Positions 1 through 64,000 are shown, counted from the stretch's first letter. The stretch: DNA of 64,000 bases from Neoechinorhynchus agilis (GCA_051530055.1 CM121341.1:17772784-17836783); one strand, 5' to 3'. Numbers and translations: made by a program. The notes: generated from the sequence alone by a model not told the origin.

Positions 1-570
1 TTTGACGAAAGCTCTTTATTCTTCTTCGAAAGATCGTTCTAAGGATGCGTAAAATCGACAACTTTTATGATCTAGTTTTACGGCAAATCAGAGTTTTTAA
101 TAGGCCGATAATGCACAAAGATTTTTCTGGCTAGTTGTTAACGACAAAATTGTAAGTTCAAATAACGAAGAAATGTTCGTGAAAATATCTCCATATCTTC
201 GGTCTAAACCGACGAAACCCTTAAGCGTATACAATAGGACGTTTCGTATTTGAAACAAAATGCGGTTCGTTCTTTCGAGAAGTGGTCATTCGGCAACTTT
301 TATGATCTAGTTTTTCAACAAATTAGTTTTTGATAAGTCGTTTATGCGAAAAGGTTTTAGAGACGTTTCAAAGAATCGATCATTATTAGAATGGTAAAGT
401 TGTGAGTTCCTATTAAGAAATGCTCGTGAAAATATCGCGATATCGTCCATATAAACCTACGAACCCTCTTAGCGCATTTTACAGATTCAAAATGTTGCGA
501 TGTCTTTTATCTAAACCGGCGAACCTTCTCAGGACACTAAATTGAACGTTTCGTATTTGTATCCTAGTTA
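1..570. repeat. Degenerate tandem repeat, period about 240 bp
   Basis: Recurring blocks: acttt(t)atgatctagtttt at ~61 and ~296; aatg(t/c)tcgtgaaaatatc...aaacc at ~172 and ~419, partly again at ~491; acgtttcgtatttg at ~239 and ~546. Confidence 0.5.
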
Positions 571-760
571 GGTTCCTTCTCTCATCGTCGTTGGTCGCAT
601 CGAATTCGGCGATTTGTCAGGATCTCCGCTTATAGGGTGTTTTTTCTGGACCCTGAAGGAGTAAAACTCCGAAGTATTAATCAAAAATAAGTTTGTTTAG
701 ATAAAGTTAAAATCCACGAGCATGTGAAAGTGGGGAAAATTATATATCCAAGAATCGCTT

Positions 761-807
761 TAATTGAAATACTTCGTCCAATCACGCTGGACTTCTTCAG
801 TCAATTA
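761..807 (-). ncRNA. Minimal type I hammerhead-like motif (Penelope-type)
   Basis: Minus strand reads TAATTGA-CTGAAGA-A-GTCCA-gcgtgat-TGGAC-GAAGTATT-TCAATTA: 7-bp stem I, 5-bp stem II, variant core GAAG instead of GAAA. Confidence 0.6.
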
Positions 808-926
808 TTACTTGTAAGTTTTTAAATGTGTTAGTTGGTGTCGCGTAAATTGCTAAAGTAGCGGCAGTCGCAAAATATCTCAAATTGTGCTGGCCTACAA
901 CCGTTCAATCGCAAGAAACATGATTT

Positions 927-997
927 TTGATTCCACTTTTTTCCAGGAAAGCAGTCCACGATTGGTTTTCCGCAATCCTTTCATATCAATGGATCAA
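927..997 (-). promoter_or_regulatory. SECIS element (type II) in the SEPHS2 3' UTR
   Basis: Minus strand: helix I TTGATCCAT/GTGGAATCAA; core ATGAA...GGAA; helix II AGGATTGCGG/CTGCTTTCCT; apical AAAA 11 nt after ATGA; mini-stem CCA-ATCG-TGG; begins 27 nt after the stop. Confidence 0.9.
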
Positions 998-1024
998 CTG
1001 GAGGAGGAGGAGCTGTTTGAAAAG

Positions 1025-2170
1025 TTACCAAAATTTAGGACATTCGATCACCTTTACATTTGATGACAAGATTTTAGCACAAGGCTCAGCTGCTTCAGAT
1101 TTTTGAACAAAACCAACTATAAATGCCTGATCTATATCTGCATCCACGTTAAATTGAGCGCAGAATTCTAGGGCATCTTTGGAAGGCATGACAGCCAACA
1201 AACCGCCAGAAGTTTCGGCAGCTCTTCCACTTAGGAGTTTGAATGGATTCCCGAGAGCATCGTCAAACTCGCTTGTAGACTTGATTAAGGGAAGTGTATT
1301 GAATACAAAGTCCACTTTTTCCACTTGATGTTCTGCTAGGTTCTGAGCATGGCCAAGAAGACCGAATCCAGTTACGTCCGTTATCGCATGAGTTTCAAAT
1401 TGTTTCAGGAGTTTCGCAGCGCGGAGGTTAAGACGGGTCATTATCTTACTAGAGAAGTTGTAGACTCGCTTGACTTCCTCCGGATCGAATTTCGATTGAA
1501 TAATTGCCCACTTTGATGGATTTAACATCATTTGATGGACGTTGACAGCTACTTGGATACCGAGAGGCTTTGTAAGAACGATTACATCGCCAGGTGTGGC
1601 TCTTGTAGATATCACGATTTCATGGAAAGGAACAACACTAGATGCAACGCCACCTAATAATACCCATTCATTGACAAAAAGTCGTTGGTCAGTAACCGTA
1701 ATGCCGGCTTCATGGGCAGAGTCTTCGAATCCACGATATATCTCACGGTAAACTGCAGAACGAAGACTGTGGTCCTCTGATTCGTCCTTAGAATCAAGAG
1801 CAGTGGATATCCCACATATAAACGTCAGATTATTCACTTCGGTTACTCCAGTGGCATAAATATCCGAAAGGACATTGGCACAAGTAATTTTACCCATTTC
1901 GTAAGGTTCTTCGATCAGTGGATAGAAATAATCGATTGTTTGTACAAGAAAAAGGTCGGTACCAGGGATCTTTATTACACACGAATCCAAACCAATACCA
2001 ACAACAACCTTATCGGAAACCGGTGGCTCCTCCTCAGTTTTCGTCAAACTTTTCACATCCTCAAGAAATGACCTCAACATCTCCCGAGGGATTTTACAAC
2101 CTCACCCTTTTAGGTTAGAATACGCCGTGAGGCGGAAATCCGCCGGAATGCCTCCACTAGAATCGCCCAT
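1025..2170 (-). CDS. SEPHS2: Selenophosphate synthetase 2, a selenoprotein with UGA=Sec at 2102-2104
   Basis: The ORF-track product extends upstream through an in-frame TGA: MGDSSGGIPADFRLTAYSNLKG-U-GCKIPREMLRSF (the KGUGCK active-site motif). Also DYFYP, ANVLSDIYA, TDVTGFGLLGH and ETSGGLL; intronless. Confidence 0.96.
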
Positions 2171-2869
2171 ATCCAAGTTTCTTAAACTGATGCGCGATAA
2201 AGCAACAGAAAGAGAGTTTGCAAGTGGATACAGCGGTGCGAAACGATGACTAACATTTTAAGTTCTAAAAGTGCAATCAACGTTTCATTCTTTCAGGCAC
2301 TACGTCGACATAAACTACAGTTTGTCGGAATGTCTAATTTATATTAGATTAATTTCCTCCTACACAATATTTCGTCCGTCTCGTCGGACTTCTTCAGGTT
2401 GCTTTTTCAACTGTGAACCTGAAATTGAAAGTGTTCAAGCTCCATCAATTGGAACCTCTACCCTGACTCAAATTACAGACATTGCCCCATTTTGGACTAG
2501 CACTCCCACAACTGAAACTTTGGTTAACCCTCCAATACTCCTATTGGCTTCGTCATGTGAAGTTCAACAACATCTCAAGATATTACCTCGAAATTCATCC
2601 TCTCAATCTGAAATCCCAAACTGAGCTCTTGGCTGCATCATCCCCGAACTCATTGACCCTCTTACCCTTATTATAAATCACAGCTTAAAGTTATCCTTTT
2701 TCCAAAAAAATGGGCATCCTATTTTCACCCTATCATTCCGCCCAATATCGATTCTACTCGCTCTTTCAAAAATTATCGAAAAATGTTTCAAAACGCGCAA
2801 TTTTCCACTTCGCAACGACAGGTTATCGCCCTTACAAGTCGGCTTCCGGCTGAAATTTTCTGCAACCGG

Positions 2870-4625
2870 TGCCCAATTTTGCATTTACGAAACGTTCCTA
2901 CGTAACCTCGACAATAATCCCTCTCACGTCACCCGCCTCACCCCTTCTCAAAGCCTGCTCCGATATTTGTCTCAATTTGTGGCAGATCCGCTGGATCGAA
3001 TCTTACCTTCACAATCGCAAACAATACATTCACTGCCGTTCTACCTCCTCTATCATCCTATCCCTCACCAAATGCGTACCTGAAGGTGCCGTACTCACAT
3101 TTTAATATTATCTTAAAAAAAGCTTAAGCCTCGCTCGTCTCAGTCTAAACTTTTCTTATACGCCGATGATCTCAGCCTCATCACTTAAATCATCACCCCA
3201 CCTCTCCCTCTCCTTAACCTCTAACGAAATCAAACACATAAAAGATTTCTTCACCAATCACAAATTCTACCTGAATTTCTCTAAATGCTTCGAAATGATC
3301 CTCTCATTTTCTCCCACAACCACACCCGATCTTCCAAATGACAGCCGACGAGTCACCTCTCTCAGAATTCTGGGTCTCTAATTTCGATCAAACTTGAAAT
3401 GGGACTCCCACATCCCTCCCTAAAGGTCAACACCTTTAAAATTTACCTATTAATTTTTTTCTTTGAAAAGCAAACTATTTAGATTAAGAACGTTGTTTAA
3501 CACACACACGCAGTTTCTCAATATTCATGTATTGTTAACTTCGCAGATCCATCTCTTCGCCACTCGGAATCGTCGCAAGGACAATTGTAGCGTTGCTGCG
3601 CTGGATCGCGAGACCTATGTTTTGCAGGAAGAACGTTCCTGCTCTTGGTTCTCCGGTTGCGATCCTCATTTTCCTTGACAGTTCCGCCGTGAAGTTCTTG
3701 GCCTGAAGGCTCCGAACGTCTCAACGCCGAAAGGGACGAAGTGTGCCCTCAGGAGCTCGGCGTACATACCCCGCTTGCGTTCCTCCGCGGCAATTGCAGC
3801 GCCTCCTTCGTACCGTGAGGAATATCTTAGATTGGACAGAGCAAGGGTGTCCACACAAGTAGCGTCCCAGAGAAGGGATTTCCCTTCTCGCCGCGGGAAC
3901 ACAGTTATCCCGTCCGGTCTTCGACCGTCGAGTCTGCAGAGGTGACTCGGTTCGAGCAGATTCGGTGCGTGTATCGTGTTTAAGGCCCGACTAATAACCG
4001 AGTTAATCTCCGCGTGGCGAGCATACCTGCCACCGGACTGGCGACAGACGAGACCGTGTCTACCCAAAGAATCCACAAGGGCCCCACAACGACAGTAGTG
4101 TGGGACACAAATCGGGAGACCAAGTCGTAAGGACACTCCGATCTTACTGCTCCAAATTTTACTTCAGTTTTACTTTACCCTCCCTCACCTACAGCTATCC
4201 CGTCTTTTGCAGCCTGTCCAAATCAATAATCCGTCGCCTTGAAACGTTTCATAGAAAAGCCTCTAAAATCTGCACAATTGATTTCCCCCGCTCGCCAAAT
4301 GCATTTATAAAATTTTCACCAAACAATCAAAACGCCTTTCAACCCGACCACCACAATTTAATTCACATGTCGTCCATCTACCTCTGATGCTTTTTCCATA
4401 CTACGCATTCTTCTCGGATATCATAACCCGAAATTAACTAGATGAAAGACTCCACCTAACAAACTCTCCTACACCAATAACCACCTATTTTTCCGGTCGA
4501 CTGGACCAGTCATCCACTACAAAATAAAAATGACACATTCATTTAACCGATCAGATGGTTCGAGTGTTCACGAAGCCCAAAGGTACATGATTCCCTTACC
4601 TTGAACAATCAAACGTGTTATTGTT
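2870..4625 (+). mobile_element. Degenerate L2/CR1-like LINE (RT C-terminal half and 3' UTR), interrupted at ~3460-4130
   Basis: CVPEGAVL (~3075), LFLYADDL (3148-3173), LRILGL*FRSNLKWDSHI (~3360-3415), LRSYC...LETFHRKASKIC (4135-4275). 3' motif cgagt...cccaaaggtacatg is shared with 9000-9080 and 32340-32420. Confidence 0.8.
3460..4136 (-). mobile_element. 5'-truncated CRE-like non-LTR retroelement (RLE domain) nested in the LINE
   Basis: LRLGLPIC-PHYCRCG, HGLVC, RH-EIN, DGRRPDG, WDATCVD, FVPFGVETFG; after a frameshift, QNIGLAIQRSNA. Confidence 0.85.
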
Positions 4626-4717
4626 AAGTTGTGTTCAATTAAATTTTGTCGCTTGTTTAAATTTCATGTTTGAATCTTAAACGCTAAAAGTTACGATTAT
4701 CTCAAATCTAGAATTTA

Positions 4718-6999
4718 TTAATCTTCATCATAAAGCTGATAAGCTCGCGAATGTCCAATATCTGAAGAACTCAACGCAGGTGATGAAGGCTTAAGAGGCC
4801 GACTTTCCGATGACTCTGATGATTCTTGTGATTTTGACGATCTAGAGTATTCATCAGTGCTTTGCTTCCTTCGCTTACGCATGGAGTATAGGCAACATAA
4901 AGTGGCGAGGATCAATAAGATTAAACTAACAATGGAGACGGAAACAAAAATAAAAATAAATTTGGTGATTACTCGAATAGAATTACAACTATAAGAACGG
5001 CAAATTGAAAGGTACCCAGCATCGTCATAGTTTCCGTAGTATCCGCACACTTCGAATTGTTTGTGCTCACAAGTCACAATAAAGCGGGCACGTGTGCTAA
5101 AATTATTTCCAGCGGTATCTTCTACAATTTCAAGATTTTCAGGTCCACGGGTAAATCTTAGAAACGTACTACCGGGATGGCAAACATCATTGTTGGAACT
5201 TAGTATCACGTCGTATTTTCGCCCAGTGTCCAACAATTTGTTATCTACATCACTGCCCTTCGGTTCAGTTTGTATTTCTAAATGAGGTTTCCTATCGCAC
5301 GGTACTTTTAGAGGCTGCAAAATAATCCACACTACTGTAGTGCTTACCAACGGGATTCCCTGTCCTTTGTAGAAATCAGCATCTGAGAGGAAATTCCGTT
5401 ATTAAAAGTTGTTTTTTGTTGTCTTTATCGTATTCATCGATCTCCATCGCAAATGGTCTATATATTCTATGATCCGACGAAGGAAAATTCGTTGTCAAAC
5501 TACAGTTAGAATACAATTTTACGTATTTATAAGTATCACTTAAAGTTTTGCATACTGGACAGTCTTGGATCATTTTCAGCAACCTGCACTTAACAATGTC
5601 ACCATCGGGATCTTGAACATACAGTTGGTAGTTTTCGGTCACTTGTCCAGCCAATATGATGTGCTGGGACAAAAATCCAAATAAGGGCGAACGATTTAGT
5701 TTTCCATTCTTACGTTTAAGATAGATGATCTCAAATTAAAAAATGTAGGATCAGAAGATCAAAGCTCTTTTGTAAGAAATGCTATTTTTATTTCAACTTT
5801 TTTTAAACGAATTAACGTTTTTCTTGTTCAATATTGAAAATTATTATCAGGCAATTATCTAAAAAATATTTTTTTCAGTTCAAACAGACTAATCAATACG
5901 CTGCATTTTTTTACGAAACCGATTTGTTCATAACAATTCTAAGCAAATTTAAAACGAAAATTTCCGATTGGAAGTTTTAAATAATGATTTCATATGAGTA
6001 ATTTAATTTATTTTGGAACCTGCCAACCCATGTAGAGACGACGGGCGTAGACCTGATGGGGTGACCGTATTTCCGTGGCGGGAGGGTAAAAGCCTCCTCT
6101 GGGACTCCACTTGTGTCGATACACTCGCAGCCAGCAATCTCAAGTTCTCGGTAATTCAAGCTGGAGATGCATCGAGCGCTGCGGAAGGACGGAAAACGGC
6201 AAAATACCTCGATTTAGCCAGGGCCCATGTGTTTGTGCCTTTTGAGGTTGAGACCTACGGATCTCTTAGTAGCGAGGCTCTTCAACTTCTGAAGGATCTG
6301 AAGCGACGCCTTCAGGTTACAAACAGTGATGCAAGGTCAGGTCAATACCTGGTTCAAAATATCAATATCGCCGTGTTGAGAGTCAACACTGCAAGCATTC
6401 GGGCGAAAATTGAGGACGAGAACGGCTAGGCATATAACAGTTTGTGAACGAGCGCTAAAATAAATACATCATAAGATAGATTAAAAAAATTGTAAGAATA
6501 TAAAAATCCAAATGTTTTAACTCACACTTAAGTTCATCTAAAATGTAAGGGCATAAATGGTCGTCATTAGATCCATTGGTGGGTTAACGTTATTTATAAT
6601 GCATTCATCGACCCAGCAGCATGTTTGGTACGAAATCTTGATCGGTAGTGCATCGCATTTGACTCGAACTGCCGTCGACCCAATTAATGTACTTTCCGTT
6701 CTGTAATGGAACACTTTCCCACATTTAATCTCGACAGGATTTTCTTTAGTCCTACAGCCCTCGCACTTTAAGGTTTTTATATAAAGAATGCTATTGGTGC
6801 CATTGATACACCTGCTTTTTATTTTTTTGTATTTTGTGTTCATAACTTCGCGTACTGTGACATTAAGGAAGCATTCTTTGCCGAGCTTTGTCACCCGATA
6901 AGAGACTAATCCTCCACGAATCTGAAGGCATTGAACTGCTACCAAGTTGAAGAAAGTCAAGATTAAACCTAAAGTGAAAGGGTTCAGTGCTTGCGACAA
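4718..6999 (-). CDS. Type I membrane protein of the RGG...CCW...N-SP...DPDGD-V-CR adhesion-like family (annotated integrin-beta-like/Sib-like in invertebrates); 3 exons, ~6999-6553, 5720-5430, 5368-4718
   Basis: Signal-peptide-like N-terminus, QIRGG, TCCW, LKRKNGKLNRSP, QDPDGDIVKCR...DCPVC...C, a TM helix FIFIFVSVSIVSLILLILATLCCLY followed by RKRRK and a Ser-rich tail. Start ATG not identified; both junctions are non-canonical (see findings). Confidence 0.72.
6013..6500 (+). mobile_element. CRE-like retroelement 3' fragment inside the intron of the membrane-protein gene (antisense)
   Basis: DGRRPDG, WDSTCVD, FVPFEVETYG, QNINIAVLRVN, followed by an A-rich 3' UTR with aataaa. Confidence 0.85.
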
Positions 7000-7259
7000 A
7001 AGAGAACTTTTGACTAACGTATCATCACTGCTCTCGTATGCATAAAGTCGAAAAGTGAAAGCGAGCGTTAGTTACTTGGTTACTAATTAGCATAATCCCG
7101 GAAATTCGTAATCGATCAACAGTTTGAACATTTAAAAGCGATTCATCTTCGATGCTGCAGCGAAAAGTCCAATATTTGAGTTGCCAAACGCCAAATTTAA
7201 ATTAAAAAACACAAATTTGTAACTTTTTGTAATTTATACCTTACAAACATCTGCATCAC

Positions 7260-9000
7260 CGCCTTTCTGGATCACTCAGCTACCGTCCTGGTGTAATGGT
7301 CGAAAGGACGGATGCAGCGTTCCCTCGTTGCACAGCCAGACTTATGTTTTGTAGGAGGGATACTCCTGATCTCGGATCGCCAGTGATTCGTCTCAATCTC
7401 CTGGGCAATTGATTGACCAGGTCCTGCGCCCAAATGATCCGATCACTTCGCCGAGTCGACAGACGGTACTTGCTCACTACCGGAATCTTCACACCAAACA
7501 TTAAGAGCCTCCACGAAATCTTCATCCAAACTGTAATAATAGCCAAGAAAAGACTGAACTATTTTGCGATTTGCTTCATACGATTCCAAATAAGCTGGCA
7601 GAGAAACCGCCGGACGACACAGGCAAGAAGTCTTGTCTGACAGCTGAATATTTAAAAATTTCTCGAGAGCGAGTTTCACCGCTTCACCTTATTTGGCCAG
7701 CTTATGCCTATGTCTAAAAAAAGTGCCAGCTTATACAGCAGTTTCGGAATGAAGAAAGTGTTCTTGATAAGGAACAGAGCCTCGTGTGAGGAAAATTCAT
7801 CAACTCGTTCGCACAGCATCGAAAATTGCGGTTAAAGATTGACAATCTCTGCTTCGACATTAGAACCAAAAATGCAGCTTCCTAGAATACTCAACCGGTC
7901 AAGAGTGATCAATTCTATCCCGGAAGCCAGGTTCTGAAAATCTTTCACGATAGTTTGCCTGGACCCCTCATCTTCCACGTTCATCACTAAAATCTCGCTT
8001 TTCGCAGCATTCAATTCAATGCCAATTTTCGATGTCTTCTTCACAAGTGTCTCCAAATCGCGCAGTACATCGTCCGCGTACCAGCCGTCAAAGGTGAACC
8101 GGAGAGAGTGTGCGACGGGATTGACTGCGAGTGAAAAGGCTATTGAGCCCAAAGGATCCCCTTGTTGAACTCCTTTTTCTGACCACAAAACGTTTTTATT
8201 GAACAACAAGGGAGTTAAAGTCCCATTAGGCATTAACGAAATAGCGAAATGCTTCTGGTGCGTGATCTCTAATTACTTCGAGCAAATCTGCTCGGTGAAC
8301 TTTGTTGAGTGCATTCTTGAAATCACATTTCAAGATCACGCACGGCTTTGAGTTTCCGGTGGTGAACGTGCGGAGTGAATAAACAGTCGCCTCTGGGGCG
8401 AAACAACATCCCTACTTTTTACGCGATCCTTTTATTTAAAATTTTTTGCTGTTAAGCGGTGCAGAATGGTTCCAATTGCAATGGGGCAAATCCCACCTTC
8501 CTTTTTCGCGACGGCACACAAAGATGCGCCGAAAAATAACTCAATTGCTTTCGGAATAAACTCTTCCCCTGTAAATTGGTCGACTAGGCGTGCCAATGCA
8601 TCTTCAAGGGACTGAGCAGCGTCACCTACTGAAAAGCATGTCATATCCTTTAGGTGTTGGGGCCGGGGCCCGTCAAGCCCGTAAGCTGATCCATTAACAA
8701 ATGAGGAGATTGTCATCTTCAATTCTGATTTCGATGATAAAACATAAGGGATCGTATCGCAGGAGGAGGATTTCAGGAAATACTGTCGACCGCCGTCACT
8801 AGGATGTTTGGAACGAAGAGTTCGTAAAGTTTCTTCGTCATCTTTTGGCGAGACTGTCCATTGATGATAAAAGGTGAACCGCACCTCTGAAATCTCCACG
8901 CCTGCGAGCTTTGAAGAAACGCGCCAAGCAAGCAACCGATTTGAGTTTCGGCGGCGGTCAGCCTTCTGGGCAAGTCCCTTACGTAGCTCTGTTTATAATA
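7260..9000 (-). mobile_element. Degenerate, frameshifted CRE-like retroelement (RT and RLE remnants)
   Basis: GLDGPRPQHLKDM, KKEGGICPIAIG, GVQQGDPLG, WYADD, QNISLAVQRGNAASVL across ORFs 8432-8935, 7832-8233, 7443-7679 and 7280-7546. Confidence 0.85.
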
Positions 9001-9400
9001 ACAATTTTATTGTTAGAAAAATACAAAGAATAGGACCCATGTACCTTTGGGTTTTCATAAGCACTCGAGTTCAGAGTTGTTCAAAAGAAAAGCGTATCCT
9101 TTAGGGTGGGAATATCCGGTCTGTGGATGCCCGTTCGGGTGGGAGTTGGTGGTTATTGTTTGCAGGAGAGCTTGTGAGATTGGTCTTTCCTCAGGTTCAT
9201 TTCGGGTATTGATATCCTAGAAGATTGAGCAGCATGGAAAAGAAGCGGAGACAGAGGGAGGATGAAGCGAATTAGGATTACGAGTGTTGTGCTCGTGTGA
9301 AAAGGGGAATAAAATGTGTTAAAAATTGTGGTGGTAAAGCTGAGAGGCATTTTGTTTGATGAAAATAGTATCAAGGTATTCGGTGAACTCTAAAAATTGA
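9000..9400 (-). mobile_element. LINE 3' fragment related to 2870-4625 and 32340-32930
   Basis: QSSRISIPEMNLRKD matches QSSRISWSEMNRRKD at ~32500; shared 3' motif tctgaactcgagt...cccaaaggtacatgggtcc. Confidence 0.65.
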
Positions 9401-11036
9401 TTAGATGTTAAGTTACAATACAAAAATCCCGAGCATAGTATACACTTGTATATTTATGGAATTGATCATCCATTTTCAACGTTTCGACTTGAAACTATCA
9501 GAAGTTCTAATTATTTAGATGGCGGTGTCGAAATGATAAATACTAATACAAATGAACTTTTAGAACTAAAATACTATGACATTTGATAAAAAGTCAATAA
9601 TGCGATTTTTCCATAAAGTGTTAATTTTGTTGGCTTTACAGTTCACAATACAGACTGATAAAAGTAAATCAGCTTAGATAATCGGGCTTATTTTTTTTCG
9701 AAGCTCGATCATTCGTGTAGTGCCGGTGCGGATCATAGATTGTTGCTATCATTGCAATTAAATTTCCCCGATTTCCTAATATTTATGTTCTATTGCAAAA
9801 CCAAATGTAGGGCTAAGAATCAGTCTGAACATTGACTTCGAATTGAGTTGAGTGCGCATAACCGGAATCCACATTACGCCTAAAACAAACTAAGACAGGA
9901 GAGACTGTGATTTTGTGTAGACATTTAAACTTCTCAAACAAGAACCGATGTTTATATTCCTCCGCCGCTCGCTACATGCACCCTTTTCACAATTTTCGAC
10001 GTTCTTTACCTTGTTTGTCCGGTCAAATATTGACAGAGAACAAATCAAGAATTTGCTTCTGCACGTTCCCCCACCCTATATAAAGAAAGTCATGTATACG
10101 CTAGAGCGCTAAATGAGATACTATTAATATTACTTTTTGACTTTTGCTCGGGTTACGATTCAAGACCGTTCACTTGTGTCTTCAATGGATACATTGCCAA
10201 AGGTGAGATGCTTCAAATAATTATTAATTTTATTCGAGTTGATGATTTGTCTTTGTTTCATCTATGTTGCATTTCGATTGTCGTTACAGGGAATTTGAAA
10301 GAAGTTTCAGGTATTGCCGCTGGGTACTTCTTTTAACTTAGGTATCGAAATTAATGCCGGTAAGGCATCTCTCCATTTGTTATTGATTCGTTCTTTTGTC
10401 TGAAGGAATGTCATTAGCTCTTTCGTTTAAAGCCAATGACGATTAAAAGGTTGCGAACGCGGATAACTTTTCGAATGTGTAATATTAGAACATATTGTTT
10501 CTTAAGTTAAAATGTCCACTTTCCTGTAATGCCGATCTGCAAAAAATACTTTGTCCTTTTTATGTCTATGTCATTCGCAACTTTAAACAGTCAAATACTT
10601 GCGATTATTTGCGCATTCAGAAGATAAAATTATTCTCGGTTGTGAATTTTCACGAACAGACAAAGTTGAAATTTAGTTTTTTCTTAGGATTGAACGTAAT
10701 TGTGCAAACCTATAATTTTTGATCACATCATTTGCTAGTGATATCTTCCAGAGGTTCTGCTCATATTTCTCGGTTGCAATAAAACTCACAATGAGAAAAT
10801 CTTGTTCTTAAGTAAGGTAATTTGAGGCGTTTCTACTTTCCAGACGTACTTGAGCAAAATGAGTTTTGCTGGATTTATTACTTATGAGCTAAAATTTGTC
10901 ACTTTTATAACCTCTTCAAATTCGCGAATGCAATAAACTGAAATTTCGTTCCTATGAATTCGTATAAATTCAAATGCAAATAAAAATTTATTGTATAAAT
11001 TGTTTGACAACAAATTCTCCTCCTTTTATCATTCAT

Positions 11037-12077
11037 TTAATAAGGTGATTGGTTGTGTTGGATGTTATAATATGCCGGTGGTGGAGGCTGATTGGCATAT
11101 TCAAGATACATTAGTTGTCCAGCAGTGTTGTTGTTCATTTCCATAATGTTTTGGTCTTCGATCATGTAAGGAGTGGGGTAAATGTACGCGGGGAATTGAT
11201 TCATTTGCTCACTCGTGACACAACATGTACATCCTGCTCCCAATTCCGACTGGCACATTATTTGCCCAATTAATCCAGGCGGCTGTTGATTGTATTGCTC
11301 AATTGGAGCACCCTGATTAATTTGATAATTTTCTAATTGATTTTGTTGCTGATACATATGATTTATTGGAGTATATCGGTCCTGCTGATGACCACTGTAG
11401 TAGTCAAATAATTCTTCTTTTGGAAGATATTCTTCATTTGACTGCCTCTGAAGGAAATTAAGTATTTCTGGTGGATTTTCAAGACTTTCTGGTTGCTGCC
11501 GATTTGATATTTGTGATTCCTCAACGCAGCGCCGTTTCGGTTGTTCTGTTTTGCAGGCAGAAGCACTAGTTGTTCCATCTGACCGGTGTCCTCTTCGCCC
11601 GCGCTTTCTGGTGGTACATTTATTAGGAAGTTTAAATCTTTTTTGCCGACGAAGGTAGCATCCGTTTTCGAACATATTGCCTGCGTCCGGATGAAGTGCC
11701 CAATAGCTTCCCTTTCCGGGTCGATCAGCAGGCCGAGGGACTTTGACAAAGCAATCGTTAAAACTCAGACTATGTCGAATGGAATTTTGCCATCGCTGCA
11801 CTTGAAGATGGTAATATGGAAAATTTCTCATTATAAAATTATAGATTTCATTAAGAGTGACCATCCCATGTTCACTTTTTTGAATGGCCATTGTGATAAG
11901 CGAAATGTAGCTGTAAGGTGGTTTTGCATTGGAAATCGTGGCTACAGATCTACGCTGCTCGGTCTGTTGTCCTCCTGATGAGTAATCTCCGTAAGTTGTC
12001 TCGTGCAAATAGTCTAGTTGATCGAAAGTTCGTTTTCGACCTTGTATTGTTTGAAGATTCTCAGCAGAATTTGACAT
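11037..12077 (-). CDS. FOXA: Forkhead transcription factor, FoxA class
   Basis: [16 protein letters not shown]...[20 protein letters not shown]...[29 protein letters not shown] is FoxA-diagnostic. First ATG is at 12077 (the ORF track starts at a GTG at 12251); intronless. Confidence 0.93.
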
Positions 12078-13694
12078 GGAAAGAGAAGCCGAATTTAGAT
12101 GGCAATTTTGGTCTAGAAAGGTAGTGTTTGCGCTATTGCTTCTCCTTGCACCGTTTCTTATGCAAATATAGACATCTCTCGGCGACACTTTTACCGAAGC
12201 ACCAGTGCAAATAGCGACAAATACAGCCCCTGCTGCTGCCGTATAACTCACTCGACCTAATTATATAGAGTCGAAAGCATGCACTTCAACAGCCAATAGG
12301 GTGTTTACTTTTATGACTCCTACTCTCGTTATCGAAACTGGCGAAATGGCAAACAAAGATGTGTGGGACACCCAGAACCAGTACACCCAATCGTCGTCAC
12401 ACTTGTTTGTAAATTAAAAAAACGCATCGATTATACGTGCTTAATCGTACTTTAAAAATCAATTTTGTATTTTTGATTATCGAAATCAAATATGCAAATG
12501 TAGCAGAAAAATAGCGTATAAACTTTTTTAACTTATATTTACGAGAGAAAAAATTAGTTTTGAAAATTTCAAGTACAGCTTGTTTAATTTTCTTGAAGTA
12601 TATCTTAAAACTATAATATAAGAGCTTATTTTGGATTGAAGATTAAATATTCAATTGTTTTGGAATTTTTCATATCTACGATTTAGTACCGAAAGTTTAT
12701 CGCTGCTTGCAGAATACGAAAACCTCATATTTCTTGAATAATAAAATTCAGCCAATCAGCGTTTAATCCGCTAAACACAAATAGGAGTGCTAATTACAAA
12801 CTGTAAATGAGTAAAATTATCGGTAATAAATTAATACACGGCAAGAAACTTAAAATGCACCCCAATTAATGGATAATTTTATTCGATCAATGTACTAGGT
12901 ACAATAAAGTCATAAAATTACAACCCTCGGTGCATTAAAGTTGGCGTGATTGCTTTCTTGGCTTATTAAATATTCTTTACAATGAGGTGCGACCCAACCT
13001 GCGCCAGGGTGACATTCTAGGCAATTATGTAGCAATTTACGCATTTACTGTTTTTGGTAGAGCGCCTTTACAACAATGCCCGATTTAGTGATCGCCGCAG
13101 TCATTTACCACCCGCAGTAATTGTTAAGTCCATCGATCCACGAATCGCTTTGAGGTGAGCGTAATTTAGCCTAAAGTCCAAATACACTTGTTGTGTTTTG
13201 CTTTTGAAGAACCGGATGTGACCACGCCTCATCGATGTACGGGATGGATAAAATACTTGACCCATAATGGAGGTTAGAACAAACATTTGACATTATCGAA
13301 AGGCATGATAACGTTATTTGAAAATGCTCGACCTTGAAACTATAATCAACGAGCCTTAATTAAAACTACTGATAAAGAAGAACGAATTCGTAACGCTCTT
13401 TTAGTCTTAATTGCATGTAAGAAGTCTAGAAACTTACCAAATCCAAACGAGAATGTTGAGGATTTGAAAGAGCGATCATTTTCCTTGGATGAATGATTTT
13501 AGGTGCCTTGGAATGTAGCTTGCCGGAAATGGAATTTAGAAGGACTTATTCGATCAGGTTGATCGAATAGTGAGCGTTATAAGTCACAACCAATGAGACT
13601 TGTACGTGAAAGCAATTTACAATAATTTCGCCTATTTTGTGCCGATATGTGAGGTACCAGGATATGTGATAGATCTTCATTCGACAAAAATTTT

Positions 13695-13810
13695 TATTAA
13701 AGACGTTTCGAACCTCGTCGGGTTCCTTAACAGATTGTTTGTTAGTTTTCTTATATGTAATATCGTGTACCCAAACAATCTGGTGATGAACCCGACTAGG
13801 TTTAGACCTA
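13695..13810. mobile_element. Inverted pair of decayed Penelope-type hammerhead/pLTR remnants
   Basis: Minus copy aaacaatCTGttaagGAACCcgacgaGGTTCGAAACGTC; plus copy aaacaatCTGgtgatGAACCcgactaGGTT; same family as the motif at 56683-56720. Confidence 0.55.
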
Positions 13811-16800
13811 AATAACACTTTTTTGTTTTGCTTTTTCAAAAGAAATTTTGAAATCAACTAAAAAATAAGTCGCTCCTCAGAACGTTGTATTAGTTCATTC
13901 TATTGTTAAGAAACCCCTATACTAACGACCTCATCGCACTTAACTGACCAGCAGCTCAATAGGTTTGTTGACGTCAAACGTCGCTTAAATCGATTTTGCA
14001 TTGAACCTATAACTCATTGAATACCATATTGTATGCTGCTTGCTAGATAAATGTCAATAATTTGTCGAAATTTTTACCGAAGGCGTTCGTTTGGCTTCCA
14101 TTGTAACTACCATCACTGTTGTCACCCGGATAAATTTTATACCTTTGCACATTTTTGAAGACACTGATGATTTTTTTTAAATAATGTGTAGTACGCGCGA
14201 TTCTTTGAGTATGGTGAACGTTAGAAAAATATTGATTACAATGATCCAAATTGTCAAGCTTCGATTAAATGTAGACTTTATTGAACAGAAATTAATGATT
14301 TATGCTATGTCCGATTGCAGTACCGAGTGCATGCTCAATTCGTTCACTAAAATTCAAATCATACGCATTTAATTTTTTATTCAAAATATCGATTTTAAGC
14401 GTCAAAGATTGCTTTTTCAATTTTTTAAAATCCCTATTATCTTTGCATTCTATGCAATTTATACGACAGGCATAGTAGTGGGTAAGCCAACTAGTTTGAT
14501 TAACCTAGATAAAGAATATTGCCTCTTTGCAACTCCGTCGGAACCATTTATGTATATTCATTCCTAGACCCATATTTAGGGATTGGATTTCGGTGTTTTT
14601 TCGCAATGCTTTCATTCTTCAACACGTTATTTCGTCTTAGATTCTCTAATTAAATATTATCTTAGATTAAACAGACTGAGATAAATTTAGTTTTGTTTTA
14701 TCAACACTTATCTTCTTATTTATTATCGATTTCGGAGAGGCGAAAATATGGTAGGAACAAAAAGGCTGATAATTTGTCAAACAAAGCTACTTTTTTCCTG
14801 TGTCGCGACAGCATATTACACACTTGGATAAAACAATAATTAAAATTTTTAGCTTGTCGTTCTCGAATTTAAACATGATTCATCAACTTGCATAAATGTT
14901 TCGTCAAAATTGCAGAATATCGTAAAAAACGCCTCAAACAGAATTTGTAAGCGCGTAAAAGTTGATCTCAAAAAATTGAAAATATCATCCGCGGAAAAAT
15001 AATCGTTGGTGTCACAAGCTCATTTATTCAATCTTCGAATGTTCTTAGAGGTGGTAATTGAGAAAAAAATTATTCAATACCATTAATTTCGGGCCTCTGT
15101 TGAATACGGATGGTCTAATGAATCAGTTGATTAAACCAGCACTGTTTATTACACGAGATTTGTATCAATCCTTGGACGAATTGTTGTATTGAAGCCATCA
15201 AAAATGATGACGCTTATACGGCATGCCAACCTTTATTTGCAATACTCTTAAAATGATATCTAGTGTAAAAATTATACTTATGAAGTCTGGGCAATGCAAA
15301 AGCACTGAAATCTATATTTATTTAATACCAAATTGATCTTTAACTCGTCACGTGTACTTTATGCGAAGTACAATCGAGAAATTTTTAATTTATGAAATAC
15401 CAAGAGTCTAGCGCTGCAATTATAAGAAAGCAGGATGATGCAAATACTATGTAATACCGGAAATGTTCCGGATATGAAACAATTGTTGCGTTCAACGTTC
15501 AATTAAGCAAAAGTTTTGCAGTAAATTTGGTTGGTTCATTAATGAAAGACTGTGAGTTTCTCGGGGAGGGATGGACATGTGATGAAGTTTAAAAAAGAGA
15601 GAATGAAGCGTTTACTCCGAAGGCGACTTACAAAAGATTGTCGACTTTCTTGACGCACAAAAATTATTTAAAGCAAAGAAGATGATGTGAGGTTCTTTTG
15701 ACAGATTTGCAACAATCAAATCTCATTTTAATCAAAGTTGAATGGTTAGAAGTTTGTCGAATGCGAAATTAACTTTAGTATAAACTAAAAGGCCATATGA
15801 CCGCTTGTTGAAATAGACTACTAAATGAAGCGGAATAAGTTTTTTGGGCAAGGAGAATTCTAAGATACTGAAGGTAAGGACAAGCGCATGAAAAATTAAA
15901 GCAATCTCACCAGCCCTATTAAGATATCAACACGAATTCGTCAATGAGTGGTTTTATTGAAAGTACCTTGCACCAAGCCAATAGAGAAAGACGCAAGTGG
16001 TTGTTTAAGAGTATAAACCGCGTTCACTTTGACCTTCCATCGCTATTCCACAGATCCTGGCCGTTTTGGTAAAAGTTGCCAGAGAACAGGTAAGTTGTTT
16101 GGTGCATTTAATGATGTCTAGAAATCAAGTGTTGTTTTTAATCGAAACTTGGGTTGGCTGTTGCAATGATAAAGAGACTTTATTTTCAAGCTTTCGCCGT
16201 CTTACGGCATGTGAAGTGCTTTAAATTAACGACATCGAAGCGGAAAGTTCGTCTCGCTTGTTGAGCAGTTCTGGGGCTCTGTCGAGCGGATGTCCAGAAT
16301 TCTTATTCGTATTGTCTACGGAAACATCGTCGCCTTCAAACCGCTCGAAATATAAGCTGTGCTGCGGTGATAGATAATTCCAACGGATACTTGGCTTCAA
16401 ACCTAACTGGCGTAGAGTTTTATTCTCCGCCATCGTGGCCCCGTGAGTGGTGCTTTGTCCATGGCGTGGCCATGATTTTTCGTCCGGATTCAGTGCATTA
16501 CAAACGTGTTCCGTCAAATGTTCAATCAAATGACGCTGAGTTTTGCCTGTTTATAGATGAACTCGCGACTGACTTCTCGGTTGCGTACACATCAAGGACG
16601 ATGCTGGACTTGTTTCCGGCGTTTCATGATGTCCAGTTCTCGCCAGAACTCGCTTAAGTGTAGGTGCGCTTCCGTTGACAATCCGGGCATCCATTCTCTA
16701 TAGTCACAAGAGCTTTCGAGCGTCACTAGTGACCTTTTTACTGATATATGGAATCCTGAGAACCGGTTTTCCTTCATATCGATTCCGTGATAGATCATTT

Positions 16801-17384
16801 TTCCGTTTCTTCTCCCTTGAATCACACCGCCGCTGAAACGCATGATCTCGTTACGCAAATATTCATTCTTTTCTCCTTTAATGGCGATGAGCAAATCATT
16901 GCTGCCCTGCGTGTATCAGCAGCATAAATTGCCTGCTTCGTCGACCAAAAAGATGATGGAAATCTCGATGCTTGGCTATATTTTTATGGCGTGGTTTGCG
17001 ATATCAACTGAAATCAGTGACATCACTAACTTTGAAGCACAAATTCAGGAATAGCAGATAATCCGATGGTTTGTCTAACGTCACCTTAATCCCATCAGTA
17101 AGAATAAATGGAAATCTAATTACACTTGAGACAAAATAGTTGGTGACATGCTGATCATAATCCTGGATAGAAAATATTATCCATCCGGATTAATATGATC
17201 ACCACATCTCCAACTTCATCGAAGAATTTTTTCGTAATTGATTAGATCCTCGCCCGGTAAATAATTTTTATTAAATACGTTTCGAAGCTAATTTCATATC
17301 GAATGTTCAAAACACGAATAACCAGATTCTTTCAGATTCTAGATCATCGAGCTCGGTATCCGATACTCCGTTGCACTTGGTTGT

Positions 17385-20300
17385 GTGATCAATATGCTTC
17401 AATCGATATTAGCCGATACTTCATCGAACGTTGGGATAATCCACGTGAATAGATTCGCTTTTCAAGTCGATGGCCTTGGTTATCTGGTCCAGGTTACGAC
17501 TGGTCGAGGTGGAGCGGATGGATACTGGTCAATTCGCCCCGTTGTCGATCTTGTTCTAAGTGCAGATCTCGAGCAAATTATTAGGGACGAAAAGGCGAAC
17601 GGAAGATGTTTGCTCACCAATCGATTCGAACATGATCCAGAACTGACTAAGACAATGACTGATTTTGCAGGTCTTATAGAAATGGTCATTCGGACTAACG
17701 ATTGTTGTCTGGTGATTTTAACAAGCGCAAAAAAGTTCGATCTGTTCAATATTGACACTGTTCCGTGGATTCTTAAAGCCATTCGACCTTCACTAACAGA
17801 CAATCTCGTCTCTAAGGACACTAGCGAGGCTCCTTCTTCAGGAAGTCAATTTTCCAAAGAACCGGCCAATGAACTTCGTCGCCGGTTGAAAAGGGAACGA
17901 TTTAAAACTAACGAAGAGAAAGTGGAAGCTTTACAGATTAGAGATGAATTAACCAATCGATTTGTATCTGCTACCGATGGACGATGTAGAGCCATGTGCT
18001 CAGAAAAGGAGGCGTTGTCAAGACCTCCTTTAAGACCTTTTGAAAGCTGCAAAATGGTCAAGGCGTACCAACGAGCCGCTGCTGACCAACTTATTTCCAG
18101 TATTAATGACCTTCGACCACCCGATATCCTGTGGGAAACTGTAGAGAAGAGGTCAAAGTGGTAAAGTCAAATTGACGATTTTATCGGATTGAAATGTTTC
18201 ATTCGGATTGGATTATGATCACCCAAACTCCACAAAGTTCAAATTATTCGAAACTTTTTTGAAATTTGTATGTGTGTGTGCGAAAATAAGGTCCAAAAGG
18301 TTTCACGCTCATTTTTGTTACCTATTATCTACTATAACGTTTCTATTTCGATTAATTAGCTTTTATTTTTTGAACCTTTTTCTCTTCAGAACGACACTTG
18401 CCGTATAATATCTTGTCTACTGTACTCTCGTCTTGAAATGCCATTTTTTAGTAGATTTTACCTATTTTAGTAATGGGCATTATTGTATGATTTTTTTGAT
18501 TTTTAGAGCTGATATTATGCTTGATTTAAATTCACGACCTTTGAAAACACGCAATGATCAAAAATAGGGTTTTATCAATCGCTTAGCCACTTACTACTTT
18601 AACCTCGATAAAATACTTACTTTCACTTCTTCTTCAGGATCCAGGCTCATGTTCGTTGATGGCATTCATAAGCGATCGCCTTCACGCAGTTCGAAAGGAT
18701 ATCGTTCAACAAGTTGCTTTCGATTGCGCTTACTCTCGAAAATGTCTCGAGGCTGCGGTTAGGTTTTACATCTACGCTTCAGTAAGCATCGAAGAATCTT
18801 TTGAAGAGCTCGGAAGCGACAATTTTCTTCTGAACGACAGCCAGCTACGGTCCACCATGTCGTCCCTTCTCCAGTCTTCGACGTGCGATAACGTAATGAT
18901 TGCAGTTTATCTGCTGATTGGGGTATCGGCTTCTAATCCATACTCATCGGATGATTGGGCTGAGAGTGCTGTTCACAATCTCCGATCGGATAACCGACAT
19001 CTTAGGAAAGCGATGCAAATAAGAAAGCACGTCATTTCTTTAAATTGTCCTTCATTTTGGCTCGAGTACGAACGGACACTTGCCCTTGGTGGCGACCATA
19101 AACTCATGGCGATGATGATGCTAAGGATCGCAGACGGACTTTGTGCTCGATCCCTACGGACTTTATTGCTAAGACAGGATGCTCAAGCGTCTACTGGCAA
19201 GCAAGGAAGTGGATCATTCGCAGATATCGAACTTTTGATGACAATGATGAACTGCGATGACGAAGAGTCTTTAGCCATCCATCTGTCCAGGTTTAAGCTG
19301 TACTTTAACCAATCGACAGGATTGCTGGAGGTCAGTGAACCTTACGAAGATGGATTGTTAAGAGCTTATGGACGAACTCCTCTTCTTGGTAAAATGTTTG
19401 ATAGTCCCGGGGAATTAGTTCAATTTTTGTTAGCTGTAGAAAGCAGCGAAGCACTTCTTGATCTCTCGGACGAACCCAGCAGTTTCGATCAACATGGTAA
19501 ATACGCAGGAAATATTCCAGAAGGTGATGATTCGTGCATTGAAGCAATCAGTGACAGTAACAATGCAGCAACTTTAAAGGTAGTCGCGCCAATTCCAATG
19601 GAAACGAAATTCCAATTTAAAATGCCCGAAGCCGCTTTTCAGTTTAAACCCCCTGTTTCGAATCAGTCTTCGGGACAATTTTTAGCTCAACCAAAAAGTA
19701 CATTTGCCAGGGCCTTTGATAGACCATCAGTTCAATTGACAACGAAGCCACACCCTAGCGAAACGAGCAAAACAGCACATATAGAGAGATTGAATCAACC
19801 AATAAAAAGAATCGATCCACGAAAACAAGCACTCGCAACGACACTCTTGCCCGAAATCTTTGAATCGATTGCTGATAAATTCGCGAAAAGGGAAGTCAAA
19901 ACTGTTTTCGTCAAACATAAGATCAGCACTTTGTTGGCCCAGTCGATACATTTAGAAACAACGAATAACGTGATTTGTCAAGTATGTGAAAATGTAATGC
20001 TGGATAGTAGATCAATTTCGTCGAGGTTACATAATCTTGCCAATCATTTCCAGCAACACATAAGACGACCTTGGTTGCTTAAACAGATATTTGAACGTTG
20101 GAATCGGACTGCGCGAGATATAGAACCGAAACCTCTAATGCCTGGTGATTATCCGGGTTCAACTGCTGATTATTGCAAGGATTTGGAAAATATGCTGGAA
20201 AAACTTAACCAATTCGACCATTTGATCCCCCAATTCTGCACTTGTAAAATCGTGTTAAGACTTTCCTGGTTTCCGTTTACTGTCTCTACAGTGTTGAGTG

Positions 20301-21206
20301 ACCGACAGGTGGGATTTAAAAATTTAAATCTTCCAGTCGTGGGATTGGCTTGCAAGAAAGCTAAAATGCAAGCCGTGTAATTTGAACAACATTAGTCTTG
20401 AATGCTTTTTAATATTGGTTACTCATCACGATAATCAGTTCTCCCTTAACCTAAAAAGTTCTAAAACCGTTCACGTATGGATCGTGTCGGGATATGACCC
20501 CGTTTTCGTCCGTAAAAACCCTCAGCACCATCTCGACACATCTGCATGCGTCTATGATCCGACCTATGAACATGAGTTACCAAAAGTTCCACTAGTTTGT
20601 CTTGACTCAGACCCATGTCCATCCAAACTCACTGATGCGATTTGTGCCAGTATTCTTAAATGCGGCCGCCGATTGCCCTTCAATCCGATTGAATTATCAG
20701 TTTGGTCATGTTTGTCGTTCGTTCGCACTCTGCGATGCCGCAATCCATCACGACTGCTGGCTCGTGTCCTTTGTGAGAACGTTCTGAATTCCGTTAGATC
20801 AATTCCTCCCATTCCTTCTACACCAGAAGTCTGTCTCTACCAAAATATGGGGCTCTTTAAACGACAACTCGTCCTGTTACTACATGACTTTGACGGTTCT
20901 TCAGTTGGATACGGCGATCGGAAGTGTGGAGCCGGCAATATAACGTTGCGGAGGCTCAGATTGTGGGGAATGGTCGACGAAGCTCATGTATGGTCTACGT
21001 TGGAAAAAAATGCAGAACCTCTACTTATGCGACTACCTGCTCAGGTTACACTTCAACTTCCTATTCCTGAACCAAGTGAAAGAAAACGATCATTAGAGAA
21101 AACAAAGGACGATTCTTTGAACAACGCACTCGATGAAACGTTTGCAAAACTCAGAGCGGTCGTTTCACTAAAGGAAGATCTGGACAAACTGTGCAGAAAA
21201 GTCTAA
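17385..21206 (+). CDS. MCM3AP: MCM3AP/GANP (SAC3 domain), probably one gene over three ORFs
   Basis: EEKVEALQIRD...GRCRAMCSEKE; MVKAYQRAAADQ...LRPPDILWETV(E/K)YLL...FISDRLHAVRKD; C-terminal CKIVLRL. Junctions at 18145-18611 (non-canonical) and probably 20309-20438 (GT-AG). Confidence 0.8.
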
Positions 21207-21517
21207 AGCAATCATGTGAATATGTATAAATTCATCATTGCGCAAAAAATAGACGGATAATTGTTTTTATTTCTAGAACAATAAATGTCCACCAGTTGCT
21301 TTGAATTCGTTCAGGGATAAATAGGCCAACGAATACATGGATACGGTGGTGAAAATGCTAAGCGCCACAAACACAAATTCAAAGTAAGTTCATTTGATGA
21401 CGTTTCGTATCTATGGCCGTAACCGTGTCCCGTGGTCAGTTGTGATATTTCTTTCAAAATTTTTTATTCTATAATGGGTTCAATTATAAATCTCAGCGAG
21501 AATACTACTACTCGAAA

Positions 21518-22393
21518 TCAATAAAAGTTCGAATGAGAACATTTTGGTGTCCTCATATGAACAGAACAACATCCTTCGTCCTGCTTTTTCGAGTAACCTC
21601 TCGATTCTGATCCTCGCGATCTTCTCGTTTCAACACAACATTCTGCGGTGCCCATGGGCTTCCTTTCCTGACTACAGCAAACCACTGCTCTCCTCGGTCC
21701 ACTTTCCGCCTTACAGCATATCGGCGATCTTTGTTTGTCGTGGCAACTACAACAAACCAAAGTTTTTCGTTCATGTCGTTCTCCATCGCCGTTCAGCAAC
21801 ATTTCTCTTCGTCCTCCTTTCTGGCTACAACAAACTCTTGTTTTGTTTTCTTCGTTGCAGCAGTCCACTGTCTCCCTTGGTTTGCTTTTTGGACTGCAAC
21901 AGATCATAGCTCTTCTCGGCCTTCGTTCCTTTTCACGACAATCCTGGTTTCTCTTCGTGTTTCCCGTCTCAATACAACATTGAACGGATCTCCGTGGATG
22001 CACAGTCCCTTCGCCGCAGCATTCCACAATCCGATATCTCCCCTCGCAATTTCCGCAATCGTCCAAAGTGCATTTAGTCACACGGCACTCCTTTTTGATT
22101 GGCAGAAGATGGCACGGTGCCCGCCAGGCGACATGACCAAGGCAACATGAGTTGTCCACAGGAAAGAGTCCTGGTCCTTTAGTCGCGACGAACCATCTTC
22201 CATAAGAATCACTCACTGTGCGGAAATGTTCATCACGAGAATCAGTATTCATCGAAAATTCACAGCGTGTAAAGATTAATGAAATGGTTGCCATGGTGAA
22301 TACATAACATATTGTTGTAAAGAAGATAAGTCCGATTTTACGGTTAATGCAAGGAAAAGCTTTTTTTGAACAAACACGGTAAAAATTGAACAT
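21518..22393 (-). CDS. Cys-Cys repeat, Arg/Lys-rich protein of unknown function (copy 1)
   Basis: 291-aa ORF with 11 CC doublets in a periodic pattern; intact in both arms with one visible amino-acid difference. Confidence 0.75.
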   Translation of the reverse strand: MFNFYRVCSKKAFPCINRKIGLIFFTTICYVFTMATISLIFTRCEFSMNTDSRDEHFRTVSDSYGRWFVATKGPGLFPVDNSCCLGHVAWRAPCHLLPIKKECRVTKCTLDDCGNCEGRYRIVECCGEGTVHPRRSVQCCIETGNTKRNQDCREKERRPRRAMICCSPKSKPRETVDCCNEENKTRVCCSQKGGRREMLLNGDGERHERKTLVCCSCHDKQRSPICCKAESGPRRAVVCCSQERKPMGTAECCVETRRSRGSESRGYSKKQDEGCCSVHMRTPKCSHSNFY

Positions 22394-22589
22394 TTAATTG
22401 GGCGTTCAATGTATTACTTCGGAAAACTGAATTTTGTAATAAAGAGTCAAATGTTGCCCGACGATTTTACACTAAACAAAGCGTCTATAAAGTTGATTTC
22501 CATATTTTAGCGCTGCCCAATTGACTGAAATAGCAGCTTCAGCGAATATTTCATACGTCCCTTCTTTATTTAGTCTCTTTCAAACTTTG

Positions 22590-23343
22590 TCAATCTTTGG
22601 GTACAGCGTAATCATAATGGCCACAACCCATCGCGATAAAAGTGAGATATATTGATTCCAACTGATTACCCATTGGATCGTTCGGACTGACACAAAGTGG
22701 TTGTTTAAATTTTGGGTTCGAGCTAATAATCACAATGTTTATATTGTAGGCGTTTGCAACTGTCAGAGGCAGAAGATCCCCAAGATCTGTGTTAAAATAT
22801 CTATCCTTCTTGAAGTTATCGATATCTATTTCAAGATTTTCAACAAATGGCGTATATTGATCGACTGTTGCAAATCTAAGAGACAGGACGCTTTCAGATT
22901 CGCAGCTTTAGATGATCGCGCCACTCTTTAATACATTTTAATCGGATATCGAAATGAGTTATATCGCGTTCAACAAGGCCTTTCGCTCGCAAAGCTTCGC
23001 AAACTGAACTGAAGAAGCAGTTACCATCCGCACGAACTTTAATTTGCCGAAGATTGAGTTCTTCTAACAGCTCATCTAATCTCGTTTCGTGTTCATCTTC
23101 GGTGTTCGAGCAACATCGGTAAAGCAACTGCTTTGCTGTAATCTCTTTTTTGTGGTACGCGGAATGGTTGTAAGTGACCACGAGTACCGCATCCTTCAAA
23201 AATCTATTTAAATGCTTGAGAACCTTGCGAGCGGACTTGTGCATTACAAAACTTTTACGTTTTAATGCACAGCAAACCGATTTATACTTTTTATTACTCA
23301 TATCAGCGCTATGAAAAGAATGTAAAACTAGTGGCATATTCAT
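22590..23343 (-). CDS. OTU-domain cysteine protease (copy 1), 2 exons
   Basis: VRADGNCFF catalytic Cys motif; a second exon in another frame (DQYTPF...GCGHYDYAVPKD*) supplies the catalytic His; short insert at 22865-22907. Confidence 0.85.
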
Positions 23344-23503
23344 GACATTTTCGAAAGTAATTTTATAGCGTCTTTGTTGTCATTTAGACGTATGAACATA
23401 GCAGGGATTATAGCGAATAAATCATGAACAAGCTAAATTATAATTAATTATTAGAAAATTTCGAAGTAGTGCAAGTTCCTCGGACGATCGCTCACAAGAG
23501 TAT

Positions 23504-25329
23504 TTAGATCAATTGAAAGTATTCTGAAGCTAAATTGCTTACTCCGAAAAACTTTAAGCTGATTCTTTGTATCACAAACCAGCCATTCGAATCCGAATTA
23601 ACGACAGAAATATCCCAACACCCTCGTGGATCTTCGAACCAATGAAGTACTGAAGTAAATGACTGATTCCGAAATCCTTTGCTTCTATCGTCATCATTTA
23701 AACGGGATCCAAGAATCCAAATCGGGCGCTGTTGAGGGGATTTGATTTCAATTGCCAACTTTCCTCTTCGAATCGGCCGCGAACTCATTGGCACGATATT
23801 CACTTCTAAAACTAAGTGTTCCAATTTGACTACAGCGGAATTTGTTTCTTCGCATGCTCGTGTACAAATTCTAGACTTTTTGAAAGTATTCGGTCCTACG
23901 GTTTCGAAATCGGAATGGTTGATTGGAACGTTGCATAAATGCAATTCTGGCGAAGTTTTGTTGCGTAAATATATAGCGTTGCGTACAAATAATTCAGGAT
24001 TTAAAACTCCATATCCAAACAAATCGCTAACCCACAATCCAGCCCCATTTTTCCACCAAGCGTATTTTTGAGCTTGGTATTTTTCCTCTGAAGGTTTCCT
24101 CGATGACACAACAATCCGAGCTTGAATCTGTCGATACGTTAAATTCCGATTTTCCTCTAAACCCAGTGCGATGATCGCCGCAACCATTGGAACAGCCGCC
24201 GAAGAACCAAAAAAATTAGTATTGCAGGTTCCATCCGGTCCCGCTGTAACGATGCCATTGGAAGTGCCATCGCCCGTGAAAGCGCTTGTCATGATTGAAG
24301 CACATCTCTCAGCGAATTTCGGCGTTGAACGGTTCTTTAAAATACCTGCAACTACAATTGAATAAATGGAGTTTACCATTCGATCGACTGAGCAGTGATC
24401 AAATCTAAAACCACCGTTACCCGCGGGAACTACAAAAGACGATCCAATGCCATTTCGACCGAGCTTGGCATTATTGGCTAACATTGCTTCCATTAGCCCG
24501 CTTCTATGCTGTACGGTTTTTCCATCATCTTGATCACCGAATGAAGTGCTGTATACGTCCACTATGGAATTTACGGCAGCAGTTAATTAAAAGTCGAGCA
24601 GTTTGGAAATTGGCAAGAAAAGTCGGTTAATATAGCGGAATACTCATGTGAAATTCTTAAAACTTTTGCGCTTAAAACTAAGTAAAATCAATATTGTATG
24701 CAAACCCTACAGTTTGGCTGTCTACTTCGCCCTTTTGAAGTAAACTGCAAGACTGCCACTTAATCCAAAACTTTGCTCCAGTGATTCGTTAAAGTTTAAT
24801 TTGCCCCTATGCTTGGCATTGATATTAAAATCAACCAATCGCGAATTGTAAGCGATTCCAACAGTACAAAACATATTATTCGGTTTTGCAGCGATTATGC
24901 CAGCGCATGCAGTGCCATGTTTGCTGTATAAAGTGGGATAGGGAATCAATGTTAAAATGCTGTCTTTCAATTCCGGATGATCTATTTCGATCCCTTCGTC
25001 CACAACGCCAATTACCACATTTTTCCCAGTGTAACCGAGCTTCCAAGTTCGTTCAATGCTAAATCCGGATCGATGGAGATGCCAACTTTCTGGCCATTTG
25101 TTATCATTGAAACGTCGAAACCATGGCCTTATTTTTATAAAGTCGAATTCGGATAGAATGTAAGCGGTAATTATGTTATTTATTAGCATTTTAAATATAC
25201 TCTAAAATTATTTTATGATTTTGCATGCGCACAACGGCTTGCTGAATCATCTACCACTTACGCGTTTGAAGATTTGAAATCTTGTCCCTTCTGAGCTAAA
25301 CGAGTATGAAATTTCGAGAATTTTGGAGG
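23504..25329 (-). CDS. Furin/kexin-like proprotein convertase (copy 1): catalytic and P domains intact, native 5' end missing
   Basis: FRR|FNDNKW maturation site, VVDEG (Asp), HGTACAG (His), GNGG (oxyanion Asn), GSSAAVP (Ser), GFRNQSFTSVLHWFEDPRG P domain. GT-AG intron 25202-25261; second intron ~24571-24759. Confidence 0.85.
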
Positions 25330-26384
25330 AGCGAACGAACCAATCATGTTCTACTGAAGAATAATCCTCACTTCTTATTTGCTGATAACGATCAATTATT
25401 GCTTTTGCAGCGTCCACCGCAAGATCTCGGGAATTGCTAACACGCTGAGCGAACTCAACGCTTTTGTTCTGAAATTCCGTGCAATCCACTTCATCAATGA
25501 CCCTATTTATCAGTCCAATGCTCATAGCCTTGTCACTTCCTATGATATCACCCGACAATATGATATCCAGACAGTTGCAAGATGATCCAATACGAGCACA
25601 CAGTTGACTAATTCCTCCAAATCCTGGAATAAATCCATGTTTCGTGATTTCAGGGAAGGCGAATTGTGCATTGGGACTTGCAACAATCATGTCGCAAAGC
25701 AGAGCAAGTTCAAAACCAGCTCCGAGTGCTTTACCGTTGACGGCAGCAATGCTTAGCTTCGGTTTAAGAGATGCTCGCAAGTCCTTCCAACATTCGTGCA
25801 GAAGATTGGCTTCTGATTTAATATCTGCTTCCGTGATTGCGCTCTTTTCCAATAAAGGTGATCGACTATCGAGTCCAGCGCAAAATATTTTCATTCGTCC
25901 TGCCAAAACAATCGCTTTTATGTTTTCTTGCTTGGTTACATTTCTCCACAGCGATGAAAGATCTTGTTTGACGCATTCTGATAAAATAAAGTGGACTTAA
26001 TCTTCATAGAATCGTGGTTTTCACGAACATTACCGATTTTTTAGCGAGAATATAAAAGCAGTTGCTTTCACTTCTGGATCTACTAACGGAAATATACTAT
26101 TTAAAACGGTAGTTTTCTCTATGCTAATAAAGAAATGAATGAAAATGTCGATAGAAAACATAACGGCAATTTAAGCAATATAAAATACCGCCAAAAGCTA
26201 AATAAACGTTTGCGGATGAACTTGAGATACAGATTGTTAAATACCATTCAAAATTTAAAGATAAAATTAGTTAAATTGATAGGTCATTATAAAAACAGAA
26301 TTTTAGCGCTGATGCCGGAAAATGTTCCATATTTGACCATTTAAATAAGACATTCGAAATGAGAAATCTATGGTACGAAAACAT
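25330..26384 (-). CDS. Enoyl-CoA hydratase/crotonase (copy 1); 3' end fused in frame to the convertase; putative exon 1 has a TAA at 26271-26273
   Basis: IFCAGLD, IAAVNGKALGAGFELALLCD, AQFAFPE, IPGFGG; exon structure inferred from the right-arm copy. Confidence 0.8.
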
Positions 26385-26896
26385 CTAATATTATATATTT
26401 TTCACCTACTTTTGGTGAACTCTGAAATAAATTGAAAGCGGCTTTCAATTTACTCTAAACACTGATGTGATAATAGTTTTAAGACGAGGATTAAGCTAAT
26501 TAAATTTGCAAGTTGAATTATAATTTGTATATTTTATAAGATTCCAATATTTAGGTAACTTTATAAGTTTCATTAATTCAATCACATTTTGATCTAAACG
26601 CGTCTTAAAGTATGAACGTCAACGGTTGGTTTCCTAAGTGTTATTACGGCGACTTTTGATTGCCTATTGGTCTCGCCAGCAACAATACTGGCCGACACGC
26701 TCATTTGCGATCTTGTCCCAGCCGGAATCATAGAATGTTGTATTTTGAAAGGACAAGGAACAAAACTTCTTTCGTTCTGCAATAGAAGAAACTCTGAGAA
26801 AATGGGATACTCCGCTCAAAATTATATCATCTATCACAATTCATTCAACCCAAATTCATCTGTTCGAAGTCTATAATTTTTTAAAACTTAAAGTTA

Positions 26897-27787
26897 TTAC
26901 GTGTAGCTCTTTTCCAACTCGTATAAATCTTCAAAAAGCTTTTCGAACGAGCTCACTTTATTTTGATTTAAGCTCTCGTTTTGTTTGTCTTCAATAACGA
27001 ATTCGGAACCTGCAGCAAGTTTGGATAAAGAATTAGCAAAGTCCTTTGATTCGATTGCATCCGTCTCAACCTGCCACCAATCGTTATTTCCACTATCTGA
27101 AGCAGTATTCGTGGCCACGTTTGGCATTTCGATTTTGTCCATTTCTATCCTTTTTGATTGCGAAGCTCTTAAGTGTAGAATAACGTCCATCCTCTCCAAA
27201 ACCAGCATCGAGTTAATCAGCTTAGCGAATGGACTAGGTGATGCAAATGGTTCGTGGGATAGATACCAGAACCGTAGGATACATTGTCGCAAAACAAATA
27301 AGTATTCGAGCTTTGGATCATTGGAAAACACGGGTTTCCGACTCTTGCCTTCGTTGTTCATCCATTGGTCAACGGATACACCCAGAAAATCATGAATCGA
27401 AATTGGGATTTTAAGACCAGTACACAATTTAATAGTATTGATAGGTTTTAGAGGTGGATCCTTTGATGAATCGCCCGATAAAATTCGTGCTACTTCATCA
27501 ATCACTTTGAATTCGTTTTCAAACTCAACGTAATTCCGACAAAATACTTGGGCAAACGTACTTTTAGCAGAGTCTCTCAAACTTCTGAAACTTTCTTCAT
27601 CCTCGTCAAGTTGTAGAACTAAAGTCATAATTTCCTTCCAAGCACGAATCGGTCTTTGATCGATTTCTGAATTCTGCCCTTCAGATAGTCTGGAGCGTAC
27701 TATGCTCTTTAGTTGATCTTCTTTATCATATCCTAAATGGAATCGGTTTAAAATATTGGTACACTTTTCACACTGATTGTGGGTTCT
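26897..27787 (-). CDS. Unknown protein, probably the last exon of the 31338-26897 gene
   Basis: Frame is open from 27787, 159 nt upstream of the ATG at 27628; protein-like composition; no family recognised. Confidence 0.6.
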   Translation of the reverse strand, partial: RTHNQCEKCTNILNRFHLGYDKEDQLKSIVRSRLSEGQNSEIDQRPIRAWKEIMTLVLQLDEDEESFRSLRDSAKSTFAQVFCRNYVEFENEFKVIDEVARILSGDSSKDPPLKPINTIKLCTGLKIPISIHDFLGVSVDQWMNNEGKSRKPVFSNDPKLEYLFVLRQCILRFWYLSHEPFASPSPFAKLINSMLVLERMDVILHLRASQSKRIEMDKIEMPNVATNTASDSGNNDWWQVETDAIESKDFANSLSKLAAGSEFVIEDKQNESLNQNKVSSFEKLFEDLYELEKSYT

Positions 27788-27869
27788 TCAAATGATCAGT
27801 TATTGGGTATTTAAAAGTAAATTTAAAAAGAATGTTAGGTTTTTCACGAGTCGCAAATATCCAATGAAT

Positions 27870-28899
27870 CTAGAAATGATAAGCGATTGTGCCGCAGTCA
27901 CTGAACCGTTTTAAAATTTGATTTCTATTGCCGAAACGTAGAGAGTTCGGAAAGCGATTTCGGATGTTTTCTCTATCAATGCACTTAGGATTTTTAGCGA
28001 CTAGGAACCGAATTAAAGAAAAGGACAATGAAAATGGGAAGTTCATACCTTGCAATGCAGCCATGGCTCTACTTACAGCCTCTGAATCCGTCACAAGAAC
28101 CTCATGATAAATTGCTTTTTCTTTTGCCTCAGGATAAAGACTATCTTCATCCATCCACAATTTGATCGTTGCACTTATATCACCTTCAACTGCGCCACGC
28201 AAATCTGCCTTTTCCAAAGATAACTGTAGCCAACTAACAAAACCATGATTTAACTCGAAACGGATGGTTTTCCCGTTGTCCTCAACGTCCGCATTACAAT
28301 TAGTGACTACATGATTTTCGTCCATTTTCAAAATCAATGATGTACATGTAGAAGCTGTGAATGTTATCGGTGTTCCTTGTTTAAGATACTCCGTGCTTTG
28401 AAATCGACTTTCCACAAAATTTGCAAGGTTGGTTCCATGGAACACTAAATAAAAGTCGTTGCTATTCTCCCTCCGAAATATTGAGATGCTGTATAGTCTG
28501 CTGTATGCCATAAAATAGTAAACTGAACTACACAATCCGTTATACAAAGGCGTTTGGTTGAAAGGCGACTCGTTGTTCAGGTCCGAGTATATTTCTATTT
28601 GACTCTCACATCGAAAAAATAAATAGGTTTTAAAGTCCACATTTGCATCAATCGTTACATGATCTTCTTCCATTCGAACATTCGCATCCATGGTATAGTC
28701 TTTCCATTCGCGGAGTGGAAATCGAAGGTTTCTAGCTTTGTCATTCCCTGGATTCTCAGAGGAAAGAGCAAAAACAAGAAATTTGTAGTCCTTCAGATTC
28801 TTTTCGGGCGGAAGATTAACTTCTGCAAAGTCAACAGTTAATAAATCTGATCTAGTTTGCCTTCCATAGATTACTTTTGCTATCATGGAACGAATTTTC
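27870..28899 (-). CDS. Unknown beta-rich protein segment, probably a middle exon
   Basis: 338-aa ORF; can be joined in frame to the 764-aa ORF through 28900-29077. Confidence 0.65.
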
Positions 28900-29043
28900 T
28901 TACTGTAAGGGTAAAAAAATAAATAATTTCAGGTATTGCCTTTCCTTGCGATTTCAGTGCGTTAACATCGAATATATATTTTTAAAAAGAAATTTCATCA
29001 CGAGTTTAGATAACTAAAAATTACAAATTTAACGTACATCTCT

Positions 29044-31338
29044 TTAGATGTGATGAAAATTTGTTCCTTCGTCTACTTTATTCCTTTCGGGTTTTTCGAA
29101 TGGTATTGAAAAAGCCGTTAAACTCTTTATGCTCGATGACAGATCGTCAAGAATATCTGTGGGAACACGCTCACTGAAAGCAATCGGCGATTCAGTTTCT
29201 CTTATTTCTTTATCGACAAGATTCTTGATTGTAATTGTGGAAGCCTTCATCTCAATCTTTATATCTGGGTCCCAGAAAAGATCCAGAAGTAAAACAAAGT
29301 CGAGGTTAAACCTAGTGTATGTTGGAGAAATATCCTGCATCGTGGAAATATCATCTTTTGTACAAAGAATACTCAGTTGCGCTCTCGGCATCCATTTAGT
29401 TGGCGCTTCTTCGCTGCACGATATCAGCTGGGACGACAAAGCACTTGGTTCGTTAAAATCAACCAATACTTTTACTTGTTGGTTATCCGTTTGGGCTTCT
29501 TTGCTAATCGCTAATTCTTGTTGTATCTCATTATTGGGGCACTTGGTGGTCATTTTATTGAGTGGAAACGTTCGAATGAGTACACACTGGAATTGCCCCA
29601 AAATATATTTCACAGTTCCCGCATAATACTTTATGTCATTTCTCCCACATGGATTACTGTGTTGAAAGCTCGCCTCAATGACGGGAATGTCTTCACATGT
29701 TGAAGTCTTCAAAATCATTTCGGAATTTTCATCGTCTTTTCGCCGACTTGAAAGTCGAGAAATCTCTCGATCAAAAGAACTTGGCATCGACCTGTACCTG
29801 CTTGCTTTCTCTTTAATCTCCTCGATTCTTGATGCAACGATATCCATCCCATTCTCCAGTTTTATATCAGGTCCAATCAAACTGCTTTTATTAGGATGAT
29901 TTATCAAAATCCGTAGGAACAACTGTTCACTTTTCGTGCTCACTACTTCACCTAAAATACCCTCACAAGGAATAAGTATAGTGGCCGCCTGCAGACGATC
30001 GGTTGTATAATTTACATCATAAACAGAAGATAATCTCTCTGAGTTATCATGAAATAGTCTATGATAATTCTCCGCTGTTAACACCGGAAATCTTTCTACG
30101 TCAATTTCCGTCTTTGTAATGCCACTCGGGACAAACAATCCAAAACGAACAAAGCACTGCTCGTCATTGATTTTTATTTCAGTCTCTTCTTTACCCAACT
30201 TGAACTTTGGTTCTATTGTTATTTCGCTCTTTTGAGCTTCGAAATCAAAATAGAACATTTCATTGGTATCCGTTGTAGGAAACACTGTAAATTTCGGTTG
30301 CTGGTATTTATCAAGAGCAAGTGATGGTTTCATATTTGCCTTTTCACAATACAAATTAGCAAACTTTAACCGTTCGTCTATTTCCTTCATAATGTTATCA
30401 ATAGAATTGCATAATCTACTCAAAATATACAATACACGACTAAGGGGTTTAGAACTAGAAGGATCAGTTAATTTCAGTAAAGCAGTGTTTCCATCACGCA
30501 GGTAAAATTCAGTATCTGGAATCGGAACATCTTGTCCTGCCAAAGTATTAAAAATCCGTTCCACTTGAATTCCACAACTGAGCATGAACAATCGGAATGT
30601 TGAGTACGCGTTCTTTTTGTAAGCTTTGCGAGTTACCATACTTGACTCGGTCCATTTTGAATCTTTATATAAAATATCGGCAACACTGGATGAGAGAAAA
30701 TCGTTGCTGATTTGACACAAGTCCAACAGAAAGCTATCTAAAGTAATGCCTACTTCTATTAGTTGAGCATTTAGATATTCAATCATTTCTTCACATGAAA
30801 GTTCTACCAGCTTTGTTTTATCCTTTGGCGTTCCATCTGACAACCGTTTCCTTTCCCGCATTTGAAAATCCTTTTCCTGATCAATACTATTTCTCAACTC
30901 TACTATTTTATCATCTTTTTTCTCTAAATCTACATTCTGCTCACTTATATTTTCATCTATTTCTGAATAGAACTTTTCAGTGTCTGTTTTATCATCTTCA
31001 CCCTTTTGTACATTTGACCTTCGTTTTTTACCACTGAAGATCGATTCCAAGAAGCTAAGATCATCATCGATATCCAAATCTTCCCAAAATAAATTTTGCC
31101 CGATGTTATCTGCAGTGGGTTCAGAGGGGCTTGTTTTATGGACCTTAACAATGCTGATCAAAGGCGCGACGCGGTTATCCATTTCATCGAAATCAATCGG
31201 TGAAAAATCACCATCGTTAAATTTTTCAATGTGTAAGATATCACTGACTCGTCCCTTTTCAAGCGTATCGGTATCATTCACTTCTGCCACTGAACGTAAT
31301 CTCAAACTTTGATCAGATACTAGCTCCTTACTGGACAT
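29044..31338 (-). CDS. Unknown 764-aa protein with an acidic N-terminus and coiled coil
   Basis: Long ORF; ATG preceded by a TTTCAG acceptor at 31349-31354; no confident family call. Confidence 0.8.
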   Translation of the reverse strand: MSSKELVSDQSLRLRSVAEVNDTDTLEKGRVSDILHIEKFNDGDFSPIDFDEMDNRVAPLISIVKVHKTSPSEPTADNIGQNLFWEDLDIDDDLSFLESIFSGKKRRSNVQKGEDDKTDTEKFYSEIDENISEQNVDLEKKDDKIVELRNSIDQEKDFQMRERKRLSDGTPKDKTKLVELSCEEMIEYLNAQLIEVGITLDSFLLDLCQISNDFLSSSVADILYKDSKWTESSMVTRKAYKKNAYSTFRLFMLSCGIQVERIFNTLAGQDVPIPDTEFYLRDGNTALLKLTDPSSSKPLSRVLYILSRLCNSIDNIMKEIDERLKFANLYCEKANMKPSLALDKYQQPKFTVFPTTDTNEMFYFDFEAQKSEITIEPKFKLGKEETEIKINDEQCFVRFGLFVPSGITKTEIDVERFPVLTAENYHRLFHDNSERLSSVYDVNYTTDRLQAATILIPCEGILGEVVSTKSEQLFLRILINHPNKSSLIGPDIKLENGMDIVASRIEEIKEKASRYRSMPSSFDREISRLSSRRKDDENSEMILKTSTCEDIPVIEASFQHSNPCGRNDIKYYAGTVKYILGQFQCVLIRTFPLNKMTTKCPNNEIQQELAISKEAQTDNQQVKVLVDFNEPSALSSQLISCSEEAPTKWMPRAQLSILCTKDDISTMQDISPTYTRFNLDFVLLLDLFWDPDIKIEMKASTITIKNLVDKEIRETESPIAFSERVPTDILDDLSSSIKSLTAFSIPFEKPERNKVDEGTNFHHI

Positions 31339-32339
31339 TCTATGCCAACTGAAAGTAACTAATTTAATGTTATGTAATATTATTCATTGGTAACCATGGG
31401 AATTATCCGTACTTTTAACAATAAATTTTGCCAAGTGAGGCGCAAAACCTAGCTCGTGATAGAGAGAGATTTAAATTGATATCAGGAAAATTTACAAGAG
31501 CTTTCTTCATAAATGCATAAATCCTTACAAAATTCAGTGATTTGAGATCCATCCAGTGCCAAAATGCAAACATGAACTTTTAAACAGAACTATATGTTCG
31601 CTTTAGTCTGCAATGATACGTTCGCGTCCCGTGACAAAGCAACTCCTCCTATGGTAAATGTCTAAAATATGCTGACCGCGATCAAATATCTTTCTACGAT
31701 TTCTCGAAGCCTCCGCTTTTATGAGTTTGTGAATCGATGGCATGCACATATCGTTTTCCATCACATTTCTTCAATGTTTTTAGAGATCACGAATGATTTT
31801 CTAAACAACGATGTTTGTTTACCTTTCCATTGACGGAAATATAAATCTCCCTTTATTGCGACAAGTTGCTGTTCATTGAATAGTATTACTAAACTCGGCC
31901 GTTAGAAAAAAGCAGCGGGAGATCGCGGAATTAATGTAAATGGAAAATCTTTAAATTGAAGTAGGGAATTTACTTCGGCATCTAAACATTGTACATCTAA
32001 TTTTTCCGTTGATTTGAATTTTATTGTACGAATATACGCCAAAAGATGACGACTGCACAATTTTTCATCCTTTTTGCTCTTGAATGAGTTGAACGTTTTA
32101 GTAATTTCAAAATTTACAAATGGGGAAAAATAATCAGCAAATCATTAACCGGCCCTCTTTTTTAACGAAAAATGATAAGCAGCGTCTCAATTGAACAATG
32201 AAAAGAGATGTAAAATTAAAATGGGAATGCTTAAATGGAAATGCAGATGAAGAGCCTTGATTATGAGCGACGGGCATGGGAAAATCGGATATTATGGAAG
32301 AGAAGGGTAAAATGGAAAAGGGTGATAAGGAATAATAAT

Positions 32340-32930
32340 AACACGTTTATTTGTTAGTTAACAAAGAAAAGGACCCATGTATCTTTGGGTCCACATGAAA
32401 ACTCGGGTTCAGATTTGTTCAATGAATGCGCTTGTTGATTTTGGTAGGATTACGGGTTCGTTCGGGCTGGAAGGTTTGCTCGGATGGGGATTGGCGGTTA
32501 TTGTGTGAAGGAGAGCTTCGGTCTTTCCTTCGGTTCATTTCGGACCATGAAATCCGAGAAGATTGGCTACTATGGAAAAAGGATCGGTGCGAAGTTTTGG
32601 GAAGAATGAAATGAATTGGGATTACGAGAGATTGAGATAACGAGTCATTGTGATTACGCATGATTGGGTTGGTTCATTTTGGATCATGATATCCGAGGGG
32701 TTTGGACAGTGAAAGTAATGGGGGGGGGAAATTGTGGTAGAAGGATAGGTGGGCGTTTTGATTTTTTGTAAGATTCCGGCACCACGAGATGTTGAACCCA
32801 CGAGATGAGGAAGAGGATAGAACAGGCCAAGAGTGGACAAATGCGGAAAATGCAATGTATGTTAAAGGGCAAGAAGGACAAAATCGCATTTTCGATTTGA
32901 AGAAAATAAACCCATCGAATTAGTTAGATT
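32340..32930 (-). mobile_element. LINE 3' fragment (family of 2870-4625 and 9000-9400)
   Basis: HCIFRICPL...SWVQHLVVPESYKK ORF-end remnant; shared 3' motif tctgaacccgagt...ccaaagatacatgggtcc. Confidence 0.65.
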
Positions 32931-33220
32931 TTCATTAGTGCCGTCGATCAAAAATCGTATCCCATGTTGAGCAGATGAAAAATATTTTTACATAGATATT
33001 AAATTGCTAAAAAAGCAATCGTTTTATTACTTCCATCACTAGCAAAAGCAAGTAAGTATTTATCTACAAATATACCAATTATTATAATTCAACTTGCAAA
33101 TTTAATTAGCTTAATCATCGCCTTAAAACTTTTATCACATCAGTGTTTAGAGTAAATTGAAAGCCGCTTTCAATTTATTTCAGAGTTCACCAAAAGTAGG
33201 TGAAAAATATATAATATTAG

Positions 33221-34332
33221 ATGTTTTCGTACCATAGATTTCTCATTTCGAATGTCTTATTTAAATGGTCAAATATGGAACATTTTCTGGCCTCAGCGCT
33301 AAACTTCTGTTTTTATAACGACATATCATTTCAACTAATTTTATCTTTAAATTTTGAATGGTATTTAACAATCTGTACCTCAAGCTCATCCGCAAACGTT
33401 TATTTAGCTTTTGGCGGTATTTTATATTGCTTAAATTGCCGTTATGTTTTCTATCGACATTTTCATTCATTTCTTTATTAGCATAGAGAAAACTACCGTT
33501 TTAAATAGTATATTTCCGTTAGTAGATCCAGAAGTGAAAGCAACTGCTTTTATATTCTCGCTAAAAAATCGGTAATGTTCGTGAAAACCACGATTCTATG
33601 AAGATTAAATCAACTTTATTTTATCAGAATGCGTCAAACAAGATCTTTCATCGCTGTGGAGAAATGTAACCAAGCAAGAAAACATAAAAGCGATTGTTTT
33701 GGCAGGACGAATGAAAATATTTTGCGTTATACTCGATAGTCGATCACCTTTATTGGAAAAGAGCGCAATCACGGAAGCAGATATTAAATCAGAAGCCAAT
33801 CTTCTGCACGAATGTTGGAAGGACTTGCGAGCATCTCTTAAACCGAAGCTAAGCATCTCTTAAACCGAAGCTAAGCATTGCTGCCGTCAACGGTAAAGCA
33901 CTCGGAGCTGGTTTTGAACTTGCTCTGCTTTGCGGCATGATTGTTGCAAGTCCCACTGCACAATTCGCCTTCCCTGAAATCACGAAACATGGATTTATTC
34001 CAGGATTTGGAGGAATTAGTCAACTGTGTGCTCGTATTGGATCATCTTGCAACTGTCTGGATATCATATTGTCGGGTGATATCATAGGAAGTGACAAGGC
34101 TATGAGCATTGGACTGATAAATAGGGTCATTGATGAAGTGGATTGCACGGAATTTCAGAACAAAAGCGTTGAGTTCGCTCAGCGTGTTAGCAATTCCCGA
34201 GATCTTGCGGTGGACGCTGCAAAAGCAATAATTGATCGTTATCAGCAAATAAGAAGTGAGGATTATTCTTCAGTAGAACATGATTGGTTCGTTCGCTGTT
34301 TACTCGAAAAACAAAAGACTTCTAGAAGTTGA
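33221..34332 (+). pseudogene. ECH copy 2, frameshifted, with a native-looking C-terminus
   Basis: Inferred exons 33221-33360, 33482-33507, 33628-34332 (GT-AG). A 22-nt tandem duplication gcatctcttaaaccgaagctaa (33831-33874) shifts the frame; ends EHDWFVRCLLEKQKTSRS*. Confidence 0.85.
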
Positions 34333-34528
34333 GTGACCCACAGACTCCGTTATTTGTCAAAGGTATCTCTTCGACTTTATATCTTTGCAAAATCCCATAC
34401 TTTTACTTGAATTTAATTATAATTTGTCCGTGGTACGATTAGACAAATTCAAGACGTCTAGATAAGCGGCGAATGCCAACCTTCGAAATCCTGCTTAACA
34501 AAGGTCATTAAATGCCTTTTCGAAAAAA

Positions 34529-37500
34529 TTTTTTTTAATAAAAGAAAATTTATTAACTTATGTTATTCTCAATTGTCCTTCACCGTCCCCAAGACATTCG
34601 CTGCGTTTCCTCGCTGGATAGCCAAGGATATGTTCTGCACTAGGAACGAGCGAGCCCTCCTGTCATTGGTCGAGTTGATCAGTCGATGCCCCAGTTCGAG
34701 AACAAAACTCCTCGCCGCACGTCCGAAAGCTCCTAAGGTTTCCACTGCGAAGGGGACAAAATGATGAGAATTTGTAAAATCGGCGTATTTTGCAACCTTA
34801 CGAAGCTCAGCTGCTGATGCGGCTCCCCCAGCCCCGGAGGATGCATCTCGCAGATTGCTTGCTGCAAGGGAGTCGACGCATGTTGCGTCCCATATTAGAC
34901 ATGTGCCCCTGCTCCAAGGAAAAACGGTAACTCCATCCGGCCTACGGCCATCGATCCTGCAGATGTTGCTAGGCTCGAGGATATTCGGAGAGTTAGCCGT
35001 TTTCAAAGCGCGGCTCAGCAATGCGTTTATTTCGGTGTGTCTAGCAAAACGGCCACTTGAGCGTTTACAGGCTAAACCGTGCCTGCCCGAGGGGTCGACT
35101 TCCGTCCCGCATCGGCAGGTGTGAGGGATACAAACCGGGGGCCCGAGCCTTAGGGACACTGCGATTCTGAGAGCCTCGCCGTCTAATCTCGAACCGATAT
35201 TTGCTGATGGTACAGCTTTCAACCAGGCGCCGGACTCTTTGCAGGAAACTGCAGTTAATCGCGTTCTATCCACGTCGGAGAGCGAGTCAAAAAGTGAGGT
35301 GTGAACACGCTCAACTAACGGAATGTCCCACGATTTCTGTTTTTCCGGGAGGTCTGGAATCTTGTCGAGGTTAGACAGGGACATCCAAAGATGAAGAGCG
35401 GGCTCCAGGCTGATGTCCTCCTCAAAATTATGTTTCAAAATCAATCTGGAAAGGCGCTTGGACCTACTAAGAGACGATAGAAAGGCTGGAAGCGCAATGG
35501 CTGAGCTGGCACGAATACCGATCCCTCCATAGCTTGTGGGCAAAGATGCCTGGGTCCAGCCAGTGTTGGGGAGCTTAATATGAAGGATCTTGCATAGACC
35601 ATCCCTTAAAGAACCATCAATCTCTCTCAATTCGGGCTGACATTGAAAGGAAGGGGTTGACCGCAGTTTATGGAGGATGCGTGGAATGAAGATGCAATTT
35701 TTTAAAAGGAAGAGAGCATCGTGCGGGAAAAGTTCAGAGGCCCTTGAACAGATGAGATCAATGGAAGGTCTGATTTTCCTGATATCAGCCTGCATATTCT
35801 CCTCGAGAACGCAGCTTCCCAGCAGTTCTAAGCTGGACTTGGAGATAAGTCGGATATTAGGTGCGGCCTTTTCAAACTCTCTCAAAAATTGTGCGCGTTC
35901 CTCGTCCCCACAATTCAAAACCAAAATTTCGCACTTGCTTGGGTTCAGTTTGAGGCCAATTTTTTTACATTCTTCTAAAAGAACCGTTATATCTTGTAGG
36001 ACTTCAGATGGGGAACCTCCTAGAGTAGCGTCATCCAGATACCAGGCGTTGAATGGTGATCGAAGAGATTGCGTCAGATTGTTTGTCGTCAGAGCAAAAC
36101 CTAAAGGCCCCAGAGGGTCCCCTTGCTGCACACCCTATTGAGACCAGATTAGTTCATTATTATATACGAGCGGGGTGTGAGAGCAATATGCTGACTGAAA
36201 GTAGGGGAGAAGCTCTGGAATAGTGTTTCCAACTGCTGAGATTAAGATGCCTCGATCGATAGTGTTGAAGGCATTTGCGAAATCGCACTTCAGGATTACC
36301 TGAACGCCCCTACCAGAATTAATAAAAGAACGCAGCGCGTGGACTATAGCCTCTGCTCCACAAGGAGAGCAACATGCGAACTGGACGGGCCTAAGGATCT
36401 GGCCTGGTTTTTCCGCGACCCTTTTTGACAGAATCTTTCCGGTGAGACGGCGAAGGGTAGTTCCGATTGCTATGGGACGAATCCCACCATCCTTCTTATT
36501 AAGGGCACACAGGGAAGCCGAAAACATGAAATGTATTCCAGTGGCATTCGTGTCGCCTCGAGCGATGAGGTTCACTATAGTGGTCAAAGCCTTGGCGACT
36601 TTTTCCGCAGCGCAATGCGCTCCCCCCGAGATTAAGTCCTTTAGATGTTGGGGTCTGAGCCCGTCTAGACCGTGACTTGAACCGCCGGCGAATGAGGAGA
36701 GGGCCCTTTTCATTTCGACCACATCTATCGGTTTGAGATCTATCGGTGAAGGGGAATGTGAGCTAGGAGGTGGTGGTACGGCTGAAGGTGGGTGTTTTTC
36801 CCGCAAAGCGTTCAAAGTGGTAATTGTGTCCCCCGCAAAAGTATCCGTTGATGAGAGAAGGCGCACGGCTCCACGGATGTCGCCGTCGGACAACTTGGCC
36901 GATACGCGTTCTCCTAAGCGTCTAGATGAAAAACGACGAGGACCTTCAGATTTCGTCGAAAGGGATGTTGGATCCTCGGCAGATTTGAGCACAGCGAGGA
37001 AATTATCAGGGAAGTTGACGACTCTGGACTTGACAATTGATGTCAAGGATTCCTTTGAGGACTCACCGGCGAATAATACGAGTCGAGGGAAGGCGAACAA
37101 ACGCATCCAGGATATTGCGCTATTATTAACGACACATTCATTTAAAAGGTCCGCAAATGCGGAACCTACTTGGTACCAGGCGCCTTTAGGAATTCGTTTG
37201 AGGACGTGATTGGGAAGGACACGAAAAAGTTTCACAATTAGAGGAAGATTTTGTGAATCAAAGTCAAGTTCACAATTTGGGGGGGAAGAGCTGATATCTT
37301 CAGGGGACATGCCCGACCCTTCGCAGCGTGAAGAACGGGGACCGTAAACATGGAGGAGACCCAATTTCGTGACTCTGACTTTTTTTAAGCAGATCTTACA
37401 CAAACCTGTGGAAACCTTGGAGGTGGACGTAGCATCGATGCCGGAAGAAGTAGGTTCGCAAAAAGACATTCTCCAGTACGAGCGTTAGTGAGTTTGTGTG

Positions 37501-37640
37501 TGTCCTATGGATTGTTTTGGGTTGAATAATTGCTTGTAAGTTTTGCTTTCGGGGTTGACAATTCAGTTTATTGCCTTTCGTTATTTGCAAGTTTTTTCAA
37601 TTGATTGTCCCACGATGAATGTTTGTTGCTTGTTTGTAAG
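34529..37640 (-). mobile_element. Near full-length CRE-clade non-LTR retrotransposon with one in-frame TAG (36135-36137)
   Basis: N-terminal Cys-rich finger CKIC...HVYGP..RCEGSG, GLDGLRPQHLKD, GVQQGDPLGP, WYLDD, CRCG, DGRRPDG, FVPFAVET; ~965 codons; short 3' UTR with aataaa and an A-run. 5' boundary approximate. Confidence 0.93.
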
Positions 37641-37678
37641 TGTTTCAAAATGTGGCAACCTTTTCAAACAGTCCAAAA

Positions 37679-39349
37679 ATGGGAGCGATTTTACAACTCA
37701 TCTATGCAATCATTCTGTATCGGCCATTAGCATTAAGCAAAGTCTTGGAAAAGTTGCCAAAGGCGCCTAATAACGAATAAAACGTAACTTAATTTTAAGA
37801 CGATTCCTCCAAAATTCTCGAAATTTCATACTCGTTTAGCTCAGAAGGGACAAGATTTCAAATCTTCAAACGCGTAAGTGGTAGATGATTCAGCAAGCCG
37901 TTGTGCGCATGCAAAATCATAAAATAATTTTAGAGTATCTTTAAAATGCTAATAAATAACATAATTACCGCTTACATTCTATCCGAATTCGACTTTATAA
38001 AAATAAGGCCATGGTTTCGACGTTTCAATGATAACAAATGGCCAGAAAGTTGGCATCTCCATCGATCCGGATTTAGCATTGAACGAACTTGGAAGCTCGG
38101 TTACACTGGGAAAAATGTGGTAATTGGCGTTGTGGACGAAGGGATCGAAATAGATCATCCGGAATTGAAAGACAGCATTTTAACATTGATTCCCTATCCC
38201 ACTTTATACAGCAAACATGGCTCTGCATGCGCTGGCATAATCGCTGCAAAACCGAATAATATGTTTTGTACTGTTGGAATCGCTTACAATTCGCGATTGG
38301 TTGATTTTAATATCAATGCCAAGCATAGGGGCAGCACTTCTAATGGCATCGTTACAGCGGGACCGGATGGAACCTGCAATACTAATTTTTTTGGTTCTTC
38401 GGTGGCTGTTCCAATGATTCAATTTCACCTAGCGATATTCACTCAGAAAATTGATTTATATTGAAAATTTTCGGCCTTTTCGTTGGCCTTCTTCAGTCAG
38501 ATCTACATCAGTGTTTTACACTTAGTGTAAAACTTACTGACATTCTAGATCTGACTGAAGAAGGCCAACGAAAAGGCCGAAAATTTTCAATATAAATCAA
38601 TTTTCTGAGTGAATATCGCTAGGTGAAATTGAAACAATAATGATTAATTTCTTTACAATGTTCCAATGATTGCGGCGATCATCGCACTGGGTTTAGAGGC
38701 AAATCGGAATTTAACGTATCGACAGATTCAAGCTCGGATTGTTGTGTCATCGAGGAAACCTTCAGAGGAAAAATACCAAGCTCAAAAATACGCTTAGTGG
38801 AAAAATGGGGCTGGATTGTGGGTTAGCGATTTGTTTGGATATGGAGTTTTAAATCCTGAATTATTTGTACGCAACGCTATATATTTACGCAACAAAACTT
38901 CGCCAGAATTGCATTTATGCAACGTTCCAATCAACCATTCCGATTTCGAAACCGTAGGACCGAATACTTTCAAAAAGTCTAGAATTTGTACACGAGCATG
39001 CGAAGAAACAAATTCCGCTGTAGTCAAATTGGAACACTTAGTTTTAGAAGTGAGTATCGTGCCAATGAGTTCGCGGCCGAGTCGAAGAGGAAAGTTGGCA
39101 ATTGAAATCAAATCCCCTCAACAACGCCCGATTTGGATTCTTGGATCCCGTTTAAATGATGACGATAGAAGCCAAGGATTTCGGAATCAGTCATTTACTT
39201 CAGTACTTCATTGGTTCGAAGATCCACGAGGGTGTTGGGATATTTCTATCGTTAATTTGGATTCGAATGGCTGGTTTGTGATACAAAGAATCAGCTTAAA
39301 GTTTTTCGGAGTAAACAATTTAGCTTCAGAATACTTTCAATTGATCTAA
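37679..39349 (+). pseudogene. Convertase copy 2, inactivated
   Basis: 534-bp deletion at 38333/38334 removes GNGG; fold-back insertion 38420-38658; TGG>TAG at 38795-38797; signal-peptide-like MGAILQLIYAIILYRPLALS at 37679. Confidence 0.88.
38420..38631. mobile_element. Fold-back element with 86-bp perfect inverted arms, each with a hammerhead motif
   Basis: Arms 38420-38505 and 38546-38631; tga-CTGAAGA-A-GGCC-aacgaaaa-GGCC-GAAAATTT-tca; 13-bp direct repeat tgttccaatgatt at 38407-38419 and 38659-38671. Confidence 0.88.
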
Positions 39350-39509
39350 ATACTCTTGTGAGCGATCGTCCGAGGAACTTGCACTACTTCGAAATTTTCT
39401 AATAATTAATTATAATTTAGCTTGTTCATGATTTATTCGTTATAATCCCTGCTATGTTCATACGTCTAAATGACAACAAAGACGCTATAAAATTACTTTC
39501 GAAAATGTC

Positions 39510-40263
39510 ATGAATATGCCACTAGTTTTACATTCTTTTCATAGCGCTGATATGAGTAATAAAAAGTATAAATCGGTTTGCTGTGCATTAAAACGTAAAA
39601 GTTTTGTAATGCACAAGTCCGCTCGCAAGGTTCTCAAGCATTTAAATAGATTTTTGAAGGATGCGGTACTCGTGGTCACTTACAACCATTCCGCGTACCA
39701 CAAAAAAGAGATTACAGCAAAGCAGTTGCTTTACCGATGTTGCTCGAACACCGAAGATGAACACGAAGCGAGATTAGATGAGCTGTTAGAAGAACTCAAT
39801 CTTCGGCAAATTAAAGTTCGTGCGGATGGTAACTGCTTCTTCAGTTCAGTTTGCGAAGCTTTGCGAGCGAAAGGCCTTGTTGAACGCGATATAACTCATT
39901 TCGATATCCGATTAAAATGTATTAAAGAGTGGCGCGATCATCTAAAGCTGCGAATCTGAAAGCGTCCTGTCTCTTAGATTTGCAACAGTCGATCAATATA
40001 CGCCATTTGTTGAAAATCTTGAAATAGATATCGATAACTTCAAGAAGGATAGATACTTTAACACAGATCTTGGGGATCTTCTGCCTCTGACAGTTGCAAA
40101 CGCCTACAATATAAACATTGTGATTATTAGCTCGAACCCAAAATTTAAACAACCACTTTGTGTCAGTCCGAACGATCCAATGGGTAATCAGTTGGAATCA
40201 ATATATCTCACTTTTATCGCGATGGGTTGTGGCCATTATGATTACGCTGTACCCAAAGATTGA
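39510..40263 (+). CDS. OTU-domain protease (copy 2), 2 exons
   Basis: Same as copy 1; both exons are open; insert at ~39943/39946-39988. Confidence 0.85.
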
Positions 40264-40459
40264 CAAAGTTTGAAAGAGACTAAATAAAGAAGGGACGTAT
40301 GAAATATCCGCTGAAGCTGCTATTTCAGTCAATTGGGCAGCGCTAAAATATGGAAATCAACTTTATAGACGCTTTGTTTAGTGTAAAATCGTCGGGCAAC
40401 ATTTGACTCTTTATTACAAAATTCAGTTTTCCGAAGTAATACATTGAACGCCCAATTAA

Positions 40460-41335
40460 ATGTTCAATTTTTATCGTGTTTGTTCAAAAAAAGCTTTTCC
40501 TTGCATTAACCGTAAAATCGGACTTATCTTCTTTACAACAATATGTTATGTATTCACCATGGCAACCATTTCATTAATCTTTACACGCTGTGAATTTTCG
40601 ATGAATACTGATTCTCGTGATGAACATTTCCGCACAGTGAGTGATTCTTATGGAAGATGGTTCGTCGCGACTAAAGGACCAGGACTCTTTCCTGTGGACA
40701 ACTCATGTTGCCTCGGTCATGTCGCCTGGCGGGCACCGTGCCCTCTTCTGCCAATCAAAAAGGAGTGCCGTGTGACTAAATGCACTTTGGACGATTGCGG
40801 AAATTGCGAGGGGAGATATCGGATTGTGGAATGCTGCGGCGAAGGGACTGTGCATCCACGGAGATCCGTTCAATGTTGTATTGAGACGGGAAACACGAAG
40901 AGAAACCAGGATTGTCGTGAAAAGGAACGAAGGCCGAGAAGAGCTATGATCTGTTGCAGTCCAAAAAGCAAACCAAGGGAGACAGTGGACTGCTGCAACG
41001 AAGAAAACAAAACAAGAGTTTGTTGTAGCCAGAAAGGAGGACGAAGAGAAATGTTGCTGAACGGCGATGGAGAACGACATGAACGAAAAACTTTGGTTTG
41101 TTGTAGTTGCCACGACAAACAAAGATCGCCGATATGCTGTAAGGCGGAAAGTGGACCGAGGAGAGCAGTGGTTTGCTGTAGTCAGGAAAGGAAGCCCATG
41201 GGCACCGCAGAATGTTGTGTTGAAACGAGAAGATCGCGAGGATCAGAATCGAGAGGTTACTCGAAAAAGCAGGACGAAGGATGTTGTTCTGTTCATATGA
41301 GGACACCAAAATGTTCTCATTCGAACTTTTATTGA
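40460..41335 (+). CDS. Cys-Cys repeat protein (copy 2)
   Basis: Intact 291-aa ORF; APCPLL here vs APCHLL in copy 1. Confidence 0.75.
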   Translation: MFNFYRVCSKKAFPCINRKIGLIFFTTICYVFTMATISLIFTRCEFSMNTDSRDEHFRTVSDSYGRWFVATKGPGLFPVDNSCCLGHVAWRAPCPLLPIKKECRVTKCTLDDCGNCEGRYRIVECCGEGTVHPRRSVQCCIETGNTKRNQDCREKERRPRRAMICCSPKSKPRETVDCCNEENKTRVCCSQKGGRREMLLNGDGERHERKTLVCCSCHDKQRSPICCKAESGPRRAVVCCSQERKPMGTAECCVETRRSRGSESRGYSKKQDEGCCSVHMRTPKCSHSNFY

Positions 41336-42532
41336 TTTCGAGTAGTAGTATTCTCGCTGAGATTTATAATTGAACCCATTATAGAATAAAAAATTTTGAA
41401 AGAAATATCACAACTGACCACGGGACACGGTTACGGCCATAGATACGAAACGTCATCAAATGAACTTACTTTGAATTTGTGTTTGTGGCGCTTAGCATTT
41501 TCACCACCGTATCCATGTATTCGTTGGCCTATTTATCCCTGAACGAATTCATAGCAACTGGTGGGACATTTGCAAACTTATAAATTTGTCGTCCGAATAT
41601 ACTACTTTTCTTTGAATTCTAAAACTAACGTCACTTGTGACGAAAACAACTACTCATTCTTTCTTGTCTTGAGACAGATCTCTAATGATTTGGGACACGA
41701 AAGCACTCATTGAATATAATTGGAAACGCATGGTGATTGATTTACTTTGATTTTGCTTTGCTGCCACTTAGTCATTGCGATTATAGCGATATTGTCGTCT
41801 TTCAGTGCATTTCATATAGGTCTTTAAGGGTAGAAATTGTCTCGATGTTCCGAAGTTTCAATCTGGAATAATGCCTTGTTTGAACTCACACAAAGATCCT
41901 AAGCATTGCAATTGTCTTTATTATGGAGATCAGCAATTTTAAATAATGGTAGAGCCAACTTCGAAAAAAAACATTTAATGTATTCTACATGCTGATTTTA
42001 CCAATCTTTATTTTGCTAACAAGCAACCTTGATAAATGCATAAGATTGTGTCTACGAAAAATCGGATTTAGTAAAATTCCTTCAATTTTCTGGTTCAAAA
42101 ACAAACATAAATAATTTAATCTTCAATCATTTTTATGATAATTTTTTGGTTCGTTTCTAAGCCGGAAAGTTTCTGGTTGAACTTAAAGATCAGTTAATTT
42201 ATCCTGTAACGATCACTACTGAAAATAATCGATATAAAATCCTTCTGGCTAATCAAATTAGAATTGCTGTGAGCGTACTTCTGGACATATCGCCTCGTCA
42301 CTCATTGTTAGTTCACCACAACTAAGACTTTTACGCCTAAAATCTAATAATGTTACGATCGTAAAATTTCTTCTTAAAAAATCACGAATATTCGGTGTGG
42401 CATCACGGTTGGGAGGTTTTAATTGATTAAATGTCGTCTCTACCATTCATCATGACCTTTATTCCGATAATTTAAACTCAACTTGCTTTATGTGATCTTT
42501 GTGCCAAAACATATCTAGATTTTTGGTAATAG

Positions 42533-45530
42533 ATGGAACTGTATAGAAAGAGCAAGCGCCCAACGATAAAAGAAACGGATCCCCAAAGTTACGACGGGAC
42601 TTGGCTTGGAGTTTCTCCTACGGTCAGAATCAAACATTATAGCGCTGCAAAGCGAACAATGCAAATGAAACAATGTGTCGTGGACACTGAATATAACTTA
42701 TCTCCACAACTTGGAAGTAAGAGCATATAATTCCATTTGTAACAGTTTATTGTTTTTTTAACAGGGAACGTTCGGTCCGTTGGAACCATTACAAGTAACG
42801 GTGCGTCGTACATATTGTCAGGATTTGCAGGAGATTATAGGTACAATATCTATTTACGCGCGGACAAATACTACACATCATCTCCTTGGGGCACCTTCAA
42901 CAACACAGTTCTGTCCATTCGATATTTTTGTCTGACAGGTCGTTTAGAGACGGCGCAATCGATCCTTCCGAGAATGTTAGTGCGCATGCATGAAGAAAAG
43001 GAGGCCTGTCGAACATTCTTCAGAGTTGCTGCTCTAATCGAACTTTACCGGGATATTCCAATACTTGGAAGTATAGTACATAAAATCGCGTTAGTATCCC
43101 TTTTGGGGATTCATAAAGTATAACATACTTAGGAGTCATAGAGAATTGTCGTCGGAGCGAATTTAATCGTTTTTTGACGACTAGTTACCCCCGGATAAGT
43201 TTGCATTGACATTATTATTATTAGAAATATTTCGTGAACGTTGTGTTCACCTCTTCAGTCTTGTCTAAAAATACACACACTGAGCGTTAGGCCTTTTAGC
43301 TCGACCCTGGCATTGCCCATCTTGATAGATAAACAAAAAAAAACAAAAATCAATATCCAAACGTAGGGAGTACGCACGAAACCAACGACCCGCGGATCCG
43401 AGCTAAAAGGCCTAACACTCAGTGTGTGTATTTTTTAGACAAGACTGAAGAGGTGAACACAACGTTCACGAAATATTTCTAATAATAATTATGTCAATGC
43501 AAACTTATCCGGGGGTAACTAGTCGCCAAAAAACCATACTTAGAAGTATTGGTTATTATTGATTAGAATTTAAAATAACTAGGAATTTCAAAAATAACTT
43601 GTTGTTTGTATCGACAAATGTTGGATATGAAGAATCGTGAAAACTAAAATTACATCTTGATTGCGAAATGTACCTTAGATTCGCGATTCTCACGCGATTG
43701 GTTCAGTTTTTTCGTTATTTTAATTTTTACGTTTAGAATCTCTGACGCCACAGCCTTACATCAAACCTTAGTGCACTTGAGTGTATATTTTGCCATGGAA
43801 CTCGTTAAAGCATTTGAATGTGGTTCGAAAAGAGAAGCCGTTGCCGAAGTTCATTCTATTATTAACAATCCGGTATTCTTTTTTTGCCTAATCATAACGT
43901 AAGTTTGAATTAAGCTCGTTGATAAAATCTCTCAATTACAAAATGGAACACTAGCATTGGCCGAACCTGAAGGATTCGTTTTTCTTGCTTATGCGATGAT
44001 ATTCGCATTCTACTCTTTGCTAGGAATTCTGGAGGATAAATTTGGGATCACCGAAATAGGACAAATCCTCGACGAAAACGTTCTTGCTGAATTGGATGTC
44101 AATGTTTGCTTTTCCAAAATTGAACTCTTGTTCAATAAGATTACTACTCATGCGCATCGACCAGGCCCCATAGATTCATTTATAATAATTTATTGCGAAG
44201 TGATGTGGATGCAAGGGAAAACTGAGAAGGTGGAAGAGACGCTTGGTGTTGGAACCGGTAATCAGTGGTATTTTTAGGCAAAAGAACGAATCGACTCTAT
44301 TTTTGATCTTTAAGTTGAAAGATGTGGCACTTGTTTTGCGAGGCGACCTACAATCTATTTTCCTTCATCATTGTTCGCAATTATGCTTAAATACAATCTA
44401 AAATTCCTTTTAAATAACATCATAATTACAAAAGACAATGGTTGGTACCCCTTATAACGATTTAGTGCCGAAAACCCGAAAAAATCGAAAAGACCAGCTT
44501 AGATAAACAGTTTTTAACTGTTTCCTATATTCAAAATCTTAAAATATGAGCTGACATTGTTTTTTGTATCTAAGATTCCGATTTTCCGATTTAAGGATAA
44601 GCGATATACTTTGCGCTGTCTGAAATCAATCTAATTCGACTTTGAAGATTATATTACTTTTCACTGGTGGACCGAAATATATTCGAAGGTTTCTTTTGTT
44701 TGGCTTGGCACTGATTGCAATCAAAATTCTACAATTTATCAAACTTTGAGTTTTTTATGGGTGCTATTAAAGTCACGTTTAAGAGGTAGGGACGAATTGA
44801 GATTATCGTAAAAAATGAATTGATCAATTTTTCAACCCCTTGAAATCGATCGGCGATATAAGGAACTTAATATTCGCATTCGAGTCCTTACCGTTGCAGC
44901 ATTACCGATTCTGACCATAAACAATATCGATCAGAAGCTAATCAACATTTGAATGCTCATAAGCTATATCTTGATCACAAATTGAGAATAAAAGAGGAGC
45001 CTGAGGTCGATAACGTGATCGATATATACGAGGTACCTTCTACAAAGTTACATTTGATTTAACAATAATCCTACTTATAGGATATTTTAAATTTGAATCC
45101 ATACGATCATGTCCTTGTGGGCTACCATCACCGAGTTTTATTTAAGCATCCGCCAGACCAGTGCCGTATGTCCAAATTGACTAAATACGTTTTGGAAGTG
45201 ATTGATTGTGCCTGTACAAAGAATTCACCAGACAACTGGAGAATGTTGATGGAATTGATTCTTAAAGCTTACGTGGATCCCATTAGATACTCTCAAGTGT
45301 TTGATCAACTAAGAGTTTTCAGATCCGAAGTTTTGTCATATTGGCAATGGTATCATTTGCCACGATCTAACGATAGCAGCCAGCTTACGGAATGTAAATA
45401 TTTCATCGATGTTTGCATTTTCGGAGATCATGATGGGATGAAGACTCAATTGTGGACGTCACAGTTTAAAATCGAATCTGATTTGTTAGACATTGCACGA
45501 AATGTGTTTGCGATCATTATGCGCGAGTGA
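42533..45530 (+). CDS. Unknown multi-exon helical protein (5 exons inferred)
   Basis: ORFs join in frame through GT-AG introns 42716-42774, 43873-43914 and ~44230-45080, plus a non-canonical junction at 43117-43736. Confidence 0.6.
43169..43534. mobile_element. Fold-back element with ~125-bp inverted arms, each with a hammerhead motif (intronic)
   Basis: aga-CTGAAGA-G-GTGAAC-acaac-GTTCAC-GAAATATT-tct at 43442-43480, mirrored at 43223-43261; 9-bp direct repeat catacttag at 43124-43132 and 43535-43543. Confidence 0.88.
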
Positions 45531-45936
45531 ATATAGGATCATTGATCTCACATGATTTGGCAGCCGTTTCGAAAATAATCATCTTAAGCTCACAAACTTT
45601 TCGCTTGTGCCTCTACTGTCCAAATTTGTTTTTCGTTTGGTAATCGATTGTGAAGTTATTTAAAACATGGCATTTCAAAATCTTTTTCGGGGTTGAGCTT
45701 AGTTTTGGGCAATTTGTGTTATTTAGGAAGATCTCTTGTTTCGATGTACGCCAAGTATTTTGGGTTTCATACCTAAATACCTTACCTAATATGCAAGCTA
45801 CTTATCAGCTGAGATATTGATTGGCGCTTTTAATAAAAGCATTTGATGACTTACCAAATAAACGTACAAGGATACCAACTTAAGCTATTTTGCACATTTT
45901 ATGTGGTAAAAGACACTTTTGCACTTCCATTTCAGC

Positions 45937-46641
45937 ATGCTTCAGATGCGATCACTGTCGAACCATCTCACAAAACTTAGACTGGCATGTGCCCGATGTT
46001 CACTGAATAATATGGAGTTCAGTTTGGCCGCAACTGCATTCCATCGAATCAGAAACCGGAATATTTGGCCGGAGGAAGCACTGAGTTCGCTGACTTGCGT
46101 TTGTCTTCTTCTCATCATCAAGATCTGTGGTCATCCCTTGTCTCTTAAAGATGCACTGAACGTTACAATGTTTACTTACAGACATGAAGTTCCTAATCGC
46201 GATCTTCCCAGGAGTTTGAGACAAACAGAGCGATCGATTGGTCAAATCAAACAATGCGTCCAAACGGCAGAGCACCTCGCACTCCGACTCCTTTCCTTCG
46301 AAGTCCCTTCACCACTAACCACAAACACGGCACACAAATTCGGACTTCATGTAGCCTGCTCTCTGGCTCAACATGAACCTTATCGTCTCAATTGGACAGA
46401 TTTTATTCCTGTTCTGAATACATTCCTAACTGATCTGTACCATGACGATCTGCTCGTATTGAACTATTCAGCAGAAGACCTAGGTTTAGTCGGTCTATAT
46501 GTCTGCCTGATAGGAACTGGGATCGATGTAAAAAGCAACCAAATCTCAATGGAGTCGTATAAACTATCTATAATGAAAAATAAAGAAGATCGTGAAATCG
46601 TTAATGGAATTATCGATCGAATGAATGCACTATTTGAATAA
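45937..46641 (+). CDS. Transcriptional-type cyclin (cyclin Q/FAM58-, L- or K-like)
   Basis: Cyclin box: SLAATAFHR...LTCVCLLLIIKICGHPLSLKDALNV...AEHLALRLLSFE; ATG directly after TTTCAG. Confidence 0.75.
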   Translation: MLQMRSLSNHLTKLRLACARCSLNNMEFSLAATAFHRIRNRNIWPEEALSSLTCVCLLLIIKICGHPLSLKDALNVTMFTYRHEVPNRDLPRSLRQTERSIGQIKQCVQTAEHLALRLLSFEVPSPLTTNTAHKFGLHVACSLAQHEPYRLNWTDFIPVLNTFLTDLYHDDLLVLNYSAEDLGLVGLYVCLIGTGIDVKSNQISMESYKLSIMKNKEDREIVNGIIDRMNALFE

Positions 46642-46643
46642 AA

Positions 46644-46934
46644 CTACCTATACAAATCTTCAAGTACAAAATTATGCTCCTTTTGAAGAAAAGTCATTCG
46701 ATTGAAGATGAGCGGATGTAAGAAAATTATGGCAAGATTAAATAGCTCAAGGCAAAAACGCCACAGTTTACCTTTACCACGCGAGTCAATTTTCGAACGC
46801 AGTACAGATGGAGTGATATACATTATCCCACTTCTTCCATTCATCACTTCAGCAAATCTACATTGTGCATCAACTCTATCATTTTCTTCATAACGAATAT
46901 CAATCATTCGTCGAGACAAAATAGATTGATCCAA
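46644..46934 (-). CDS. Possible small unknown protein, tail-to-tail with the cyclin
   Basis: 96-aa ORF with a TTG start and no motif; a gtaag donor at ~46965 hints at an upstream exon. Confidence 0.3.
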   Translation of the reverse strand: MDQSILSRRMIDIRYEENDRVDAQCRFAEVMNGRSGIMYITPSVLRSKIDSRGKGKLWRFCLELFNLAIIFLHPLIFNRMTFLQKEHNFVLEDLYR

Positions 46935-47237
46935 AATAATTCGTTCACTGCTTCCGAGGTAATCTTACCGCTCCGTGTGAGATGAAACGATGGTTTTTGG
47001 CGAGAAATGACGGGTTTCTTGCAGGATTTTAGACGTTAAACATTTTACGTTTTAGGTAGATTTCGAAATGGACTTTAAAGCATTTTGCAACCAAAGAATA
47101 ACATCAACTGTAGGATTTAGGGTAATAGTTGGAATCCGTGGTAAAACACTATTTTGTCAAAATTATTCATTAGTTTTGTCTCCAAGAGTTTTTGCATTTA
47201 AAATTCATATTTGCCTGCCAAAAGCGTTAAAACTAGA

Positions 47238-48223
47238 TTATTTCTTCGTTCGGGAACCGCGCGCAGAAAAAAACTGGTTTAGATTATCCCTCAGCTCCTC
47301 TGAAACTGCCTTATATTCGCCCGTTAAACTGTCCATAACCCGCATGCTATTGATAATGTCTAAAGTTTTGGTAAGATATATCGATTCGATTGCGCCTCTC
47401 GTCTTATTTTCCATTTCCTCAACAAGTTTCCCAAGATTACAGATGTGACTTGCGAATCCAGTAGCTAAAGGAGCATCCATCTCGTTTTGTTCCATCAAGC
47501 TACCTCCCAACTTAGTTTGTCCATTTGCTGTACTTTCCAACCATAACAGAGTACTTGAGGTCAGTTTGTATTGAGCTCGATGACCACTTCCACTGATGGG
47601 ACTCAATCTGCTTCCTGCAGTTCGTTCTTGGACCTCAACGACATGAATGCTGTCCCAACAACCACGACAAATAGTCTCAGATCTGCTTGAAACGGTTTGA
47701 TTTTTAAACAAGACAGCAACCGCGAACCCTTCATCAAGATCCCACATATAGACTGATGAAAGCCCACTTGTGAGAACACCGTCGTCGTCTACTGGTGATA
47801 AACCGTAGTATTGATTCCAGTACTTTTCAAATACGCGAGTGTGGCCTTCATCGCTCAGGAACTCACAAAAGCACCACACCCGCTTACACCATTCGCAACT
47901 TTTTCCAGTGCCCTCAATCGTTCACTCGGGTACGCGTTCGAGTTCGCTTGTCGTAGTGGTGGATAGTATTCGTTTGTCCACGGAGAACGATAAGAGTCGC
48001 CTTCCCGGTTGTACTCACAAGCTAAAAAGTCCTTTCCAGCCTTAGAATCAGTGCGGATTTTAAGAGGCTGGTCAATTGAACCAAGAAGTTGGTCCATCAA
48101 ATCAGGCGCTAAAGCAATGAGGTCATCCAAGTTCTCGTCCATGTTAAAAGGAGGAAGACGGCGACTCAAGTCGAGTGCTGCTCGAACACGGTCGTCCGTT
48201 GTTTGTTGACTAGAATCAACCAT
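47238..48223 (-). CDS. CAPZB: F-actin capping protein beta subunit, 2 exons
   Basis: ALDLSRRLPP, DQPLKI, DFLACEYNREGDSYRSPWTN, SSVYMWDL, WDSIHV, HICNLGKLVEEME; 53-nt insert at ~47834-47886. Confidence 0.95.
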
Positions 48224-48587
48224 TCTGAAATTGACGTCAAAGTGCGATAAACTCGAATTTTTCTCTTGCAATTTATTTGCTGATAGCGCATCAAAACGAG
48301 AAAAAAAATGAAGGCTTACGCGTTCATATGGAATCGATGTAAGAAATACGAAAGAATCGCTCTTTGTTTATACATAAAACGAGCATATTTCGTCATAAAT
48401 GACGTCATGCGTTCGTACGCTCACGGCTGAGGTCACTGATTTTGGTTCATTTACAACGAATAGTGTGTTTTGAAAGACGTCGGTCACAAGAATAAAAACA
48501 TTGATAAAAATATGATCAAAACAAAAATCAATGATTTTTCTTAATAAATCTAACCAGCTAGCACATACGGACTCAACAATGACGAGT

Positions 48588-49391
<804 letters not shown>

Positions 49392-49599
49392 TTAAAACCA
49401 AAAGTTAACTTTCAACGTCATTTAAAAATACGTTCTTCCGGTTTAAGTATAAAAAGAAAAGTTCGAATTTAAACTCAGTATTCTGTTTACGATGTTTTAT
49501 GTTCGATGGAAACTTAAATGGGACTTGACTTCCCTGCGACAAGACGATCATTTTGTCTAAATGGGTTGCAACCCTGCTGGTATCCTTAAAAATAAGCCA

Positions 49600-49780
49600 A
49601 AATATGATGAAGTGGTATATAAGGTCCACTACCAAACAGGGACTCAGTAAAATGATCTCACAGCACAGATGTTCGCATTTAGACGTTACGATGCTTCCTC
49701 AGCCGCATCAAATCATCCGGAGAATTGTGGACATCAAATTGATTTTGATTAAGCTAATGTGTGATAAGCATGCAACCTAA
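49600..49780 (+). mobile_element. Decayed GIY-YIG (Penelope-like) relic
   Basis: WYIRSTTKQGLSKMISQHR resembles YIG-T...L..R..QH. Confidence 0.4.
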
Positions 49781-50476
49781 ATTTACGAAGTCGATTGATA
49801 ATGAAAGCCATCGAATGCTCAGTAAAACCGATCGAAGGTAATAAAGCCAGTTTGAAATTGAAAAAGTGGGACCTTATCTGCGGGGATTTTTGGCGAACAC
49901 GTTACTCGATAATATCTAGTCTACAGGATAATGCTATAATGTTTGTGTTTTAGATGTGGCAAACCTTGAACAAATATAGGAAACAAATTATTGACCTCAA
50001 ATTCGGGGGGGGAAGTGCGTGTTCGAGAAAAACGAGTACAATTAAGTCTTCCCGTGTTGAATAATACGTTTGGGTGTGTGTGTAAGAGAACCAAACGATG
50101 ACAGTGAACACGTCAAATTGAAACGCTAAGCTACATCGAAAGGGAACAAAGCTTTGTAGAGCAGCGAGATCCGTTCCCAGTAGCACACGCGACGGAAAAA
50201 AGATCTTATGATAATAAGATCGTGTCTGACTCTTATATACACGGAGAAGCACCCTCTTTCTCTTAACTCCGTGAGTACTTTTAAACGTGGGAAAGAGATA
50301 GGATCGCTTATGCAAGAGACAAGAATAGACTATGCTTAACATTCATTTTAAATGTGCGCTTTTCCTTCTGAAATACTTTCGATACAAAAAATAATGGGTT
50401 TTTTGTTGTTCGTGTTCTATCCAGCAGTACTGAACAAAATTTCCTTTGTTGACTTAAAAACCGTTTAAATATTGTT

Positions 50477-50758
50477 GTGCTTCAGTCTGTTGTTATGGAT
50501 GATAAAACAGCAAAGCGGTTGGTCTTCTATTCAAATAAAATCATCGATGACATGCAAACACATAATTCCAATGCAAATAATGCACGGGAATTTGCTCATC
50601 TTGTCGAAGGTCTTACAATGCTTAAAGCAATAGAATATCCAAGCGATGAACATGAAGGAGTTAAGATGACAATCATGGAGCCACAGGCAGAACGTATACC
50701 AAAAAATAAAAAAAGTAAACCTGACAGCCCGATTTTCGGTTATATCGCAATTGGATGA
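50477..50758 (+). CDS. Possible small unknown protein
   Basis: 93-codon ORF of protein-like composition; no motif. Confidence 0.35.
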   Translation: MLQSVVMDDKTAKRLVFYSNKIIDDMQTHNSNANNAREFAHLVEGLTMLKAIEYPSDEHEGVKMTIMEPQAERIPKNKKSKPDSPIFGYIAIG

Positions 50759-50825
50759 CGTAAAACCTTTTTCCTTTAATTTTCATCATATTAAGATTTT
50801 AGAATTTTTTTTAAAGTTATTCGTT

Positions 50826-51130
50826 TTATTTTGAAGATATTACATAATTATTCGCCGTCCTCCTCCTCCTCCTCCTCAATTGTCGCCGAATGCTTGCAGT
50901 GTCGCCTCTCAACACGGCAATGCTGATATTTTGAACCAGGTATTGAACCTGAAGGCGTCGCTTCAGATTCCTCAGGAGTTGAAGAGCCTCACTGCCAAGA
51001 GATCCGTAGGTCTCAACCCCAAAAGGCACAAACACATAGGTTAAATCGAGGTATTTCGCCGTTTTCCGTCCTTGCGCAGCGCTCACTGCATCTCCAGCTT
51101 GAATTACCGAGAACTTGAGATTGCTGGCCG
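50826..51130 (-). mobile_element. CRE-like 3' fragment, same subfamily as 6013-6500
   Basis: GRKTAKYLDL...VFVPF-VETYGSL-SEALQLL--LKRRLQV nearly identical to the 6.0-6.4 kb copy, with small internal deletions. Confidence 0.85.
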
Positions 51131-51998
51131 CCCGTTTTAAGAATTAATTATATTCTTTTATTCTTTCTTTCGATTCAAAAGGTTTCATGGCATCCAATTA
51201 TTATTGAAATCGTTCAAAAAATAATACATGGACTCATTCTCACATATCAAATGTACTCTTTCATGACGTCATTTGACTTTTGCGGACTCTTAAGCCTTCT
51301 TCCCTGGATGCCGCGAAAAGAATTAGTGGTTGAAACATTAGATCAACTTTCTAAAATTTCGAAAATATTGGAGCTTTATAAAAAACTCCGACTAAGAATG
51401 AGATAAATTTGGGGCTCCAAAGGTTTCGAAAGTGTTTTTTCGAGGACATTATTGAGCAATAAATATGTCAGCGCCCATGTTTTACTCTCGAAAACGGCGG
51501 GACAACTAATAATTCGCGAAATAGCAGCCAATTGCGATGTACGTGTTCGATATCGGGTTTCATTCGATGTTCCGGCTATGAAAATCCACCTTCGGGGACC
51601 CTTTTGCAATCAATGAGGTGTGTCCGGAAAATGTTACACTTACAAAGTATGGCGCAGAAATTAAAAGAATTTGTCATTTATGTCGCTTATCGATACTCGA
51701 GATGGATCTTTAAAGACGAATGCATATATTTCGACTTTGAAGTCGGGCCAGCCGGTAGCTCTTTTTCTGTGTCTATGTGTGGCCTTTTTATGGCTAATAA
51801 TTTTTCCTTGGGCATGCATGAAATTTCACAAAATGCTCACTTCAAAGTTATCACATTTTGCGCTTTTTTATCGATTAAAGGAATTGAAATCAGTTGACAT
51901 ATTTATATTGCTATGATTTGAGTGTGCATTGGTGTTTATCCTTTCGACCGATTTCAGAAGATAAAATTCGATTAAAACGGAAAAATTAAAAACAAGAA

Positions 51999-52541
51999 GC
52001 GATTGTTCATTATTATCACATTAAAAAATTATTAAAATGCGCATTTGTCATAAAATCGTGATATCTAAACAAAATAAAGTCACTCGTTACGAATAACAGC
52101 ATCGGTATCTTCGATTTCTTGTATTTTAAAACCAAACTGAATGTCTCGATTGCATCATTCAACCTTTTTGTGGTCGCGATTAAAACTTGATATCCGATGA
52201 CGACTTAAGATCTCACATATAAACGTAAATATTAAAAACAAGGAATACTATTTTTTTTATTCAAATTAAATTGCCCACACTTATTAATTTATCATGCAAT
52301 AAAGCGACCAACGATTTAGTTCGTCGACCGTTCCATATATTGTCTACTTTGTGAATTTAATTCCTTCATACAATTTCATCGTTGCGTGAAATGATTAGTT
52401 TCGATTTGTTAATGAACAAAATTGTTTACACGGCTAAAAAACTTGGTTACCAAAGGCGATTGTTCATTATTATCACATTAAAAAATTATTAAAATGCGCA
52501 TTTGTCATAAAATCGTGATATCGAAACAAGATAAAGTCACT
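51999..52541. repeat. 86-bp direct repeat pair (51999-52084, 52456-52541)
   Basis: gcgattgttcattattatcacattaaaaaattattaaaatgcgcatttgtcataaaatcgtgatatc...aaagtcact occurs twice with about two differences. Confidence 0.9.
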
Positions 52542-52778
52542 GTGCGAGCAACGCGGTACAATGCTCCTACTGTTGCTTCACAGTTTGATCAAAAAATGAC
52601 CAGAGGTATCCATGCAAGTAGTTTTCAAACTCTTCTCTTTCCTCTCGAAAAATCTGTTCGTTGAGTTCAAATGGACCTTCATCTTGCTAGGTCAGCAAGC
52701 ATTTTATTGCACAAGACGCATTGCGTTTTTTCTTTTCCATCCATCATCTTCGACAAGAGTGAATTGTAAAGATGCTCA

Positions 52779-52982
52779 TCATTTACTTTTAATAGCGAAT
52801 TGTAATAATTGATTTATTGGATAATTTTCGGCCTGCTTCAGTTTATTGTGTGTAAGTTTTTCAATATGAGAGTTTCGTGTTATTTAAAAGCTTACACGCA
52901 ATGGACTGAAGAAGGCCTACGCGAAGGCCTAAAATTATCAAATAAATCAATTATTATAATTCGCAATAAAAAAAGTAAATGA
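52779..52982. mobile_element. Older fold-back element related to 38420-38631, with decayed hammerheads
   Basis: Near-complete palindrome; tggaCTGAAGAAGGCCtacgcgaAGGCCtAAAATTAtca on the plus strand, CTGAAGcAGGCCGAAAATTAtcca on the minus strand. Confidence 0.8.
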
Positions 52983-53542
52983 ACAGTGAAGCAGTACTAC
53001 AGGTACGCATTTTGTTACGATCGCTTTCGTCCAGCCATGAACACAAGAAGAATGTCAATTTGGGGATAAAGACAGAAATTATTACCCAAAAATCGATGAG
53101 CTCGATATAGTTGGTTGGTAAACAAAGTCGTAATCACAAAGGAACTCGAAGCAGTGCAAGCGATGATTTCGTATGCCCTTGACGCGGGAGTAATAGGTTG
53201 ACCTTCCAGAGTGGACGGCAAAAATAGAGGAAATTGGATGCAATGATGATAAGTTTTTGCTCTGAACCGGTCAATTCGGCTGTCGATGTTGCGCTGGTTG
53301 TCGCTTCGGGAGCCAGTTGTTTAAAGAAAATCATTAAACTCATAGATAATATCTCTTTCGTCATAAAATTTCATGGTCGGATGAAATAATATTAATAGAT
53401 TTCCAAACTCTGCTTCGCGTTAACTTTGAAACAATTTTTATTTTTACGAAAAGTTTCGCGCTTTCCTTTCCCTCACAAATGATTTTACAACGTTTTGCGG
53501 ACGGTAAAAGTTTGAGACGGGCACGCCGATTAATTTCTGATA

Positions 53543-54977
53543 TCAACAACAATTATCGATTCTTTTCAGATTGGCCTTTCCCTTCTGGTCTTTAAAGTTG
53601 AACTGGTTAATGTTTTTCTTCGTTGCACCATTATCGAATTGATTGGCAATACTAAGATGTTTTGTGAGTGCCGATTCCGCGATTTTATAAAACATTTCAT
53701 CTATTTTGTCATTAATTCTCCGCTCCGTGAGAAACTAAGATACCAGCGGTGAGTTATCGACAAATCACGTTAATTTTATCTCTTGCACTTGTCTCGAAAA
53801 ACGGTATATTTAGCGTGTACGCCAGTTGAGAGCCTTCTTCGTTGCTGACAAGTTTTAAAATAGTGCCTGAATCGCACTTGTTCCCCACCAAAACTTTTGC
53901 AACTGTTGAATTACAGCAATGGTCGTCGATCTCGCTAATCCATTTGCGGACTCGTTCAAACGAAGCTCTGTTACTCACATCATAAACAAATATCACCCCG
54001 TCTGCTCCTCGGTAGTAAGTAGAAGTTACAACTCGAAATCTTTCTTGGCCAGCAGTGTCCCATATTTGCATTCGACAATTATAGGGACCAATTGTTAGAC
54101 ATTTAGTTTTAAAATCTACACCGATGGTGCTTATATATAATCCCGTAAAAATATCATCGGTATATCGGAGCATCAAGCTCGATTTTCCAACCCCTGTCAT
54201 ATAGAACTGTTTATTAAAATAGTGTGCTAAAATTAATTTTACTATCTCCTTTAAAAAAGTTCCGATTCCTTTTGTAGTGTATTTAATTGTAACAATTATT
54301 AAAAGCTAAATGGTCTACATTCTTAATCAACGGTAACGTTAAAATTTGTTGAGCAAATAACAGTTAGAAACTGCACCAAAATTATTTCACTCTTTTTGAA
54401 CAAATTTAGCAAAATAATGCATTTAAAGGCGTAAAGTGGTTAGCAAAAGTCTCAGTCATATTGAAATGCGTACGTTTCTGCAACTTTCCTTCATCATATT
54501 GACTTTTTATTTATAAAAAATTTTAAAGGACGGGTTGCCAATATGTTTCCTAACTTCAGTTCTCTAATTGCGCTGTCAAATGAAATTCTTTATATTGATA
54601 AATTCTATTTCTAGTTCAAAGAACGCATTATTCCTTCGCTCAATAGAATTGGGAATTTAAAATCGAGAATTACACCCAAATAGAGTTTTTCGGCGCTTCC
54701 GAGCATCAGCTCTTTTTGGCGATTTACTGGATAAACTAGGAGCTGCAATGTAAAACATAGATATAAAGGAAAATTAAACCTAAAACTCACATTACGTCGC
54801 AGCTCTTAGGAACGTTTTTCGAAACATAACTTTTACCTTCATCTTACCTGATTCACCGACGATAAGAATTTTAAAATTTTTGTTAAAAGAGTTTAGTGGG
54901 CCCGGATCGCTTGTCCTAATGTTTTTGGACTGACGAGTATGCAAGTCGATCGATTTTATTCTCCGTTCGAATCTCAT
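53543..54977 (-). CDS. Rab GTPase, Rab35-like; 3 exons (54977-54848, 54193-~53766, ~53702-53543)
   Basis: KILIVGES|GVGKS, WDTAGQERFR, VTSTYYRG, VGNKCD, FETSAR; the third exon DEMFYKIAE...IDNCC* gives a CC prenylation end; intron 1 is canonical. Confidence 0.92.
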
Positions 54978-56599
54978 CGTTCGCAGTTCAATATCGATCG
55001 TCCAAACTCTGCTAACACTTTCACAGTATCTAGAAAATTTGGATGCGCTTTAGAGAACGATGAGTTTTCTCATTCAAAAGCGAAAAACTCTTAAACATTT
55101 TGAAGCTCACAATATATAAAGACTCATACTAAAACTCTTCTATCACATGAACTTTCGATGAAAAGTGCAAGATTTTTTTCCAGCGATGGGTTGTCCTCGT
55201 ATTCTGGCTATTAACCAACATTTTTAAGTGTAATCGGTTCAACACACCCAATTGATTACTATTTAAATTTCCTTCATAAATTTACACTACTGAACAGCCA
55301 AATCCTTAAAAATTCGTTGCGACATAATAAATAGCCTCTCAAAACGTTCATTACACTAAAAGAAAATGAAAATGTATCGAAATCTAAGAACTGAGCTATA
55401 TTGTGCAAGGTTACATTAAATATTGCTCATCGAAATTGATCAGTCATTTTGTTAGCGTTAGGAAACTGAAGCAATCGAAATGATGGACCAATCTACTGCT
55501 AGAAAATATTATTGGTTTAATCACTTCACCTGCACGGCATAGTCTACGGGATTTGCTAATGAAATGGACCTTTAAAAATTTCGGGTATTTTATAATTCCC
55601 AGCTAAGATCAAAACAAAATTGGCGACAGTTTATGAGAATTATTATTTTATTCTATCTTAATCCTCGCAAACTAAATAACTGATTCAAAACAACGGTATC
55701 AATTGTCAAATATATGTTCAAACAGTGGCAAAATTTAAATTTATTAAAAGAGGAAATATCTTTTTTTATTTTCAGGTTAGCCAAAAAATTAACCATACTA
55801 TCGTTCTTGATATTAGAAATGTTTTTAAATAACGATTAAAAAGCGCATCTATTAACATTTTAATTTGCTAGAACTTTAGCATTAGTTTGATGCTGCTTAG
55901 AATGCTTGCTGCTAATTCATTCAAATACGCATATAAACTTTGCATAAACTAGAATTGTTGTTATGTTGGTACAAAAGGCTATACGCAATCGAAATTTAAA
56001 ATATTTACATCAAGGTAGATAGACGTCTCTCGATATCCTCAAATTTAATCCTAGACAGATTTAAGAGATCATGTAGTTTTAAGTCTATAGATTAGAGATA
56101 TACGTTTATCAACTATATTTGCCAATGTCGTATTTTGATACACGATCGTAATCACGAACTGTCTGAAATATTTATCTCGCGGTTTTGGAGAGACGTGAAA
56201 CTAAATAAGACATGCACGTCTCCATTTAAAAGTTTAAATTAACCGGTTAAATCTCTCGGGCAGTTAGTAGGACTTTGATTTTGCAGGTTGCATCGTCGAG
56301 AATGTGAACGTCGATGAAAATAGCGGACAATTATTGCTTATATTCAAATATAATAGAATTTTTATATTTTTAAAACTCAAAATTTAAAATTTCATCTGAC
56401 AGTTGACCAACTGACAATCTATTCTGGCGTCATCATTAGGTTTTATACCTAAAAACCTGATCCAATTGAATGATGGATCAATCACTCGTGTTCTATCTTT
56501 TCATTTTCTCTTACGTCTATTGCGTGAGCGGGACTAAATCAGTAAATGCGGAATTAACCAATCTTTATTGCAATGTTCAATTAATGTCCTGAGTAGCAA

Positions 56600-58900
56600 C
56601 AACCTGTGACATTGGATAATCAACATGGTTTTATCGCAGTTGCCACGTAGCAGGCAGGTCCTTCGTGAATCAATTTTTTATTGAGGAGGTTTCGAAGCTC
56701 GTCGGGTTCATCATCAGTTTTAAAATACAAGTGGTTAAGTAATTATTTCGCTCGCACACGCGCTCATTGTAGATTTTGTTGTTTCCTTTTTGTTAGCTGT
56801 TAAGACAGAGTCTGTAACCTCGTTGGTCTTTTATACCCGCTTTCTGTTCTTTGATTAAGATGGCCTCTTTAATTAAGCGTCTAAAATTATTGCGTTCCCT
56901 TGCTAAAACCAATGTTTAATCGTAATTGACCACGTGGCCAGTTTGCACATCGTGTAGCGCAATATTCGACGCTACCACCTTCTGAGTCGTGGACCGTTTA
57001 TGTTCTGCCAATCTCTTTTTAGGATTCCGGCATATTTGTCCAATGTAATTGCTGTTGCATTTGCTAGAAGAAACTTTGTAGACAGCAGCCTTTTTTCCAG
57101 TTCCTGGTATCCGGGAAAACTCCGCCAAGGACGGTCATAAGCCCGGCTGAGAAAGGAGGAGGGCGGTATGACTGAGTTTTTCCAAGTTTCAAATGGTTTC
57201 CATTAAGGCTCAGCGCTGAGTCCGCTTCTGTTCACGGTTGTGATGGATGTCCTAGGTAATTCGGACAAAAACTCAAGAGCCCCATGGGAAATAGTGTTCG
57301 CAGACGATTTAGTACTTAGGGCCGAAAAAGTAAGCTTATTAGAAAAGGATGTGGAAAGGTGGAGACGTGGACTCGAAATTAATGGTTTGAGAGTCAGCAG
57401 AACTAAGACGTACTATATGGGGTCAGAGAATTTATTCATGCAAGGAGTCAAGGTTGAAAAAAAGGCGAACGTCAAGTATTTGGGTAGTATGGTTAACTTG
57501 GACGATTCTTTGCCACCGGAAATCACCTTACGAATCCAGCAGGCATGGGTGAATTGGAGGAAAGCCTCGGGCATCCTATGTGACCGGAGAGTTACAGCGA
57601 ACCTCAAGGGACGGGTCTATGAGGCGGTTGTTAGACCAGCTATGACTTATGCGGCAAAGACTTGAGCCACAAAACAAGAGGATTTCAATAGACTGTCGGT
57701 AAATGAGATTAGGATGTTGCGGTGGGCAGCAGGAATCACAAGAAAGGATAAAGTCAGAAACGAGGAGATCAGAAAGCTGTTCCGTGTGGTACCCATCCGA
57801 GATGTGATCGCCAGGAAAAGGCTGACCCGGGGGAGCGTCTGTCTATGGTAGACTAGGATGACAGGTTGAGGAGGATTGAAAAATTTCGGATTGGGGGGCC
57901 AAGGAGAAGAGGACGGCGGAAGAGAAGGTGGAAAGACTGCCTGAAAGATGATGCGAAGGTGCTTGGGGTGAATGTTTGACATGAACATGCGACCTCTCGT
58001 GGAGAGCAAAGCAGTAAGATATGTGTGTGTGGTATTTCCGGGAAATGAGGTTTCCTATCAGCACAGAAAGTTGAAAATAAAATTATTTTATCGACAGACC
58101 GTTGTTCTTCACAATCCTTGAAATTTTGTTGCTCCAACGGTTGGTTTGTGGGCCTATGTCTGGCACTCCAATGCGCAGGTCCATTCAATTTGGGTCCATG
58201 ACTGTTTCTTTTGACTGGGTGTTCCTCGCACGGTCCACTTGCTCTCGCGCTGAACTAAGAACATCTTTGGGGTACCCCAACTTGCTGAAAATTCGTTTCA
58301 GCTGTTGGATTTCATCACTGAAGCACTCCTCACTGCAGGTGTTGTAGACACGATGTAGAAAGCCTTTGAATATACCAACTTTTGTGCTCTTGTTGTAAGC
58401 ACTGCTCCACAGTATATAATTATATGTATCATTTGACTTTCTGTAGACCGATGTAGTAATTTGTGTTCCATTTTTTTTGAATCAACACATCTAGAAACGG
58501 CAACCTTCCATTTTCATCGGACCTATTCATAGTGAATTTGATTCTATTATGTTGGCGGTTGAGATGTTCCATGAAATCTTCTACATATCTTTTGTAGAAG
58601 TCTGGTTTGATCGCATATGTTTCCATTGCGCTTTTTTCTAAGTGATCCATGAAGAGATAAGCCAGAACTGGGGCATTAGGTGAACCCATGGCTACGCCCC
58701 ACTTTTGAACATAATACTTTCCATCAAACTCGAAACTTACCGCGCAAGCCAACTCAAGCAGATTCTTTAGATGTGTTTTAGGATCACGACGACTCTGCCA
58801 GTGCCCGCACTGTAGTATAGTCATAGATATTGTTCAGTCCCAACCATTCTGCTCCCTGTGGGTGTTAAACGACACCTGCATCACATACAAATGTGAACAA
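56600..58900 (-). mobile_element. Degenerate Penelope-like element (RT, GIY-YIG, 3' pLTR with hammerhead)
   Basis: QKWGVAMGSP-APVLA, RYVED, IKFT...LPFLDV, GFLHRVYNTCSEE...KLGYP, VYKV...YIGQ..R..KRLAEH; CTGATGA-T-GAACC..GCTTC-GAAACCTC at 56683-56720. Confidence 0.9.
57140..58085 (+). mobile_element. RTE-clade LINE 3' fragment inserted into the Penelope element
   Basis: H*GSALSPLLF, VFADDL, GLRVSRTKT, KYLGS, RI..AW.NWRK.SG.LCD, KGRVY..VVRP.M.Y. Confidence 0.88.
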
Positions 58901-61312
58901 AGAACTTCAAGGGAGTGGTTATTCACACTGCCCTTAGATTAAGGTTGAGCTCTGCCTTGTTCCTTTCTACTGTATCAACCTAACCAATAACGCGATCTAA
59001 TTTGGACTCGCTTTGCGTTAAAATGGTGGCGTAGAATTACAACAATATTTGTTTTTTTCCATTTTCCTCAGATTTTAGTGACTTTTAATATTGTTTATCA
59101 AAGATTCAACATGCTTTATTTTTATCGATTTTTCTGCTCCCTAAAATGGTTTAAAGATGAATTTACCGTTTCAAAAGAAACAAAACAACTCTTTTCTAAC
59201 AGTTGAACGAGTTAGTAAGCTTTAACATTCATTGCAAGATATAAATTATTTACACAGTTATTCACAATCGAGTCTCCGTCAACATTTTGAAACATTTATA
59301 GCGAAGCTTCTCCATCACCATAAAGCGATAAATTCAAAACTTTGAATCTGATACCTTCATTTAATTTTGATTCAATCCTATAATCCGGAATTGAAGGGGT
59401 CTTTTGGATTTAAAAATTTGATCTAATTTTTTATTTCATTGCATTTCGTTCATCCGAAAACGTGCAATGTAGTGCTTAAGAGGTTTGATTTTTGAACTAA
59501 TCTCATTTAAAGATTTCATATCTTGATACTCAAAAGGCAATTTCACCAGCGAAAGTCGTGCCAATCTGCGGATCTTCTTTTGCCTGTGTCGATAAAAAAG
59601 GCTGCTAGATGACAGGATGTAAGTTTTTTAAGTACAACTCAGCGCACTTATTTGGCCATTACAGTTTCAATGTTGCTTAGATTTTCGACTTTGGGAAAAT
59701 AGCGATGCAGTGTTAATTAAAAATGAGCTTTTGTGGATATTGGGCAAAAATGGTGCAAAAGGATAGAGAATACAAAATTTAGCTACGAAGAGCTAAAAAC
59801 GTACAGTAGAACGTCGTTTATCCAAATTAATTGGGACCTGACACAGTTCGGATACGAGATTTTTCAGATAATAAAAAACCCTTTTTATGTAGCGCGGAGA
59901 AAGTTGTTTAAAAAGCAAAATTAGGGTAGAATTACATAATTTTGGCTTTATTGGTGAAAATAAACACTAATTTTTCTCTGTACCATTGCACACCGTCGTT
60001 TTTCCTAGCAACAGTAGTTGCGTAGGACAGTATTCTGATCCGGATAAAATTGAGGTTTCGGATAATTGACGTTTCGAATAATCGACGTTAAACTGTAGTT
60101 AAACATGATGATTCTTAAATAGACAGGGAATATGAACACAATAAAAGGTCACTTGTATCATCTGGAATATTGTAATGACAAATCGCTGTTGGTACTAAGA
60201 AATAGTCGATTTTCGTTAGTCAGTAAACACGATTATTTTAAATCTTCACAAATTTCTTTTCGTTGGTAGAAAAGTATACGCTTTAACGTCAATTTACAAC
60301 TTCTTAAAAATCTGTGTAAGTCGCGTGGGGCGTTTGATGGGATAAAACCAAATAGCTCGCGTGATTTTAAGCTTTTTTTGCTAAAACGAATTTAAGCTCT
60401 CCACTTATTGGATGTTAGAACGACGTTTTGCCTGATTAATCAAAATGAGAAAAATACAATGATGATTAACAATTCACAGCAATAAGTATTTTTAGATTTG
60501 TAAATTGAAATGCCAATAATTTTCATTTATGTTGAAAAACAATACATTTTAGCTCTTCGTATACTAATTTTGTTTATTAATTTTTTCATTTACAATTAAA
60601 AATGCGATCAAACATATAGCAGAGGAAAACAAACTTCTTACAAAAATGTCTCAAATGGAATTATAATGTTCAGGGGAAAAGATACTCTTTTTTGGTAGTT
60701 ATACCAACCGCAGATTTAAATGGACGAATTTATTCGTACAATGCAGACATTATGAAGGTTTCGCACATAGTAAAAAGTTTATAAACAATGGCAAACTTTG
60801 ATAATGTCAGAATTATTCGCCGAAATATTTAAATTTGGGGTGGTATAACTACTAAAAGAAAGTATGAAATAAGTATCTGTAAGTGCTCGGTTCTTTACAA
60901 CGGAAAATTCTGTACAGTGTATCATAATCGTCAAATTCTCAAATATCTTTTGCTTAAAACCCTTCTAAGACACAGAACCGTTTCCGAGCATTTTATTGCA
61001 GCGATTTTTTGCTGGATATTCTCAGGATAAGACTCGCAGTTTTGAGATTTTTACAGTTACGATTTTCGTGTATATTTGGCTTGCTCATATATGTCCCTGC
61101 GACAAAAGATAAAAAACGTGCGGATTTTACAATACCTCAATGAAAAACGAAGCCCATTCGTCAGTTTAACGCATTGGACTGAAAATTTTCATGAGAATTT
61201 TCGATCGGTAGAGGACAAAGATCCCATGCCTGAAAGAAATGGAGTACAACTTCGTGAAGAAATTGTCGATAATTTTGCGTCACAAATAAGTGGTACGAAC
61301 ACTCCTTCATTT

Positions 61313-61558
61313 TTAAGGATCACAAATCGATCTTAGAATCTCCTTTATCTTCTCAATTCGTTCACTCGATTTCCGTCCAAAAAGCCGCAAATAATCTAAA
61401 GTGATGGAAGCACATTTGTCAGCCATTTTTTTGCTTTGTCGATCAATTTCCGTAATTTGCTTCTCAATTGCAGAAATTTGATTCATGATTTCTATTAATC
61501 GAACGGAAAGGAGGTCCTCGAAGGAACTGCTTTCCTCGTTTCCGCTTGATTTATCCAT
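61313..61558 (-). CDS. Possible small coiled-coil protein
   Basis: 81-aa ATG ORF with heptad-like IMNQISAIEKQITEIDRQ. Confidence 0.45.
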   Translation of the reverse strand: MDKSSGNEESSSFEDLLSVRLIEIMNQISAIEKQITEIDRQSKKMADKCASITLDYLRLFGRKSSERIEKIKEILRSICDP

Positions 61559-62085
61559 TGTCTAGAACTAAGGAGTTTCGACTTTCAGTGCTTGTTATCG
61601 TTTTTTTTATTTAGATCTTCGGTGAAAAATGTCACTAACAAGGTTACGGTCTCTAAGTGAGGAAATAGCACTCTGTAGGCAAAATATGAAGTTTCATATT
61701 GTCATACTTTCTCTCTTCATGATTCGGCTCAATGTACATTTTTACTGCGATTGTCATCGGCAAACGTGGTTATTTTTGAAGCAAATTTCAAAGCTTTGGA
61801 AAAAAAACATGATTGATTTCGTACGTGAATTTTTCCCCTATAACGAGTGGGATTTCGTACGAAAAGTGGATTTTTCCAATTGTCTTTTTAGGGTACTTTA
61901 AGCTAAAGATGGCGAAGTTTGATAATTCATTTTTTACAAAGCGGTGTTCCAGTAACGAAAAAGGATTTATTACGGACTCAGTTTGGTGTAAGCAGCGTCC
62001 TTCACGAATTCCGGTTTCATATTAGTTTTTAATTTAAGACTAACTAAGATTTTAGAGTCAGAATCGTACTTTTAGATATTAGGAG

Positions 62086-62547
62086 ATGAACAGCAACTTT
62101 AGCAACGGCGGCAATAATTCCAGCAACCCAGAGATTCCAGTTGATCTAAGTAAAGATGTTGTTGATAACGATGAATCGGTGATTGACGAATTGGCCGACT
62201 ATAGACCGAATGATCCATCTGGAGAATCTGCGGTGAAGAACACTATAAGAAGCATGCAACAGGTAATGCCGGACTGTCCAGAAGACAGCGATGCTGCCGA
62301 AGTACTTGAATACACCTACATCCACCTTAAAGCGTGGACAGTTGCGCAAGCCATGATAAGACTACATAGAGGTGATGATTCAACGGAGGATGAAATTAAA
62401 AAATGCGTAGAAGCCGAGAATTCAATATTCGAACATGCAATCGATGTGGTCTCAGAAATGTTTGAAGGAACGTCGTTCAACATAGGTTCGACAGTAGAGT
62501 CAATGAGGCAAAGGCGTGAGGAAGCCAAAGTGAGCACAGCCAAATAA
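62086..62547 (+). CDS. Unknown acidic protein, 153 aa
   Basis: ATG ORF, GC-richer than its flanks, helical composition; no family recognised. Confidence 0.65.
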   Translation: MNSNFSNGGNNSSNPEIPVDLSKDVVDNDESVIDELADYRPNDPSGESAVKNTIRSMQQVMPDCPEDSDAAEVLEYTYIHLKAWTVAQAMIRLHRGDDSTEDEIKKCVEAENSIFEHAIDVVSEMFEGTSFNIGSTVESMRQRREEAKVSTAK

Positions 62548-62577
62548 CCCGCGGGCAGTCATTAAAATTTTCTTAAG

Positions 62578-63165
62578 AATCAAGCTGAATCATTCACCAA
62601 TTTCAGCACGTTAAATGGTTACTTAAAATCCTTTTTTGTGACGAAAGTTAAAATCGATACAATCTCGTACACTATAGAAAATATTGAAACTATCGACTTT
62701 ATAGAAATACACAAATCTCATTCAACACAACAGTCGTTATGCTACATTCTAACCGTTCCGATAAATAGTCTTAATTTTGCAACGAGCAAACATTCTGTTG
62801 GCATGAGCATTAGGCAAAATTCTATCCAATTGTTCCTCCGAGTGGATGTGTATTCTCAATGGCGAGTTGTAACACACTCGAGTTTTATTGAAATGAAGCT
62901 TGCGAATTTTCAATGCCTCAGCCTCCTTCTCAAGCATTGTTAAAGTGTTAACTCTGCACCAAATTTTCTCAAAAATCAATCTGAATCATTCACCAATTTC
63001 AGCATATTAAATGGTTACTTAAATCCTTTTTTGGTGACGAAAGTGAAAATCGATACAATCTCGTGCCCTTTCAAGTGCGGATTTAACACTTTAACGATGC
63101 TTGAGAAGTAGGCTAAGGCCTTGAAAATTCGCAAGATTGATTTAAATAAAACTCGAGTGTGTTAC
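62578..63165. repeat. Interleaved direct and inverted repeats (A-B-A'-B inverted)
   Basis: ~92-bp direct pair at 62578-62670 and 62974-63068; ~85-bp inverted pair at ~62868-62951 and 63083-63165. Confidence 0.85.
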
Positions 63166-64000
63166 GATTCGTTATTGAGAATTTAGCAAAATGCAATGAA
63201 TTTGGGTCCAATTTCTAAGCTGAGATATTTTCCAGCAACACCAATCTAAATCGATTAACAAAATTACAATATTTCCCACATATCACAGCATCAAACAATT
63301 CATTCGTGAAATACTGTCCAAGAAACTTGCCACTTTTTTTAAATCAAATGCAGTTGAACGGGACGATTTTTTGCACGTTGATCGGATTAATGTTAAACTC
63401 GTTTGTAATAACATGAAGAGTCATTCTCTCACGACGACTCAATAAATTAAGATGCTGATAATTCATCGACCGGAATAATCGCTCATGATAGACAAGTAGA
63501 ATTCATATTACTGTAATGTGATGATTATCGATGACCTTTGTATTTTCGTAGTTTCTCGGCGAGGTAAACATGATAATTCTGATGTAAGCAGCGTCTAAGG
63601 CTTACACTAACGTTTTACTAAAAATAACCGATTTCCTAATTTTAAGATGCGTCGATTAACCTTCTAGCAGCAAAAATGCAAAATGTAGGAGGGATGAAAC
63701 TCCCGCTCCTTTGATTTTCCTCACATTATGAAGGGTAATGCAACGGGATGAATTGAAACGATTTTCAGTAAAATTTCTAGACGACGGTATTTTTCACAAC
63801 TTTATTTTATCGAATAATCAATGTTTAAATTAAAAAATGTTTATAATTTTTTTCCCTACTGTTCGATTGCAAAACTATCTTGGGATTAAATTAAAAACGA
63901 GGAATTAATAATTCGTTAATCTGTAAAAGATTATTTTCTTTTTTAATGCATCGTAGAAAAGTTAAATGGATTTTAATGAAAAAATTATAGCTTACGAAGA

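Follow-up and report, generated by a model that had tools for sequence, protein, structure and literature searches.

Intervening sequences in conserved genes of the window

The window is a 64-kb stretch of CM121341.1 (GCA_051530055.1), from a compact 46-Mb genome that was assembled from pooled whole worms of both sexes (PMC12690905). The first-pass annotation had named nine junctions at which non-canonical inserts interrupt genes in this window, and comparison to homologues was possible for seven of them. We found that five of the seven support removal of a non-canonical insert, in the genes for CAPZB (53 nt), GANP/MCM3AP (467 nt), a Rab35-like protein (64 nt), and a membrane protein (832 and 61 nt). 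The candidate introns of these four genes are listed below, with slashes marking the boundaries.

Positions 5370 to 5430, minus strand: membrane-protein gene, second non-canonical intron, 61 nt, GAATA/CGATAAAG...TTTCTA/CAAAGG, TAC direct repeat
Positions 5722 to 6553, minus strand: membrane-protein gene, first non-canonical intron, 832 nt, TTTA/TGCCC...CATCTA/TCTT, TAT direct repeat
Positions 18144 to 18610, plus strand: GANP/MCM3AP non-canonical intron, 467 nt, GTA/GAGAAG...TCGATA/AAA
Positions 20375 to 20438, plus strand: GANP second intron, probable ordinary GT-AG, 64 nt (GTGTAA...AATCAG)
Positions 47832 to 47884, minus strand: CAPZB non-canonical intron, 53 nt, GTA/AGCGGGTGTGG...CCACACTCGCGTA/TTT
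Positions 53702 to 53765, minus strand: Rab35-like second intron, non-canonical, 64 nt, GTG/ATTTGTC...GACAAAATA/GAT (AT..TA)
Positions 54194 to 54847, minus strand: Rab35-like first intron, ordinary GT-AG, 654 nt (TCAG/GTAAGA...GACAG/GG), in the P-loop codon

The sequence of the window confirmed the earlier claim that the flanking reading frames are rejoined once the inserts are taken out, and an automatic gene caller splits the genes exactly where the inserts stand. The flanking open reading frames (ORFs) are all intact, with catalytic or family motifs and, in the Rab gene, the terminal CC motif. None of the equivalent placements of the five supported junctions has GT-AG, GC-AG, or AT-AC ends. 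At each of the five, the non-canonical join restores family spacing better than every canonical alternative, the cost of which was 13.5 bits for CAPZB, 14 to 28 bits for GANP, and 5 to 7 bits for Rab. Ordinary GT-AG introns coexist with non-canonical inserts inside the same genes, as had been noted before; the first introns of the Rab35-like and 42-kb genes are examples of the ordinary class.

Homologue comparison at the five supported junctions

Removal of the 53-nt CAPZB insert gives a join that is colinear with the closest relative, P0001 (72% identical), and P0001 and all other relatives read ungapped ...AN(G/N)VFEKYW... across it. A GTA direct repeat flanks the insert at either end, and the equivalent placements are GT..GC, TA..CG, AA..GT, and AG..TA. 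The Pfam score was 261.5 bits after the 53-nt removal versus 248.0 bits for the sole in-frame GT-AG option, which is 26 nt long and would add 9 amino acids; these would fall inside a helix and are absent from all CAPZB relatives. The exact join proposed in the first-pass annotation fared worse (258.5 versus 261.5 bits) and places Ile where all relatives have Phe. Its placement of the inserts after TAN is one base off where homology decides, as in CAPZB. The best match in a metagenome scan for relatives was only a 40% relative.

The two GANP ORFs match profile positions 28 to 63 and 61 to 288. With the 467-nt removal (placements TA..GA, AG..AT, and GA..TA), the SAC3_GANP score was 90.0 to 90.1 bits, compared to 83.1 bits for a rival join with one added amino acid, 81.3 bits for a repeat-to-repeat join (458 nt), and 75.9 and 61.9 bits for GT-AG joins of 446 and 497 nt, respectively. 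The second GANP intron is probably an ordinary GT-AG intron, with an in-frame 34-nt hairpin (20345 to 20378) as its rival.

In the Rab35-like gene, the C-terminal ...NCC prenylation motif is reached only after a frame change. The 64-nt join aligns gaplessly to PDB Rab1 and Rab35 and scores 5.6 to 6.6 bits above the rival 61-nt GT-AG intron (53701 to 53761), which is in frame and adds one residue. The NVxxxF spacing that results from the 64-nt join is that of all relatives, including those of P. laevis and a rotifer. In this single-gene comparison, the canonical first intron shares its position with an intron of the P. laevis orthologue, and the non-canonical intron is 9 nt away from the closest intron in P. 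laevis, itself GT-AG. The P. laevis Rab orthologue has GT-AG introns only, so that the present evidence for the trait is limited to the genome studied here.

Both inserts of the membrane-protein gene fall at sites where P0245, a paralogue from the same genome, is uninterrupted. Removal of the 832-nt insert (placements TA..TC, AT..CT, TG..TA, and GC..AT) restores the 28-residue CCW...N(R/S)SP spacing found in P0245 and in the transcript-derived P0247. The canonical options there give 31, 24, 19, or 12 residues (+3, -4, -9, and -16), the +3 option being a poor GC-AG rival. This insert contains an antisense LINE fragment (6007 to 6426) that is ~90% identical to positions 50873 to 51128. After removal of the 61-nt insert (placements TA..TC, AC..CT, CG..TA, and GA..AC), the NFPS...(L/V)S spacing is 23 residues, compared to 23 in P0247 and 24 in P0245. 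There is no GT/GC-AG option within 60 nt of this junction, and canonical options farther away lose the conserved CxLTTNFP motif.

Junctions with canonical alternatives

The remaining four junctions, and an ordinary intron in one of the same genes, are as follows.

Positions 22866 to 22924, minus strand: OTU junction, a frame shift at which the segment to remove has a length of 1 mod 3
Positions 24562 to 24759, minus strand: convertase intron, GT-AG, 198 nt (TTAA/GTGGCA...CCATAG/TG)
Positions 28906 to 29044, minus strand: 29-kb gene junction, candidate TA/TA removal of 139 nt joining ORFs of 779 and 352 amino acids
Positions 42717 to 42764, plus strand: 42-kb gene first intron, ordinary GT-AG, 48 nt (GTAAGA...TTTTTAACAG)
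Positions 43090 to 43736, plus strand: 42-kb gene junction, in-frame GT-AG option of 647 nt

For the convertase junction, the preferred reading is ordinary splicing of a 198-nt GT-AG intron. We rejected the proposed non-canonical insert (24584 to 24760) because the 198-nt intron gives a gapless alignment to furin; the canonical and non-canonical joins scored 158.3 versus 157.6 bits against furin and 146.7 versus 142.8 bits against kexin, and Pfam S8 does not separate them (106.8 versus 104.8 bits). At the OTU junction, the candidates are a 49-nt GT-AG intron (22876 to 22924), a 40-nt hairpin (22866 to 22905; z = -3.46), and a 31-nt GC-AG or non-canonical segment (22876/7 to 22906/7). Pfam OTU scores of 19.9, 21.3, and 19.4 bits, respectively, do not discriminate among them. 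Spacing relative to yeast Otu2 differs by -1, +2, and +5 residues, respectively, so that the 49-nt GT-AG intron fits best and is a plausible reading. The OTU junction sequence recurs in a second copy (39946 to 39987, plus strand), and the duplicated copies are identical there.

Searches with the 29-kb gene found no homologue and no Pfam match. Rivals to the TA/TA removal at its junction are a 178-nt GT-AG intron (28899 to 29076) or two separate genes, and the insert shows no structure (z = +1.9). The homologue search with the 42-kb gene likewise found no match. Its junction interval holds a foldback element of ~372 nt (43166 to 43537) with arms of 106 nt that are 97% complementary, and its first intron shows no structure (z = -0.3). 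The window also contains a degenerate duplicated gene block.

The claim of nine non-canonical junctions can therefore be kept for the five with homologue support, while the convertase junction is better explained by GT-AG splicing and OTU has a plausible GT-AG intron. Similarly, canonical alternatives had been described as absent or worse, which is true of the five supported junctions; the convertase, 29-kb, and 42-kb genes all have in-frame canonical options.

TA repeats and paired ends

TA/TA boundaries are found at four of the five supported junctions, and the Rab junction is TG/TA. For random pairs, the chance of TA/TA is 0.0042 when the placement is fixed, rising to 0.075 when it may shift by ±9 nt, and the binomial probability of four in five at 0.075 is ~1.5e-4. 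Where there is no homology anchor, chance TA/TA options lie near almost every junction, canonical ones included. Exact boundaries are ambiguous within the repeats, and each of the CAPZB, GANP, and Rab inserts has a placement that starts with GT but does not end in AG, at the cost of a Val-to-Ile change for GANP and Rab.

Three inserts have significant inverted repeats at or just inside their ends: CAPZB (13 nt, 85%), Rab (20-nt arms, 80% complementary), and GANP, in which GAGGTCAAAGTGGTAA (from 18149) pairs with a stretch ending at 18606, with 14/16 matches in our direct comparison. Of the six junctions originally credited with terminal inverted repeats, only these three have real ones, those of the others not being significant. 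In CAPZB and Rab, the whole insert folds on itself in a shared register,.(((...)))..., leaving one nucleotide unpaired at the 5' terminus and three at the 3' terminus, with the stem running from +2 to -4. Their hairpin z scores are -2.97 and -2.25, respectively, and those of three canonical introns folded for comparison are near 0. End pairing is not significant in the 61-nt insert, which has no hairpin (z = +0.6), or in the 832-nt insert, and removal therefore cannot depend on structure in every case. A search for further copies of the short inserts, in the window and at four other loci of the same genome, found none, with 64 kb being too small to exclude a family.

Proposed origin and removal of the inserts

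From these features, we consider it probable that four conserved genes carry at least five true introns whose ends are not GT/AG and which are spliced from RNA. In the mechanism we propose, both exon and intron would end in ...TA at four of the five junctions, and removal would leave a single TA. The TA repeats, together with the inverted repeats of three inserts, suggest a transposon-like anatomy, and the choice of splice sites would be relaxed, as in Fritillaria borealis. They may derive from a small, TA-duplicating, inverted-repeat DNA transposon of the MITE type, with the LINE fragment gained later by the 832-nt insert. A major-type spliceosome tolerant of odd terminal dinucleotides would cut the pre-mRNA precisely at the repeat, end pairing probably would help to bring the two splice sites together in the short hairpin inserts, and the GT-AG introns of the same transcripts would be processed alongside. 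We infer removal from RNA rather than DNA, as well as spliceosome involvement and a transposon origin, from sequence features; an animal precedent exists in transposon-like non-canonical U2 introns (PMC13326754, PMC11282704). The core proposal of the first-pass annotation, removal at non-GT/AG TA-repeat boundaries with paired ends in some cases, is thus upheld by homologue testing at five of nine junctions. Introns of this kind, for which we found no report from acanthocephalans in the searchable literature, would previously have been described in only one other animal.

An unlikely alternative is that the RNA is cut without a spliceosome, as in euglenids, with the paired ends setting the cuts and the intron perhaps leaving as a circle. 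This would account for the near-complete hairpins of CAPZB and Rab, in which the stem base lies at the junction set by homology and both stems share the 1-nt/3-nt register, as well as for the absence of a pyrimidine tract from both inserts, and Euglena nonconventional introns also combine end inverted repeats with junction direct repeats (PMC12501133). However, the 61- and 832-nt inserts offer no significant end pairing to guide such cuts, in the 467-nt insert the inverted repeat stands 5 and 4 nt off the junction, the inserts lack the euglenid CAG/CTG signature, and a good GTAAG 5' site is present at CAPZB. Programmed DNA excision, in which germline-limited, TA-bounded segments are cut precisely from somatic DNA and the assembly represents the unexcised germline form, seems very improbable. 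Reduction of TA[insert]TA to TA at four of the five junctions is the formal signature of Paramecium-type elimination, and pooled whole worms of both sexes were the source of the assembly, but such an assembly should also, or mainly, carry the excised somatic form. Ordinary introns elsewhere in these genes show RNA splicing to be at work, and the ciliate end consensus is not found at any insert end. If true, DNA excision would give animals an equivalent of the internal eliminated sequences of ciliates, located in protein-coding exons. We know of no hairpin-guided non-spliceosomal excision machinery in animals and of no programmed elimination in Acanthocephala or rotifers, which counts against these two alternatives.

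It is also doubtful, to about the same degree as hairpin-guided excision, that nothing unusual is present and that the junctions reflect GT/GC-AG introns with small lineage-specific protein indels, or else pseudogenes, insertion alleles, or assembly errors. This explanation is true of the convertase and plausible for OTU, the 61-nt GT-AG rival in Rab costs one residue, chance TA/TA options surround most junctions, an apparent non-canonical P. laevis intron proved canonical, and a degenerate duplicated gene block lies in the window. Against it, the canonical CAPZB option is only 26 nt and puts into a helix nine residues unseen in relatives, there is no canonical alternative to the 61-nt membrane-protein insert within 60 nt, inserts of 53 to 832 nt are too long for indel errors, and the flanking ORFs are intact with family motifs. 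It would also be extraordinary for four genes in 64 kb of a 46-Mb genome to have taken up five disabling insertions.

Comparison with known systems

A U12-type intron has 5' ATATCC, 3' AC, and a TCCTTAAC branch site. We rejected this class because the only AT-starting insert, that of Rab, begins ATTTGT and ends in TA. The hairpin inserts resemble a mirtron in size and in their 2-nt 3' stagger. A mirtron assignment was rejected on the grounds that the insert ends are not GT-AG and that Rfam identified no microRNA in the window. Like the internal eliminated sequences of Paramecium, the inserts are short, TA-bounded, and within coding sequence, and precise removal leaves one TA; ciliate elimination acts on the DNA of the somatic nucleus, and none of the insert ends TAAGCGGG, TATGCCCT, TACGATAA, TAGAGAAG, and TGATTTGT fits TAYAGYNR. 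TA duplication, terminal inverted repeats, and non-coding content are shared with Stowaway-like MITEs derived from Tc1/mariner elements, which CAPZB and GANP fit, and Rab with TG/TA. Unlike MITEs, the hairpin inserts are 53 to 64 nt, far under the usual size, with no further copies in the window, and the 61-nt insert has the repeat only, not an inverted repeat with duplication at its boundaries.

Euglenid introns, which appear to be removed without a spliceosome and to give circular products, likewise have terminal dinucleotides that vary, inverted repeats close to the ends that draw the splice sites together, direct repeats that leave the boundaries ambiguous, and conventional introns alongside (PMC12501133, PMC11282704). 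The euglenid pairing of CAG (+4 to +6) with CTG (-8 to -6) is absent from all five inserts, and the unpaired ends are 1 and 3 nt here versus 3 and 5 nt in euglenids. The introner elements of Amoebophrya, a parasitic dinoflagellate (Farhat et al. 2021, PMC7789003), include non-canonical introns with end inverted repeats of 8 to 20 nt, boundary direct repeats of 3 to 5 nt, and exon-joining hairpins. CAPZB resembles these closely, with an inverted repeat of 10 to 13 nt and the direct repeat GTA. In contrast to the genome studied here, Amoebophrya is an alveolate protist in which >60% of introns are non-canonical, its elements occur in repeated families, and a TA-specific repeat is not among their features.

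The larvacean tunicate Fritillaria borealis has non-canonical U2-type introns (Henriet et al. 2019; Soo et al. 2026, PMC13326754). There are differences from Fritillaria in phylum (Acanthocephala here), in GT-AG introns, which are common in the window versus 5% in F. borealis, and in the two near-complete hairpins found here. The best-anchored inserts, CAPZB, Rab, and GANP, fall outside both YAY and AG/AC or AG/AT and end in TA; a YAY placement for CAPZB swaps the invariant Phe for Ile and loses 3 bits, and the TA-ending or AG-TA class is absent from the portion of the F. borealis intron pool that we could search. The window is not from Fritillaria and its boundary rule differs (TA ends at the best-anchored junctions versus YAY-type AC/AT); the comparison drawn in the first-pass annotation is apt as a way of working. 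Both are animals with compact genomes in which non-GT/AG and GT-AG introns occur together, short (T/C)A-containing direct repeats flank the intron, and terminal inverted repeats suggest a MITE origin. As in Fritillaria, all five inserts have termini other than GT-AG, GC-AG, and AT-AC at junctions that the coding sequence requires. The two membrane-protein inserts (TAT/GC..TAT/ and TAC/GA..TAC/) can be written exactly as an upstream YAY with a YAY 3' end.

Gene content and ordinary introns

Genes in the window are densely packed and have few introns, and its GC content is ~0.39; the published N. agilis genome spans 46.2 Mb (N50 16.4 Mb, 94.3% in three scaffolds), with a transcriptome GC of 0.39 (PMC12690905). 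The triosephosphate isomerase (TPI) gene, a forkhead gene and a SEPHS2-type selenoprotein gene have one exon each. Because of its in-frame TGA, the SEPHS2-type gene probably encodes a selenoprotein; Rfam at gathering threshold detected no SECIS element in the window, and Rfam and tRNA scans across the window returned no matches. Short ordinary GT-AG introns with T-rich acceptors occur in window genes, and the view that such introns coexist with the inserts was borne out in Rab intron 1 and, probably, in GANP. One LINE-like retrotransposon family, with RVT_1 and a conserved C-terminal domain, is represented by several copies and fragments, two of the fragments lying antisense within genes.

Genes, ordinary introns and retroelements
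1028-2170, minus strand: SEPHS2-type selenophosphate synthetase, single exon, in-frame TGA at 2102-2104 (...NLKG-U-GCKIP...)
48588-49346, minus strand: TPI, intronless
42717-42764: ordinary GT-AG intron of the 42-kb gene, 48 nt
20375-20438: probable ordinary GT-AG intron of GANP, 64 nt
54194-54847: ordinary GT-AG intron, Rab intron 1
P0245 (membrane-protein paralogue, same genome): ordinary GT-AG intron, 52 nt
34572-37484 (minus), 6007-6426 (plus), 50829-51143 (minus), 2262-4384 and 56919-58833: LINE-like copies or fragments and a Penelope-like element with a GIY-YIG domain

Homology supports five inserts with non-canonical ends

The first-pass annotation had proposed nine non-canonical junctions, and homology upheld five of them (CAPZB, GANP, Rab and two in a membrane protein), while the convertase junction was better explained by a GT-AG intron. 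When all equivalent ways of writing the ends of the five supported inserts within their flanking direct repeats were checked, GT-AG, GC-AG and AT-AC ends were absent.

In CAPZB, the two open reading frames (ORFs) fuse as ...EKVANG|VFEKYW... only when 53 nt are removed (47884..47832, minus strand), with a predicted exon-exon join of ...GTTGCGAATGGTGTA|TTTGAAAAGTACTGG. This join is colinear with the closest CAPZB relative, P0001 (72% identical), and with every other CAPZB protein, and it gives a Pfam score of 261.5 bits; the sole in-frame GT-AG option, which removes 26 nt and adds nine amino acids, scores 248.0 bits. The placement proposed earlier was off by one base, replacing an invariant Phe with Ile and scoring 258.5 versus 261.5 bits. 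A metagenome scan for CAPZB transcripts found nothing nearer than a 40% relative.

For GANP/MCM3AP, the match to the SAC3_GANP profile ends at profile position 63 in the first ORF and restarts at position 61 in the second. Removal of 467 nt (18144..18610) yields a SAC3_GANP score of 90.0 bits, compared with 83.1, 81.3, 75.9 and 61.9 bits for alternative joins, among which are both GT-AG options. PDB searches with each GANP ORF as query gave no matches. Elsewhere in this gene, a 34-nt hairpin (20345-20378, plus strand, 9-bp arms) overlaps and competes with the canonical 64-nt intron; its removal with 1 nt unpaired at the 5' end and 3 nt at the 3' end would fuse the two long ORFs in frame.

Downstream of canonical intron 1 of the Rab35-like gene, the C-terminal ...NCC can be reached only through a change of frame. 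Removing 64 nt (53765..53702) produces NVDEMF and a protein that aligns without gaps to all Rab structures and to the Pomphorhynchus laevis and rotifer relatives, and the rival 61-nt GT-AG intron adds one residue and scores 5.6 to 6.6 bits lower. The best named relatives of this protein are from rotifers, and locally it is most similar to the protein of the acanthocephalan P. laevis (61% identity). The P. laevis orthologue (L005, WNNJ02000690.1, 3001-8462) has five introns, all GT-AG and ~4.7 kb in total, whereas the window gene has two; intron 1 of both genes occupies the same position in the P-loop, and the last P. laevis intron lies 9 nt from the non-canonical intron of the window gene. One intron of the P. 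laevis gene that had seemed non-canonical was rejected as a mapping artefact, since moving it by 4 nt makes it GT-AG and leaves the protein unchanged.

An exhaustive HMMER search showed that the membrane protein has relatives, including the paralogue P0245 (L003, CM121343.1), which has no interruption at either insert site, and the transcript-like contig P0247; the family is multi-copy in this genome. Removal of 832 nt (6553..5722) sets the spacing from CCW to N(R/S)SP at 28 residues, as in P0245 and P0247, whereas the canonical options miss this spacing by +3, -4, -9 or -16 residues. Removal of 61 nt (5430..5370) places 23 residues between NFPS and (L/V)S, versus 23 and 24 in the relatives; no canonical option exists within 60 nt, and more distant ones lose the conserved CxLTTNFP motif. 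Inside the 832-nt insert is a piece of LINE in antisense orientation, found again at other places in the window; this suggests an old intron into which the retroelement landed later. A further paralogue, lying ~40 kb upstream of the window (L004, CM121341.1), is split by the gene calls into P0249 and P0246 close to the 832-nt site; it was set aside as uninformative, with a plausible GT-AG intron between its halves.

Junctions with canonical explanations or no relatives

At the convertase junction, a GT-AG intron (24759..24562) gives a join that is gapless against furin and has higher furin and kexin scores than the one proposed earlier, so we treated this junction as canonical. In the OTU gene, a segment of length 1 mod 3 must be removed; both duplicated copies agree on this. 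The candidates are a 49-nt GT-AG intron, a 40-nt hairpin and a 31-nt segment, which Pfam does not separate; spacing relative to yeast Otu2 favors the 49-nt intron, and the 40-nt hairpin, though attractive, was not adopted, being no better supported than that intron. The copies belong to an inverted segmental duplication (21302-26500 versus 33105-41551, 96.6 to 99.6% identical) that carries Cys-rich, OTU, convertase and enoyl-CoA hydratase genes. Copy 2 has degenerated: a LINE of 3.5 kb is inserted at 34298-37804, and part of the convertase has been lost through a 534-nt deletion.

The 29-kb and 42-kb genes have canonical in-frame options at both junctions (28906..29044, minus, and 43090..43736, plus) and no detectable relatives, and a chimeric 4,314-amino-acid query of all lineage-specific ORFs had zero matches. 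Within an intron of the 42-kb gene lies a foldback element of ~372 nt (43166-43537) with 106-nt arms that are 97% complementary.

TA repeats and terminal pairing

TA directly precedes both cut points at four of the five supported junctions, three of these four having 3-nt repeats (GTA, TAT and TAC); the Rab junction is TG/TA. Two positions drawn at random from the window are TA/TA with p = 0.0042, or 0.075 if both cuts may slide jointly by up to 9 nt, and with the latter value the binomial probability of four in five is ~1.5e-4. Most junctions, and likewise the canonical introns, are surrounded by ~350 possible in-frame joins, with as many as five TA/TA joins among them by chance; the earlier caveat that TA is common thus holds where homology provides no anchor. 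All five inserts can be written with TA as their final bases, and those of CAPZB, GANP and Rab also with a GT 5' end and a non-AG 3' end.

Inverted repeats were found at the ends of the CAPZB (13 nt, 85%) and Rab (20 nt, 80%) inserts and, by direct comparison, of the GANP insert (14 of 16 matches), where the tool had overlooked the repeat because an exact 6-mer seed is absent. End-to-end folding was seen for the CAPZB (z = -3.0) and Rab (z = -2.3) inserts, in a shared register that leaves 1 base unpaired at the 5' end and 3 at the 3' end; in both, the stem bases fall on the junctions defined by homology. No structure was found by folding three canonical introns, the 61-nt insert or the 139-nt TA/TA candidate in the 29-kb gene. 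Terminal pairing is not universal among the supported inserts: pairing is meaningful in three, not in the six first claimed.

A window-wide test for hairpins joining ORFs in this 1-nt/3-nt register (arms of at least 9 bp) gave 8 to 10 matches in the favored length class versus 1 to 4 in other classes. These matches lie mostly in transposons or antisense frames, leaving three or four genic cases, too few for the test to count as independent evidence. A multi-copy family matching the inserts, suggested as a check in the first-pass annotation, did not emerge; besides the LINE fragment in the 832-nt insert, no recurring copies were found in the window or in four other loci of the same genome.

Effect on gene models

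The automatic gene calls of the assembly use ordinary short GT-AG introns and stop at the non-canonical inserts, leaving a 122-amino-acid CAPZB fragment, a Rab protein ending in ...KINVICR and the membrane protein in two fragments. Calls P0122, P0123, P0243 and P0244 are cut off precisely at such inserts. Standard gene finders split genes at these inserts into fragmented models, which may add to apparent gene loss. BUSCO scores of the assembly are low, and gene loss is the explanation its authors give (PMC12690905); if the inserts are widespread, fragmented models may contribute to this low completeness.

Proposed mechanism and comparison with known systems

In their anatomy (duplicated TA, inverted ends and a lack of coding capacity) the inserts match small TA-targeting DNA transposons. 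We infer that they would be removed from RNA rather than DNA; the most economical mechanism would be splicing by a spliceosome that tolerates non-standard ends, with end pairing probably assisting in the hairpin inserts. The original interpretation stands in part, for non-canonical removal at five of nine junctions, and falls short at the canonical convertase junction and in the number of paired inserts, three instead of six.

To our knowledge, Fritillaria, a tunicate, is the only animal with large-scale non-GT/AG introns bearing transposon hallmarks. Papers on the genomes of N. agilis, P. laevis and Seison in the searchable literature make no mention of non-canonical introns, and a literature search for non-canonical splicing in rotifers or acanthocephalans returned nothing relevant. 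Since this literature is silent, we class N. agilis, on sequence grounds, as a putative second animal lineage with transposon-like non-GT/AG introns. If so, a parasitic relative of the rotifers, with a genome of 46 Mb, would supply the second lineage, relaxation of the GT-AG rule would be repeatable in fast-evolving compact animal genomes of two unrelated lineages, and spliceosome adaptation (e.g., in U2AF, U1 and U6) could be compared between them. Public N. agilis RNA-seq data make the claim directly testable.

Fritillaria borealis provides the animal precedent for transposon-like non-canonical introns (PMC13326754, PMC11282704). Its boundary rule is unlike the apparent TA rule of N. agilis; the "YAY ... 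YAY" form of Fritillaria introns also suits both inserts of the membrane protein. F. borealis itself was rejected as the origin of the window: a search for near-identical proteins found none, 12 intron ends from the window all failed to match the F. borealis intron pool, and its assemblies are fragmented. The closest structural match to the N. agilis inserts is found in the introner elements of Amoebophrya, which have inverted repeats of 8 to 20 nt and direct repeats of 3 to 5 nt (PMC7789003).
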